51,536 nucleotides of DNA from Nitrospirota bacterium (GTDB lineage: Bacteria; Nitrospirota; Thermodesulfovibrionia; UBA6902). Below, piece by piece: positions 1-51,536 of this stretch (position 1 is its first letter; each line of letters begins with the position of its first letter). The notes under the pieces are model-generated. The model ran no database searches. It was not told the DNA's origin and saw only the letters and a program-made list of their open reading frames with translations. The position numbers and the translations under genes were made by a program. The DNA lies in NCBI GenBank assembly GCA_003354025.1, contig PIVU01000004.1:1-51536 (forward strand), written 5' to 3'.

Positions 1-21
1 ATATATTGTGAGAGTATATAT

Positions 22-438
22 ATGACCGGGGATGAGGCCATGAAGGTAGTGGAGTCCATGAATGAACATCTGGGAAAGATAATTAAGAGAAAGATAGATG
101 CCGGGGCGGAGTTCCTGCCAGTGGAGGACAAGGAACTGTTTGGTGCATACGTAGACTGGAATAACTGTCTCATGCTTGTGAGGACGGAAAGTGTTCACGA
201 AATAGTCCATATGCATTTGAAGGAGGCCTTTGAGAACAGGTTCGGATATATTCAGACAATTTTAAAGGAGAGTATTTCAGACAGTGAAGCAGCATTGCTC
301 ATAATGCGCGACGGAGACCATACTTTTCTTGACTTGCCTGACGATATCGAGCTGTTTAATATTACTCCTCCTGCCTATGACGACCTGATTAAATTTATAA
401 GCAATGCTCATAGCGGTAAAGAGTTCTGGAGGGATTAG
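22..438 (+). CDS. hypothetical protein
   Basis: 138-aa ORF with no recognised motif; converges on tlyA. Confidence 0.6.
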   Translation: MTGDEAMKVVESMNEHLGKIIKRKIDAGAEFLPVEDKELFGAYVDWNNCLMLVRTESVHEIVHMHLKEAFENRFGYIQTILKESISDSEAALLIMRDGDHTFLDLPDDIELFNITPPAYDDLIKFISNAHSGKEFWRD

Positions 439-1187
439 TAACCTGGATATCTCAGGTATATTAAATATTCAACATTACCTTTCGGACCCTTGATTGGAGA
501 TGTTGTGACGCCGGCAACGGTTAGTCCCATATCTTCTGAGTCGGCTTTGATTTTTTCCACGGCCTCAAGACGTTTATCCTCATCTTTCACCACACCGCCT
601 TTGCCTACGTCTTTCTTGCCGACTTCAAATTGGGGTTTAATGAGTGCGACGATTTCTCCGGGGCGGCCCAGGAATTCAATGATTTTGGGTATGACTTTTG
701 TTAGTGATATGAATGACACATCAATGACGGCTATATCGATCTTGTCGGGAACTCTGCTGTGATCAAAATATCGAATGTTAGTTTTTTCAAAAAGCAGGAC
801 CCTTTCATCATTGCGAAGCTTCCAGCTGAACTGACCATAGCCTACATCAACGGCATAAACTTTTTTAGAATTGTTTTGCAGCAGACAGTCTGTGAACCCG
901 CCTGTTGATGCACCGGCATCCATAGAGATTTTGTCAGTTACATCTATCTTGAACTCCTTCAGCGCGTGCTCCAGTTTCAGGCCTCCCCGGCTGACATAGG
1001 GCATTTTACTCTTCAATGACAGGATGTCATCGGAAGTTACCTGCGCCCCGGCCTTATCAATGATGATACTATTTACCATAACACTGCCCTCGAGAATAAG
1101 GGCCTTTGCTTTCTCTCTGCTTTCGACCAGGCCTTTGTCAAACAGCGCTTTGTCCAGACGGAGCTTTTTCTGTGCTTTTGATACCAT
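435..1187 (-). CDS. tlyA: TlyA family rRNA (cytidine-2'-O)-methyltransferase
   Basis: S4 domain RLDKAL, YVSRGGLKL, DAGASTGGFTD, KPQFE, GPKGNVEYL; follows dxs. Confidence 0.95.
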   Translation of the reverse strand: MVSKAQKKLRLDKALFDKGLVESREKAKALILEGSVMVNSIIIDKAGAQVTSDDILSLKSKMPYVSRGGLKLEHALKEFKIDVTDKISMDAGASTGGFTDCLLQNNSKKVYAVDVGYGQFSWKLRNDERVLLFEKTNIRYFDHSRVPDKIDIAVIDVSFISLTKVIPKIIEFLGRPGEIVALIKPQFEVGKKDVGKGGVVKDEDKRLEAVEKIKADSEDMGLTVAGVTTSPIKGPKGNVEYLIYLRYPGY

Positions 1188-1297
1188 TATATCTAAGATA
1201 ACAAATGATAGATTAATATGTTCAGGATGTCAGGTGCGATTATTGAAAGAGGGTTTTTTGTGGAATTCGACAGTTCATAAGTTGAACTGTTATCACA

Positions 1298-3190
1298 TTA
1301 CTTTATGGAAGTTGGAGAAGCCGATTTTTTGCCGGCTAATGCCAGAGCTTCCCTTGCAATCCCTTCAGCATCGAGCCCCAGGTTTTTTCTCAATACATTT
1401 TGGGCGCCCTGTTCTACGAATTTGTCGGGAATACCGAGCATTTTTAAATTGATACCCTGGACACCTGCTTTTGTAAGTTCCTCAAGAACAGCGCTTCCAA
1501 AACCTCCGGCTATGACATTCTCTTCAACGGTTAATATATTATTAATGTCCTTTGCTTTGGAAACTATAGTGTCAGTGTCCAGCGGCTTTACAAACCTGGC
1601 ATTGATAACACAAGCATTAATGCCGCCGTCGGAAAGGAGATCAGCTGCAGCAGCGGCAGGCTCAACTGTGCTGCCGATAGCTATAATAAGAACGTCTTTC
1701 CCGTCTGCAAGTACTTCTGATTTACCAATAGGGATGGTCTTCAGTTCTTCCTCTTCCTGGAAATCGCTTACCGAACCCCTGGGGTACCGTACAGCGCTGG
1801 CACCATCGTATTCAACGGCAGTTTTCAGCATGGACCTTAGTTCATGACCGTCCTTTGGCGCCATTACGACAATGTTGGGTATATGTCTCAGAAATGAAAG
1901 GTCGAATGTACCGTTATGCGTAGGCCCATCGTCTCCGACTATACCTCCCCTGTCTATTGCAAAAACTACCGGGAGGTTTTGAAGACAAATATCATGAATG
2001 ATTTCATCATAAGATCTTTGAAGAAAGGTTGAATATATGGCTACAACGGGTTTTAATCCCTGTGTTGCAAGGCCGGCCGCAAATGTTGCGGCGTGCGGTT
2101 CTGCAATCCCGACATCATAAAACCTCTTTGGGAATGCCTGAACAAACTCCGAAAGTCCAGTGCCTTCGGTCATTGCAGCAGTGATGGCTATGATTCGTTC
2201 GTCTTCCTTGGCAAGTTTTGTCAGGCAGTTTCCGAAGATGGCGCTGTATGATATTTTGCCCGATGACGGAAATTCTCCTGTTTCGATATCAAAAGGACCG
2301 ACGCCGTGAAACATTCCGGGATGCTTCTCTGCAGGTTTGTAACCTTTACCTTTTTTTGTAATAGTGTGCAGCAGCACCGGGGCCGGGAAGTCCTTGAACC
2401 GTTCCAGCGTTTCAATGAGAATATCAATTTTATGACCGTCGACAGGGCCTACGTACTGGAATCCAAGCTCTTCAAAAAGCATCCCCGGGGCTATAAACCC
2501 TTTAACTGTCTCTTCAGCCTTTTGGGCAATTTTTAGCATAGGCTCTCCTACGCCGGGGATAAGGTCCAGGAGATGTTTGGTCTCTTTTTTAATCTTTGTA
2601 TATAAGTCGCCCATCAACAGCCTGCTTAAATAGGCTGAGAGTGCACCGACATTCGGTGAGATCGACATTTCGTTGTCATTGAGAATTACTATCAAATCTT
2701 TTTTGAGGTGTCCTGCATGATTAAGGCCTTCAAAGGCAAGTCCTGCTGTCAATGCTCCGTCTCCAATAACAGGAAGTACTTTGAATGTATCATTGTTCTG
2801 ATCTCTGCCTTCAATAATGCCGAGTGCTGCTGAAATTGATGTTGAGCTGTGACCTGTACCGAAAGAGTCATGGGGACTTTCCGATCTTTTTGGAAAGCCT
2901 GACAGCCCATTCTGCTGACGTATAGTTGAGAACTCCTTTAAACGTCCTGTCAGTAATTTGTGGGTGTATGCCTGATGTCCGACGTCCCATATTATTTTGT
3001 CTTCCGGTGAATTAAAGACGTAGTGAAGAGCGATTGTCAGATCAACTGTGCCGAGGTTTGATGCAAGATGACCTCCATTAGTTGCTACTGTCTCAATAAT
3101 GACTTGTCTGATTTCATCGGCAAGTTTTTTTAAATCCTCAATGCTGAGATTTTTGATGTCTTCCGGTTTTATGATTTTATCTAGTAGCAT
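1298..3190 (-). CDS. dxs: 1-deoxy-D-xylulose-5-phosphate synthase
   Basis: GGHLASNLG, WDVGHQAY, GDGALTAG...LNDNEMSIS, DRGGIVGDDGPTH. Confidence 0.97.
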   Translation of the reverse strand: MLLDKIIKPEDIKNLSIEDLKKLADEIRQVIIETVATNGGHLASNLGTVDLTIALHYVFNSPEDKIIWDVGHQAYTHKLLTGRLKEFSTIRQQNGLSGFPKRSESPHDSFGTGHSSTSISAALGIIEGRDQNNDTFKVLPVIGDGALTAGLAFEGLNHAGHLKKDLIVILNDNEMSISPNVGALSAYLSRLLMGDLYTKIKKETKHLLDLIPGVGEPMLKIAQKAEETVKGFIAPGMLFEELGFQYVGPVDGHKIDILIETLERFKDFPAPVLLHTITKKGKGYKPAEKHPGMFHGVGPFDIETGEFPSSGKISYSAIFGNCLTKLAKEDERIIAITAAMTEGTGLSEFVQAFPKRFYDVGIAEPHAATFAAGLATQGLKPVVAIYSTFLQRSYDEIIHDICLQNLPVVFAIDRGGIVGDDGPTHNGTFDLSFLRHIPNIVVMAPKDGHELRSMLKTAVEYDGASAVRYPRGSVSDFQEEEELKTIPIGKSEVLADGKDVLIIAIGSTVEPAAAAADLLSDGGINACVINARFVKPLDTDTIVSKAKDINNILTVEENVIAGGFGSAVLEELTKAGVQGINLKMLGIPDKFVEQGAQNVLRKNLGLDAEGIAREALALAGKKSASPTSIK

Positions 3191-3199
3191 AACCTTATC

Positions 3200-4087
3200 C
3201 TAATTACGTCTTGATAGTATATATTTTGCGATCTCTTCAAGCGGTTCAGATTCCTTGTTAAATTTACTTAATGCTGTCAGTGAATCAATAATTAGTTCTT
3301 CGGCAATTTTCTGTGAGGCATTAAGCCCGAATATTGACGGGTAAGTATTTTTACCTCTTGCAGTATCAGCACCGGCGGACTTCCCCAGTTCCTCTGTTGT
3401 TCCTGTAACATCAAGAATATCATCTATTACCTGAAAAGCAAGGCCGATTTTTTCTCCGTATTTGGTCAGTGCATTGAGTTTTGCCGGCGAGGCTTTGGCC
3501 ATGATTGCGCCAATCCTGACGGAAGCCCTGATCAGAGCACCTGTTTTATGAGTATGAATATATGAAAGCTCTTTCTTAGTGGCTTTTTTACCCTCCAGGA
3601 TAATATCCACGGTCTGGCCGCCGACCATTCCTTCAGGCCCGCTTCCCCGTGAGAGTTCGTTAATGACACTTATGAGAGTTTTAGGGCTTGCACTTGCGTT
3701 TGCTGTCATGCTGAAAGCGTCGGTCAGCAGACCGTCGCCTGCCAGTATTGCCGTTGCTTCGCCGTATACTTTATGTGTAGTCGGCTGGTTCCTTCTGAAA
3801 TCATCATCGTCCATAGCAGGGAGATCATCGTGTATTAACGAATATGTATGAATCAATTCAAGAGATGCTGCAGCGGGCATTATACTCTCTGTATTGCCGC
3901 CTGCTGCTTCATAAGCTGCAATACATAAAATAGGCCTTACTCTTTTACCGCCAGCCATTAAAGCGTATCCCATTGCATCAGCCAAATGTTTCGGACAGTC
4001 TTTATCTCTTTTTTTTGATGCTATGTATTTCTTGAGAAAACTATCTACAAGTTTCCGTTTCTTCTTAAGATATATATTCAGATTCAT
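3200..4087 (-). CDS. ispA: farnesyl/geranylgeranyl diphosphate synthase
   Basis: GGKRVRP, SLIHDDLPAMDDDDFRR, KTGAL, FQVIDDILD. Confidence 0.95.
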   Translation of the reverse strand: MNLNIYLKKKRKLVDSFLKKYIASKKRDKDCPKHLADAMGYALMAGGKRVRPILCIAAYEAAGGNTESIMPAAASLELIHTYSLIHDDLPAMDDDDFRRNQPTTHKVYGEATAILAGDGLLTDAFSMTANASASPKTLISVINELSRGSGPEGMVGGQTVDIILEGKKATKKELSYIHTHKTGALIRASVRIGAIMAKASPAKLNALTKYGEKIGLAFQVIDDILDVTGTTEELGKSAGADTARGKNTYPSIFGLNASQKIAEELIIDSLTALSKFNKESEPLEEIAKYILSRRN

Positions 4088-4413
4088 GATGAAATGGTTT
4101 AGAGTAAGAATGTTTTGCGTTCATTAACACTAAATTAGTGCCATTAGTATACAAAATATTCTGTTACTTTTGTAATTTGGCCAATCAGAAAAATTAATGA
4201 TGTTATATGATAGGTTAAAGCGGGCATAGAAAGCATGGTCGCGCTGATTGGCCCATAATTTCCCGGCAGACATTTGTATGAGTGTGCCTTATTGATAACA
4301 GGTATAAATAAATTGATATTTGAATGCTCCACAAGTTTCATTTATTAAAGGGTATTCTTTGTTATAATTTTTGGTAACCAGGTTTAAGTACAGAATTTAA
4401 TTAGGTTCTGATA

Positions 4414-5898
4414 ATGACATTAAGTGATCTTTTAACAAAACAGGCAAAGACCTATCCCTCTAAAACGTGTATTAAGTTTGAGGGCAGGAGTATATCCTAT
4501 TCGGAAGTGGACATGCTGGTAACTAAATATGCTGGAGGCCTTGTATCTGAAGGCCTGAAGAGCCGGGACAGGGTGGCTATTTTGATGGAAAATTGTCCTG
4601 AATATGTGATGTTATACTTTTCCATAATCAGGGCAGGGGGTATAGTCATTCCGGTTAATACCTTTCTGACGTCAAGTGAGATTGCTTATATTGTTAATGA
4701 TTCCGGCTGCAGGATTCTTTTGTTCAGCGATAAATTTTCGACATATACAGCAGATCTTGAGAAGAATTGTCATAAAGTTAAGTGCATTGCTTATGAAAAG
4801 GTCACGCAGAAAGAGTTTGCTCCTTCCATAATAGATGAGAATGAAACAGCTGTATTTCTATATACTTCCGGAACAACAGGTTTTCCAAAGGGTGTTATGC
4901 TTACCCACCGGAATCTGTTGTCAAATGCAGAATCCTGTATGGAGACAATGCAAGTAACTCACAGAGATAAGGTGCTTCTTTTCCTTCCTCTGTTTCATGC
5001 ATTCAGTTATACCGTTTGTGTAATACTGCCAATATGTGCAGGAGCTACAATTGTGCTCCTGACTTCAGTTAAGCCATTTTCAAAGGTCATTAAAAGTATC
5101 GTAAGGGACAGGATATCCCTGTTTGTAGCAGTGCCGACGGTCTACAATATTCTTTCGAAAAAGAAATTTTCATGGTTTGCAAAACTCATTATGAGATTGA
5201 CTGTGAGAATACGGCTTTGCATATCAGGCGCAGCAGCGCTGCCTGAAAGCACTCTCCGTAGTTTTGAGAAGCTTTTTTGTATTCCGCTTATTGAAGGTTA
5301 TGGCCTGACAGAGGCATCACCAGTTATATCCGTTAACCCTTTGAAAGGTCCCCGTAAACCGGCTTCTGTAGGCCTGCCGATTCCCGGAGTTGAGATAGCT
5401 GTTGTTGATGAGCTCGATGAAAGGCTTCCGCAGGGAGAAATTGGTGAACTTATCGTGAAGGGGCCAAATATTATGCAGGGATACTATGAACGGGAAGATG
5501 AGACGAAAGATTCTATCAGGCATGAATGGCTGTATACCGGGGACATGGTTAAGATTGATGAGGATGGGTACATATTTATAATGGACAGGAAAAAGGACCT
5601 CATAATAGTTGACGGCATGAATATATATCCACGGGAAATTGAAGAGATTGCACTTTTACATCCGGAGGTTGAAGAATGTGCAATGGTCGGAATCCCTGAC
5701 GAGAAGGGCTCTGAAATTGCCTGGCTTTTTGTTAAGAAGGAAGACAATGCTCTCATAGATGGAAATGGTATTCAAAACTTTTTAAAAGAAAAAATTGCAA
5801 GATATAAAATGCCGAGGAAAATTCGATTTATTGAGGAGTTTCCAAAAACAGGTACAGGTAAAATACAGAAGACTGAGTTGAAAAAATGGAAACTTTAA
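4414..5898 (+). CDS. long-chain fatty acid--CoA ligase
   Basis: AMP-binding motifs YTSGTTGFPKG, EGYGLTE, YTGD, DRKKDLII. Confidence 0.9.
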   Translation: MTLSDLLTKQAKTYPSKTCIKFEGRSISYSEVDMLVTKYAGGLVSEGLKSRDRVAILMENCPEYVMLYFSIIRAGGIVIPVNTFLTSSEIAYIVNDSGCRILLFSDKFSTYTADLEKNCHKVKCIAYEKVTQKEFAPSIIDENETAVFLYTSGTTGFPKGVMLTHRNLLSNAESCMETMQVTHRDKVLLFLPLFHAFSYTVCVILPICAGATIVLLTSVKPFSKVIKSIVRDRISLFVAVPTVYNILSKKKFSWFAKLIMRLTVRIRLCISGAAALPESTLRSFEKLFCIPLIEGYGLTEASPVISVNPLKGPRKPASVGLPIPGVEIAVVDELDERLPQGEIGELIVKGPNIMQGYYEREDETKDSIRHEWLYTGDMVKIDEDGYIFIMDRKKDLIIVDGMNIYPREIEEIALLHPEVEECAMVGIPDEKGSEIAWLFVKKEDNALIDGNGIQNFLKEKIARYKMPRKIRFIEEFPKTGTGKIQKTELKKWKL

Positions 5899-5966
5899 AG
5901 TAGTTGCATTGTTTGGCATATTTGTTGTTTGAATTGATGATATAAATTACTGTATTATAAAGGAAT

Positions 5967-7034
5967 ATGAAAGCTATTATATTAAGCGGCGGCAAGGGCA
6001 CGCGATTACGGCCAATAACTCATACTGGCGCTAAACAGCTTGTTCCAGTAGCAAATAAACCTATTCTCTTTTACTGTGTTGAAAATATTGTTCAGGCAGG
6101 CATTAAAGAGGTTGGTATAATTATTTCCCCTGAAACAGGTGGAGAGATTCAGGATGTTGTTGGTGATGGAAGCCGTTGGGGCATTAGTATAAAGTACATA
6201 GTTCAGGACATCCCCGGTGGACTTGCCCATGCTATAAAAACTGCTGAAGATTTTCTGAAAGACTCTTCTTTCGTTATGTATCTGGGAGATAATCTGATAG
6301 GGACCAGGATTGACGGATTTGTGAAAGATTTTAATGCAAAATCTCCGGAGGCCCTTATTCTATTAAAAGAAGTCGACAATCCTAAGCAATTTGGTGTTGC
6401 AGATGTCACGGAGGAAGGAAAGGTTAAGCAGCTTATTGAAAAACCTGAGGTTCCTCCATCAAACCTGGCATTAGTCGGCATATATATTTTTTCTCCAAGG
6501 ATTCATGAAGCTATTTCGCGCATAAAGCCTTCTGAAAGAGGTGAGCTTGAGATAACCGATGCTATTCAGGAACTCATAAACATGGATTGCAGGGTTGAGA
6601 GCTTTGTTCTTGATATGTGGTGGCTGGATACAGGTAAGAAAGACGACCTTCTTACTGCTAACGGCACTGTGCTTGATGAGTGGTTGAAAACTGATATTCA
6701 GGGTGAGGTGGATGATGAAAGCAGCGTTTTCGGGAGAGTAGCTGTGGGAAAAGGGGCAATTATAAAAAATAGTACAATAAGAGGGCCTGTGATAATAGGT
6801 GATAACTCTGTAGTGGATAATTCCTATATAGGACCTTATACAAGTGTAGGTGAAGGAGTAAAGATTGTAAATTCTTCAGTAGAACACTCCGTAATAATGA
6901 ATGGGAGTGAACTTCTAGACCTGGAAAGGCTTGAAGAAAGTCTCATTGGTTGCAGAGTTAAAATTCATGAAAATAAAACTAAGCATAAGGCGCTGCGGCT
7001 TTTACTTGGTGATGATTCAGTGGTAGAGGTGTAA
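5967..7034 (+). CDS. rfbA: glucose-1-phosphate thymidylyltransferase (long form)
   Basis: LSGGKGTRLRPIT..KQL, EKP, SERGELEITDA, C-terminal hexapeptide repeats. Confidence 0.92.
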   Translation: MKAIILSGGKGTRLRPITHTGAKQLVPVANKPILFYCVENIVQAGIKEVGIIISPETGGEIQDVVGDGSRWGISIKYIVQDIPGGLAHAIKTAEDFLKDSSFVMYLGDNLIGTRIDGFVKDFNAKSPEALILLKEVDNPKQFGVADVTEEGKVKQLIEKPEVPPSNLALVGIYIFSPRIHEAISRIKPSERGELEITDAIQELINMDCRVESFVLDMWWLDTGKKDDLLTANGTVLDEWLKTDIQGEVDDESSVFGRVAVGKGAIIKNSTIRGPVIIGDNSVVDNSYIGPYTSVGEGVKIVNSSVEHSVIMNGSELLDLERLEESLIGCRVKIHENKTKHKALRLLLGDDSVVEV

Positions 7035-7478
7035 ATGGAAGGTGTAGATATAAAAGAATTAGCTCTCTATGAAGACCCGAGGGGTTGGCTTGGAGAGATT
7101 TACAGAAACGATGACAACGGATTTCGACCGGCAATGTCTTATCTTTCCTTGACAAAGCCCGGCTTGGTAAGAGGACCTCATGAACATGTGGAGCAGACAG
7201 ACCTTTTTTGCTTTATAGGTAGATTCAGACTTTACTTGTGGGACAATCGAGAGTCATCAGCTACATTCCGTGAGGCAAAAGTCATAGATACTTCCGGAGT
7301 CCCGACAATAGCCGTTGTTCCTCCCGGAGTAGTACATGCTTATGAAAATATAGAAAGCCATGACGCCATGGTGTTAAACTTACCCGATAGACTATATAAA
7401 GGGGAAGGCCGTGCTGAACCGGTAGACGAAATCAGGTATGAAGATGATCCTGAATCTCCATTTAAGATTGACAAATAG
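7035..7478 (+). CDS. rfbC: dTDP-4-dehydrorhamnose 3,5-epimerase family protein
   Basis: EDPRGWL, RGPHEH, VPPGVVHAY; lies within the rml operon. Confidence 0.85.
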   Translation: MEGVDIKELALYEDPRGWLGEIYRNDDNGFRPAMSYLSLTKPGLVRGPHEHVEQTDLFCFIGRFRLYLWDNRESSATFREAKVIDTSGVPTIAVVPPGVVHAYENIESHDAMVLNLPDRLYKGEGRAEPVDEIRYEDDPESPFKIDK

Positions 7479-7575
7479 CATAGTCATTCTTATTTGCTAA
7501 CCAGAGAATTCAGCCCCTTTAAGTGGAATTAATGAATCTGATTTATAATGAAATTATATTTAATAAGGAGTTTGC

Positions 7576-8601
7576 TTGAAAATACTTATTACAGGCGGGG
7601 CAGGGTTTATTGGATCTAACTTTGTTCGGCATATATTAGCATCTTACCCTGACTATGACGTTGTAAACTTTGATAAGCTGACGTACGCCGGCAACCTTGA
7701 GAATCTTAGTGACTGTGAATCTTCTGATCGCTATTCGTTTGTGAAAGGTGATATTTGCGATCCGGAGGCTTTGAAAAAACTTGAGTTCGATTCAATAGTT
7801 CATTTTGCTGCGGAAAGTCATGTTGACAGAAGCATTCTTGATTCCCAGCCTTTTTTGCAGACCAATGTGATGGGCACGGTTATGCTGCTTGAAGAGGCGA
7901 AAAGAAGAGATTGTACTTTTCTGCATGTTTCAACTGATGAAGTTTACGGTTCCATTGGAGAAGGATATTTTTATGAAGACTCTCCTCTTATGCCTAACAG
8001 CCCTTATGCTGCAAGCAAAGCATCGTCAGATTTGCTTGTCAGGTCATATATAAAGACCCATAAGATTAAAGGGTTGATTACCCGGTGTTCTAACAATTAC
8101 GGCCCTTTTCAGTTCCCTGAAAAACTAATCCCTTTAGTAATCCTGAACGCTGTTAATAAGCGGCCTATTCCTGTTTATGGTGACGGGATGAATGTTAGAG
8201 ACTGGATATATGTGGTTGACCATTGCAGGGCCGTTGATGCGGTGCTTCACAGAGGGGAATCTGGTGAAGTGTATAATGTTGGATGCAAGAATGAAATGAC
8301 AAACATCAGGCTTGTAGAGCTTATCCTCGGTAAAGTTGCCGAGAAGCTTGGCCGGGATGAAAAAGAAGTGCTTTCTTTAATTGAATATGTTGATGACAGG
8401 AAGGGCCATGACAGGCGATATGCAATTGACCCCAAAAAAATGGAAGACAGCACCGGATGGAAACCGGAGACAGATTTTGCCGATGGTATAGCTTCAACAA
8501 TTGAATGGTATTTATCCAATCAAAAGTGGTGGGAGAGGATTACTTCCGGGGACTACATGAATTATTATAAAGCCCAGTATGGGGACAGGCTAAAACGATG
8601 A
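7576..8601 (+). CDS. rfbB: dTDP-glucose 4,6-dehydratase
   Basis: TGGAGFIG, FAAESHVDRSI, STDEVYG, YAASK, GHDRRYA; TTG start after AAGGAG. Confidence 0.96.
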   Translation: MKILITGGAGFIGSNFVRHILASYPDYDVVNFDKLTYAGNLENLSDCESSDRYSFVKGDICDPEALKKLEFDSIVHFAAESHVDRSILDSQPFLQTNVMGTVMLLEEAKRRDCTFLHVSTDEVYGSIGEGYFYEDSPLMPNSPYAASKASSDLLVRSYIKTHKIKGLITRCSNNYGPFQFPEKLIPLVILNAVNKRPIPVYGDGMNVRDWIYVVDHCRAVDAVLHRGESGEVYNVGCKNEMTNIRLVELILGKVAEKLGRDEKEVLSLIEYVDDRKGHDRRYAIDPKKMEDSTGWKPETDFADGIASTIEWYLSNQKWWERITSGDYMNYYKAQYGDRLKR

Positions 8602-9422
8602 AGGTTGTAGTAACTGGTGCAAACGGGATGCTTGGTAAAGATCTGCAGCGGGTTTTTGCAGGGGATGATCTGGTTGCTCTAAAGCGGGATGACCTGGATA
8701 TAACAAACCTTAATGAGTCACTGAAAACGATTAAACGCCTTCAGCCTGATATCCTGATACATTCTGCAGCATATACCGATGTGGACAACAGTGAACTTGA
8801 ACCTGAGCAGGCATATGCTGTGAACGGGCTTGGCACGAGAAATATAGCGATGTCCTGTGAAGAAGTTAAGTGCCCCGTAATGTATATAAGTTCCGACTAT
8901 GTTTTCGATGGAACCCGAAGTGAACCATATAATGAATGGGACCCTGTCAATCCAGTTAATCAGTATGGGCTCTCAAAGTTAATGGGTGAGAATTTTGTTA
9001 AATCTTTGACCAGTAGATACTATATTGTTCGGACATCCTGGCTATATGGCAGCAACGGACATAATTTTGTTGATACAATTAAGAGGTTATTGACGGAAAA
9101 AGATGAGATTGATGTTGTTGATGATCAGCGGGGATCTCCTACATATACATATGATCTTGCTATTGCATTAAAGGATCTTGCAGGTAGAGGATACGGGACA
9201 TATCATGTTACTAACTCATCCAATTGCTCCTGGTATGAATTTGCTGTTGAAATAGCCCGCCTGTCAGGCAGCAGTACAATAGTAAAACCTACTACTTCTG
9301 ATAAATTTAAAAGGCCGGCGAAGAGGCCTGCTTTTTCAATTCTTGGCAATACTATGTTAAAACTTGAAGGGGTAAACGAGTTAAGGCACTGGAAAGATGC
9401 CTTGAAGGAATATATGTCTTAA
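8598..9422 (+). CDS. rfbD: dTDP-4-dehydrorhamnose reductase
   Basis: TGANGMLG, AAYTDVD, SSDYVFDG, YGLSK, DDQRGSPT. Confidence 0.96.
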   Translation: MKVVVTGANGMLGKDLQRVFAGDDLVALKRDDLDITNLNESLKTIKRLQPDILIHSAAYTDVDNSELEPEQAYAVNGLGTRNIAMSCEEVKCPVMYISSDYVFDGTRSEPYNEWDPVNPVNQYGLSKLMGENFVKSLTSRYYIVRTSWLYGSNGHNFVDTIKRLLTEKDEIDVVDDQRGSPTYTYDLAIALKDLAGRGYGTYHVTNSSNCSWYEFAVEIARLSGSSTIVKPTTSDKFKRPAKRPAFSILGNTMLKLEGVNELRHWKDALKEYMS

Positions 9423-9424
9423 TG

Positions 9425-9453
9425 GTAGGGGCGGGTTTGAAACCCGCCCTTAC
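9425..9453. repeat. GTAG-type REP-like palindrome between convergent genes
   Basis: GTAGGGGCGGGTTTGAAACCCGCCCTTAC, a near-perfect inverted repeat starting with GTAG. Confidence 0.65.
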
Positions 9454-9480
9454 AATTGCTCCGAAATTGCGATTAACACT

Positions 9481-10059
9481 TCATGCTTTATTTGATTTAT
9501 TCCAATATCTTCTTGAAACCATCATTACTCCCCCTGTTATAAAGAGTACATAACTTATCGGTTCGGGAGCTACTGGTGTGATTGAATCTCCATTGCGGAC
9601 TGCCCATGCCCATTTTTTTGTTGCTTTGGAGCTTGTGCCCTGATAGCCGGAGCTGTTCTTGAAATTAAACCTCCAGGCATTGTCGGCATCTTTCTCAGTG
9701 CCTGACCAGTAGATTGAAGGCTTCACATCAGTGAACAAACCCATGGAGCCTGATGATATGTTGTCAACAGAAAAAAGATGGCTCATTTCACTGCCGGTGC
9801 AACTGCTGCCGGAACATGATGTGGAAGTCGCTGGAAGTCTCCAGTCATCAAAGTCTTCATAAACCAGTCCGTCTGCCCATGTATAAGCATCGGCCCAGTA
9901 GAGTGTTGTGGGTGTCGGATTTGCATTCTGGATCCAGGTAATGTTTAGAACTGAATCATAGATGAGACCGTTTCCCCGGTCGAATAGTTCCGCATTAGAA
10001 GTGGTTGAGTAAAGCGTTGAACATAGTACTGCAATAAGTATACATGTATACCTTTTCAT
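9481..10059 (-). CDS. PEP-CTERM sorting-domain protein with DUF1566/Lcl-like domain
   Basis: signal peptide; DWRLP..YWS..AW..WAVR core; C-terminal VAPEPISY + TM + RRYWNK. Confidence 0.88.
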   Translation of the reverse strand: MKRYTCILIAVLCSTLYSTTSNAELFDRGNGLIYDSVLNITWIQNANPTPTTLYWADAYTWADGLVYEDFDDWRLPATSTSCSGSSCTGSEMSHLFSVDNISSGSMGLFTDVKPSIYWSGTEKDADNAWRFNFKNSSGYQGTSSKATKKWAWAVRNGDSITPVAPEPISYVLFITGGVMMVSRRYWNKSNKA

Positions 10060-10280
10060 ACCTATCCTGCCTTTCGGTAAATGAGTTATTTGTTAGTAGG
10101 AAAATAACGGATGAATTACGTCTGATTTCCCATGTCCCCTAAAAATACAACTTAATGCACGCTTAATAAATAGCGTCTAAAGCATAAAAGTATTTTCCAT
10201 ACGTACCCCTGCCTTTCATATTAAGATAGATGCTAACGAGGAAATTGAAAGCTGAACTAGACTTGAATTTCCATGTCCCC
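10057..10280 (-). repeat. two degenerate ~83-nt direct repeats (period 141 nt) in the PEP-CTERM gene leader
   Basis: both units read GGGGACATGG..AAAT..TTCA..TTTCCT..GAAAGGCAGG..GTATG; each GGGG starts 80 nt before an ATG (10280->10200, 10139->10059). Confidence 0.8.
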
Positions 10281-10392
10281 AATGGATAAATAATAAATAA
10301 TAACTACACTATAATCAAGTCATAGTGTATTATTCTTAATTCTATGAATCAAAAGGCAATGCCCGATTCAGTAATTACACTGCCTGATATAA

Positions 10393-10408
10393 TGCAATTA
10401 GGATGCCA
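10393..10408 (-). promoter_or_regulatory. sigma54 (-24/-12) promoter for the PEP-CTERM gene
   Basis: TGGCAT-CCTAA-TTGCA on the minus strand, GG-N10-GC. Confidence 0.8.
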
Positions 10409-10537
10409 TTATTGAAGGAGGATTGCATCGGAATTAAGTTTTTTAAGAAATGATCCGTTAATAATATATAAACACCCAATTTAAAAGATAAATTAGTTGT
10501 GAGGTAACCATGTTTTGACACGTGATAGATTAGATTA

Positions 10538-10554
10538 TGTGTTTGTTCAGGACA
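10538..10554. promoter_or_regulatory. possible enhancer (UAS) for a sigma54 activator
   Basis: TGT-N11-ACA about 130 bp upstream of the sigma54 site; short motif that could be chance. Confidence 0.35.
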
Positions 10555-10698
10555 AGTAAAAGCGACTGCTGTCACTGTAACACTATGTGCAGCTTTTGTG
10601 CTGTCACATAAATATGTTACTCTTACTGTTATGGTATAGCATCTTTTAATTATGACAGTATAAGGTTCTGTTACACTTTAAAATGAGGAGAGTTGCTC

Positions 10699-11460
10699 AT
10701 GTCATTGACTGTTAGTATTGTGACAGATGAAAAGGATCTCAAAGCGATTTATAAACTGAGATATAAGGTATATTGCCAGGAGTGGGGATTTGATAAGCAT
10801 ATTAACCACTCCAAGGAAATTATTACCGATGCACACGATGAGCAGGCAATTCATTTTGCTGCCAGGGATGAGACCCGTAAAATTGTAGGTGCTATCATGC
10901 TCATTCAGAACTCATCGGAGGGATATCCTATTGAGAAGTTCTGTGAGTTGAATATTAATGCCGATGAGCTTCCACGGGACAAGCTGTGCGAAGTATCACG
11001 AATGGTTATTCACAGAGATTACAGGAGAAGAGCTGAAGATAAATATATATATGGTAATGATGAAGAGAGAAGGAGTATTGGCAGTTTTAATTTTCCTCAG
11101 CGTTATTCCGGCCACAGCACATTCTCCCGAAGGTCTGAAGACAAATACAAAAACAAGAGAAATGTGAAACGCTTAAATGAGTCGTACAGTGAAAGAAGAA
11201 GCAGGCATGAATTAGTCCTTAATCTATTTAAGGCCATATACAGGGAAAGCAAAAAAAGGGACATAACTCACTGGTATTCTTTTATGACAAAAGGGGTTTT
11301 GATATTGCTAAGCAGGTTTGGCTTTGCCTTTGAGGAGATCGGTGATCCCGTTGATTATCACGGAATTCGAACACCTTATTTGGGGGAAATTGCAAAAATC
11401 GAACAGGAATTACTTAATACAACTCCTGAATTATATGATGAATATACCAGAGATTTGTAA
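10699..11460 (+). CDS. PEP-CTERM/exosortase system-associated N-acyltransferase (GNAT/LuxI-like fold)
   Basis: LRYKVYCQEWGF, D.HD, EVSRM, IGDPVDYHGIRTPY; PEP-CTERM context; ATG after GAGGAG. Confidence 0.82.
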   Translation: MSLTVSIVTDEKDLKAIYKLRYKVYCQEWGFDKHINHSKEIITDAHDEQAIHFAARDETRKIVGAIMLIQNSSEGYPIEKFCELNINADELPRDKLCEVSRMVIHRDYRRRAEDKYIYGNDEERRSIGSFNFPQRYSGHSTFSRRSEDKYKNKRNVKRLNESYSERRSRHELVLNLFKAIYRESKKRDITHWYSFMTKGVLILLSRFGFAFEEIGDPVDYHGIRTPYLGEIAKIEQELLNTTPELYDEYTRDL

Positions 11461-11538
11461 GTCTTATGATACTAGAGGGTGAAACAATGGGCGTAGTTCG
11501 CAGGGGTCCTTCAATTTATAGATGCAGTGGGTCATATA

Positions 11539-12732
11539 ATGTATGAAAAATATTTTTCTTTAAACCACAAGCCGTTTGAGTTAACGCCAAATCCTGATTA
11601 TTTGTTCCGGAGCACTACTCACAAAAAAGCTATTACGTATCTTGACTATGGAATAAAGGAGAAGATCGGGTTTATTCTGCTTACCGGTGAAGTTGGTTCT
11701 GGCAAAACGACTATTATCAGAAATCTCGTAAGAAATCTAACAGATTCAGTCAGGCTGTCAAGGGTAAATAACACGAAAGTGTCGTCAGTGCAGCTGATAT
11801 CAATGATAAATGAAGATTTCGGTATGGATGTAGAGGGTAAAAGCAAGACGAAGTTATTGAGCGATCTGAACTCTTTTCTGATTGAACAATATGCAAATGG
11901 AAAGCAGCCGATCCTGCTTATTGATGAGGCCCAGAATCTTTCTCCCGCACTCCTGGAGGAAATAAGATTGTTGTCTAATCTTGAGACTGACAGGGCAAAA
12001 TTACTGCAGATAATTCTCATTGGTCAGCCCGAGTTAAAGACGACATTAATGCTTCCTGAGCTTATTCAGCTTCGCCAGCGTATAAATATTAATTATCATA
12101 TTGCTCCCCTGTCTCTGGATGAAATTGCAGAATATATTAAACATCGTCTTACAATAGCCGGGAATGTAAATGCCATGGAGCTTAATAGTGAAATCCTGGA
12201 GCTTATCAATCACTTTAGCAGAGGAATACCAAGGCTCATTAATATACTGTGTGACTTCACGTTGCTGACGGCATTTGTTGAGGGCATTGAAAAGGTTGAT
12301 GTCGATATTGTGAGGGAAGTGACTAAAGACCTTGAATCGCGTGATTACTGGAATATCTCAACTCAGGACGTGCTTGAGACTGAAAGTAAAAGCAATGAGG
12401 ATGAGAAACTATCAAAGGTTGCCGGTGATCTTGCATTGAAAATTATTAATGTTGAAGGAGCAATTGAGCACATTGTTGAAGAAATGGCAGCAGTGAAAAG
12501 CAGGCTGGATGAAATTGAAGAAATAGTAACCGGTTCTACAGGGGCAGAGCTTGCGGGACAGGGAAATTTGCTTGCAGAGCGAGTTGAACAACTGGAAAAA
12601 CAACTTGCTGTTTTAAGTGAGGATAAACTAATAACCGGTCCGGAGAAGGCTGCTGAAAAACCTGTTGCTGAAGAGCTTGGTTATATAAAAAATCTCATAA
12701 ACGATATTGATCACAAACTGAAAAAGATATGA
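11539..12732 (+). CDS. XrtA/PEP-CTERM system-associated ExeA-like ATPase
   Basis: MYEKYFSL..KPFELTPNP, Walker A GEVGSGKT, IDEAQNL, GQPEL, GIPRLINILCD; coiled-coil tail. Confidence 0.9.
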   Translation: MYEKYFSLNHKPFELTPNPDYLFRSTTHKKAITYLDYGIKEKIGFILLTGEVGSGKTTIIRNLVRNLTDSVRLSRVNNTKVSSVQLISMINEDFGMDVEGKSKTKLLSDLNSFLIEQYANGKQPILLIDEAQNLSPALLEEIRLLSNLETDRAKLLQIILIGQPELKTTLMLPELIQLRQRININYHIAPLSLDEIAEYIKHRLTIAGNVNAMELNSEILELINHFSRGIPRLINILCDFTLLTAFVEGIEKVDVDIVREVTKDLESRDYWNISTQDVLETESKSNEDEKLSKVAGDLALKIINVEGAIEHIVEEMAAVKSRLDEIEEIVTGSTGAELAGQGNLLAERVEQLEKQLAVLSEDKLITGPEKAAEKPVAEELGYIKNLINDIDHKLKKI

Positions 12733-12802
12733 TGCCAATCTGTCCTCTATCCTGTCTCTGCTGATAATCTTACGTAGCCTGCATAGTGATTGTGTATAGG
12801 CG

Positions 12803-13225
12803 TCAGGCTTCACTGGTGTCTTCTATGTACCTTGATATTTCACCTGAAGGGTCACTTTCATTACCTGCTTTGTCATATGCCGCTAGCCGGAAATAATATG
12901 TGCCCGGAGCAAGGTTGCTGAGATTTACGCTTGTAACACTACCTACATCCAGTTGATATTGATAGTCATTAGAAGATGTTCCATAGTATATTTTATATCC
13001 TGATAGATCTGTCAGTGGTGAGCCGTCCTCGTTTAACGTAGGTGCGTTCCATGACAGGGCGACGGATCCGCTGTATTCCAAGCTGTTAGAAATTTTCTCA
13101 TATTGAGTATTATTGCTGCTTCCACAGCCGAACGTTGTGGTAATGATGGCAAGTAATATGATGAGGACGATAAATTTATTGTAATGTGAGCTAACATATT
13201 TGATTTTCATAATAATCCTTTTCAT
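12803..13225 (-). CDS. fibronectin type III domain lipoprotein
   Basis: lipobox-like TFGC; LSWNAPT.NEDGSPL.DL.GY.IYYG..AYD.AGNES. Confidence 0.82.
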   Translation of the reverse strand: MKRIIMKIKYVSSHYNKFIVLIILLAIITTTFGCGSSNNTQYEKISNSLEYSGSVALSWNAPTLNEDGSPLTDLSGYKIYYGTSSNDYQYQLDVGSVTSVNLSNLAPGTYYFRLAAYDKAGNESDPSGEISRYIEDTSEA

Positions 13226-13350
13226 TACTTATAACGACTAAGTTGTGTCATAACTTTAGTGGCTTATTTTTACCCTGTTATAACAAGCACTTACGTTTAT
13301 ATTGATTCCGTTTGACTCCCAGCTATAGGCAGTATATCAGCGAAATGTAA

Positions 13351-13366
13351 AGCAAAATGTGTGCCG
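13351..13366 (-). promoter_or_regulatory. sigma54 promoter for the FN3 lipoprotein gene
   Basis: CGGCAC-ACATT-TTGCT on the minus strand, GG-N10-GC, directly downstream of a sigma54 activator gene. Confidence 0.7.
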
Positions 13367-13483
13367 GGTCACAAATGGAATGGAACTGCCCGGATTAAAA
13401 TGATTTAATGGTAACCGATACTCCTGGTCTTATTCAGTTGCATTGGAAACCCTTCAGTACGGGCAGGGAATTGATAGGGGAAT

Positions 13484-14845
13484 TCAGTCTTTTTTGAAAT
13501 CCTCGGGTTTGAGTTTATGCTTTTTCAGGAGGAGATAGAAATCAGCACGGTACTTGCCGGCTAATTCCGAGGCTTTACTGACATTTCCTTTTGTTGATTC
13601 AAGGAGATTAATCATGTAATTTCTCTCAAAACTGGCTTTTGCTTCTTTAAGAGATTGCAGTGGCTCAGGAAAGAGTCCGCAGGTTTGGAGTATGAGCTCC
13701 TGGGTGATCATGCTACTCTGCGTCATAGTCATTGCATACTCAATCGTATTCTCTAATTCACGAACATTACCGGGCCAATCATGCATTAATAGTTTCTGCA
13801 TTGCTCCAGGGGTTAGTCCGATCACCTCTTTATTCATTTTTGGGGCGATTTTGTTAATGAAGTGTTTTACTAGGGCCGGAATATCATCCTTTCTTTCACG
13901 CAGAGGGGGAAGATGAATTGGGACAACATGTACCCGGTAGTAAAGATCTTCACGGAAACGGCCCTCTTCAGTCTCAACTTTCAGATCACGATTTGTAGCG
14001 ACTATTACTCTGACGCTCACTTCAATTAATTTTTTGCCTCCTACTGGATAGAATTGCTGCTCCTGAAGTACACGGAGCATTTTTGCCTGGACAGACAGAG
14101 GCATGTTAGCCATTTCATCAAGAAAAATCGTGCCGTTGTGGGCTTCTGTGAAGAGGCCCTTTGTACTGCGTAATGCCCCGGTAAAGGCACCTTTCTCATA
14201 TCCAAACAATTCGCTCTCCAGAAGTGTTTCCGGAAGAGCAGCACAATTTATTGCAATAAAAGGCCCATCCTTTCTTGAGCTGGCAAGATGTACTGCCCTG
14301 GCAACAAGTTCTTTACCAGTACCGCTTTCTCCCTGAATGTAGACCGTTGAGTCTGATTGGGCAATAAGCGATACCTGCTTTAATATATTCAGCATTTTAT
14401 CGCTTCTGGCAATTATATTTGTAAAATTATATTTTTCGTTAAAAAGATATTTCAGTCTTTTGACTTCTCCTGTAAGCTTCCTGTTTTCGAGGGCTTTATC
14501 AATCTGAATAAGAAGCTCTCTGGGGTCAAAAGGCTTAGTTAAGTAATTGAAGGCCCCCTTTTGCATAGCTTCAACAGAACTCTCTATGGTCCCGTATGCG
14601 GTGAGTATAATGACCGGAATCTCAGGACTGATTTTAAGAATGTCCGCCATTAAAGAAATACCGTCCCCTTCGGCCAGCTGAAGGTCGATAATGGCGAGAT
14701 CAAATATATGCTCCCTGACAGCAGTTACTGCGTCATCTTCTCTCAGGGCGGTCACCACATCAAACTCTGCTGATTCCAGCCGCATCTTGATGACCTCAAG
14801 CAGATTGCTGTCATCATCCACTACTAATAATTTTCCTTTTGCCAT
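13484..14845 (-). CDS. sigma54-dependent response regulator (GlrR/QseF-like)
   Basis: REC domain, GESGTGKE, GAFTGA, WPGNVRELEN, C-terminal RADFYLLLKKH resembling GlrR. Confidence 0.92.
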   Translation of the reverse strand: MAKGKLLVVDDDSNLLEVIKMRLESAEFDVVTALREDDAVTAVREHIFDLAIIDLQLAEGDGISLMADILKISPEIPVIILTAYGTIESSVEAMQKGAFNYLTKPFDPRELLIQIDKALENRKLTGEVKRLKYLFNEKYNFTNIIARSDKMLNILKQVSLIAQSDSTVYIQGESGTGKELVARAVHLASSRKDGPFIAINCAALPETLLESELFGYEKGAFTGALRSTKGLFTEAHNGTIFLDEMANMPLSVQAKMLRVLQEQQFYPVGGKKLIEVSVRVIVATNRDLKVETEEGRFREDLYYRVHVVPIHLPPLRERKDDIPALVKHFINKIAPKMNKEVIGLTPGAMQKLLMHDWPGNVRELENTIEYAMTMTQSSMITQELILQTCGLFPEPLQSLKEAKASFERNYMINLLESTKGNVSKASELAGKYRADFYLLLKKHKLKPEDFKKD

Positions 14846-14850
14846 AATAA

Positions 14851-15606
14851 TTACCTTGCCATCTCTTTTTTCTTTTTTTCTATTTCAATGTCTACCTGCT
14901 TTGTCTGCTCAATAGCTCTTATGACACCCCTCCATATTTTAGCCTCTTCACTGTATGGGCTGTCTGGATACTCTTTTATCAGTCTTGAAAAATACTGAAG
15001 GGTTTTTTTGTAGCTTCTGGCAGGGTTTTCATAGTGAGCATAAATGAGAGCAATGTTATAGAGAGCTTTGTCCTTTGAAAGACCTTTGTCAGACAATGAC
15101 AGTATTTTATCGTTTGCCTTCAGCGCCACTGCGAAGTTGTTGTGGGTAATACCTTCTTTGGCGCGGATAAACTGATTTAATGCGTCGGCCTTTTCCTGAA
15201 GGCTTAATTGCATTTTGACTGATCTGTCCAAAATGGTTTCCCAGTTTTTTGATTGCTCGAGCAGGTCACTGTCCGGATAGTTTTGAATGAGCTGTCGGAA
15301 TAATATCTGCGCCTTGCCATAGTTCCTGTCCGGATTGCCATAGTGAGTGTGTATCATGGCAATATTGAAAAGAGCCTGGTCCCCTGGAGGCCCTTTGACG
15401 TATAGAGACAGCACCTTCCTGTTTTCCGTTATTGCACTGTTAAAATCTTTTTCTGCAAGCAGTTTTTCACTGCGAAGAAAGATTTCATTTGTATACCGTT
15501 TCCTGTGCATGTCATTAAGCGAAGCGCAGGAAAATGATAATAACAGGATTACAACGGTAATACAAAGGAAAATGTGGTTCCCTGATCTGATGTTTTTTCT
15601 ACCCAA
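14851..15606 (-). CDS. TPR/BamD-like lipoprotein between kinase and regulator
   Basis: lipobox SFSC; two repeats of ALFNIA..H..NP.R.Y..YPDS. Confidence 0.75.
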   Translation of the reverse strand: MGRKNIRSGNHIFLCITVVILLLSFSCASLNDMHRKRYTNEIFLRSEKLLAEKDFNSAITENRKVLSLYVKGPPGDQALFNIAMIHTHYGNPDRNYGKAQILFRQLIQNYPDSDLLEQSKNWETILDRSVKMQLSLQEKADALNQFIRAKEGITHNNFAVALKANDKILSLSDKGLSKDKALYNIALIYAHYENPARSYKKTLQYFSRLIKEYPDSPYSEEAKIWRGVIRAIEQTKQVDIEIEKKKKEMAR

Positions 15607-16982
15607 ACTTTTCCTCCATGGGAGTCTATAATATGTTTCACAATAAACAGCCCCAGGCCTGTGCCCTTATCTTTACTTTTGACTTTATAGTACTTGTTGA
15701 AAATCATATCTAGATTATCGGTTTTAATGCCCGAGCCTGTATCTGATATTGAAATTTTCAGTTCATTATCTGCCTTAACAGATATAGTTACTGTGCCGCC
15801 TCTGTCAGTGTATTTTATGGCATTCCCAAGCAGGTTTCTAAGTACATGAAGCATTCTGTCCCCATCTATCTTCACATGCGGAGGGCTGTCTATTATATCT
15901 CTTTTAACCGTTATTTGTTTAGTTTCAGCAAGGGGCTCCAGTTCACGTGTTACTTTATTAATTAATGAGGTAATATCTGATACAGTGAACGTATACAGCA
16001 TCATTCCTGCTTCCATCCTTGACAGGTCCAGGAGCGAATTGACAAGATTTATGAGACGAATGCATTCCTCGTTTATTATAGTCAGCAACCTTTTCTGTTT
16101 ACCTGCGGATTCATCTTCGCTCAGGCCTTCCAGTACGAGATTGCTTCCTTCTTTAATTGTTGTGAGAGGTGTGCGCAGTTCATGGGACATTAAAGAAAAA
16201 AAGTCAGACTTTAACTGGTCGACTTCTTCCAGTTGTGTACACATTAAATTAAAGGAATTTGCCAATTCACGTATCTCCGGAGGGGAACTTACATGCAGAG
16301 CATCACCGAAATTGCCGCAGGCGATCTCTTTTGTTTTGTTCTTGATAATGGATAGTGGCTTTGTGATTGTAATAGTAATAACTATAGATATGATCACTCC
16401 TGATATGAGGGAAATTAATCCTATAATTATTGCTACACTACTGGCATTGCCTTCAGCTTCTCCCAGTTTCTTTACTTTATTGTAAGTGCTGATTTGACTG
16501 TAGGTGTCCAGCTCTTTTAATTTACCCACTGTTTGATTTACAGCGTCTTCCTTTTCCTGCTTAAAAGTGTTTGCAGAATATTGCCTGCCCTTTTTTATAT
16601 TCGATACTTCTTCATTAATGAGATTATTATAGGCTTCATAACTTCTCTTAACATTATCCAGAATTACCTCTACTTCAGGAGAGCTTGAGAGTGCAGAAGT
16701 TGCTTTGAACTGTTTTTCAAAATTATCTCTGGCCAGCAGAAAATGTTTAAAGAGGCTCTTGTCTTTAATAATGATGTATTTTCTTTCATACCGCATCATT
16801 GACAGTAAATGGTCTGAGAGTTTCTGCCTGTGGTCAATTAACTGCGTGTCTACAGAAAGTATTGATTTTGAAATGTTTTCCAGCTGGCTAAGCTGAAATA
16901 TTGCATAAATGCTTACTGTCATAGCAAGCAGCAGTATTGCCAGGAATCCAATAGCAAGACGCTGGAAAATAGTTATGTTCAA
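15549..16982 (-). CDS. HAMP-domain sensor histidine kinase (GlrK/QseE-like)
   Basis: two TM segments, HAMP, SHELRTPL, NAIKY, DTGSG, GTGLGL. Confidence 0.93.
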   Translation of the reverse strand: MNITIFQRLAIGFLAILLLAMTVSIYAIFQLSQLENISKSILSVDTQLIDHRQKLSDHLLSMMRYERKYIIIKDKSLFKHFLLARDNFEKQFKATSALSSSPEVEVILDNVKRSYEAYNNLINEEVSNIKKGRQYSANTFKQEKEDAVNQTVGKLKELDTYSQISTYNKVKKLGEAEGNASSVAIIIGLISLISGVIISIVITITITKPLSIIKNKTKEIACGNFGDALHVSSPPEIRELANSFNLMCTQLEEVDQLKSDFFSLMSHELRTPLTTIKEGSNLVLEGLSEDESAGKQKRLLTIINEECIRLINLVNSLLDLSRMEAGMMLYTFTVSDITSLINKVTRELEPLAETKQITVKRDIIDSPPHVKIDGDRMLHVLRNLLGNAIKYTDRGGTVTISVKADNELKISISDTGSGIKTDNLDMIFNKYYKVKSKDKGTGLGLFIVKHIIDSHGGKVWVEKTSDQGTTFSFVLPL

Positions 16983-17261
16983 TATTGTGTATTCCCTTCT
17001 ATGTGTTGCTATAACTTACAGTAATATAAGCATATTCCGGATTATGTGATAGTATTATTACCAGTATGTACAACCTTTTAATTTGATTAGGTTATCCAGA
17101 CAAGATATTACAAGACACTATTATGCATATTTGAAATTATTATTAAAGTCATTGCCGGCAAGTGAGTAAGTTGGGTGGTGGAATGGGAATCAGCATGAAC
17201 CGCTAACTAGTTGAATCCATGTAATTTCAATGAGTTTGAATTGAGGTATGCTCTGCAAAAG

Positions 17262-17307
17262 CGGAAAAGCCGGACCACGAAGGCTGCTGCACTTTCGTGG
17301 TCCGGCT
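17262..17307 (-). terminator. intrinsic terminator after the FN3 surface protein gene
   Basis: AGCCGGACCACGAA / TTCGTGGTCCGGCT stem followed by TTTT on the minus strand. Confidence 0.7.
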
Positions 17308-17348
17308 CCGGGACCCTGCCGTTAAGTATGGCTTTATTAAGATTATGC

Positions 17349-19793
17349 TTAATTTACATTAACTGTTATAGAATCCTCAAAGTATTGGCCCCCGTCCTTA
17401 TTGCCGTTCATGTTTATATCAACACCAAAGTAGTATGTATAAGCGCCCTTAGCGGACCTTGAGTCGTTCTTGACAGTTATAGGCCCTGTATTAGTCATAG
17501 TGTCCTGCTTGTAATAGGAAGAACCTCTTCTCCATTTTCCGTTTGAAGAGTCATAATAGTAGAAACGATTACGGTATTCATACAGGACCCACCAATCGGC
17601 CTTTTTGCCGTCAAAGTCTTTCGGGTCCAGCTGTATGGTTACCGTTACGTTTTCTCTGTTGAGAACGTTGGCGGCGTCAGTAGAGCCATTGACTATTACT
17701 TGAGGGACAGGATGTTCAAGGACTGTTCCTTCAAGAGTTAATGTAGATGTTGGAGTAGCAGGATCATCTGATGCTATGGAGATGCTGGCGGTGCTTGAGC
17801 CCAGAGTTGATGATGAGAAGTCAACATCAAAGGTGCAGGTTTTTGTCGGTGCAAGGGTTTCTCCTGAACAGTTGTCGTTTTCATTAAGAGTGAATTCCGA
17901 GGCGTTTGTGCCGTTGATTGCTATATTGCCTACAGAAAGGTTTTCATTTCCTGAATTCGTAATCATAATAGTCCTTGTGGCAGATGTAATAACAGTGCCT
18001 GTAAACTCAACCTGGGGGGACTGGCATGTTACCCAGACATTATCGATTGCCCAGAAGCCGCTGGAACTGCTGTTTGCATAACTGAATCTTACCTGTGCAT
18101 TACTGCTGTCAGCTGTGGAGCTGATGTCTACATTTTTCCACTGCGGTGAAGGATAGCCGTCATCTGTGTCTACATATAAATTGCTTGTCCAGGTCTGGCC
18201 GCCGTCATCGCTTACATCGACTTCGAAGCTGCCTGAATACCAGTTGTACTGATTGCTGAACTCAAGCTCCACATTGCTGCAGGAAGGTGTTTCGAAGGAG
18301 TCTGTAACGAGTACTTCATTGGAGGTTGCTGAGCATGATGAGTCAACTATAGCTGCCGGCTCAACAAAGGGGTATTCCATGTTCTGTCTGCAGGAGTTGT
18401 CTGTATTCCAGCTTCCCTGGTTTGTCCATGTATCAGGAATACCCTCTGAAAAATCTTCGCTCAGAATAACTTTGCTTACTTTAATGATCGGGGCACAGCC
18501 TTCATCAATCTGTCCGTCGCAATCATTATCAAGATCATCACATGTTGCTTCAGTACTTTCAGTGGGAGAACCAGGTGTGCATGAATTGACTTCTGATCCA
18601 TCCTGACACTCTATCTGGCCTACTGAAGAGCATACCCCTGCTCCGCATGAAGTAACAGTGATTACATAATCGTTGTCAGCTGTTCCGCTGCAGTTTTCAT
18701 CTATGCCATTACAATTGTCATCGCTTGCCCCGGGGTTTATGCCGGCGCTGCTGTCATTACAGTCGTTACCTGCTGTTGTCTGACACTCAGCAGGTTCACA
18801 GCCAGTACCTGTGCATGTGCCGCTGATCGAGCTTGCATAGTAACTGTCGCTGTCGCTGTCGCAGTAATAATCTATTTCAGGCAAATCGGCTGACGTGAAA
18901 GTTGAATCAGATGATGTTGCCAGGTTGCCTGCGGCGTCACGGCTCAGCACTCTGTAATGATAAAGAGTAGATGCGGAAAGTCCGTTTATGCTTTGACTGT
19001 GGCCTGTGACTGAAGATGAGTTAAGTGTGGTGGAACTGCCATATGAAGTTGTGGTGCCGTATTCAATCTGAGTGTCGGCTGCTTCATTGGTTGTCCAGGT
19101 TATAGTAACGGAGGATACGGTGATTCCTGCTGACTGTATATTTGAAATGACAGGTGAAGTAGTATCCGGTGTTGTAAGCGTATAGTCTGATGAAATCGCC
19201 AGGTTGCCGGCAGGGTCACGGCTCAGTACTCTGTAATGATAAAGAGTGGAAGCGGATAGACCGGTAATACTTTGGCTGTGGCTTGTAACCGTTGATGAAT
19301 CAAGCGAAGTAGAACTGCCATAGGAGATTGTAGTTCCATATTGGATTTTTGTGTCTGCAGATTCATTAGTGGTCCATGATATGGTTGAAGAAGTCTCAGT
19401 AATTTCTGAAGCTAGTACGCTTGAAATGTCAGGAGATGTTGTATCAGAGGCAGGACCAATAGGTATGGGCTGTTCGCTTGAATAGTTGCTTTCATTTCCG
19501 GAGGTATCATAGGCCGTGAGAGCAATGTAGTAAGTAGTTTCATATTCAAGGCCGCTCAACTGGTACGTAGTTACATTACCGATATCAATGCTCTGGGTGT
19601 ATGTGTCTGATGAAGTTCCATAATAAATAATGTACCCTTCAAGATCGCCAAGGGGAGACCCGTCTTCATTTTCGGTGGGCGCGTTCCAGGTCACTGTTGT
19701 ATCTGCGGCATAGCTCGTAGTAGCGCCAAGTATAATGAGACAGAAAAGTAAGATACGTAGCAAGATATGTCTGTTGTTGTTATTAATTGTCAT
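17349..19793 (-). CDS. secreted/surface multi-domain protein (FN3 x3, Cys/Asp-rich putative metal-binding repeats, Ig-like choice-of-anchor-D-like domain)
   Basis: start moved to ATG 19793 behind AAGGAG, because the ORF-track TTG lies in the terminator; signal peptide; DCND..INPG..C.GID.NC motifs. Confidence 0.85.
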   Translation of the reverse strand: MTINNNNRHILLRILLFCLIILGATTSYAADTTVTWNAPTENEDGSPLGDLEGYIIYYGTSSDTYTQSIDIGNVTTYQLSGLEYETTYYIALTAYDTSGNESNYSSEQPIPIGPASDTTSPDISSVLASEITETSSTISWTTNESADTKIQYGTTISYGSSTSLDSSTVTSHSQSITGLSASTLYHYRVLSRDPAGNLAISSDYTLTTPDTTSPVISNIQSAGITVSSVTITWTTNEAADTQIEYGTTTSYGSSTTLNSSSVTGHSQSINGLSASTLYHYRVLSRDAAGNLATSSDSTFTSADLPEIDYYCDSDSDSYYASSISGTCTGTGCEPAECQTTAGNDCNDSSAGINPGASDDNCNGIDENCSGTADNDYVITVTSCGAGVCSSVGQIECQDGSEVNSCTPGSPTESTEATCDDLDNDCDGQIDEGCAPIIKVSKVILSEDFSEGIPDTWTNQGSWNTDNSCRQNMEYPFVEPAAIVDSSCSATSNEVLVTDSFETPSCSNVELEFSNQYNWYSGSFEVDVSDDGGQTWTSNLYVDTDDGYPSPQWKNVDISSTADSSNAQVRFSYANSSSSGFWAIDNVWVTCQSPQVEFTGTVITSATRTIMITNSGNENLSVGNIAINGTNASEFTLNENDNCSGETLAPTKTCTFDVDFSSSTLGSSTASISIASDDPATPTSTLTLEGTVLEHPVPQVIVNGSTDAANVLNRENVTVTIQLDPKDFDGKKADWWVLYEYRNRFYYYDSSNGKWRRGSSYYKQDTMTNTGPITVKNDSRSAKGAYTYYFGVDINMNGNKDGGQYFEDSITVNVN
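18900..19450 (-). repeat. two tandem FN3-like intragenic repeats, period 279 nt (93 aa)
   Basis: CTGTAATGATAAAGAGT at 18952 and 19231; WTTNE.ADT.I.YGTT..GLSASTLYHYRVLSRD occurs twice. Confidence 0.85.
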
Positions 19794-19814
19794 TATTCCC
19801 ATCTCCTTCACCCC

Positions 19815-19856
19815 AAAAAATAAAGCCTGTTTCCCTAAAGGCAAACAGGCTTTATT
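19815..19856 (-). terminator. riboswitch expression-platform terminator
   Basis: AATAAAGCCTGTTT / AAACAGGCTTTATT stem plus U-run, between the aptamer and the RBS. Confidence 0.85.
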
Positions 19857-19887
19857 CCAATAGATAAACTCTGGGAAAGCACTGCTT

Positions 19888-19965
19888 CTTCGACGACCCG
19901 GCTATCCTTTACAGGACCCGTGGCTTTGTGTCCCCTGGTTACCCAGGGTTTACCCTTATCGGAAA
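19888..19965 (-). ncRNA. cyclic di-GMP-I (GEMM) riboswitch
   Basis: minus strand AAGGGUAAAC-CCUGG-GUAA-CCAGG-GGACACAAAGCCACGGGUCC..GGAUAGCCGGGUCGUCG matches the GEMM consensus with a GNRA loop. Confidence 0.9.
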
Positions 19966-20020
19966 CGATTTATTTATTTCTATCTTAGGTATATGATAAA
20001 AAACGGATTGCGGAGTTGGA

Positions 20021-20036
20021 TGTGATTTGAATCACG
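20021..20036. promoter_or_regulatory. CRP-type binding site of the riboswitch promoter
   Basis: TGTGA-N6-TCACG; -10 TATCAT (minus strand, 19998-19993) places it near -42, class II geometry. Confidence 0.7.
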
Positions 20037-20219
20037 AGAAGTGTAAATAAATATTACAATAGTCTAAAAAGCAATTAAGTACGGCATGTTACGAAGGGGC
20101 CAGCTGACATGATATGTAAATTTAAGTGTCACTATCGCTGGTGGTATGAAGCCGGTTATTAGTTGAATAGAGCAGAATGATTATCGATCAGGAAGGTTGA
20201 ACTGCCAGCCAAAAAATAA

Positions 20220-20918
20220 CTATGTTCTAATATCAAAATCATCTCTGAGAAAATCGGGGCTTAATCGAATTGCCTTATTTTCAATAATGCTGATTTCCTT
20301 GCTCTTCTGCAGTTTGTCAAGCACCCTTGTAACTGTTTCCCGGGTAAGTCCGGTCATGTCTGAAATATCCTGGTGAGTCAGTTTGATTTTCAGAACAATA
20401 CCTTCCGGAGTTTTCTCACCATACTCATCGCATAACATAAGAAGCAGCATTTTTGTTCTATGGGAAGCATTATTGAAATTCAATAACTGTATAGTGTCCC
20501 AGGACTGTCTCAAACGTGTGCAGAGAATCTTTAAAAGGTTTTCTACGACTTTATCCTGAGAAAAGAGTATTGAGAAAAAATCTGGCTGGGATATTATCGA
20601 TATCAGAGAATCTGATGTTGCTATGACCGATGCCGGAGTTGTTTTGCCGTCGATTAAGGACATTTCCCCGAAAAAGTTGCCCGACTGGTGCATGGCGAGA
20701 ATAATTTCTTTGCCGTCTTCTGTTGTGCGAACGACTTTAACTTTGCCGGATAGGATAAGGTACATGTACTTATTTGTATCAGCTTCATAAAGAATGGTCT
20801 CATTTTTTCTAAACTGCTTAACTACCATCCTTGTGATGATATTGTCGATACTCTTGCTGTCCAGCGAGGAGAATAATTGCGTTTTCTTCAGAAATTCATT
20901 TTTGTGGCTATCGTCCAT
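20220..20918 (-). CDS. Crp/Fnr family transcriptional regulator
   Basis: cNMP-like domain FFGEMSL; HTH LTHQDIS.MTGLTRETVTR. Confidence 0.93.
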   Translation of the reverse strand: MDDSHKNEFLKKTQLFSSLDSKSIDNIITRMVVKQFRKNETILYEADTNKYMYLILSGKVKVVRTTEDGKEIILAMHQSGNFFGEMSLIDGKTTPASVIATSDSLISIISQPDFFSILFSQDKVVENLLKILCTRLRQSWDTIQLLNFNNASHRTKMLLLMLCDEYGEKTPEGIVLKIKLTHQDISDMTGLTRETVTRVLDKLQKSKEISIIENKAIRLSPDFLRDDFDIRT

Positions 20919-21200
20919 TAAAAAAATATCCCCGGTAATTCATTGCCCGAATGCTGTAAGGGACTATATTTACAGACCGGATCAGGCGTTTTATTATGTA
21001 TATTATAGTAGATGATAACATAACTTTAAGTAATAATTATATATTTGAACTTGTTACATAGTATGGTGCAGAAAGGTGCTATAAAGGGTCATTATTGTTA
21101 AAATATGAAGAATGTTTTGTTTACGGGGATTGAGCGGGCTCAATATTTTGTATATCAAAGGTTGTTTTGAAGTATAATGCTATTTGTAAAATAAAACGCT

Positions 21201-23279
21201 TTGCAGGTAAGTTGGATGATATCATTAATAATTTCGATCGTTGCAGCCGGAACAGCCGTACTGGTAGCTTTTGCGGTTATATTTAAGCGTCATCACCTGA
21301 GGCTTAATGTTGCATTCTCCATAGGTCTTCTCGCAACAGCGGTTGTGATCATGGGTGATGCCATGGGTATGTATAACCCTGCATCTTTATTCCAAATGAA
21401 GAGGATTGTGTTTGTTGCCGAGTCTGTAATGGCACCTTCATGGCTTTTGTTTGCACTTAGCTTTGCCCGGCATACATTGAGCGGGTCAATCAATAAGCTG
21501 TCAAAAACCCTTGTTCTGGGCTCTCCTGTTTTAGTCATATTTTGCCTTGTAGTCCCCTTAGACTATTTTTATTATGTCCAGCTGATCGGAGAATCTAAAG
21601 TTCTTTATCTTAACTATGCCGGGTATACCTTTAAGTTGATTGTGCTCTTTTATTTGCTAATGTCAATTGTGAATATCGAGGCAACATTGAGATGCTCCTC
21701 CAACACAGAACGTGCGAAAATCAAAGAGACACTGATTGGAGTGGGGGGGATTGTGGCAATTAACATATTTTATTATAGCCACGCGCTTCTCTACCGCTAT
21801 ATTAATATGAATCTTGTTTCCGTTAAAGCAGGGATAATTCTGATTTCTGTTTTATTTATCGCCTATTCACTCCTGCGAAATAATGTGATGGATGTGCAGG
21901 TTGTTGTATCGAGAAGGGTCGTCTACAGGTCAATAAGTATTTTTGTTGTTGCTGTGTATCTTGTGGGCATAGGTATTCTCGGCAAAGGTATGATGTATGT
22001 AGATCCTCAAGTTGGAGAGAATATAACTATATTCCTTGCTTTTGTGGGAATGATAGCGATTGTAGCGGTAATCTTTTCAGAGCAGCTTAGAAGAAAAGCT
22101 GTTGTCATAATCAGTAAAAATTTTTACAGGCATAAGTATGATTATCGGGAACAGTGGCTGCGGTTTACCCAGCGTATATCCCTGAAACATTCATATGAAG
22201 GACTTCTGGGTTCAATAGCAGAGGGATTTAAGGACTCTATTGGTTCTGAAAGTGTTGCTATCTGGCTGGATGACAGGGGTAATGGAAAGTATGCTTGTGT
22301 AAAGGCGGTAGAGACAGGGGAAGGCAGCAGCAGGCCGAATAAAGAGCTTATTGATTTTTTAAAGGAAAAACAGTGGATACTATATATTCATGATCCTAAA
22401 TGTAATGAAACGGTTTTGAAAAGTGCGGACTTTATGGAGGAAAACAATGTTTGTCTAATAGTGCCTCTTCTGCATAGGGATAAACTTATAGGATTTATTA
22501 TATTGGGAGAAGCTCTGGCAAATGTTGAGTATAATTATGAAGACTATGATTTGCTGAAAACCCTTGCCAGGCAGGCCACGGCCTCTATTCTTAATGCCAG
22601 ACTGTCGGAAGAACTAATAGAGGCCAAAGAGATGGAGGCAATCGGAAAACTTTCCTCCTTCGTTATTCATGATCTTAAGAATGCGTCGTCAATGCTTACT
22701 ATGCTTGCTCAAAATGCAGAAGAGCACATTGAAAATCCGGATTTTCAAAAGGATGCTATTCGCGGCATTGCAAACACATCGGAGAAGATTAATAGAATAA
22801 CTATGAAGCTGAAGAATCTTCATCAGAAGACAAGTGTTAACCTGGAGTATCATGATTTGGGAATGTGTGTAAATAAAGCCGTAAGTGAATTTAGTTTAAA
22901 TGAAAATATAAAGCTGAATTATACAGAAAAGGAGACTGTTGAAACTAAGTTTGACATAGAGGAAATTCATAAAGTAGTTGTTAACCTTATAATGAATTCG
23001 CTGGATGCCATCGGGCACAAGGGCAGTATAGATGTTGTAGTGGGAAAGGAAAACAATATACCATTTATTAAGGTTTCAGATGACGGACCTGGCATGTCCA
23101 GGGAATATTTAGAAAGGGACCTTTTTAAGCCTTTTCATACTTCCAAGAAAAAGGGGTTGGGAATAGGGTTGTATCAGTGCAAAACTATAGTTGAAGATCA
23201 CTCTGGAAAGATCAGGGTGAATAGTGTTGAAGGGGAAGGCACTGACATAATAATATATCTGCCAAGTTATATTATTTAA
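21201..23279 (+). CDS. prsK: PEP-CTERM system histidine kinase PrsK
   Basis: multi-TM N-terminus, KNFYRHKYDYREQWLRFT, GAF, SFVIHDLKN, NPDFQKDA, GLGIGLYQ. Confidence 0.9.
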   Translation: MQVSWMISLIISIVAAGTAVLVAFAVIFKRHHLRLNVAFSIGLLATAVVIMGDAMGMYNPASLFQMKRIVFVAESVMAPSWLLFALSFARHTLSGSINKLSKTLVLGSPVLVIFCLVVPLDYFYYVQLIGESKVLYLNYAGYTFKLIVLFYLLMSIVNIEATLRCSSNTERAKIKETLIGVGGIVAINIFYYSHALLYRYINMNLVSVKAGIILISVLFIAYSLLRNNVMDVQVVVSRRVVYRSISIFVVAVYLVGIGILGKGMMYVDPQVGENITIFLAFVGMIAIVAVIFSEQLRRKAVVIISKNFYRHKYDYREQWLRFTQRISLKHSYEGLLGSIAEGFKDSIGSESVAIWLDDRGNGKYACVKAVETGEGSSRPNKELIDFLKEKQWILYIHDPKCNETVLKSADFMEENNVCLIVPLLHRDKLIGFIILGEALANVEYNYEDYDLLKTLARQATASILNARLSEELIEAKEMEAIGKLSSFVIHDLKNASSMLTMLAQNAEEHIENPDFQKDAIRGIANTSEKINRITMKLKNLHQKTSVNLEYHDLGMCVNKAVSEFSLNENIKLNYTEKETVETKFDIEEIHKVVVNLIMNSLDAIGHKGSIDVVVGKENNIPFIKVSDDGPGMSREYLERDLFKPFHTSKKKGLGIGLYQCKTIVEDHSGKIRVNSVEGEGTDIIIYLPSYII

Positions 23280-23487
23280 CTTAACGGTTGGCAGAGTATG
23301 TTTTTCAGAAAATAGAGGTATAATTGTCAGTAGACTGACCGGTTCAGAAAAGATATGTTAAAGATATTTATTGAAGTGCCGAATAGTAACTATTTAATAA
23401 CAGATCAAATAATTAATGTACTATATGTTTAATGCTGATAAATCATGTTCCCCTTAATGGGAAACCCATAGCCAGGAGGAGGATATT

Positions 23488-24312
23488 TTGACACAGGATG
23501 AAATGGAAAAATTGATGTCTATGAGTCTCGATGAAAAGATTGAATATTCAAAGAAAATAATTAAAGAAGCGATTGAAAACCACGGTGTGGAAAATATGGC
23601 TGTTGCATGGACAGGAGGCAAGGACAGCACGACAATGGTCTGGTTGTTCAGGGAGGCATGTAAAGAACTGGGAGTCCAGGTTCCCAAGTGCATGTTTATT
23701 GATGAAGGATATGTATTTGAAGAGATCTGGGACATATTTAATCAGCTTAAAGAAGAATGGGGCCTGGATGCACGAATAGCCAAGAATACTGATGTGAGCG
23801 ATAAGGCGGAGAAGGTCGGTGACATGGTAAAAGTCAGCAGCCTCAATGAGCGGAATAAGAGTGAAATTGAAGTGCTCGAGTTTGAGGATGAAGAGTTTCC
23901 TTTTGAGCCTGAATCATTTGTCGGTAATCACCTCATGAAGACGGTAGCCATGAATGTCTTCATGGAAGAGAATAATGTTAAGTCCCTTGCAACTGCCATC
24001 AGGTGGGACGAGCAGGAGGCAAGAATAGAAGAAGACTATTTTAGTCCGAGGAGAATTCCTCCCCATGAGCGTGTCCAGCCTATCTTGCATTTTACAGAGC
24101 GCGATATATGGAATTTTATGTTTAAGTATGAACTCCCTTTTTGTGTTTTGTACAAAGAAGGTTATCGCTCGCTGGGTGCAAAAGGATCCACCACTAAAAT
24201 GTCTGATATTCCGGCATGGGAACAGGACCTTGAAAATACCTATGAAAGAGCTGGGCGCGGTCAGGGCAAAGAAGAGATTATGGGCAAGCTCAGGGATTTA
24301 GGATATATGTAA
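23488..24312 (+). CDS. PAPS-reductase family / CysD-like adenine nucleotide alpha-hydrolase
   Basis: WTGGKDST PP-loop, IRWDE, RVQPILHFTE.DIW, GYRSLG, C-terminus ERAGR..LRDLGYM; TTG after GGAGG. Confidence 0.85.
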   Translation: MTQDEMEKLMSMSLDEKIEYSKKIIKEAIENHGVENMAVAWTGGKDSTTMVWLFREACKELGVQVPKCMFIDEGYVFEEIWDIFNQLKEEWGLDARIAKNTDVSDKAEKVGDMVKVSSLNERNKSEIEVLEFEDEEFPFEPESFVGNHLMKTVAMNVFMEENNVKSLATAIRWDEQEARIEEDYFSPRRIPPHERVQPILHFTERDIWNFMFKYELPFCVLYKEGYRSLGAKGSTTKMSDIPAWEQDLENTYERAGRGQGKEEIMGKLRDLGYM

Positions 24313-24452
24313 ACGATCCACTATGTAGCCTCATGACTATTTCTAAATCAGTTTTGGGTGCATCCTGTAGTGAATAACAGACAAGGTGTTAGTGTAAACC
24401 ATAAACGATTGATCATTATTGCTAATGCGTAAACATATGTGCAGATAGCTGC

Positions 24453-25874
24453 ATGATCAAAAATACGCAGTGCCAGACAATGGAAAATATCTTAATTATA
24501 GAAGACGATGCTGACATCCAGACTCAGATGAAATGGGGTTTGTCCAAAGATTACACTGTGCATCAGGCATATGACAGAATGTCTGCATTAAAACTGTTTC
24601 AGAAATATGAACCCAGGGTAGTGACCCTTGACCTCGGCTTGCCTCCTGAAGACGATAGTGCGATTGAGGGCTTTGCCTGTCTTCGAGAGATACTTAAAAA
24701 GGCTTATGGCACTCAGGTGATAATGGTGACGGGCAATAATGAAAGAGAAAATGCTTTGAAAGCCATACAAATGGGAGCCTATGATTACTTCCTGAAGCCA
24801 ATAGATATGAATGAATTGAAGGTAATCATAAAGAGAGCATTCCATCTGGCAGACATTGAATCGGAGAATAAGGACCTGCATAAAATTCTCAATAGAGAGG
24901 CGGGTTTCTGCGGAATGATCGGTCAGAGTATGGAGATGCAGAGCATTTTTTCTACTATTCAGAAAGTAGCTTCAACTGATGCCACAGTTGTTATTACGGG
25001 AGAAAGCGGCACCGGCAAGGAACTGGTTGCAAGAGCATTGCATGATAACAGTACAAGGAAGAATGGACCGTTCATCCCGATTAATTGTGGAGCTATTCCG
25101 GAAAATCTGCTTGAATCTGAGCTTTTCGGTCATGAAAAGGGTTCGTTTACCAATGCCTATGCCCAGCAGAATGGTAAGCTTGAATATTCAAATAAGGGAA
25201 CTCTGTTTCTTGACGAAATCGGGGAAATGTCTACAATGCTTCAGGCGAAACTGCTGAGGTTTTTGCAAGAGAAAAAGCTCCAAAGGATTGGGGGGCGGAC
25301 TGATATTGAAATTGATACCAGGGTTATTGCTGCGACTAATATTGATTTGCAGACTGCAATGAAGGAAAACAAATTCAGGGAAGATCTGTTTTTCAGGTTG
25401 AGTGTTATATCTATCGAGATTCCACCTTTGCGTGACAGGGATTTTGATCTGGAGCTTCTCTCCAAAGCGTTTCTGGAGCGAAACAGGGTGACGTTTAAAA
25501 GCAAGGCAACAGCTTTTAGCCGTGCCTCGATGGACGCAATTATGAATTACTCATGGCCTGGCAATGTAAGAGAGCTTGAAAACAAAATTCAGAAGGCTGT
25601 AATAACGACGGATGCTAACATTATTGAACCTGATGATCTTGGGCTGAGTGAAGAATCAAACACCCGGAGTTCTGGTGATCGGGTGGACCGCAGATACTAT
25701 GGAGTTACCCTGAAAGAAGCCCGCAAAAGACTCGAAGTAGATCTAATAAGCAGTGCAATTGAACGGAACAAAGGCAATATTAAGCGTGCATCAGAAGAGC
25801 TTGGCATCAGCCGCCCGACTCTTTATGATATGATTGAGAAATATAAGCTGTCAGTTAAAGACAGTCAAAAATAA
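24453..25874 (+). CDS. prsR: PEP-CTERM-box response regulator PrsR (sigma54 activator)
   Basis: TQMKWGL, VTLDLGLPP, GESGTGKE, WPGNVRELEN, LGISRPTLYD; near prsK. Confidence 0.88.
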   Translation: MIKNTQCQTMENILIIEDDADIQTQMKWGLSKDYTVHQAYDRMSALKLFQKYEPRVVTLDLGLPPEDDSAIEGFACLREILKKAYGTQVIMVTGNNERENALKAIQMGAYDYFLKPIDMNELKVIIKRAFHLADIESENKDLHKILNREAGFCGMIGQSMEMQSIFSTIQKVASTDATVVITGESGTGKELVARALHDNSTRKNGPFIPINCGAIPENLLESELFGHEKGSFTNAYAQQNGKLEYSNKGTLFLDEIGEMSTMLQAKLLRFLQEKKLQRIGGRTDIEIDTRVIAATNIDLQTAMKENKFREDLFFRLSVISIEIPPLRDRDFDLELLSKAFLERNRVTFKSKATAFSRASMDAIMNYSWPGNVRELENKIQKAVITTDANIIEPDDLGLSEESNTRSSGDRVDRRYYGVTLKEARKRLEVDLISSAIERNKGNIKRASEELGISRPTLYDMIEKYKLSVKDSQK

Positions 25875-26181
25875 TATCTGCTGCAGCATTGCAGTGGTCA
25901 CACTGCGTCAATTCCCTGCTTTTTCCATGATGCTTTAAACCGTTATTCTATAGACAAACAGATTAGATGTTATGAAGTGATGAAGGTGCAACAGTATGTT
26001 ATTTAAAGGAAAAATGTGGGGGCAAGTTGTGTAAAATAAACTTGCGCGCTTACGCATATATGTAAGCCTAATATGCAATATGAGAATTTCATATTTGATT
26101 GTTTGACTTATATATACTAATATGAAAGAACTACCCGTATATTTATCATTAAAACATGGTTTTATTAAACAGGGGCCTAAC

Positions 26182-26841
26182 ATGGTTACAAAAATATCAA
26201 AAATAGTTTTATTACTACCATTGGCAGTCATTATCGCATTGTCAATTGTTTGTTCAGCTAACGCCGGGACTCTTACTTTCGGCCTGGACATGGAATACAG
26301 CGGTGGAGTTGCGCCTAATGGTACTGCTCCGTGGATTACGGCAACCTTTATTGATGTAGGCCCTAACGTGCAATTGTCTATGAGTTCTTCAAATTTGACA
26401 GGCACTGAGAAAATTAAGGAATGGTATTTTAATTTTAACGATGATCTTGACCTGGCTTCCCTGAATATTAATCCAAACGATACATCAGCAGTAGGTTCTT
26501 CTTCTGTTACAAAGGATAAAAATAATTTGCAAGCGGACGGTGACGGAAAGTATGATTTTATGTTTGCTTTTTCAACTAGTGGGAATGTATTCTCCTCTGG
26601 AGAAACAGTTGTATATGACCTGGGTTATACTGGTGGCGGATCCTTTGATGTTTCATCCTTTAATTATTTGAGCAGCCCATCGGGAGGGCACGGGCCTTTT
26701 TATTCTGCTTCACACGTCCAGAATACGGGAGATGGAAGTGAAAGCGGGTGGATCGCAGTAGTCCCTGAGCCGATTAGTTCTACTCTGTTTATTGTAGGTT
26801 CAGCAGCATTAGGGTTTAGGCACTATCGCAGGAAAAAGTAA
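26182..26841 (+). CDS. PEP-CTERM sorting-domain protein
   Basis: signal peptide from ATG 26182; C-terminal VVPEPISSTL + TM + RHYRRKK. Confidence 0.9.
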   Translation: MVTKISKIVLLLPLAVIIALSIVCSANAGTLTFGLDMEYSGGVAPNGTAPWITATFIDVGPNVQLSMSSSNLTGTEKIKEWYFNFNDDLDLASLNINPNDTSAVGSSSVTKDKNNLQADGDGKYDFMFAFSTSGNVFSSGETVVYDLGYTGGGSFDVSSFNYLSSPSGGHGPFYSASHVQNTGDGSESGWIAVVPEPISSTLFIVGSAALGFRHYRRKK

Positions 26842-26871
26842 ATTTAGTATTCAATTATATAAAGTAATTTT

Positions 26872-26905
26872 CAGGGGGTCTGCAATGTCAGGCCCTCTTT
26901 TTTGT
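26872..26905 (+). terminator. intrinsic terminator
   Basis: AGGGGGTCTG..CAGGCCCTCT followed by a T-run. Confidence 0.65.
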
Positions 26906-27292
26906 TTCAGCAGATTGTTCCCTATAACTCAGTGAGATTTGTATTCTTTGAGATCTATTGACTGGTGAAGGTGTTTAGGAGTTCAAAGGCTTACGCTTTA
27001 GCATTGCTCAAAACAGCGATAGCGCGATCTGGCACACTATTATTGTGACACATCGCATGCCAGCTTCCGGTTTGATCAAATACAGGTGGTCTGGTGCTGG
27101 TTATAAATAAATGTATTGATATGGCCTGTTAAGCTGTGGTATTTTATTAAACGGTTCTTAAACAGTGAGTTTTTTTGAAGCTTTTAATCGCTGAAATATC
27201 ACCCTGAAGAAGCATGCTTTTCATTGATAAATGGTTGAGTGTCAATCCTGTTTTTCTCTGCTTCTGAGGGCACACATATATTATAAATACCA

Positions 27293-28246
27293 ATGCTGCT
27301 TGATGAAAATATAAAGTTAATTGTCAAAATGAAATTCGGCGCCCACCTCTACGGGACTGCAACGTCTGAATCCGACATAGATTACAAGGGTGTATTTCTT
27401 CCATTGAAAGAGCAGGTCCTCCTCGGCAGAATTCCAAAGAGTTACACATATACCAGCGGAACGGACAGGAGTAAGAATACTGCTGAGGATGTTGATTATG
27501 AATACTACTCATTGCACCATTTTATTAAACTTGCATGTGAGGGGCAAACGGTAGCAATGGACATGCTTCATGCCCCTGATAATATGATTTATGAAACATC
27601 AGACATATGGAATTCAATCGTAAAGAACCGGAATATGTTTTACACTAAAAACCTGAAGTCCTTTATTGAGTATGCCAGAAGACAGGCGAGCAAATACGGA
27701 ATTAAAGGCTCCCGTATTAATGCGGTACTGAAGGTCCTGGATGTGCTCAAGGAGGAGACTCGCGCCAAACGGCTTCGCGATATATGGGATATGCTGCCGC
27801 GAGCAGAGCATTGCTATGATCTGGGTGTAGATCCGAACGGAATGCGGCAATACCAGGTCTGCGGAAAAATATTCCAGGAGTCTGCAGGGATAGATTATGT
27901 CATTCCGATACTCGAGAAATTCTATGATGACTATGGAAGTCGTGCAAGGCTTGCGGCTGAAAATAAAGAAGTTGACTGGAAAGCAATTTCCCATGCATTC
28001 AGGGCAGCCTATCAAACAAAAGAGATACTAACAAAAGGGACTATAACATTCCCTCTTGAAAAAGCGCCCTTTCTTATTGAAGTCAAAAAGGGGGGGATGG
28101 ACTACCTGGCAGAAGTCGCTCCTGCTCTGGAGAGCCTCATGGAAGAAGTAGAGGAATTATCGCAAAAGAGCACTCTTCCCGGGCAAGTGGATACGGGATT
28201 CTGGGATACATTTATTTGTGATGTGCTGGAGAGGGAGTTGTTTTAA
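27293..28246 (+). CDS. DNA polymerase beta-superfamily nucleotidyltransferase (YcgL/RlaP-like)
   Basis: FGAHLYGT.T.ESDIDYKGVF (GS..DxD-type motif); DWKAISHAFR. Confidence 0.75.
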   Translation: MLLDENIKLIVKMKFGAHLYGTATSESDIDYKGVFLPLKEQVLLGRIPKSYTYTSGTDRSKNTAEDVDYEYYSLHHFIKLACEGQTVAMDMLHAPDNMIYETSDIWNSIVKNRNMFYTKNLKSFIEYARRQASKYGIKGSRINAVLKVLDVLKEETRAKRLRDIWDMLPRAEHCYDLGVDPNGMRQYQVCGKIFQESAGIDYVIPILEKFYDDYGSRARLAAENKEVDWKAISHAFRAAYQTKEILTKGTITFPLEKAPFLIEVKKGGMDYLAEVAPALESLMEEVEELSQKSTLPGQVDTGFWDTFICDVLERELF

Positions 28247-28394
28247 TTGCAAGGTTAATAATTACCGGTATTATCCTGTTCTGCATCTTCCTTCATATTC
28301 CTCTGTGTTCTTTATTAAGAGCTGTATTCTGTTACAAAAGTGTTACAATTTGTTTTTCGATAAAAATGTTTTCAATTGTATCTAAACAAGTAAT

Positions 28395-29006
28395 CTATAA
28401 ACTCATTAAATAATTAATCAGTGCTTTCATCTCTGCTGAATCCCATTCCCCGTAGCCTTTTGCCATGCCAATCAGCTTTCCGTCTCCTGTGATGAGAAAT
28501 TTTGCCGGATGGGACCGTATGCTATACAATGCGCTGACTGCTTTGTCTGAATCAAGCAGGTTGACGAATGAATAGCCGTGTTGTTCAATGAATGTTTGAA
28601 CAACTTCTTTATTCTCACCGACTGAAATAGCGATAAGTTCAAATTCATCATTCTTGAAATGTTGATGCAGGTTTTCCAGAGAAGGCAACTCCTTCTTGCA
28701 CCATCCTCACCATGTTGCCCAGAAACTAAGCAAAACAACTTTGCCCTGTTTGTGACTTAGCTTTACTTTATCTCCATCAATAGACATTAAAGTAAAATCT
28801 GGTGCCTGTTCAGGGGCAATTGCTTCATTCATCTTTGCTGATTTCATAAGATCGGTTATTTTGTTAAGCGTTACTGGAACACTGCGGTTTGTTACATCTG
28901 CTGATGCATTAACATGTGCTGCTGATACACCTAAGAAAATAACCAGCAGAATAATAAGAAGAAAAATATCGATGAAATATTTTCGCACTAAATTCTGTAT
29001 TTTCAT
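28395..29006 (-). CDS. selenocysteine-containing TlpA/redoxin family thiol-disulfide oxidoreductase
   Basis: ORFs 28707-29006 and 28395-28688 are in frame across TGA 28709-28707, giving FWATW-U-GWC-KKELPSL; SECIS-like hairpin follows. Confidence 0.88.
28677..28698 (-). other. bacterial SECIS-like hairpin
   Basis: CA-AGAAGG-[AGUUG]-CCUUCU-c-UG; loop begins 16 nt after UGA and contains GU. Confidence 0.75.
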
Positions 29007-29053
29007 GTATTCCTCGCTTTGGCTGATAGTGAATTGATCATTCTAATGGATTC

Positions 29054-31828
29054 CTAATGTACATGCCTGCCGCTCATCGGCAGTCCAAGCATATATATAG
29101 CTGACACGACAATGACAACGGCATACAAGGACATTGCGATGGTCATCTTATACATGTGATAAAGTGGTTTTTGATAGCGTCTGAGTAAACGGTAAAGTAC
29201 ATACAAGGTTAAAATGAATCCTGCTGCCAGTATGCTCATTTGAATGTAGTAGATAGCTTTTAGCCCAAGAAGGGGAGCTGGATTCCAGTTTATGGGCAAT
29301 GACATACCGATACCGATATTCTGAAGAAAACGTACTGTGGCTGGAAGTGCTATAGGGCTTTCGAGCAGCAAATGCTGAATGTTGTGTGCGAAATGAAGGC
29401 CCACGCCCATTGGTATAAAGAGAAAGGCAAAATCTTTTACAAGGTCAATAGTTCTGTATTCATTTTTGCCGAGCCATAGCTTGAGTATGTAGCATATTAC
29501 ATAAAATATTGCCACGGGGATTAAAAGTACAAGTGTAAATGTTATAGTGTAAACCAGTGAAGATTCGGTAACACCAGTAAATGAACTGAAACCGGCTTTT
29601 ATCGGTCCCCATGATGAGGTCATAGCAAGAGTCTCTACAATGACTACTCCCAACAATAATAATGCTGCGATGGCTTCCGCCTTTGATTTACGAATGCTTG
29701 AATAAATATCCTTGCCGAATGATCTTAGGCGCAAACTGAGGTTTTGCGAAGGACAGGCAGGCTGGCATTTCATGCAGAAATTACAGTATACGTTGTTATC
29801 CATGTCTTCAGGTGACTCTAACATCGGGCATGCTTCTGCACATGTTTTTCGTCCATGTGCTTCGCAGCGGCCTTTCTTACATGACCGCAGCTCTAAGGGG
29901 GATATCATTGAGTAAATGCCGATTACTGCCCCGATTGGACATACGTGCCGGCAGAAGGACCGGCGCTCATAAACTATACTGAATATAACGGCGGCAGAGA
30001 GAATGATAAGAATTACTACAGCAGTTATGAAGGGACTGCTGCCGAATGCCAGAGTAGAAAATGCCCAGGTCAATATCAGAAAACCTATAATCTGCAGTCC
30101 CATGTTCTGCATCCAGTGAGGGAGCTTTTTATTCAGAGAAATATATTTCTGCACAAAGTCTGAAATGGCTGCAAATGGGCACATCATGCACCAGAAGCGT
30201 CCTGCAATGATAAACGTAAATATGATAATAGACCACCATAAAGTCCAGGTGAAAACAGTTGCAATATTTCGCTGGCCGTCCTGCACATCAGAAAAACCTA
30301 AATATATAATGGCAAGGAAAATGATAAGTGTGGGAACGATGAATAAATACCTGAAATATTTTGAGGTGACTAGCTGTTTTATCCAATTAAATTTAAATAG
30401 GTCAACCCCTTCTGTATCTTGTTCTTCTGCTGGATTATTGCCTGAGCGGTTTAACTTTCGCATGATTATTAAGCCCCCTATCAAACCAAGGGCTATTGAC
30501 GAAAAACCTATATAACCTGTCATGGAAGCACGTGCATCGAAGTCTTTTAACGAAGCTTGAATGTAATGAAAGTGGTTCTCCTTTTTTGCAGAGTCCTGTC
30601 CGGAATCAAAACCTGTAAAGGCGACAGTTATGGGATTGCCGAAAATGTCTTTGCCGGCTTCGTCTCCAATACGGAACATTGTTTCGTTGCTTGCATATAC
30701 GTCTACATGCTCTTCATTGTTTTTTGAGTGGTCATGATTAACGTGTGCTTTATCCAGGGTGAATATGCCGTGATGCTCAAGAGTATTACCAACGACAAGC
30801 AGCAAGTTATAGGCCTTGCCGATTTCAAAGGATACATCCTGCTTATCATTTGATTTAAGAGGGAAAGAAAATTCGTATGTATAGAAATCATTCTGGTGAT
30901 GGCCTTTATTAATAATATGATCTATATCGTCAGGTTCCAGAAAAAAAGTGCTATTTTCACGCTTAGTAAAATATCTGTCACTAACTGACCCACTGGACTT
31001 CATGACCTTTGCATCTTTATAGGCTCCGAGCATTCCGAGGTTAGCATCATTTTTAAACAGTAGTCCGACCCAGTAAGGTGTGTCTGTTTTTACAGCAAAA
31101 TAGATTTTGTTATCATCTATTTGTGTAAATACTTCGGCATAGTAGTATGGTTCCTCATGATTTTTGGAAGGATCGTGGGGTTTATAGTCTCCGAGGTAAA
31201 AATATCTGTGGCCCGTGTTGTCCCACTCCCCTGGAGTTATGCGGCCGTCAACTTTTATTAAGTTTCCTGTTTTACGGGCGATGAAGTTGGTGTTATTGGA
31301 CGCAAATGGTCCTGTGCCGGACGAATCAAAGCCGGCAAAATCATAAGGATTGTATTTGTAGACTTCCTTGGCCGGTGCAGAACCGCATCCAGTTGCCAGA
31401 TAAAGATTGCCCGTAACTGCATCCACATCCATTACGAGCTTATCAACATCAAAGTTTACGGGGCCCAAATGGTACTTGCCGTTATAATTATCCAAAGGCT
31501 GTGACTCAAACTGGTAAACGAGTTTTTTGTGTACATATTCTAACTTGCGGAATGTCAATGGAAGAGGTGGGTTATCAATATTATCGGTGACAAACTTTAC
31601 AGCAATTGCACGGGCCAGTTCAGGAGTAATATACACTTCTGATTCATGGACTAATAGATTGCCCTCGCTGTCTTTGATACTGTAGCGGCTGTCCTGATTA
31701 CCGAGGAGTGAACTGTCTGATATAATGACGTCCTTGCCATTGCAGGCGTTTGCAGTATTGAAGGGGATTAATAAAGAAATAACCAGTATCAGAATAACTA
31801 AACCGGACGCTTTTCTACTTTCAAACAT
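29054..31828 (-). CDS. membrane 4Fe-4S polyferredoxin (NapH/MauN/YccM-like) with large periplasmic PepSY-like and CBM9/DOMON-like domains
   Basis: GRFWCMMCP, RSFCRHVCPIG, CAEACP, CNFCMKCQPACP; IKVDGRITPGEW; many TM helices. Confidence 0.8.
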   Translation of the reverse strand: MFESRKASGLVILILVISLLIPFNTANACNGKDVIISDSSLLGNQDSRYSIKDSEGNLLVHESEVYITPELARAIAVKFVTDNIDNPPLPLTFRKLEYVHKKLVYQFESQPLDNYNGKYHLGPVNFDVDKLVMDVDAVTGNLYLATGCGSAPAKEVYKYNPYDFAGFDSSGTGPFASNNTNFIARKTGNLIKVDGRITPGEWDNTGHRYFYLGDYKPHDPSKNHEEPYYYAEVFTQIDDNKIYFAVKTDTPYWVGLLFKNDANLGMLGAYKDAKVMKSSGSVSDRYFTKRENSTFFLEPDDIDHIINKGHHQNDFYTYEFSFPLKSNDKQDVSFEIGKAYNLLLVVGNTLEHHGIFTLDKAHVNHDHSKNNEEHVDVYASNETMFRIGDEAGKDIFGNPITVAFTGFDSGQDSAKKENHFHYIQASLKDFDARASMTGYIGFSSIALGLIGGLIIMRKLNRSGNNPAEEQDTEGVDLFKFNWIKQLVTSKYFRYLFIVPTLIIFLAIIYLGFSDVQDGQRNIATVFTWTLWWSIIIFTFIIAGRFWCMMCPFAAISDFVQKYISLNKKLPHWMQNMGLQIIGFLILTWAFSTLAFGSSPFITAVVILIILSAAVIFSIVYERRSFCRHVCPIGAVIGIYSMISPLELRSCKKGRCEAHGRKTCAEACPMLESPEDMDNNVYCNFCMKCQPACPSQNLSLRLRSFGKDIYSSIRKSKAEAIAALLLLGVVIVETLAMTSSWGPIKAGFSSFTGVTESSLVYTITFTLVLLIPVAIFYVICYILKLWLGKNEYRTIDLVKDFAFLFIPMGVGLHFAHNIQHLLLESPIALPATVRFLQNIGIGMSLPINWNPAPLLGLKAIYYIQMSILAAGFILTLYVLYRLLRRYQKPLYHMYKMTIAMSLYAVVIVVSAIYMLGLPMSGRHVH

Positions 31829-31833
31829 ACTCT

Positions 31834-31867
31834 TTTTTACAAGTTAAATATGAACAGAATATGAAGA
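31834..31867 (-). promoter_or_regulatory. TTCA direct-repeat box plus weak -10 for the polyferredoxin/seleno-TlpA operon
   Basis: TCTTCA (31867) and TGTTCA (31856) 11 bp apart; TAAAAA 17 nt after the last repeat start. Confidence 0.55.
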
Positions 31868-31895
31868 TAAGAATTTCTTATATTTATAAGGGTTA

Positions 31896-31951
31896 TCTTC
31901 ATACTTTATTCACTTCCTCTTCATATTCTCTTCGAAATATGTTGTTAATGT
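31896..31951 (+). promoter_or_regulatory. four-copy TTCA direct-repeat box plus -10
   Basis: hexamers at 31896/31907/31918/31929; TAATGT at 31946. Confidence 0.8.
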
Positions 31952-31983
31952 TAAATCAACAATAAACAAAGGAGGTGAGAGAT

Positions 31984-32229
31984 ATGATGCATTGGGGAGA
32001 CGTTGCTGGTATGGGATATGGAGGGTTCGGATTTGGCTGGATATTTATGGTTCTTTTCTGGGCGCTTGTTATAATGGGCGTGATTTATCTGTTAAAGCAG
32101 CTTTTCAGCAGTAGTCATGAGTCTGTTGCAATAGAGTCAGCTCAGGATGTTCTGAAGAAAAGGTATGCTGAAGGGGAAATTACAAAAGAAGAATACAATG
32201 ACAGACTTTCTGTGATTAGAGGGACTTAA
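31984..32229 (+). CDS. SHOCT domain-containing membrane protein
   Basis: MMHWG..GFGWIFM TM segment; LKKRYAEGEITKEEY; RBS GGAGG. Confidence 0.88.
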   Translation: MMHWGDVAGMGYGGFGFGWIFMVLFWALVIMGVIYLLKQLFSSSHESVAIESAQDVLKKRYAEGEITKEEYNDRLSVIRGT

Positions 32230-32357
32230 CAAGGTACAGTAGAACTTTTGTTGTATGATTTAAATCATAGCTAAGTTGACGTAACGATGGTAAAAAATAA
32301 TATTCAAACAATTTAGAGGCCTTGAATAAACAGCAGTAAAAATAAAGGAGGGGAGAT

Positions 32358-32999
32358 ATGAAACGTGCATTTTTAACAACAATCTTAATCTTGGGTTTGT
32401 CAGTAGTACCCGGTTTTGCCCAGATGAGCGGCGGCCATATGACTGACCAGGGTCATATGTCAGGTCAGGGTATGATGGGCAGTACAGGTTATGGAGAAAC
32501 GAAAGAGAATGACTCCTCACAGTACCCGGCAATGGGTTCCGGCATGATGGGCTACGGTGGTTATGGAATGGGTCCCGGAATGATGGGACAAGGTCGTATG
32601 GGTGGATACGGCATGATGGGACAAGGTGGATATGGTGAGTGCGGCATGATGGGGAAAGGCCACATGGGCGGCCGTGGCATGATGGGACAGGGACATATGG
32701 GTGGATCAGGAATGATGGGACAGGGTCATATGGGCGGCATGATGGGTTCCGGTGGTTATGGAATGAAAGGGTATGATGCTGAAGCCTATGAAAAGTACCA
32801 GGAAGATTATAAGAAAAATCAGGAAGAGTACCAGAAGTTTCTGGATGAAACCGCTTCTTTGAGGAAAAAACTTCACAATAAGAAATTTGATTATAATGAG
32901 GCTATTCGTAACCCGGATACAAAACGCGGGGTTATTCTTAAGATCGAAAAGGAGATGCTGGATATTCAGTGGGAGATATACGAAAAGTCTCAGAAATGA
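32358..32999 (+). CDS. periplasmic Met/Gly/His-rich heavy-metal-sensor-like (ZraP/Spy-like) protein
   Basis: signal peptide, GMMGQGHMGG repeats, C-terminal KFLDETASLRKKLHNKKFDY..RNP helical domain. Confidence 0.75.
   Translation: MKRAFLTTILILGLSVVPGFAQMSGGHMTDQGHMSGQGMMGSTGYGETKENDSSQYPAMGSGMMGYGGYGMGPGMMGQGRMGGYGMMGQGGYGECGMMGKGHMGGRGMMGQGHMGGSGMMGQGHMGGMMGSGGYGMKGYDAEAYEKYQEDYKKNQEEYQKFLDETASLRKKLHNKKFDYNEAIRNPDTKRGVILKIEKEMLDIQWEIYEKSQK
32541..32760 (+). repeat. intragenic imperfect repeats encoding GMMG(Q/K)G(H/R)MGG
   Basis: recurrent GG(C/A)ATGATGGG units. Confidence 0.85.
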
Positions 33000-33038
33000 A
33001 ATTGCTTGTTGCAGACGGTTGAAATGATAAGCGGTAAG

Positions 33039-33082
33039 AAAAGCAGCCATGTTTTTATTAGTCAAAAATTTGGCTGCTTTTT
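33039..33082. terminator. probable bidirectional terminator
   Basis: AAAAGCAGCCA / TGGCTGCTTTT inverted repeat between convergent genes. Confidence 0.6.
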
Positions 33083-33351
33083 ATAAAAGAGACTTGCTTG
33101 AATTAAGAAACAGATGACACCGGGTTTGAATCAGATAGTGAATATTAATGTTTAAATGTTCTGATGCTTTATTAAGGAATAATGCAACTACTGGGGCGGT
33201 TATGCTTTAACATGTTTTTAAGGTACAAAGTAAGGTTTAATAGTCATAGCAGTTTCCATTCTTTACTAACACGGCTGTACAACAGCTTCCCCGACTATTC
33301 TGGGCTTAATGTACTTGCTCTTTTTCATGCTGAACCTCCTGTTTATTGAAG

Positions 33352-34143
33352 TTATCGTTTCCTGCCCCCGGGTCCTCTTGAAAAATGTCTTGATGCAGTT
33401 ATGTCAATATCTTTTGTAATTGCCCCTTTTATAACCTTTACAGGTGCAGGCTTTTCTGTGCCAAACCCTCCCATGATAGCTCCCGGTACAGGAGGGCCGC
33501 CGCCATAAACATCTCTTACCCGCAGATAGTATGATCCGCCTGTATGAACGCTAATGAAATATTCCCCCTTATCCCCGGTTTTGTATGATGTAAATAATGG
33601 ATGACCGGTCATTGTGCCTGTTATATGAGCAGAAACGATTGCTCCTTTGACTGGCTTGCCATTAATATTTCTTACGATACCGGTAATTCCGGAAGCATCT
33701 TTAGCAACTGTCCTCTTGAAAGTATTGACATTGGAAAGAATTCCCAGGTTTAAACTCTGGTTTTTTTCAACAACAAAAGTCTGTGGATTGCCTGCTGCAT
33801 TCTGGCTCATATAAAATAAATCACCATTCTCAGGCGGTCCGACTTTATCACCAGATATTTTTTTAAAGGCCCCCATGTAGTACTTGCCAGTGGGTAAGGC
33901 TATACGAAACTTTCCTTTAGAATCCAGGTCGGCTGCTACATCGGGGACTCTAAAATATCGATTATGGTCAGGAACGGGCCTTTCACTATCCTTAAAAAAA
34001 ACAACTGTGCCCCCGGACATTGGCCCCGTATCCCCGATCATTATTGTGCCTGTTATCCATCCCACATCAAAGCTTTGTGCAAAAGCAGGTGATGCTATTG
34101 AAATTATGACTGCTAAAGTTAGTAATAACTTATTCTTGACCAT
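33352..34143 (-). CDS. exported protein with two carboxypeptidase-regulatory-like domains
   Basis: signal peptide; GITGIVRNINGKPVKGAIV; G.F.I.LPTGKYY. Confidence 0.7.
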   Translation of the reverse strand: MVKNKLLLTLAVIISIASPAFAQSFDVGWITGTIMIGDTGPMSGGTVVFFKDSERPVPDHNRYFRVPDVAADLDSKGKFRIALPTGKYYMGAFKKISGDKVGPPENGDLFYMSQNAAGNPQTFVVEKNQSLNLGILSNVNTFKRTVAKDASGITGIVRNINGKPVKGAIVSAHITGTMTGHPLFTSYKTGDKGEYFISVHTGGSYYLRVRDVYGGGPPVPGAIMGGFGTEKPAPVKVIKGAITKDIDITASRHFSRGPGGRKR

Positions 34144-34211
34144 CTCTGCTCTCCTTCCCGGCCTTTACTTTAAGGAGAGTATAAATGATATTTTATTGAT
34201 AAACAAGTCAT

Positions 34212-34586
34212 TTAATCATCTATGCTGTACTCATATTGAAGGCTTACGTCATCTTCATTATGATTGTTCCACTCCATACAGTAAACCTTCTGCCCTTTCA
34301 CAGGAGTAAATATTTCATTGCGTTCTGTTGTTTCCTCTTTGACATGGAATATTGTTTCATCGACCAGATGATAATGAAGGTTGAAATTTAAAGGTTTTGA
34401 TGCTGTAAATAAATAATGTAATTTGCGGGATGGCTCAACTTTAACGCATTTTTCAAGCACATCATCATCTTTAATAATAACCGAGGCCTTTTTGGCACCA
34501 CCTGATTCTGAATGGGCGTAAGCCATTGACACGGCTGCGATTGAAAATATTGAAACTATGAAAAGATTACGCAGACTTTTTTGCAT
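34212..34586 (-). CDS. exported hypothetical protein
   Basis: signal peptide ending AYA-H; FNLHYH, two Cys. Confidence 0.65.
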   Translation of the reverse strand: MQKSLRNLFIVSIFSIAAVSMAYAHSESGGAKKASVIIKDDDVLEKCVKVEPSRKLHYLFTASKPLNFNLHYHLVDETIFHVKEETTERNEIFTPVKGQKVYCMEWNNHNEDDVSLQYEYSIDD

Positions 34587-34632
34587 TTATATTCGCCCTT
34601 CTGTGTGTTGTTCATGTAACAGTTATATGCTA

Positions 34633-34836
34633 TTAGTTTAATACTTTAAATCCAGCCGTAACAACGGCGTTCGAGATTGCTTCCTGCGATGTTTTTGACT
34701 CATCGTATAACACCGCTGCCTTTCCAACAGCAACTTCCGATGATTGAATTCCCTCAAGACTGTCAATAGCATTCTTTACATTCATTACACAGTGCTGGCA
34801 GCTCATGCCATCGATATTTATATTATAGTTATTCAT
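34633..34836 (-). CDS. copZ: heavy-metal-associated (HMA) copper chaperone
   Basis: IDGMSCQHCV; ATG 34836 after GGAGG. Confidence 0.9.
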   Translation of the reverse strand: MNNYNINIDGMSCQHCVMNVKNAIDSLEGIQSSEVAVGKAAVLYDESKTSQEAISNAVVTAGFKVLN

Positions 34837-34837
34837 G

Positions 34838-35269
34838 TTAATCCTCCTCAATGGATTCTATTACTGACTTATAAGCGGTATTCCTGCCCATCATTTGCGA
34901 GAAGTATTTCAATGCTACAATTGACAGGCACATGGAAAGAAATCCTGAAATTGCAGCCATTAGGTCGGAGTTAATGCTGCTTACATATAAAGGAAGGTAG
35001 ATTTTCCCTAGCATTGCTCCGCTTATCAAGGCAATAACAGGCAGGACATATATAAGCATAGCGCCCTTATAAAATGTATAGGCTTTCATCACTAGTCTTA
35101 CTTTTTGACCTACTCCGGCACGGGCTTCATTTATAGCTTCTGTTTCGATGCCATCTGCCGGGATGTCACAGGCTGGTTTTTCGCATTTCTCACATAAACT
35201 CTTTTTTCTAGAGACGACTACAGTTGCTGTATAACCGTCTATACTTTTCACAAAGCCAATTTCATGCAT
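34838..35269 (-). CDS. RseC/MucC (SoxR-reducing system) family protein
   Basis: MHEIGFV..CEKC...C..A.VGQKV..YVLP; start moved to ATG 35269 after AGGAG. Confidence 0.82.
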   Translation of the reverse strand: MHEIGFVKSIDGYTATVVVSRKKSLCEKCEKPACDIPADGIETEAINEARAGVGQKVRLVMKAYTFYKGAMLIYVLPVIALISGAMLGKIYLPLYVSSINSDLMAAISGFLSMCLSIVALKYFSQMMGRNTAYKSVIESIEED

Positions 35270-35294
35270 GGCGATCTCCTTTAACTTATGTTTA

Positions 35295-35368
35295 ATCCTA
35301 GTCCTAAAATGTGAAAATTGTATGAACCGCCAAAACTTCATAATTTCTTCGAATACTTACTTTATGAT
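35295..35368. promoter_or_regulatory. divergent pair of TTCA direct-repeat boxes, each with a -10
   Basis: minus strand: 35328/35317 then TAGGAT at 35300; plus strand: 35335/35346 then TATGAT at 35363. Confidence 0.72.
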
Positions 35369-35398
35369 GGAGTAGGAAGAGAAAGGAGAAGGTATTAC

Positions 35399-36250
35399 AT
35401 GATCTGGAACTCAGTGACGGCAATGACTCTAATTGACATGGTTATCATCTCGCTGACTTTATTGGCTATCCGGAATATCTATATGACGAGAAAATTGCTG
35501 AAGCAACTTGACCTGTTAAGTGGATCATTATTGATGATGTGCGGACTTGTTTTAATTGCAATGTTTTATGTAGCCGATATATCGGTAATGCATATTTTGC
35601 CGACCTTTGTATCTATGGATTATGCTGTATCTATAATGACCAGGCTTCACCTTAGTTACAATTGGATAGCATCTGCTGTGGGGATAAGTTTTATAATAAT
35701 TAGTATCTTGTACTTTAACCGTATACTTTACCCGAAAATCCGGACACTTGAGACAGAACTGAGATACAGGGCATCAACTGACAGTCTTACAAAAACACAT
35801 AATAGATCAAAGTTTGATGAAATACTAACCGCAGAGGTAAAAAGGGCAAAGCGATATAATCACACCCTGTCACTCATAGAATTTGATATTGACCATTTTA
35901 AGGCAATTAATGATAACCATGGACACTTGCACGGTGACTATGCTCTGAAAACAGTTGTTGAACTGGCAAGAAAGAGTGTGAGAAATGTTGATCACCTTGC
36001 CAGATGGGGTGGTGAGGAATTTATGATTATTCTTCCTGAGACCGAACTGGAAAGGGCTGAGGCAATTGCGGAGAGGATAAAAGAAGAGGTAGAAAACTTT
36101 GACTTTAATAAGATCGGTAAAGTAACAGTAAGTTTTGGAGTCGCTGAGTTCAGAATCACTGACTCTGAAGAGATGCTTATTAAACGTGCTGATGATGCCC
36201 TATATGCAGCCAAAAGGAATGGAAGAAACAGAGTTGAGGTTTGTGTGTAA
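35399..36250 (+). CDS. membrane-anchored diguanylate cyclase (GGDEF)
   Basis: TDSLT, DIDHFK.IND.HGH..GD, I-site RNVD, ARWGGEEF; ATG 35399 after AGGAG. Confidence 0.92.
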   Translation: MIWNSVTAMTLIDMVIISLTLLAIRNIYMTRKLLKQLDLLSGSLLMMCGLVLIAMFYVADISVMHILPTFVSMDYAVSIMTRLHLSYNWIASAVGISFIIISILYFNRILYPKIRTLETELRYRASTDSLTKTHNRSKFDEILTAEVKRAKRYNHTLSLIEFDIDHFKAINDNHGHLHGDYALKTVVELARKSVRNVDHLARWGGEEFMIILPETELERAEAIAERIKEEVENFDFNKIGKVTVSFGVAEFRITDSEEMLIKRADDALYAAKRNGRNRVEVCV

Positions 36251-36321
36251 TAGTCGGAATTACAGTGTGCTGTATGCATGGAATATCCCTGATATTATGG
36301 AAAAGGTTTCGCTGGTCTGCT

Positions 36322-36355
36322 TATTCATAATTTGTTCACATTTATGAAGTAGACT
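36322..36355 (+). promoter_or_regulatory. TTCA direct-repeat box plus -10 ahead of a structured RNA
   Basis: TATTCA 36322, TGTTCA 36333, TAGACT 36350. Confidence 0.7.
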
Positions 36356-36361
36356 GGATGT

Positions 36362-36475
36362 AGAGAAAATAAGTGGGTGCTGACCCTGATTAAAAGGTTT
36401 TCCTACCTAACTAAGAGCCCAACCTTTTAACTTCAGCCATGTCCCCTAACATGGTCAGCATCCTCTTATTTTTTT
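36362..36475 (+). ncRNA. candidate structured small RNA (multi-stem, ends in U-run)
   Basis: outer stem AAAATAAG-GGGTGCTGA / TCAGCATCC-CTTATTTT; inner stems TTAAAAGGTT/AACCTTTTAA and CCATGT[CCCCTA]ACATGG. Confidence 0.55.
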
Positions 36476-36484
36476 ACGTTTAAT

Positions 36485-36513
36485 TTGCAGTCCTATAAAT
36501 AATGTGCTATGTT
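36485..36513 (+). promoter_or_regulatory. sigma70-like promoter for the DsbA gene
   Basis: TTGCAG-17 nt-TATGTT with TG extension. Confidence 0.45.
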
Positions 36514-36552
36514 CTTATTTAATTGCTAACTTATCTCTCAGGAGGTTTGACG

Positions 36553-37329
36553 GTGAAAAGAAACAGAACATTTATCTTGCTTTTTCCTATTGCAATATTA
36601 ATTCTGTTTGGATGCACACAGTCTTCGGATGAATTGAAATCATTGGGAGAAAAACTTGATTCCCTTCAAAAGGGCCAGGACAGTATAAAGACAGAACTAG
36701 CTGATCTGAAAAAAACTTTACAAACAAGACCTTCCCCGGCATCCAGAAAAACGGTTGAAGCAGTTAATGCTGTGATTGATATAGACAAAGATCCATACAA
36801 AGGTAAAGCAGATGCTATGGTTACTTTATTGGATTTCTCCGACTACGAATGACCATTCTGCGCCCGCCACGTCCGTGAGACGTTACCGAAGATTGAGAAA
36901 GACTATATCAAAACTGGAAAAGTTAAGTATGTTTATATGGATTTCCCTCTGGAGAATATTCACAAAAAGGCTTTCAAAGCACATGAAGCAGCAAGCTGTT
37001 CAGGTGACCAGGGTAAATACTGGGAAATGCACGGGTTAATTTTTGAAACAAAAAAAATGACTGAAAGTGACCTGGACCAGCATGCTCAATCTATAGGGCT
37101 CGATATGACAGCATTCAATGATTGTCTTGGCAGCGGCACATACGCATCTGATATCAGGATAGATATAGCTGAAGGCAGAAAGGTCGGTATATCGGGAACG
37201 CCCAGCTTTTTAATCGGAATTACCGGTCCTGACCAGTCGAAACTGAAAGTATCTATGAAGATAAGAGGGGCTCAGCCCTATGCTGTCTTTAAGGAGAACC
37301 TGGACAAAGTACTTTCCTCAATAAAATAG
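36553..37329 (+). CDS. selenocysteine-containing DsbA family lipoprotein
   Basis: GTG after GGAGG; lipobox LFGC; in-frame TGA 36850-52 gives FSDYE-U-PFC; continues to DFPL..H, GISGTPSF, GAQPY. Confidence 0.88.
36869..36883 (+). other. bacterial SECIS-like hairpin
   Basis: ACGUC-[CGUGA]-GACGU; loop begins 21 nt after UGA and contains GU. Confidence 0.7.
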
Positions 37330-37408
37330 AATTGGCGGTTGCTTGAGGTTGTTCGTTGTTCCCCGTGAATGTCAGGCTGCTGCATAAGTAACTGCCACTC
37401 CTGTATTA

Positions 37409-37464
37409 ACTTCACAAAGTATTCATTATCTCTTCATTTTATCTTCACGAAAAAGGATTATCTT
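37409..37464 (+). promoter_or_regulatory. four-copy TTCA direct-repeat box plus -10
   Basis: hexamers at 37409/37420/37431/37442; TATCTT at 37459. Confidence 0.8.
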
Positions 37465-37506
37465 ATATCCACGATATAAAAGTATTTATAAGACAATAGG
37501 TGAAAA

Positions 37507-38268
37507 ATGAATAAACAATCTAAAATCATCACCGGCCGGAATCGGACATTAACGAATGTGGGAAATAATTATTATACACTGGATAATGTTTCAGCTCGTC
37601 GTGCAAAACATACGAAAATGATAACTGGTATATTCATGGTCATCGTTCTGGTCGGTATGTACAGTGTCTTTTCTGAAACAGGAGTTCTCGATATCATGAT
37701 GAACGGAGAGATGCTGCAGGAAAGGATTGGTCAGCTTGGTTTCTGGGGGCCTCTTATGATTATCAGTCTGATAGCTGTTGCAATAGTTTTCAGTCCTCTG
37801 CCCAGTGCTCCCATCGCTCTTGCAGCGGGAGCAGTGTATGGTCATACCTATGGAATGGTTTATGTTCTTGCCGGATCTATGATTGGAGCTATTGTTGCTT
37901 TTAGTATTGCCCGGGTTCTTGGTTATGAAATCGTGCATAAGTTGATTGATAAGAAATTTTCTGTAAAATTGCCGGGCGGGCAGAATACTCTGACAGGGCT
38001 TGTTTTCGTAAGCCGTCTTATACCATTCATTTCCTTTGACTCAATTAGTTATATTGCGGGATTGACATCTCTTACATTCTGGAGGTTTACTGCTGCTACT
38101 TTTGCCGGGATAGTTCCGGCCAGTTTTTTGTTGGCCCATTTTGGGAGCGAGATAGCCGCAACTGAAGCAGGGCAGAGTATGGTTACGATTATTTTGCTGA
38201 GTGGGATTACACTGATTCCGCTGGCCTTTGCAGGCATAAAAATACTTCGCAACAGAAATTGCTTCTAG
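37507..38268 (+). CDS. TVP38/TMEM64 (DedA/SNARE-associated) membrane protein
   Basis: SPLPSAPIALAAGAVYG, RLIPFISFD.ISYIAG. Confidence 0.88.
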   Translation: MNKQSKIITGRNRTLTNVGNNYYTLDNVSARRAKHTKMITGIFMVIVLVGMYSVFSETGVLDIMMNGEMLQERIGQLGFWGPLMIISLIAVAIVFSPLPSAPIALAAGAVYGHTYGMVYVLAGSMIGAIVAFSIARVLGYEIVHKLIDKKFSVKLPGGQNTLTGLVFVSRLIPFISFDSISYIAGLTSLTFWRFTAATFAGIVPASFLLAHFGSEIAATEAGQSMVTIILLSGITLIPLAFAGIKILRNRNCF

Positions 38269-38308
38269 CTTTTATTAAACTTGAAGATGCAGGAAATAAC
38301 CAGGTGAG

Positions 38309-39337
38309 TTGACGGAGGTTATATATTTGGAAAAGATTTTTGACCACACAAGATATTTTCTAGTATTTATTATAGGATCGTCTCTGGGAATAACTTACCT
38401 GCACTATTCCACTCTTCCAGGCGTTCTTGAACTTCATAATATATTTACCGAGCTATACTATGTGCCCATACTTCTGGGAGCTCTTGCATTCGGGCTTAGA
38501 GGCGCTGTTATAACCTATCTTTTTGTGACCCTGTTGTATGTCCCATATGTTGTGGTGCACTGGTCTGGCACTAATCTGTTTATTATAAATAAAATATTCC
38601 ATGCTGTATTTTCCGGTACATTTGCTGTTCTGGCCGGAGTGCTTTCCGACAGGGAGAGGAAGCGACAGGAGCAGGTGGATAAAGACCGGTATCTTGCCGG
38701 GCTTGGTCGTGCTGCTGCTGCGATTGTTCATGATCTAAAGAACCCGATAATTACAATACGGGGTTTTTCAAGACGTATAATGCAGCGCAAAGGGGATATT
38801 GATACTGCTGCCCGGATAGTTAATGATTCCGCAAAGCATATGGAGGCAATAGTCCATAATGTACTTGATTTTGCCAGAGCTGTACAGCTTGATAGGCGGG
38901 AGGACAATATTAACAGAGTGTTAGAAAAAGCTTGTGAATCCTGTGAGACAAAGGCCGCTGACGCAGGAGTGGCGCTGTCTCTTGATCTCCCTGCTGGACC
39001 TGTTATAGGTGACTTTGATTCTATCCATATGCAGCGTGCCCTGGTGAATTTAATTAGTAATGCCATTGAAGCTTCCGCGAAACATGATGTTGTCGCAGTA
39101 AGCTCCGAGGCAGTTGATGATTCAATTAGTGTCAGGATAAAGGACAATGGTAAGGGGATGGACAAAGAAGCACTTGAGAATATTTTCATCCCTTTCTATA
39201 CAAGTAAGAGTTCCGGTACAGGTATAGGCACTGCTATTGCAAAAAAAGTGATTGAAGGACATAAAGGAAGAATCCGGGTGAACAGCAGGCCGGGACTGGG
39301 AACGGAAATACTGATAAAGTTGCCTGCGTCTAATTAA
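38309..39337 (+). CDS. intramembrane-sensing histidine kinase (no cognate regulator in window)
   Basis: TM bundle with LHY..LHN..LYYVP; VHDLKNP, NAIEA, DNGKG, GTGIG. Confidence 0.88.
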   Translation: MTEVIYLEKIFDHTRYFLVFIIGSSLGITYLHYSTLPGVLELHNIFTELYYVPILLGALAFGLRGAVITYLFVTLLYVPYVVVHWSGTNLFIINKIFHAVFSGTFAVLAGVLSDRERKRQEQVDKDRYLAGLGRAAAAIVHDLKNPIITIRGFSRRIMQRKGDIDTAARIVNDSAKHMEAIVHNVLDFARAVQLDRREDNINRVLEKACESCETKAADAGVALSLDLPAGPVIGDFDSIHMQRALVNLISNAIEASAKHDVVAVSSEAVDDSISVRIKDNGKGMDKEALENIFIPFYTSKSSGTGIGTAIAKKVIEGHKGRIRVNSRPGLGTEILIKLPASN

Positions 39338-39668
39338 TTGATCTGATCCGTCCTGTGTGGCGGTCGAAAATAATTGTATCAACTACATTGTTATTGTCCT
39401 TGATAACTACTTTCATAAACCTACCCTTATCTTTGATGATTTCATAATTAAGCCCTTTATCACCGAAATAATGTGTGAGTGATTCCCTGACTTCTTTGAT
39501 GTCAAGCATGTGCTTATGCATGCCATAATTGCTGACACGGTCGCAGAAATCACCATAGGGCGTAACATGTTTGTTTTTGTGCCCTGCTGATGCAATGACC
39601 GGACTTGTTAATAATACGGCCAATGCAATGGCTGAAATCAATGTTTTCTTTATGCTCATATCACTCAT
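39330..39668 (-). CDS. exported PepSY-like hypothetical protein
   Basis: signal peptide; C-terminal VDTIIFDRHTGRIRSI; start uncertain (39668 or 39659). Confidence 0.65.
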   Translation of the reverse strand: MSDMSIKKTLISAIALAVLLTSPVIASAGHKNKHVTPYGDFCDRVSNYGMHKHMLDIKEVRESLTHYFGDKGLNYEIIKDKGRFMKVVIKDNNNVVDTIIFDRHTGRIRSIN

Positions 39669-39690
39669 TTTGACTCTCTCTGCTAGTTCT

Positions 39691-39757
39691 TTTTTACCAT
39701 GTAAAGATGAAGGCATTGTGAAATTCCAGCTGTTTGGATGAGTTCACAATTTATTCA
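39691..39757. promoter_or_regulatory. divergent TTCA direct-repeat boxes
   Basis: minus strand: 39724/39713 then TAAAAA at 39696; plus strand: AGTTCA 39741/TATTCA 39752 with no downstream plus-strand gene. Confidence 0.5.
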
Positions 39758-39902
39758 TAACTTATTTATGATATGTTCTTAATTTATTGGCTAATTATAA
39801 TTAAAGCTCAGTATGCTTATTGAATAAAGCGATGAACGGTGCAGCTATGGGATTGTCTTTATTGTCAGTATGAGTTACTCATGCTCTTTCTTAGCGGGTC
39901 AT

Positions 39903-42900
39903 TCAGCTCAGGAGATAATTAAAATCCGACTTTGAGATGGAGAGACTTTTTTTGCTTCCTGTTGTATCGTCCATGACAGCTTTGTAAAGGACGAGTTTCT
40001 TTTTCTTTAGCTGCATCATTTTTTCTTCTATTGTATGGTGCGTGAGGATTCTTGTGATTGTTACTTTATTTTTCTGTCCTATACGGTGTGCCCTGTCTGA
40101 TGCCTGGTTTTCTACTGCCGGGTTCCACCATGGGTCCAGGTGGAATACATAAGAGGCCCTTGTCAGGTTTAGTCCCTGGCCTCCTGCCTTGAGACTCAGG
40201 AGGAATATGGAAGGACCTTCTCCTGACTGGAATGTTTCGATGAGTTTCTTTCTCTTGGTGACTGCTGTTGAACCGTCCAGTCTCAGGAAATCCATTTTGT
40301 TCTTTTCTAGGTCCTTTTCTAAAATGTCCAGAAATGAAGTGAATTGCGAAAATACCAGTGCGCTGTGTCCCTCGTCCTGAAGCTCTTTGAGTTTGGTCAA
40401 GAGGAAATCGATCTTGGGTGATGGTTCTTTTATGTCATCAGAGATCAACATAGGGGAGATGCACAACTGCCTGAGTTTCAGAATGGCGGTAAGAGCAATG
40501 ATCTTGGCCTGTGATGATGTTTTGCTTTTGTAGGCATCATCGATTCTCGATTTTACCTGTTCAACGGTCTTATTATAAAGGGCCTTTTGCTTGTCAGTTA
40601 GTTCAAGGTATATGTCGTTTTCTATCTTTGGCGGAAGTTCTTTTAATATCTTGTCCTTTGTTCTTCTAAGGACAAACGGCTTTGTCCTGTTAATTATCAT
40701 GTCCAGGACAGGAGATGTGTCTTGTTTAATTAACGGTTTGAATTTATCATAGTCGCCGAGCAGCCCGGGTAGTACAAGGTCGATGATCGAGTAGTATTCA
40801 CCGACATGGTTTTCAAGCGGTGTGCCTGTTACTGCCAGGTTAAAGTTCGAGCTGAGGCGTCTCACCGCCCCTGTGGTATCGGCATATATGTTCTTAATTG
40901 CCTGTGCTTCATCAAAGATGATTACATCAAACCGGATCTCTTTAAGCTTTTCAATATCTCTCCGGACCAGGCCGTATGTTGTGAGGACAATATCATGTCC
41001 TTCAAAGGCGATCTCCCTGTCATTGCCTGTGTACATATATATTTTCAGGCTGGGGCAGAATTTGTTTATCTCATTTTCCCAATTAAAGAGGAGGCTGGGA
41101 GGGACTACTATCAGGTGAGCACATGGCTTGAAGGCAGTGGGGAATTTGACCAGCCTCTCTTTGATTCCACCGAGCAGTGTAATCGCCTGGACTGTTTTCC
41201 CCAGGCCCATATCGTCGGCAAGGCAAGCGCCGAACCTGTGTTCATAGAGAAATGAAAGCCAGTAGTAACCGTCTTTTTGGTAAGGCCTAAGCTTTGCCTT
41301 CAGTTTTGCGGGCAGGGCGCGGGGTTCTATTTTGTCGAACCGGCCAAGTCTCTCTATTATCGCTTCGTCTGCCGGCGGGAGCTTGACCCTGACCCCGCTC
41401 CGGCGGAGCTCTATCCAGTCCAGGATCTGAAGTCGCGGGACTCGTACTATTTCCTTCCCTTTTGCGCCTGTTGTTGACGATTGGTCCGTAGAATAGATAG
41501 ACGAGATAATATTAAAGATCCTCCTGGCATTGGAGTCCATTATTCTTACTGTGCCGGCTTTTTCGACAACTGATTTATTCCTGAGCATTTCCATCCATTC
41601 TGATTCGTCAATGAGTTTGCCATCGCATTCAATCTCCGGCTTTATCTCAAACCAGTCAATGCCCGAGAGCCTGTTTGCATCAAAGGCAAAGTCCCACTTT
41701 GATTCAACTACGCGGCTACTTTTGAAGAACAGCTCGATATTATGTTCCTTGAACTTTTCATATAGCAGCGGCAGGTTTTCATGAAGTTCGCGCGCAGGCA
41801 CGAGCATTTCATCATGATCAGGGATATTGTTGAATATTTTCCAGCCGAATATTTCATAGGGGATTTTATAGAGCGCCGTCTCCTTGTCCTTGTTAATTGG
41901 TGCTGTTATCCATTTGCCTTCATGCAACTGTAGTTGCTTTTCCTTCTTTAAAAAGATTGAAAGGTGATCATTAAGGAACCTGCGGGCCTCACGTTTAATC
42001 CTCGGTCGATTGAAGTCCCCATCTGACAGGGCATCCTTAACTGCCCTGAGCCGTGCTGTCTTTGTTCCGGCTGATAGCATATTGAAGAAGGCCCTGCAAA
42101 TGAATGCCTTCCGCTTGTTTGCCCTAAGGAAGCTGCTTAACTCATTGTTCAGTGATACAAAAAAATTAAAGAGGTTGTAAGATGGGGACTGCATCAATCC
42201 TCCGAGATTGCATGCGGCCTTTATGATTAGAATGTCTTTATTATATTTAGCTGGAAGGATTGTAGCTCTGTAACTGTGGGAGGCTTTTACAGGTTTGCAC
42301 CTCCTTCCCTTTAGCTTGAGGGCCAGGTCATCAGGCTTCTCTTCATCAGAGGGCAGTGACGGGGATATGATCTGGATCCTCTTAAATTTACCAGTAGATA
42401 TTCTGAAAGATTCTTCCGGAAGGTCTGAAATATAATCGTTGTTATGTTCGGTTAATTCCATTAAATTATTCCATAGTTCCCAGCCGCTCCTGTCCCTTAT
42501 TAGCCCAATCTTATGAGTATTGAAATTAATAATGAAATCGTATTCAATGATACAATTCGTGACTTCTTTGCCTTTGTTCATTAAGAATTTTCGTGCTGTA
42601 ACAAACTTGTTCCCGGCATCCAGTTCGGTTATGCATGAGTAAGGCGTTGAGTCGTCAAATTCAATAGCGGATTTACCTTCACCTGTATTTAATGAAATTG
42701 GGTATTTATTACCGTAGCTAACAAGATACTTTTTGAAATAAGACAACCTATAGTAAGTTGCTGATATCATTTGCTTAAGCTCCTCCGGGATTCCGTCCAT
42801 ATATGGATATGCTTTTTGATCGTTTCTAAGAACGGAAATGTTGCAGCCGAAGGATGATAATTCCAGCACTATGGAATACTCAATGGATTCATCTTGGACC

Positions 42901-43346
42901 GGAGCCTGAACTGAGTTGAATAATTTACGGGAGAGGGTGTCTCTGTAAACAATATCTTGAGCCGGATGCCTGAATGAATCCGGCTGGAAGAGGTTCTTTA
43001 TTGTGATAAGCGTGCAGGTGACATGCTTGCAGTTAGTGTACGGTGTCCATGCCGGACAGTCACAGGATGTTAAGATGTCGCTGCCTGCCGAAGAAATATC
43101 TACGGAATAATGCCTGGTGCCGTATACCGTTGCCGTAAGAACGGAATAATCATCGCTCCATTCGAAGTCCATGAGATTATTCTTTTTATAATAATTAAAT
43201 CCCCGTTCAACATATTTCTTCGGGGCCATGGCATAAATAGAATTAGCCGGCAAAGATTCAAGGGCTTTAAATAGTTTTTTCTGATTAAGATTGATGATAT
43301 TATTTGACATAACAGGCTTCTGAGTTGCAACCTCTAATTTTATCAC
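39903..43346 (-). CDS. SWIM zinc finger / SNF2 family helicase
   Basis: CDCP..CKH SWIM; LADDMGLGKT, FDEAQAIKN, TGTPLEN, QASDRAHRIGQ. Confidence 0.93.
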   Translation of the reverse strand: MIKLEVATQKPVMSNNIINLNQKKLFKALESLPANSIYAMAPKKYVERGFNYYKKNNLMDFEWSDDYSVLTATVYGTRHYSVDISSAGSDILTSCDCPAWTPYTNCKHVTCTLITIKNLFQPDSFRHPAQDIVYRDTLSRKLFNSVQAPVQDESIEYSIVLELSSFGCNISVLRNDQKAYPYMDGIPEELKQMISATYYRLSYFKKYLVSYGNKYPISLNTGEGKSAIEFDDSTPYSCITELDAGNKFVTARKFLMNKGKEVTNCIIEYDFIINFNTHKIGLIRDRSGWELWNNLMELTEHNNDYISDLPEESFRISTGKFKRIQIISPSLPSDEEKPDDLALKLKGRRCKPVKASHSYRATILPAKYNKDILIIKAACNLGGLMQSPSYNLFNFFVSLNNELSSFLRANKRKAFICRAFFNMLSAGTKTARLRAVKDALSDGDFNRPRIKREARRFLNDHLSIFLKKEKQLQLHEGKWITAPINKDKETALYKIPYEIFGWKIFNNIPDHDEMLVPARELHENLPLLYEKFKEHNIELFFKSSRVVESKWDFAFDANRLSGIDWFEIKPEIECDGKLIDESEWMEMLRNKSVVEKAGTVRIMDSNARRIFNIISSIYSTDQSSTTGAKGKEIVRVPRLQILDWIELRRSGVRVKLPPADEAIIERLGRFDKIEPRALPAKLKAKLRPYQKDGYYWLSFLYEHRFGACLADDMGLGKTVQAITLLGGIKERLVKFPTAFKPCAHLIVVPPSLLFNWENEINKFCPSLKIYMYTGNDREIAFEGHDIVLTTYGLVRRDIEKLKEIRFDVIIFDEAQAIKNIYADTTGAVRRLSSNFNLAVTGTPLENHVGEYYSIIDLVLPGLLGDYDKFKPLIKQDTSPVLDMIINRTKPFVLRRTKDKILKELPPKIENDIYLELTDKQKALYNKTVEQVKSRIDDAYKSKTSSQAKIIALTAILKLRQLCISPMLISDDIKEPSPKIDFLLTKLKELQDEGHSALVFSQFTSFLDILEKDLEKNKMDFLRLDGSTAVTKRKKLIETFQSGEGPSIFLLSLKAGGQGLNLTRASYVFHLDPWWNPAVENQASDRAHRIGQKNKVTITRILTHHTIEEKMMQLKKKKLVLYKAVMDDTTGSKKSLSISKSDFNYLLS

Positions 43347-43605
43347 ACTGGAAATGTTTCAGGGATATGTAACATTATGAAAACTGGCTCTTAGTGTAAT
43401 AGAGTGGGGCAAGTTTGCGTGTGTAATGGTTCTCTTGCTGTCCTCCTCATTGGCGAGGAGGGCCTGCCTGCCGGCAGGGTTAGGGCAGATTTTACAATTC
43501 ATGAAAAATTCTATAGAAAATTAATTGAAATAGTTGTTTAATAAGAGCAAGATTGACTTTTTGTTGATTTAATTATTCAAAACCAAAAGAGAAAAGGAGG
43601 CCTTA

Positions 43606-44226
43606 ATGAAAAAAGCATTAATATTTTTATTCACATTAACACTACTATTTGTGAACATTGCATTTGCAACACACGAGACAGCCAAGCCGGCTGTGTTGTA
43701 TATGAGTGACGATGAACAGATCGCACTCGCACGGAGCGCCGCCCCGTCCTTCATATCAAGAGATGCTGCTATTATTATCTTAAACTGGGACGGCAAATTT
43801 AAAACAGTCCGTAAAGGCACAAACGGATTTACATGTTATTCAGACGTTGACAAAATAGACGTACCTGTGCCGTCATGTATGGATGAAGCGGCATTGCAGT
43901 GGTGGAACGATTTTATAAGCAGGAAGCCGAAACCTACCAACAAAATACCCGGAGTTGCTTACATGGCACAGGGTGCGCTGCGCTGGGAGAAAGAGGGGAA
44001 GATATTTATGGACTGGCATACACCGGGAACAAAGAGAGTGAAGGAACCACCTCACTGGCTGCTCTTCTGGCCTTTTGATCCTAAAAAGACTAAACTCCCA
44101 ACTTATCCCGGCAAGTTCGGCACATCAATAATGTATGAAGGGACTCCCTGGGTCCATATGATGATCTACCAGGACCCTATGTTGATGAATGTGAATGTGA
44201 ATGGGGATGTTCCCGATAAGAAATAG
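43606..44226 (+). CDS. exported hypothetical protein
   Basis: signal peptide AFA; ARSAAP..GTNGFTC..C..YM..PPHW..GTPWVHMM; RBS AGGAGG. Confidence 0.75.
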   Translation: MKKALIFLFTLTLLFVNIAFATHETAKPAVLYMSDDEQIALARSAAPSFISRDAAIIILNWDGKFKTVRKGTNGFTCYSDVDKIDVPVPSCMDEAALQWWNDFISRKPKPTNKIPGVAYMAQGALRWEKEGKIFMDWHTPGTKRVKEPPHWLLFWPFDPKKTKLPTYPGKFGTSIMYEGTPWVHMMIYQDPMLMNVNVNGDVPDKK

Positions 44227-44240
44227 ATAATATATGGGGT

Positions 44241-44267
44241 GAGCCGCTTGAATTGTTCAAGCGGCTT
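44241..44267 (+). terminator. hairpin after the 43606-44226 gene
   Basis: AGCCGCTTGAA-TTG-TTCAAGCGGCT. Confidence 0.55.
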
Positions 44268-44318
44268 AAACTATCCGTAATATACCTCCATAATTACCTC
44301 CTTTAGCTTGAGCGATTT

Positions 44319-44374
44319 TCTTCACAAATTATTCACTTTTTCTTCAATTTATCTTCAAACATGTTTGGTAATCT
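44319..44374 (+). promoter_or_regulatory. four-copy TTCA direct-repeat box plus -10
   Basis: hexamers at 44319/44330/44341/44352; TAATCT at 44369. Confidence 0.8.
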
Positions 44375-44422
44375 TTAATTAAAGAATAGAACTAATAAAC
44401 AGCGGGAAAAAGGAGGCTGAAA

Positions 44423-44829
44423 ATGAAAAAAAATTAATCGGAATAGCTTTAGTATCAATCCTTGCATTCGGTACACTGGCCTTTGCCCAGGGCATGGGCG
44501 GCCGGGGAGGCGGTCAGATGGGCGGCTCCAACAATGGCGGGCATATGATGGACCGGAACTCTGGCGGGCATATGGATGGGACTGGTTATGGCGGACACAT
44601 GGGCGGCCAGACAGGCCAAAGGTATGAAGAAGACCAGACGTTTCTTAATGAAACTGTTGATATAAGAAAAGAGCTACATGAAAAAAGGTTTGAATATGCA
44701 GAAGCTAACCGTGACCCCAACACAACAATTGGAACAATCAGGGCGCTTGAAAAAGAGATTTATGATTTAGAGAGACAGATTAATGAGAAGGCCCCTGCAA
44801 ATAGAAGAGGATACGGGCCCAATTACTAA
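44423..44829 (+). pseudogene. ZraP-like Met/Gly/His-rich periplasmic protein, frameshifted at an A8 tract right after ATG
   Basis: AGGAGG-ATG AAA AAA AAT TAA; one extra A gives MKKKLIGIALVSILAFGTLAFA-QGMGG... in frame with ORF 44494-44829. Confidence 0.7.
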
Positions 44830-44853
44830 AAGCATTCTTCACAAATCCCCTTG

Positions 44854-44892
44854 GAGCGGCCGGAGCATATCCGGCTGCTCTCCTTCCTTTTA
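44854..44892 (+). terminator. intrinsic terminator-like hairpin
   Basis: GAGCGGCCGGA / TCCGGCTGCTC followed by a pyrimidine/T run. Confidence 0.55.
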
Positions 44893-44923
44893 GCAACTTA
44901 TATAATGATTAGTTCTCAAGAGG

Positions 44924-44957
44924 TATTCACAATTTATTCATAATTAAATTTTATAAT
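44924..44957 (+). promoter_or_regulatory. TTCA direct-repeat box plus -10
   Basis: TATTCA at 44924 and 44935; TATAAT at 44952. Confidence 0.78.
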
Positions 44958-44978
44958 ACTATAAATAATGGAGGAATA

Positions 44979-45506
44979 ATGGGAAAATTTATGAAAACAA
45001 TAATTATGCTTTCATTTATGCTGATCAGTGCTTGCGCGATGTCTGCCAATAAGCCTCATCACGAGGCGAATATGCCCGGAATGGATAAACAACCCGATTC
45101 CCAATATGCATGGAAAGTAAACTGGAACTCACTTGAGGAAGGCATGAAAAAATCGAAAGCAGAGGGGAAGCCCATGCTGGTTGACTTTGCAGTCCATGAA
45201 GGGTGTGAGCGCTGTGAATTCCTTCAGGCAAATGTATATAGCCGTGATACAATTGTGGACAGGATTAATAAAGACTTTATACCGATCTTTATAGACCTGG
45301 CCCAGACCTTGACTCCGGAAGAGAGGGCCCTTGGAGAGAAACATGAGTATCACGATGACTGTCTTCTTCTTTTTCTTGACCATAATGGAAAACCGATCTT
45401 TGATAAAGATGACGGGAAAATGTGTTTTGCGGATAATATAGAGCCTGAAGTTTTTATGGATTATCTTAACTACGTCACAAGTATGTACAACAATAAAAAA
45501 CAGTGA
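44979..45506 (+). CDS. thioredoxin-fold lipoprotein
   Basis: lipobox ISAC; W.SLEEG..K.K.EGKPMLVDF..GCERC. Confidence 0.8.
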   Translation: MGKFMKTIIMLSFMLISACAMSANKPHHEANMPGMDKQPDSQYAWKVNWNSLEEGMKKSKAEGKPMLVDFAVHEGCERCEFLQANVYSRDTIVDRINKDFIPIFIDLAQTLTPEERALGEKHEYHDDCLLLFLDHNGKPIFDKDDGKMCFADNIEPEVFMDYLNYVTSMYNNKKQ

Positions 45507-45525
45507 ATAAGATTTCGATGAACTT

Positions 45526-46050
45526 ATGGCCAGACCAATAAAAAGATTTCCTATTGCAGTCCCGTTGATCTTCTGTCTTACTTTAGTTGGATTGATTATT
45601 TTATCAAGCCAGGATGTGCATGCCCACTTTGTAAAAGCTGCGGAAGATGAAATAAGCCCTGTATGCGGCATGCCACTTGATAAGCACCCTGACTGGGCCT
45701 CGGTTATCATGTTTAAAGACGGCAAACATGTGAAACTTCACAGCCCTAAAAATATGTTTGTTTTTTACTTTAACATGGGTAAATATGATAGCAAGCATAA
45801 GAAGCATGATATTTCCACAATGCATGTGATTGACTACTACTCTCGCAAAAATATTAAAGCCAAAGGAGCGTTTTATGTGCTCGGCTGCAATGTGACCGGT
45901 CCCATGGGAGATGATCTTATACCTCTTAAAGATAGAAACGCTGCAGAAAAATTCAGCGCAGAACATGGCGGAAAGATACTTGCCTTCGATGAGATTACCC
46001 CTGACGTGATTAATGATTTAAAGAATGTCACTCCTGATAATTCCCAATAA
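45526..46050 (+). CDS. NosL-family copper-binding accessory protein
   Basis: PVCGM, AFYVLG..V.GPMGDDLIP..AEKF..EHGG. Confidence 0.85.
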   Translation: MARPIKRFPIAVPLIFCLTLVGLIILSSQDVHAHFVKAAEDEISPVCGMPLDKHPDWASVIMFKDGKHVKLHSPKNMFVFYFNMGKYDSKHKKHDISTMHVIDYYSRKNIKAKGAFYVLGCNVTGPMGDDLIPLKDRNAAEKFSAEHGGKILAFDEITPDVINDLKNVTPDNSQ

Positions 46051-46104
46051 TCCCTGTTCTTTAATCTGTTAGTTAACCTTCCTGCTTTCGGATATTCACA
46101 TTAG

Positions 46105-46506
46105 ATGTATAATTACTATATGGATAAACGAAGTGTGTTTTCTAAACCTTTGCTTCTTGTACTACAAGCCTTTTTTGCATTGTTAATTATGGTATCTGCC
46201 TGTTCAGTTGCCCCTGAAGAAACAAATGTGAAGGATACAATAATAAAGCACTTTGAATCCCGAGGCTACAGGGTGGTCAAGCTTGAGATCACGGGGATTG
46301 AGAATTTCCCGCTCGGTAAAAGGGATTATATGGCTCCCAAGAAATACACCGTTGGGGTTCCACATATTGAACTGCTGAGAATCGATAGCAGTACTGGTCC
46401 GCATAGTTCACCGTTAACTTTTAAGAATGCCTCAGTAACTATTAGAAGTACGGACAAGTACGGGGTATGGATGATAGAGAATATTCAGGGGATACCTCTT
46501 ACTTAA
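46105..46506 (+). CDS. hypothetical lipoprotein
   Basis: lipobox VSAC; start may be the second Met. Confidence 0.6.
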   Translation: MYNYYMDKRSVFSKPLLLVLQAFFALLIMVSACSVAPEETNVKDTIIKHFESRGYRVVKLEITGIENFPLGKRDYMAPKKYTVGVPHIELLRIDSSTGPHSSPLTFKNASVTIRSTDKYGVWMIENIQGIPLT

Positions 46507-46533
46507 AAAGAAAGTGATAATTTGCAGGCATTA

Positions 46534-48558
46534 TTAGTAACGTATATGTATGCCTGCTCCAAAGTCGTATTCAGAGTGGTGTTTCAGCATAGCGGAAAAG
46601 TATTTATTGATAGTCCAGCCTGCGCCTATTGCCCACTCTTCTTTAGACTCGCTGTCGTACTGAAATTCGCCTGTAACGTATAGACGGGCGGTAAGCTGCA
46701 GTTCATTTTCAAGAGATATTCTTGCATCTCCTTCAGTATCGAGCCATACCGTGCTTTCAAACATAAGCGGCAAGAGATACATAAAGCCGAAAATGCCGCG
46801 ATGCTCCTGTTCTCCGTCAGTTAACACGCCACCGGCAAAGGCCTGAAAGAAGCGGTTGAAATATCTTTCATATGTGAAGACCGCCTCATAATCATCATCC
46901 CATCCGGCCTCCCATGTGCCCCTCAATGTGTTTCGTGTATCTGCGGCAACTATCTGTCCCTCTGTTATCTGGGAAAGGATTGAGGCATCAGCCCAGGCGT
47001 ACCAGTGTTCTTTAAAAAGGTCCTTCCTGATAGCTGAAATTATCGGATCTAGTTCATCTCCTTCATAATGAACGATGCGTGCCATCCCGGCTTTCATGTG
47101 ATACAGGAGATGGCAGTGGAAAAACCAGTCCTGCTGTTCGTTTGCGTAAAACTCTATTACCCTCGTTCCGAGTGGAGGGACGTCCACAGTATGTTTCAGA
47201 GGTGAGTAGTCTCCGTGCTTATTGACTACCCTGAAAAAATGGCCGTGCAGGTGCATAGGGTGGTGCATCATTGTTTTATTAACCATAATGAAACGGACAT
47301 TCTCACCGCGATTAATCCTGATCATGTCAGCTTCATTTAATGTCTTGCCGTTCAATGACCAGACATAGCGTTCCATGTCACCTGTAAGCTCCAGTCTTAC
47401 TTCCCGTACTTCATGATCTTCGGACAGTGCTGTTGATGCCGGAGACTTAAGATTGTCATAGGGAGCCATTGGGCGTTTATTCATCGGCATTTTCATCATG
47501 CCGACTTCATGAGACATTCCCTTCATGGCACTGCCTTCTTTGCCATGACCTGCATGCATTTTGTAAAGATTCGGCTGAGGGACATTTTCTGCTGATACCC
47601 GTTCCCCCTGGCCTATGAAAAGCGAAGTATAACCCGAACCGTCCTGTGCTGTTGCACGGAATTCATACGCTCCATTTTCAGGAATCTTTATGATTACATC
47701 ATAGGTCTCCGCTATTGCGATAAGGAATCTGCCCGTATGCATTGGCTTCACATCTACACCATCGGCTGAAATGACTTTCATATGTCCTCCGGCAAACTGT
47801 ACATAAAAGTATGTTGATGCAGCTGCATTAATGATCCTCAGCCGGATGGTCTGGCCCAGCTGTGCATTGAGTTCTGATGAAGTTTGTCCATTAATAATGA
47901 ATGCATCGTAAGCAACATCCGAAATGTCCATGGGCGGCATGCGCATCCATGAGCGATTGATCACATTACCGAGGGCATTTTCTTGCAGAGCTCCGGAGAT
48001 ACTTTGCATTGACCCCTTTTTTAGTGAATAGTAATCATTCCCGCTTTTAAGAGTGCGGAGGATCTCATCGGGATTCTCATTGGTCCAGTCGGACAGTACG
48101 ACAACATGGTCAAGGTCGGTTTGTATTCTGGAAACAGCCGGTTCAATAACAATGGAGCCAAATACTCCCTTCTGCTCCTGAAGACCGGTGTGAGAGTGAT
48201 ACCAATACGTTCCTGAATGTTTTATGGGGAACTCATATGTGAATGTTGTGCCTGACAATATTGGCGGAGTCGTAACATATGGAACACCGTCTTGAAGATT
48301 CGGCAGTAAAATACCGTGCCAGTGAATGGAAGTCTCCATTTCCATTTCATTCTTGACATGGATTCTTGCGACATCGCCTTCTTTGAAGCGGAGAGTAGGA
48401 CCGGGAATTGACTCATTAATGGTCATGGCCTGTACATCAGTCCCTGTGAAATTTACGCTCTGGTTACGTATAACCAGACTATATTCTCTTTCTGATGCTG
48501 AGGCAATAATGCTGACAATAAGAAAACATAATGTAAAAAAGATGGTTCTTGTTTTCAT
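46534..48558 (-). CDS. multicopper oxidase (CopA/PcoA-like) with C-terminal beta-rich (CopB-like) extension
   Basis: SIHWHG, YWYHSH, HHPMHLHGH, FFHCHLLYHM; tail ends in alternating AGIHIRY. Confidence 0.92.
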   Translation of the reverse strand: MKTRTIFFTLCFLIVSIIASASEREYSLVIRNQSVNFTGTDVQAMTINESIPGPTLRFKEGDVARIHVKNEMEMETSIHWHGILLPNLQDGVPYVTTPPILSGTTFTYEFPIKHSGTYWYHSHTGLQEQKGVFGSIVIEPAVSRIQTDLDHVVVLSDWTNENPDEILRTLKSGNDYYSLKKGSMQSISGALQENALGNVINRSWMRMPPMDISDVAYDAFIINGQTSSELNAQLGQTIRLRIINAAASTYFYVQFAGGHMKVISADGVDVKPMHTGRFLIAIAETYDVIIKIPENGAYEFRATAQDGSGYTSLFIGQGERVSAENVPQPNLYKMHAGHGKEGSAMKGMSHEVGMMKMPMNKRPMAPYDNLKSPASTALSEDHEVREVRLELTGDMERYVWSLNGKTLNEADMIRINRGENVRFIMVNKTMMHHPMHLHGHFFRVVNKHGDYSPLKHTVDVPPLGTRVIEFYANEQQDWFFHCHLLYHMKAGMARIVHYEGDELDPIISAIRKDLFKEHWYAWADASILSQITEGQIVAADTRNTLRGTWEAGWDDDYEAVFTYERYFNRFFQAFAGGVLTDGEQEHRGIFGFMYLLPLMFESTVWLDTEGDARISLENELQLTARLYVTGEFQYDSESKEEWAIGAGWTINKYFSAMLKHHSEYDFGAGIHIRY

Positions 48559-48696
48559 TGTAATCTCCCCGGGAGCTTTAACAAATATTGTTTATGAGAA
48601 TATTATTGTTGATTTTTAAGGGATTTACAACTGAATTATAACAATGCAAACCAACCCTAATAGCACAACATATTAATTTTATAATTTTTCAGGCCT

Positions 48697-48730
48697 TCTT
48701 CACATTGTCTTCAAACTTATCAGGTACCTT
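48697..48730 (+). promoter_or_regulatory. TTCA direct-repeat box plus -10
   Basis: TCTTCA at 48697 and 48708; TACCTT at 48725. Confidence 0.75.
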
Positions 48731-48986
48731 ATAACAAGGATAAAACACATATGCCGCAGAACCGCTTGAGAAAACTGATCGTTAAGCAACGTGAAGTAGA
48801 CATACAACTTAGAGGTTGAAGCGGAGGTTGAGTTGGTCACAGAATTAAGGAGAACCTGTTGAATATCTTCAATAAAAGCCTGCCTTAATCATAAGGACCA
48901 GTTAACTGAACATTAAAATAGTGGTTTTTAAACAAAATTCATGAGAATTTTGAACAAGCGATTTGCGTCAAAAAAAGGAGAGAGGA

Positions 48987-49370
48987 ATGAGAAGGTTATT
49001 GATTATCCTAACCGGAATTATGATTTTGATGGGGAGCACTTATGCGTACAGTTTTAATGGAGAATTTAATTCAAGTGATATGAAAGTAAAAACCTCAACG
49101 GAAAATAGTCCTCTTAAAGTCGGAGATAATGCTGTTACTATCGAGCTGATCGATGCAAAGGGTGCAACTATTAAAGATGCAGAAGTTTCTGTTTATTTTT
49201 TCATGCCGTCAATGCCGGCGATGAATTATGAGGTAACGTCTTCGCTGGATGGAGAGAAGTATGCAGCAGTTATTAAACCGACAATGCCCGGAAAGTGGGC
49301 GGCTGACATAAAGGTGAAAAAAGCCGGAGGAGAGGAAAGCAAGGTCCAGGTTGATTTTGAGGCCAGGTAA
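48987..49370 (+). CDS. YtkA/FixH-like exported protein
   Basis: PLKVGDN..D..G..I.DA.V..MPSMPAM..Y..MPGKW; ATG 48987 after GGAG/GAGG. Confidence 0.8.
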   Translation: MRRLLIILTGIMILMGSTYAYSFNGEFNSSDMKVKTSTENSPLKVGDNAVTIELIDAKGATIKDAEVSVYFFMPSMPAMNYEVTSSLDGEKYAAVIKPTMPGKWAADIKVKKAGGEESKVQVDFEAR

Positions 49371-49391
49371 TAAGACTCCTCTGGAGATATT

Positions 49392-50666
49392 ATGAAAAAG
49401 GCGTTTATTGTAAAAATAATACTGCTTCTAATTGTTGTTAATGCCCATGCCGTGTTTGCTGATTCTTCGTCAGGACTTTCTACTTTGGAAGGATTAATAA
49501 TGGAGGCCCTTGAAAATAACCCGGAACTTAAGGCTTATGATGCAGCTGCAGAGGCAGCCATGCAAAAGCCGTCGCAGGCGAGGGCGCTTGATGATCCGAG
49601 GCTGGGGTTTGCACTTTCGAATTTGCCGGTTGATACCTTTAGATTTGATCAGGAGCCAATGACCCAGAAGCAGATATCGGTGAAACAGAAGTTCCCTTTT
49701 CCCGGCAAGCTTGACCTGAAAGGCAGTATAGCCGAACGGGGGCTGGATGCAGCGATGCAGGCATATGCGGAAAATAAGAACAGCATAACCGGCAGAGTGA
49801 AGGTTGCATACAATAATCTGATGTTTATTCAGAAAGCGCTCGAATTAATGGCAAAGAACCGTGATCTTTTGAATGAAGCCATCAAGACGGTGGAGACAAA
49901 GTATGTTGTCGGGGATGCAGGTCAGAAGGATGTTGTAAAGGCGCAGATGGAGCTTTCAGGAATAATTATGAAAATTATTATGCTGAAGCAAAAACAGGAG
50001 ACGGCTGAAGCACGGCTCAATACTTTACTGAACAGGTCGCTTCTGAAAGATATTGATACTTCGGGAGTATTGACTCCTACGCCTTTGACCATGACGTACG
50101 AGGACCTGGGCAGCCTGGCGGAAAATACGAGGCCCGCGCTTGCAGGGCTAATGCATAAAATTGAGCAGTCCCGTCTGGCAGGTAGATTGGCTGAGAAAGA
50201 ATACTATCCGGACTTTGATTTTGGAATAAGCTATGGGCAGCGTGACAATACTGATAAGCTCCAACGCCCCGACTTTTTCTCAGCATCGGTAACCATAAAC
50301 ATTCCTCTCTGGTATAAGACGAAAGAGAGAAGAAAAGTCCTGGAAGAAAAGGCGAAGGAAAGAGTGGCTGCAGAGCAGTACAACGCAATGAAAAACAATA
50401 TGCATTTCCGCATAAAGGAACTGCTTACTGAAATAGATATGCATGAAAAAGAGATAGCGCTGTTCCGGACAGGGTTGATCCCCCAGAGCGAGTTGTCATA
50501 TGAAGCGGCTCTGTCCGGGTATAAGGTGAATAAAGAAGGGTATTCATCTCTTATCAGCAGTCAGATAACACTCTATAACCACAGAATAGAGTACTACCGC
50601 GCTGTTGCTAACCATGAAAATAAAATTGCAGAACTGGAAGCAGCTGTAGGAAAACGCATTTTTTAG
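49392..50666 (+). CDS. TolC/CusC-like outer membrane efflux protein
   Basis: ALENNPEL, LDDP, Q.FPFPGKL, YYPDF, IPLW; upstream of a CusB-like gene. Confidence 0.9.
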   Translation: MKKAFIVKIILLLIVVNAHAVFADSSSGLSTLEGLIMEALENNPELKAYDAAAEAAMQKPSQARALDDPRLGFALSNLPVDTFRFDQEPMTQKQISVKQKFPFPGKLDLKGSIAERGLDAAMQAYAENKNSITGRVKVAYNNLMFIQKALELMAKNRDLLNEAIKTVETKYVVGDAGQKDVVKAQMELSGIIMKIIMLKQKQETAEARLNTLLNRSLLKDIDTSGVLTPTPLTMTYEDLGSLAENTRPALAGLMHKIEQSRLAGRLAEKEYYPDFDFGISYGQRDNTDKLQRPDFFSASVTINIPLWYKTKERRKVLEEKAKERVAAEQYNAMKNNMHFRIKELLTEIDMHEKEIALFRTGLIPQSELSYEAALSGYKVNKEGYSSLISSQITLYNHRIEYYRAVANHENKIAELEAAVGKRIF

Positions 50667-50706
50667 AGAATATATTTTATAGATGAAGAGGACGGAGGAT
50701 AACGGG

Positions 50707-51536
50707 ATGATCAAAAAGGCCATAAAACTGGGCGGAGTGTTTCTTATATTTGTACCGGCAATACTATTCTGGTCTGCATACCGCGCTGAAACAGGGGCTG
50801 GTCATGGAGAGGAAGTGAAAACCGGACAGGCCGTTACTGCGGACAGTACGGCAGGACAGGCGCAGAAGAAGGAGCGAAAAGTAAAATACTGGGTTGCACC
50901 GATGGATCCTAACTATATAAGGCAAGAGCCCGGCAAATCGCCGATGGGAATGGACCTTGTTCCCGTCTATGAAGAAGAGGGCGAAAAGTCTTCAGAAGGT
51001 GTAATCAGCATAGACCCTGTGACTGTCCAGAATATAGGTGTCAGGACTGCTGTTGTGACGAAAGGGCAGCTTTCAAAAAGCATCAGGGCTGCGGGGCGAA
51101 TTACATATGATGAAGAGCTTGTTGAACATATTCATATAAAGGTGTCCGGATGGGTGGAAGAGCTTCATGTTGACACTAATGGCCAGGAAGTGAGTGCAGG
51201 GCAGGCGCTTATGTCTTTCTACTCCCCGGAACTGGTGGCCAGCCAGGAAGAATATCTTCAGGCCCTGAGATACAGGGAAAAGACATCAGGATCTGAATTT
51301 CCGGAAGTGAAGCAGGGCGCAGTATCCCTGGCTGAAGCGGCAAGGAAGAGACTTCTATATATGGACCTCAGTACTGAACAGATTAATGAACTGGAAAAAA
51401 GCGGTGAGGTCAAAAAGGATATGGAGCTTTATACTTCCAGGTCCGGTGTTGTTATTGAGAAGACTGTGCTAAAGGGCATGAAAATCGGCCCTATGAAAGA
51501 ACTGTACAAGATCGCCGATTTGTCCAAAGTGTGGGT
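50707..51536 (+). CDS. CusB-like heavy-metal RND efflux periplasmic adaptor (truncated by window end)
   Basis: translated by hand: YWVAPMDPNYIRQEPGKSPMGMDLVPV, GRITYDE, GWVEEL, YSPELVASQEEYL, IADLSKVW. Confidence 0.9.
   Translation, partial: MIKKAIKLGGVFLIFVPAILFWSAYRAETGAGHGEEVKTGQAVTADSTAGQAQKKERKVKYWVAPMDPNYIRQEPGKSPMGMDLVPVYEEEGEKSSEGVISIDPVTVQNIGVRTAVVTKGQLSKSIRAAGRITYDEELVEHIHIKVSGWVEELHVDTNGQEVSAGQALMSFYSPELVASQEEYLQALRYREKTSGSEFPEVKQGAVSLAEAARKRLLYMDLSTEQINELEKSGEVKKDMELYTSRSGVVIEKTVLKGMKIGPMKELYKIADLSKVW

Follow-up and report, generated by a model that had tools for sequence, protein, structure and literature searches.

Repeat arrays in the window

The window considered here, a stretch of 51,536 nucleotides from the genome of a Nitrospirota bacterium, contains a series of promoter regions marked by short direct repeats. 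The hexamer (T/A)(C/A/G)TTC(A/G) recurs in them at 11-bp spacing, in arrays of two to four copies, and the predicted targets are a coherent set of exported, metal- or thiol-handling proteins. An earlier note on this DNA had listed ten such sites, all of which were recovered, together with an eleventh which it had overlooked.

On the minus strand, a dimer at 31867 and 31856 with TAAAAA at +17 (31834-31839; whole site 31834..31867) faces the gene of a 924-aa Fer4_5 protein (Pfam; 29054-31828). The ATG of this gene lies 5 nt past the -10 box, so its mRNA may be leaderless. On the plus strand, a four-copy array (31896, 31907, 31918 and 31929; -10 box TAATGT at 31946-31951) precedes the predicted targets encoding a small SHOCT-domain membrane protein (31975-32229) and a ZraP-like protein rich in Met, His and Gly (32358-32999). 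Further along, a minus-strand dimer (35328 and 35317; TAGGAT at 35295-35300) stands before genes for an RseC/MucC-like protein (34838-35269) and a CopZ-like HMA protein (34633-34851), followed by 34212-34586 and 33352-34143. The plus-strand dimer at 35335 and 35346 (TATGAT at 35363-35368) stands before a membrane GGDEF diguanylate cyclase (probable start 35399, end 36250).

The next plus-strand dimer, at 36322 and 36333 (TAGACT at 36350-36355), is followed by a structured RNA of about 110 nt which ends in a U-run (36362..36478, plus strand; fold z = -6.7) and is a candidate sRNA. The RNA belongs to a multi-copy family in which a AGCCAUGUCCCCU stretch is invariant and for which Rfam gave no match at E<=1; copies occur in 18 of 24 family relatives, and the closing stem shows compensatory changes at 7 of its 12 pairs. 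Downstream, a DsbA-like thioredoxin-fold gene (36523..37329, plus strand) has an in-frame TGA (36850-36852) at a U-P-F-C redox motif, making the product a probable selenoprotein. The second four-copy array on the plus strand (37409, 37420, 37431 and 37442; TATCTT at 37459-37464) precedes genes for a DedA/VTT protein (37507-38268) and a histidine kinase (38309-39337).

A weaker minus-strand dimer, ATTTCA at 39724 and CCTTCA at 39713 with TAAAAA at +17 (39691..39724), faces the gene of a small secreted protein (39330-39716, probable start 39668). The final T is missing from the -10 box at two of the minus-strand sites, where it reads TAAAAA. In the eleventh array (39741..39785, plus strand), the copies at 39741 and 39752 are joined by a degenerate one at 39763; its -10 box would be either TAATTT, at +17 counted from this degenerate copy, or TATGAT at 39767. 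The array opens onto a gene-less stretch which closes in a terminator-like hairpin (39867-39885) and showed no unusual structure (fold z = 0.30).

The third four-copy array (44319, 44330, 44341 and 44352, plus strand; TAATCT at 44369-44374) stands before another ZraP-like gene, with ATG at 44423 (listed frame 44494-44829) and a strong terminator at 44853-44881. The ZraP-like paralogues behind arrays number three, and their profile matches ZraP (PDB 3lay) at 3e-05. The plus-strand dimer at 44924 and 44935 (TATAAT at 44952-44957) precedes genes for a thioredoxin-like protein (44979-45506), NosL (45526-46050) and an unknown product (46105-46506). The last one, at 48697 and 48708 on the plus strand (TACCTT at 48725-48730), precedes genes for a YtkA-like protein (48963-49370), an outer-membrane factor (OEP, 49392-50666) and a CusB-like fusion protein (HlyD_D23, 50683-51534). 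The CusB-like gene runs off the window, and a multicopper oxidase is encoded next door to the copper-linked targets.

Spacing and position relative to the -10 box

At all seven plus-strand sites of the original list, the -10-like hexamer begins exactly 17 nt past the start of the last repeat hexamer, and the minus-strand sites at 31867/56, 35328/17 and 39724/13 have the same geometry. The half-site can be written T(C/A)TTCA(C/T)AA and is present in two or four copies per array, apart from one possible three-copy array. Of the 132 chains counted across the 4.17-Mb genome, only the three in the window have four copies; these share, as the earlier note had reported, the order xCTTCA-TATTCA-TCTTCA-TCTTCR.

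The claimed period of 11 bp and the distance of 17 nt to the -10 box both proved to be far above chance in shuffle and offset controls. On the plus strand of the window, a spacing of 11 gave 15 hexamer pairs, whereas the other spacings from 4 to 33 gave 0-2 pairs each, except for the multiples 22 (6 pairs) and 33 (4 pairs). The whole window held 18 pairs against a mean of 1.2 and a maximum of 5 in 300 dinucleotide shuffles, and similar arrays were far rarer in shuffled intergenic DNA, where the 15 pairs observed in 13 segments (2,760 nt) compare with a mean of 0.06 and a maximum of 1 in 500 shuffles. Of 10 window arrays, 7 have TAnnnT at +17, while none of 21 other offsets gives it in more than 2; among the 33 arrays outside the window, the corresponding figures are 8 and at most 4.

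Genome-wide, the loose hexamer alone is unexceptional at spacing 11 (138 pairs, against 85-270 at other spacings); the source of the signal is intergenic dimers that also carry a -10 box. The composite pattern TTCAY-N6-TTCR-N11-TANNNT occurs at 28 places in the genome, where 55 other geometries average 7, and 20 of its matches lie outside the window, where the 55 alternative spacer/tail geometries gave a mean of 6.7 (sd 3.1, maximum 12). The scoring matrix of several scans was derived from the window sites themselves, and for this reason only the regular-expression counts, the matches outside the window and the related genomes serve as independent tests.

A -35-like hexamer at the canonical distance is absent from the array promoters: their half-sites are separated from the -10 box by 9 and 20 nt instead of 16-18, while a neighbouring housekeeping promoter has a normal TTGCCA-17-TAATCT arrangement.

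A BaeR-like regulator on another contig

The earlier note had placed the regulator outside the window, and indeed no Trans_reg_C gene was found within it, while six matches occur elsewhere in the genome. One of these, on contig C354 (12054-12746, minus strand; Response_reg 1.3e-30, Trans_reg_C 1.5e-24), overlaps a syntenic gene for a BaeS-like kinase (10703-12064). The NCBIfam BaeR equivalog NF007982 is the best of all models for the regulator, at 236.1 bits and below its cut-off of 380, and the best matches of the kinase are the BaeS models NF012163 (184.0 bits, cut-off 500) and NF007837 (165.1, cut-off 603). BaeR is also the best structure match of the regulator (PDB 4b09, 6e-58); the two proteins are at most about 45% identical overall and share 11 of 15 positions of the recognition helix. 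The PhoB equivalog TIGR02154 gave 220.9 bits, below 296.2, and the pair reached neither of the heavy-metal models TIGR01387 (173.2, cut-off 279.2) and TIGR01386 (114.9, cut-off 292.55).

Contig C354 carries three motif sites: one 39 nt upstream of the regulator ATG, one directly 3' of the kinase gene, and one preceding a ZraP-like gene which is followed by two M16 peptidase genes. The conserved gene directly 3' of the kinase gene is a paralogue of the small secreted protein gene at 39330-39716 in the window.

A comparison with the BaeR motif, which the earlier note had proposed, was apt. With the BaeR box taken as TCTNCANAA (Yamamoto et al. 2008) or TTTTTCTCCATDATTGGC (Nishino et al. 2005), in the forms quoted in excerpts of PMC3799227, 24 of 28 window half-sites match at least five of the seven specified positions of TCTNCANAA and one matches all seven; the box is short and degenerate, so that such a match is weak evidence.

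The histidine kinase of the window (38309-39337) had been put forward as a candidate partner, a suggestion which found no support, given that the C354 regulator has an overlapping, syntenic BaeS-like kinase of its own. Since it lies behind a four-copy array, the window kinase looks like a target rather than an evident partner; an additional input from it to the system is conceivable.

Occurrence in related genomes

The distribution of motif and regulator was compared across 40 relatives, which are related genomes and not independent samples. In 25 of them, where the regulator is present (73-83% identical), the pattern has on average 11.8 matches, against 2.8 for a control with a spacer of 7 and 1.7 for the reversed pattern. 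In the ten relatives where it is absent, the mean is 3.5 against 3.0 for the control. The outlier among these ten, G021, has 10 matches and an orthologue of the kinase, and a 100-N gap in its assembly falls exactly at the expected position of the regulator gene. Across the 40 relatives, motif enrichment thus tracks the presence of a C354-type regulator.

Individual sites are conserved to different degrees. A dimer upstream of the regulator gene was found at 14 of the 28 orthologous loci with enough upstream sequence and was absent at the other 14; where conserved, it is situated between -39 and -46 relative to the ATG and is followed by TAnnnT after 11-12 nt. The site 3' of the kinase gene is kept in 18 of 30 loci, and that at HtrA in only 4 of 30. 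In G008, which belongs to another genus, a nearly identical site occupies the orthologous promoter of a YtkA-OEP-CusB operon, as at 48697, and an orthologous four-copy array precedes the same pair of SHOCT and ZraP-like genes as at 31896. A dimer also stands before a similar membrane GGDEF-like ORF in this genome, and sites are kept at orthologous FtsX/MacB and multihaem cytochrome c promoters.

The C354 sites, this conservation and the phyletic pattern support the proposal of the earlier note that one OmpR/PhoB-type regulator, acting over the -35 region, may co-control copper, redox, diguanylate cyclase, kinase and sRNA genes. It is likely that the arrays are the sites of a single regulator of this family, the BaeR-like C354 protein, working with the adjacent BaeS-like kinase.

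Alternative explanations

The motif could be real and be bound by another OmpR-family regulator of the genome, encoded on C330, C152 or C621 or by a PhoB-like gene split over C71 and C340, which we regard as unlikely. The C330 regulator, which adjoins a Na/Pi cotransporter and PhoU, has a recognition helix (RTVDTHIKTLRKKL) resembling that of the C354 protein, and its kinase gene is immediately followed by three TCTTCAC repeats spaced at 11 bp; moreover, OmpR-family regulators often recognise related half-sites. However, a search of the 40 relatives found a close relative of it (E<=1e-70) in one genome only, whereas enrichment of the motif extends across the family; the C330 site, conserved at two of four orthologous loci, has no TAnnnT at +17. 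Genome scans found no motif-bearing promoter at the other regulator genes, and none of seven phosphate-binding-protein-like (PBP_like_2) genes has a dimer in the 300 nt upstream.

It is less probable still that the repeats are operators at which the C354 regulator or another protein represses transcription by occluding the -35 region. The arrays overlap the core promoter, where repressors also bind, and the sequence by itself does not tell activation from repression. Against repression, these promoters lack the -35-like hexamer which their housekeeping neighbour has, and a strictly fixed distance to the -10 box is the mark of activators which contact the polymerase; the pho box of E. coli pstS is spaced in the same way. 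Among characterised relatives, BaeR and CopR of Corynebacterium glutamicum are described as activators in excerpts of PMC3799227 and PMC3140484, respectively.

Arrays without regulatory function, arising by chance periodicity in AT-rich intergenic DNA or left over from promoter duplication, would fit the unexceptional genome-wide count of the loose hexamer and the similarity that two four-copy arrays could have inherited with the paralogous ZraP-like genes which they precede, but this reading is effectively refuted by the shuffles (0.06 pairs against 15), by the spacers, which differ between arrays so that only the half-site cores are conserved, by the enrichment outside the window and in 25 related genomes, and by orthologous sites conserved across genera.

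Relation to characterised systems

The C354 system, as predicted, shows the hallmarks of an OmpR/PhoB-family activator and its pho-box-like sites of class II architecture, namely a receiver domain with a winged-helix Trans_reg_C domain, direct repeats spaced by about one helical turn (10-11 bp) and present in even numbers, and a proximal half-site in the position of the -35 box, at a fixed distance to the -10 box. Both C354 proteins find their best family and structure match in BaeSR of E. coli and Salmonella, the regulator with a near-identical recognition helix. The presumed targets of the C354 protein likewise include RND-type efflux (OEP and CusB-like, site 48697) and a Spy/ZraP/CpxP-type protein, paralleling the mdtABCD/acrD efflux genes and spy of BaeSR, and both systems appear to be autoregulated. 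In contrast to BaeSR, the C354 pair belongs to an anaerobic member of the Nitrospirota and scores below the equivalog cut-offs; its predicted regulon is much larger (about 25 promoters), with a strict two- or four-copy architecture and a fixed -10 distance, and consists mainly of genes for copper and thiol-redox proteins together with a diguanylate cyclase, a kinase and an sRNA.

In the E. coli pho box, 11-bp direct repeats also replace the -35 box, as in the arrays; they end about 10 nt before the -10 box and form arrays in multiples of two half-sites, and PhoB is thought to contact region 4 of sigma-70. The pho half-site, CTGTCAT, differs from that described here, phosphate genes are not among the targets as judged from the seven PBP_like_2 genes, and the genome encodes other, more PhoB-like regulators. 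With the proteobacterial CusRS/CopRS systems, the C354 pair would share copper-linked targets (CusCB-like efflux and copper chaperones) under two-component control, but it misses the two heavy-metal models, and the CusR box is a palindrome and not a direct repeat.

The binding site of CopRS from C. glutamicum, TGAAGATTTnnTGAAGATTT, reads AAATCTTCA-nn-AAATCTTCA in reverse complement, a direct repeat with the same TCTTCA core and 11-bp period (as given in excerpts of PMC3140484). The same excerpts describe CopR as a copper-responsive OmpR-family activator of multicopper oxidase and copper export genes, with a single site genome-wide, located between two divergent operons, in contrast to the dozens of sites found here.

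Proposed mechanism

In the reading which we favour, the C354 kinase, whose periplasmic domain of about 138 residues is flanked by two predicted transmembrane segments, would sense a periplasmic disturbance, probably copper or another metal-linked envelope stress, and phosphorylate the C354 regulator. The periplasmic domain shows no obvious metal-binding motif, so that copper is suggested as the signal only by the functions of the targets. A regulator dimer would then bind head-to-tail at two TTCA half-sites one helical turn apart, and two dimers would occupy the four-copy arrays. Since 11 nt separate the core of the promoter-proximal half-site from the -10 box, the protein would take the place of the -35 box absent from these promoters and recruit RNA polymerase, as PhoB does at pho boxes; we infer activation rather than repression on these grounds.

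Besides its own operon, the regulator would in this way activate about 25 promoters across the genome, of which eleven are packed into a 17-kb island of copper-handling genes. Its targets are most likely to be CusCB-like efflux, ZraP-like proteins, CopZ, NosL, thiol-redox proteins, the diguanylate cyclase, the kinase and the sRNA candidate, a regulon which is well defined yet conceptually ordinary.

Repeat arrays and their distance to the promoter

An earlier note had described arrays of two to four copies of the hexamer (T/A)(C/A/G)TTC(A/G), here called half-sites, set 11 bp apart on the plus strand at 31896-31929, 35335/35346, 36322/36333, 37409-37442, 44319-44352, 44924/44935 and 48697/48708, and on the minus strand at 35328/35317, 31867/31856 and 39724/39713. 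All were found in the sequence of the window, which is contig C454 of a 4.17 Mb genome (G000) assembled in 642 contigs. A -10 box starts exactly 17 nt past the start of the last hexamer (+17) at seven of seven plus-strand sites and at the three minus-strand sites, the latter with the boxes TAAAAA, TAGGAT and TAAAAA. The half-site order that had been described was borne out in the three 4-copy chains, which are the only ones among 132 chains genome-wide and all lie inside the window. An eleventh array, absent from the original list, was located on the plus strand at 39741/39752; its third copy, at 39763, is degenerate and has TAATTT at +17.

On the window plus strand, 15 hexamer pairs occur at spacing 11, against 0-2 at each of the other spacings from 4 to 33, save the multiples 22 (6) and 33 (4). 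The whole window holds 18 pairs, compared with a mean of 1.2 (maximum 5) in 300 dinucleotide-preserving shuffles, and the 13 intergenic segments between 31.8 and 49.0 kb (2,760 nt) hold 15, compared with 0.06 (maximum 1) in 500 such shuffles. Taken alone and genome-wide, the loose hexamer is unremarkable at spacing 11 (138 pairs vs 85-270 at other spacings), and a generic sigma-70 scan was uninformative (45 sites vs 44.9 expected).

The geometry was assessed on all high-scoring dimers of the genome, retaining the last dimer of each array. The box TAnnnT stands at +17 in 7 of 10 window arrays, against at most 2 at each of 21 other offsets; outside the window, it is found at +17 in 8 of 33 arrays, at +18 in 3 more, and in at most 4 at other offsets. 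The regular expression TTCAY-N6-TTCR-N11-TANNNT matched the genome 28 times, with 8 of the matches inside the window, while 55 control geometries (spacer 3-10, tail 8-14) gave a mean of 7.0 (sd 3.2, maximum 14); with the window excluded, the counts were 20 matches and a control mean of 6.7 (maximum 12). Several scans of the genome and its relatives used a position weight matrix derived from the window's own sites; the only tests that do not depend on this matrix are those with the regular expression, those outside the window and those across genomes.

The candidate regulator and its kinase

The regulator had been predicted to lie outside the window, and indeed no Trans_reg_C gene is present there. 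Six matches to this domain were found genome-wide, two of them coming from the two parts of a single gene: a PhoB-like response regulator with the recognition helix RTVDVHVRRLR, split over the contig ends C71 (3-173) and C340 (1-177). The candidate is encoded on contig C354 (12054-12746) and overlaps the gene of a kinase (10703-12064) that crosses the membrane twice, has a periplasmic domain about 138 residues long and carries HAMP, HisKA and HATPase domains. This contig carries three motif sites, located 39 nt before the regulator ATG, directly after the kinase and before a ZraP-like gene.

Of the NCBIfam models, BaeR and BaeS score best for the pair, with 236 bits against a cut-off of 380 and 184 bits against a cut-off of 500, and under curated models the pair is no equivalog of BaeSR, CusRS or PhoBR. 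The best solved structure for the regulator is E. coli BaeR (4b09, 6e-58), and its recognition helix DRTIDAHIKNIRHKV is identical to DRTIDSHIKNLRRKL at 11 of 15 positions. Among the matches listed, its homologues are distant (at most 56% identity), those with a name being Nitrospiraceae MAGs. In G000 and in most orthologous loci, the regulator ATG lies 6-7 nt past an extended -10 box, TGnTATnAT (L001, the C354 locus, 12746-12800; L015-L037), and this proximity suggests a leaderless mRNA. The same arrangement occurs at the gene of a 924-aa Fer4_5 protein, where TAAAAA is followed by 5 nt and then ATG (window 31828-31840).

The window kinase at 38309-39337 had been put forward as a candidate partner of the regulator, a proposal that was not borne out, since the C354 regulator has its own syntenic, overlapping kinase. 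The window kinase, which is AtoS/ZraS-like in its core and has three hydrophobic segments near its N-terminus, is encoded by the second gene behind a 4-copy array and is best read as a target of the regulon.

The site was compared with those of two known systems. The half-site T(C/A)TTCA(C/T)AA matches the E. coli BaeR box TCTNCANAA (PMC3799227), which is short and degenerate, at 5 or more of 7 positions in 24 of 28 cases. The experimentally mapped CopR site of C. glutamicum, TGAAGATTTnnTGAAGATTT, reads on its other strand as the direct repeat AAATCTTCA, with the same 11-bp period as the arrays (PMC3140484). Because the half-site partly fits the first and shares repeat and period with the second, the system appears to work like BaeSR and CopRS. 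A literature search on BaeR/BaeS with Nitrospirota or Thermodesulfovibrio listed no paper evidently about this system.

Conservation in related genomes

The regulator is present at 73-83% identity in 25 of 40 related genomes. Of 28 regulator loci with enough upstream sequence, 14 keep the dimer at -39 to -46 from the ATG, with the TATnAT of the extended -10 box 11-12 nt past it, and the remaining 14 retain the -10 box with no clean dimer. Of 30 loci, 18 retain the site that follows the kinase, and the genes behind it in the relatives G001 and G013 are again those of the small secreted protein and the CYCXC protein. The site of the HtrA/DegP promoter is not broadly conserved (4 of 30 loci). In G008, which belongs to another genus, the YtkA-OEP-CusB promoter carries a site nearly identical to that at 48697, and the SHOCT and ZraP-like promoter a 4-copy array including the terminal TTCG; sites are also kept at a similar membrane GGDEF-like ORF and at the FtsX/MacB and multihaem cytochrome promoters. 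Several of the same regulated operons are scattered over other contigs in this genome, with four sites clustered within 4 kb (L171).

The composite pattern was counted in the 40 relatives beside a spacer-7 and a reversed-pattern control. It averaged 11.8 matches per genome (controls 2.8 and 1.7) in the 25 genomes with a close regulator orthologue, 5.0 (1.8 and 0.8) in the five with a 54-68% identical regulator, and 3.5 (3.0 and 1.4) in the ten without an orthologue, a contrast that is suggestive rather than a formal test because the compared genomes are kin. The sole high value in the last group is that of G021 (10 matches), which has a kinase orthologue (60% identity), the conserved post-kinase site, and a 100-N assembly gap exactly at the expected regulator position.

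A second two-component pair, composed of a PhoB/WalK-like regulator and a kinase, was observed on contig C330 (L002, 39-3367). Its regulator is a rival candidate for binding the arrays, as three TCTTCAC repeats with an 11-bp period are found past this system, ahead of a Na/Pi cotransporter and PhoU. However, these repeats stand in another geometry to the -10 box and the site is kept in two of four orthologous loci; the regulator itself has a close relative in just one of the 40 genomes, and consequently cannot explain a family-wide motif. A pho-box reading prompted by this locus was dropped on the same grounds and because none of seven phosphate-binding-protein-like genes has a dimer within 300 nt upstream. 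The claim that one OmpR/PhoB-type regulator encoded elsewhere co-controls the genes of the regulated stretch, or island, is supported by geometry, conservation and phyletic pattern, with the C354 protein as the likely regulator.

Half-sites and the -35 position

The half-sites are directly oriented, one helical turn apart and even in number, with the last one at the -35 position; the TTCA cores lie 9 and 20 nt from the -10 box and these promoters have no -35 box, in contrast with a nearby housekeeping promoter (TTGCCA-17-TAATCT). A reading of the half-sites as ordinary -35 boxes, which would rely on the likeness of TTCACA to TTGACA, is ruled out by spacing except at array 39741, where TTCACA-18-TATGAT is also compatible with a plain promoter. 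This array faces a gene-less gap ahead of the 3' end of a convergent SNF2 helicase gene (window 39741-39900). A terminator-like hairpin lies downstream at 39867-39885, and the array could give rise to a short transcript of about 100 nt; the fold of the downstream stretch is no better than that of shuffles (z = 0.30), with no unusual structure.

Predicted target genes

In the window, annotated with Pfam and NCBIfam, the array-bearing promoters precede the Fer4_5 gene; a membrane protein with a SHOCT domain and, behind it, a ZraP-like protein rich in Met, His and Gly; an RseC/MucC-like protein with a CopZ-like HMA protein and a pair of exported proteins; a GGDEF cyclase of the membrane; a structured RNA and, after it, a DsbA-like gene in which a TGA lies in frame at a U-P-F-C motif; DedA/VTT with the histidine kinase; one of the small secreted proteins; the second ZraP-like gene; an operon of thioredoxin-like, NosL and unknown genes; and YtkA-like, outer-membrane factor and CusB-like genes. 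The multicopper oxidase at 46534-48558 has no site of its own. Outside the window, sites fitting this promoter model stand ahead of the regulator's own operon; of a small secreted protein encoded with a CYCXC (seleno)protein; of a third ZraP-like gene, which two M16 peptidase genes follow; of HtrA/DegP and a rhodanese of the periplasm; of a redoxin/TlpA-like protein; of two cytochromes c, one multihaem and the other di-haem with Met-rich ends; and of an FtsX/MacB permease, a glycine-zipper lipoprotein, and secreted proteins rich in His or in Arg/Asp/His. The set is for the most part exported and metal- or thiol-related.

A profile built from four ZraP-like proteins, three of them paralogues in G000 and the fourth an orthologue from G008, found Salmonella ZraP as its sole meaningful match in the PDB (3lay, 3e-05). 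In the ZraP-like gene behind the 44319 array, an ATG is followed by a run of 8 A (window 44423-44494), so that the signal peptide MKKKLIGIALVSILAFGTLAFA and the listed ORF 44494-44829 are in different frames. A 9-A contig restoring the frame was found in one of four runs of one sample, and the difference may reflect homopolymer error, population heterogeneity or slippage. The TGA of the DsbA-like gene lies at 36850-36852, and the CYCXC-family protein (L001, 9865-10215) matches NF041379 (4.4e-22), its ORF stopping directly past the conserved part; judging from sequence, both are probable selenoproteins. The island looks accessory when window positions 30000-51536 are compared with relatives; its DedA gene lacks a close orthologue among the 40 relatives, five of which have matches of at most 39% identity.

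The small secreted proteins, at L001 10269-10607 and, as a paralogue in the island, at window 39330-39716 (minus strand), share the motif HVTPYGDFC and have no match in Pfam or NCBIfam. Their Atlas neighbours are Nitrospirota hypotheticals (scores 0.91-0.93), and the likeness to PepSY is weak (0.77). A member of the family is always encoded directly after the BaeS-like kinase under its own regulated promoter, and by analogy with CpxP and ZraP in their systems the protein may assist the kinase from the periplasm, as a co-sensor or as a feedback partner.

A family of structured RNAs

Behind the 36322 promoter, the stretch 36362-36478 folds at -41.8 kcal/mol (z = -6.7 vs shuffles) and ends in a U-run. 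No Rfam family was found for it at E<=1, and the sole match over 31000-51536 was a chance snoRNA hit (E = 0.38). The stretch belongs to a repeated element about 100 nt long, which has five matches in G000 and occurs in 18 of 24 family relatives, with as many as 10 copies in a genome; further copies lie on G000 contigs C276 (5214-5320 and 4512-4555) and C550 (2615-2666) and at loci L171 and L183-L193. An alignment of 18 copies revealed compensatory changes at seven pairs of a 12-bp closing stem and an invariant 13-nt stretch, AGCCAUGUCCCCU. Together with the fold and the U-run, the stem changes support the sRNA proposed in the earlier note, as a prediction from sequence. A TTCA dimer with a -10 box at +17 precedes four of the 18 copies (the window, G008, G018 and G021), and the others have different upstream sequences, which points to a family of sibling sRNAs whose promoters would be differently wired.

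Discussion

The data support the existence, in an uncultured lineage, of a well-resolved regulon under a BaeR-like two-component system. The kinase would sense stress through its periplasmic domain and phosphorylate the regulator, which would bind as a head-to-tail dimer, with two dimers at the 4-copy arrays; it would then recruit the polymerase and positively control its own operon. The layout of the arrays is that of PhoB-type class II activation. Judging from the targets, the signal would be copper or metal-linked envelope stress.

It is conceivable, and somewhat less probable than otherwise, that the system goes beyond a likeness to BaeSR and amounts to a lineage-wide envelope and metal-stress network of Thermodesulfovibrionia. 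Such a network would combine three layers, to which this tentative grade applies jointly: promoters in graded 2-copy and 4-copy forms with conserved half-site order, a secreted kinase partner, and a new sRNA family with a C-rich invariant loop, one copy of which would be under a C354-type regulator in at least four genera. If true, the sRNA copies would give the regulon a post-transcriptional arm.

A textbook mechanism is hereby extended, with nothing overturned conceptually. The uncultured anaerobic Nitrospirota lineage gains a concrete and testable regulatory map of about 25 target promoters, comprising one sensor-regulator pair, a precise DNA site and a strict promoter grammar. The regulon links copper efflux and chaperones, periplasmic thiol-redox functions (including one probable selenoprotein), ZraP-like chaperones, c-di-GMP synthesis, an orphan kinase and a small RNA. 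Many exported Met/His-rich proteins annotated as hypothetical can now be assigned to a metal or envelope stress response, and the DNA site can be used to read such regulons straight from the metagenome-assembled genomes of this group.
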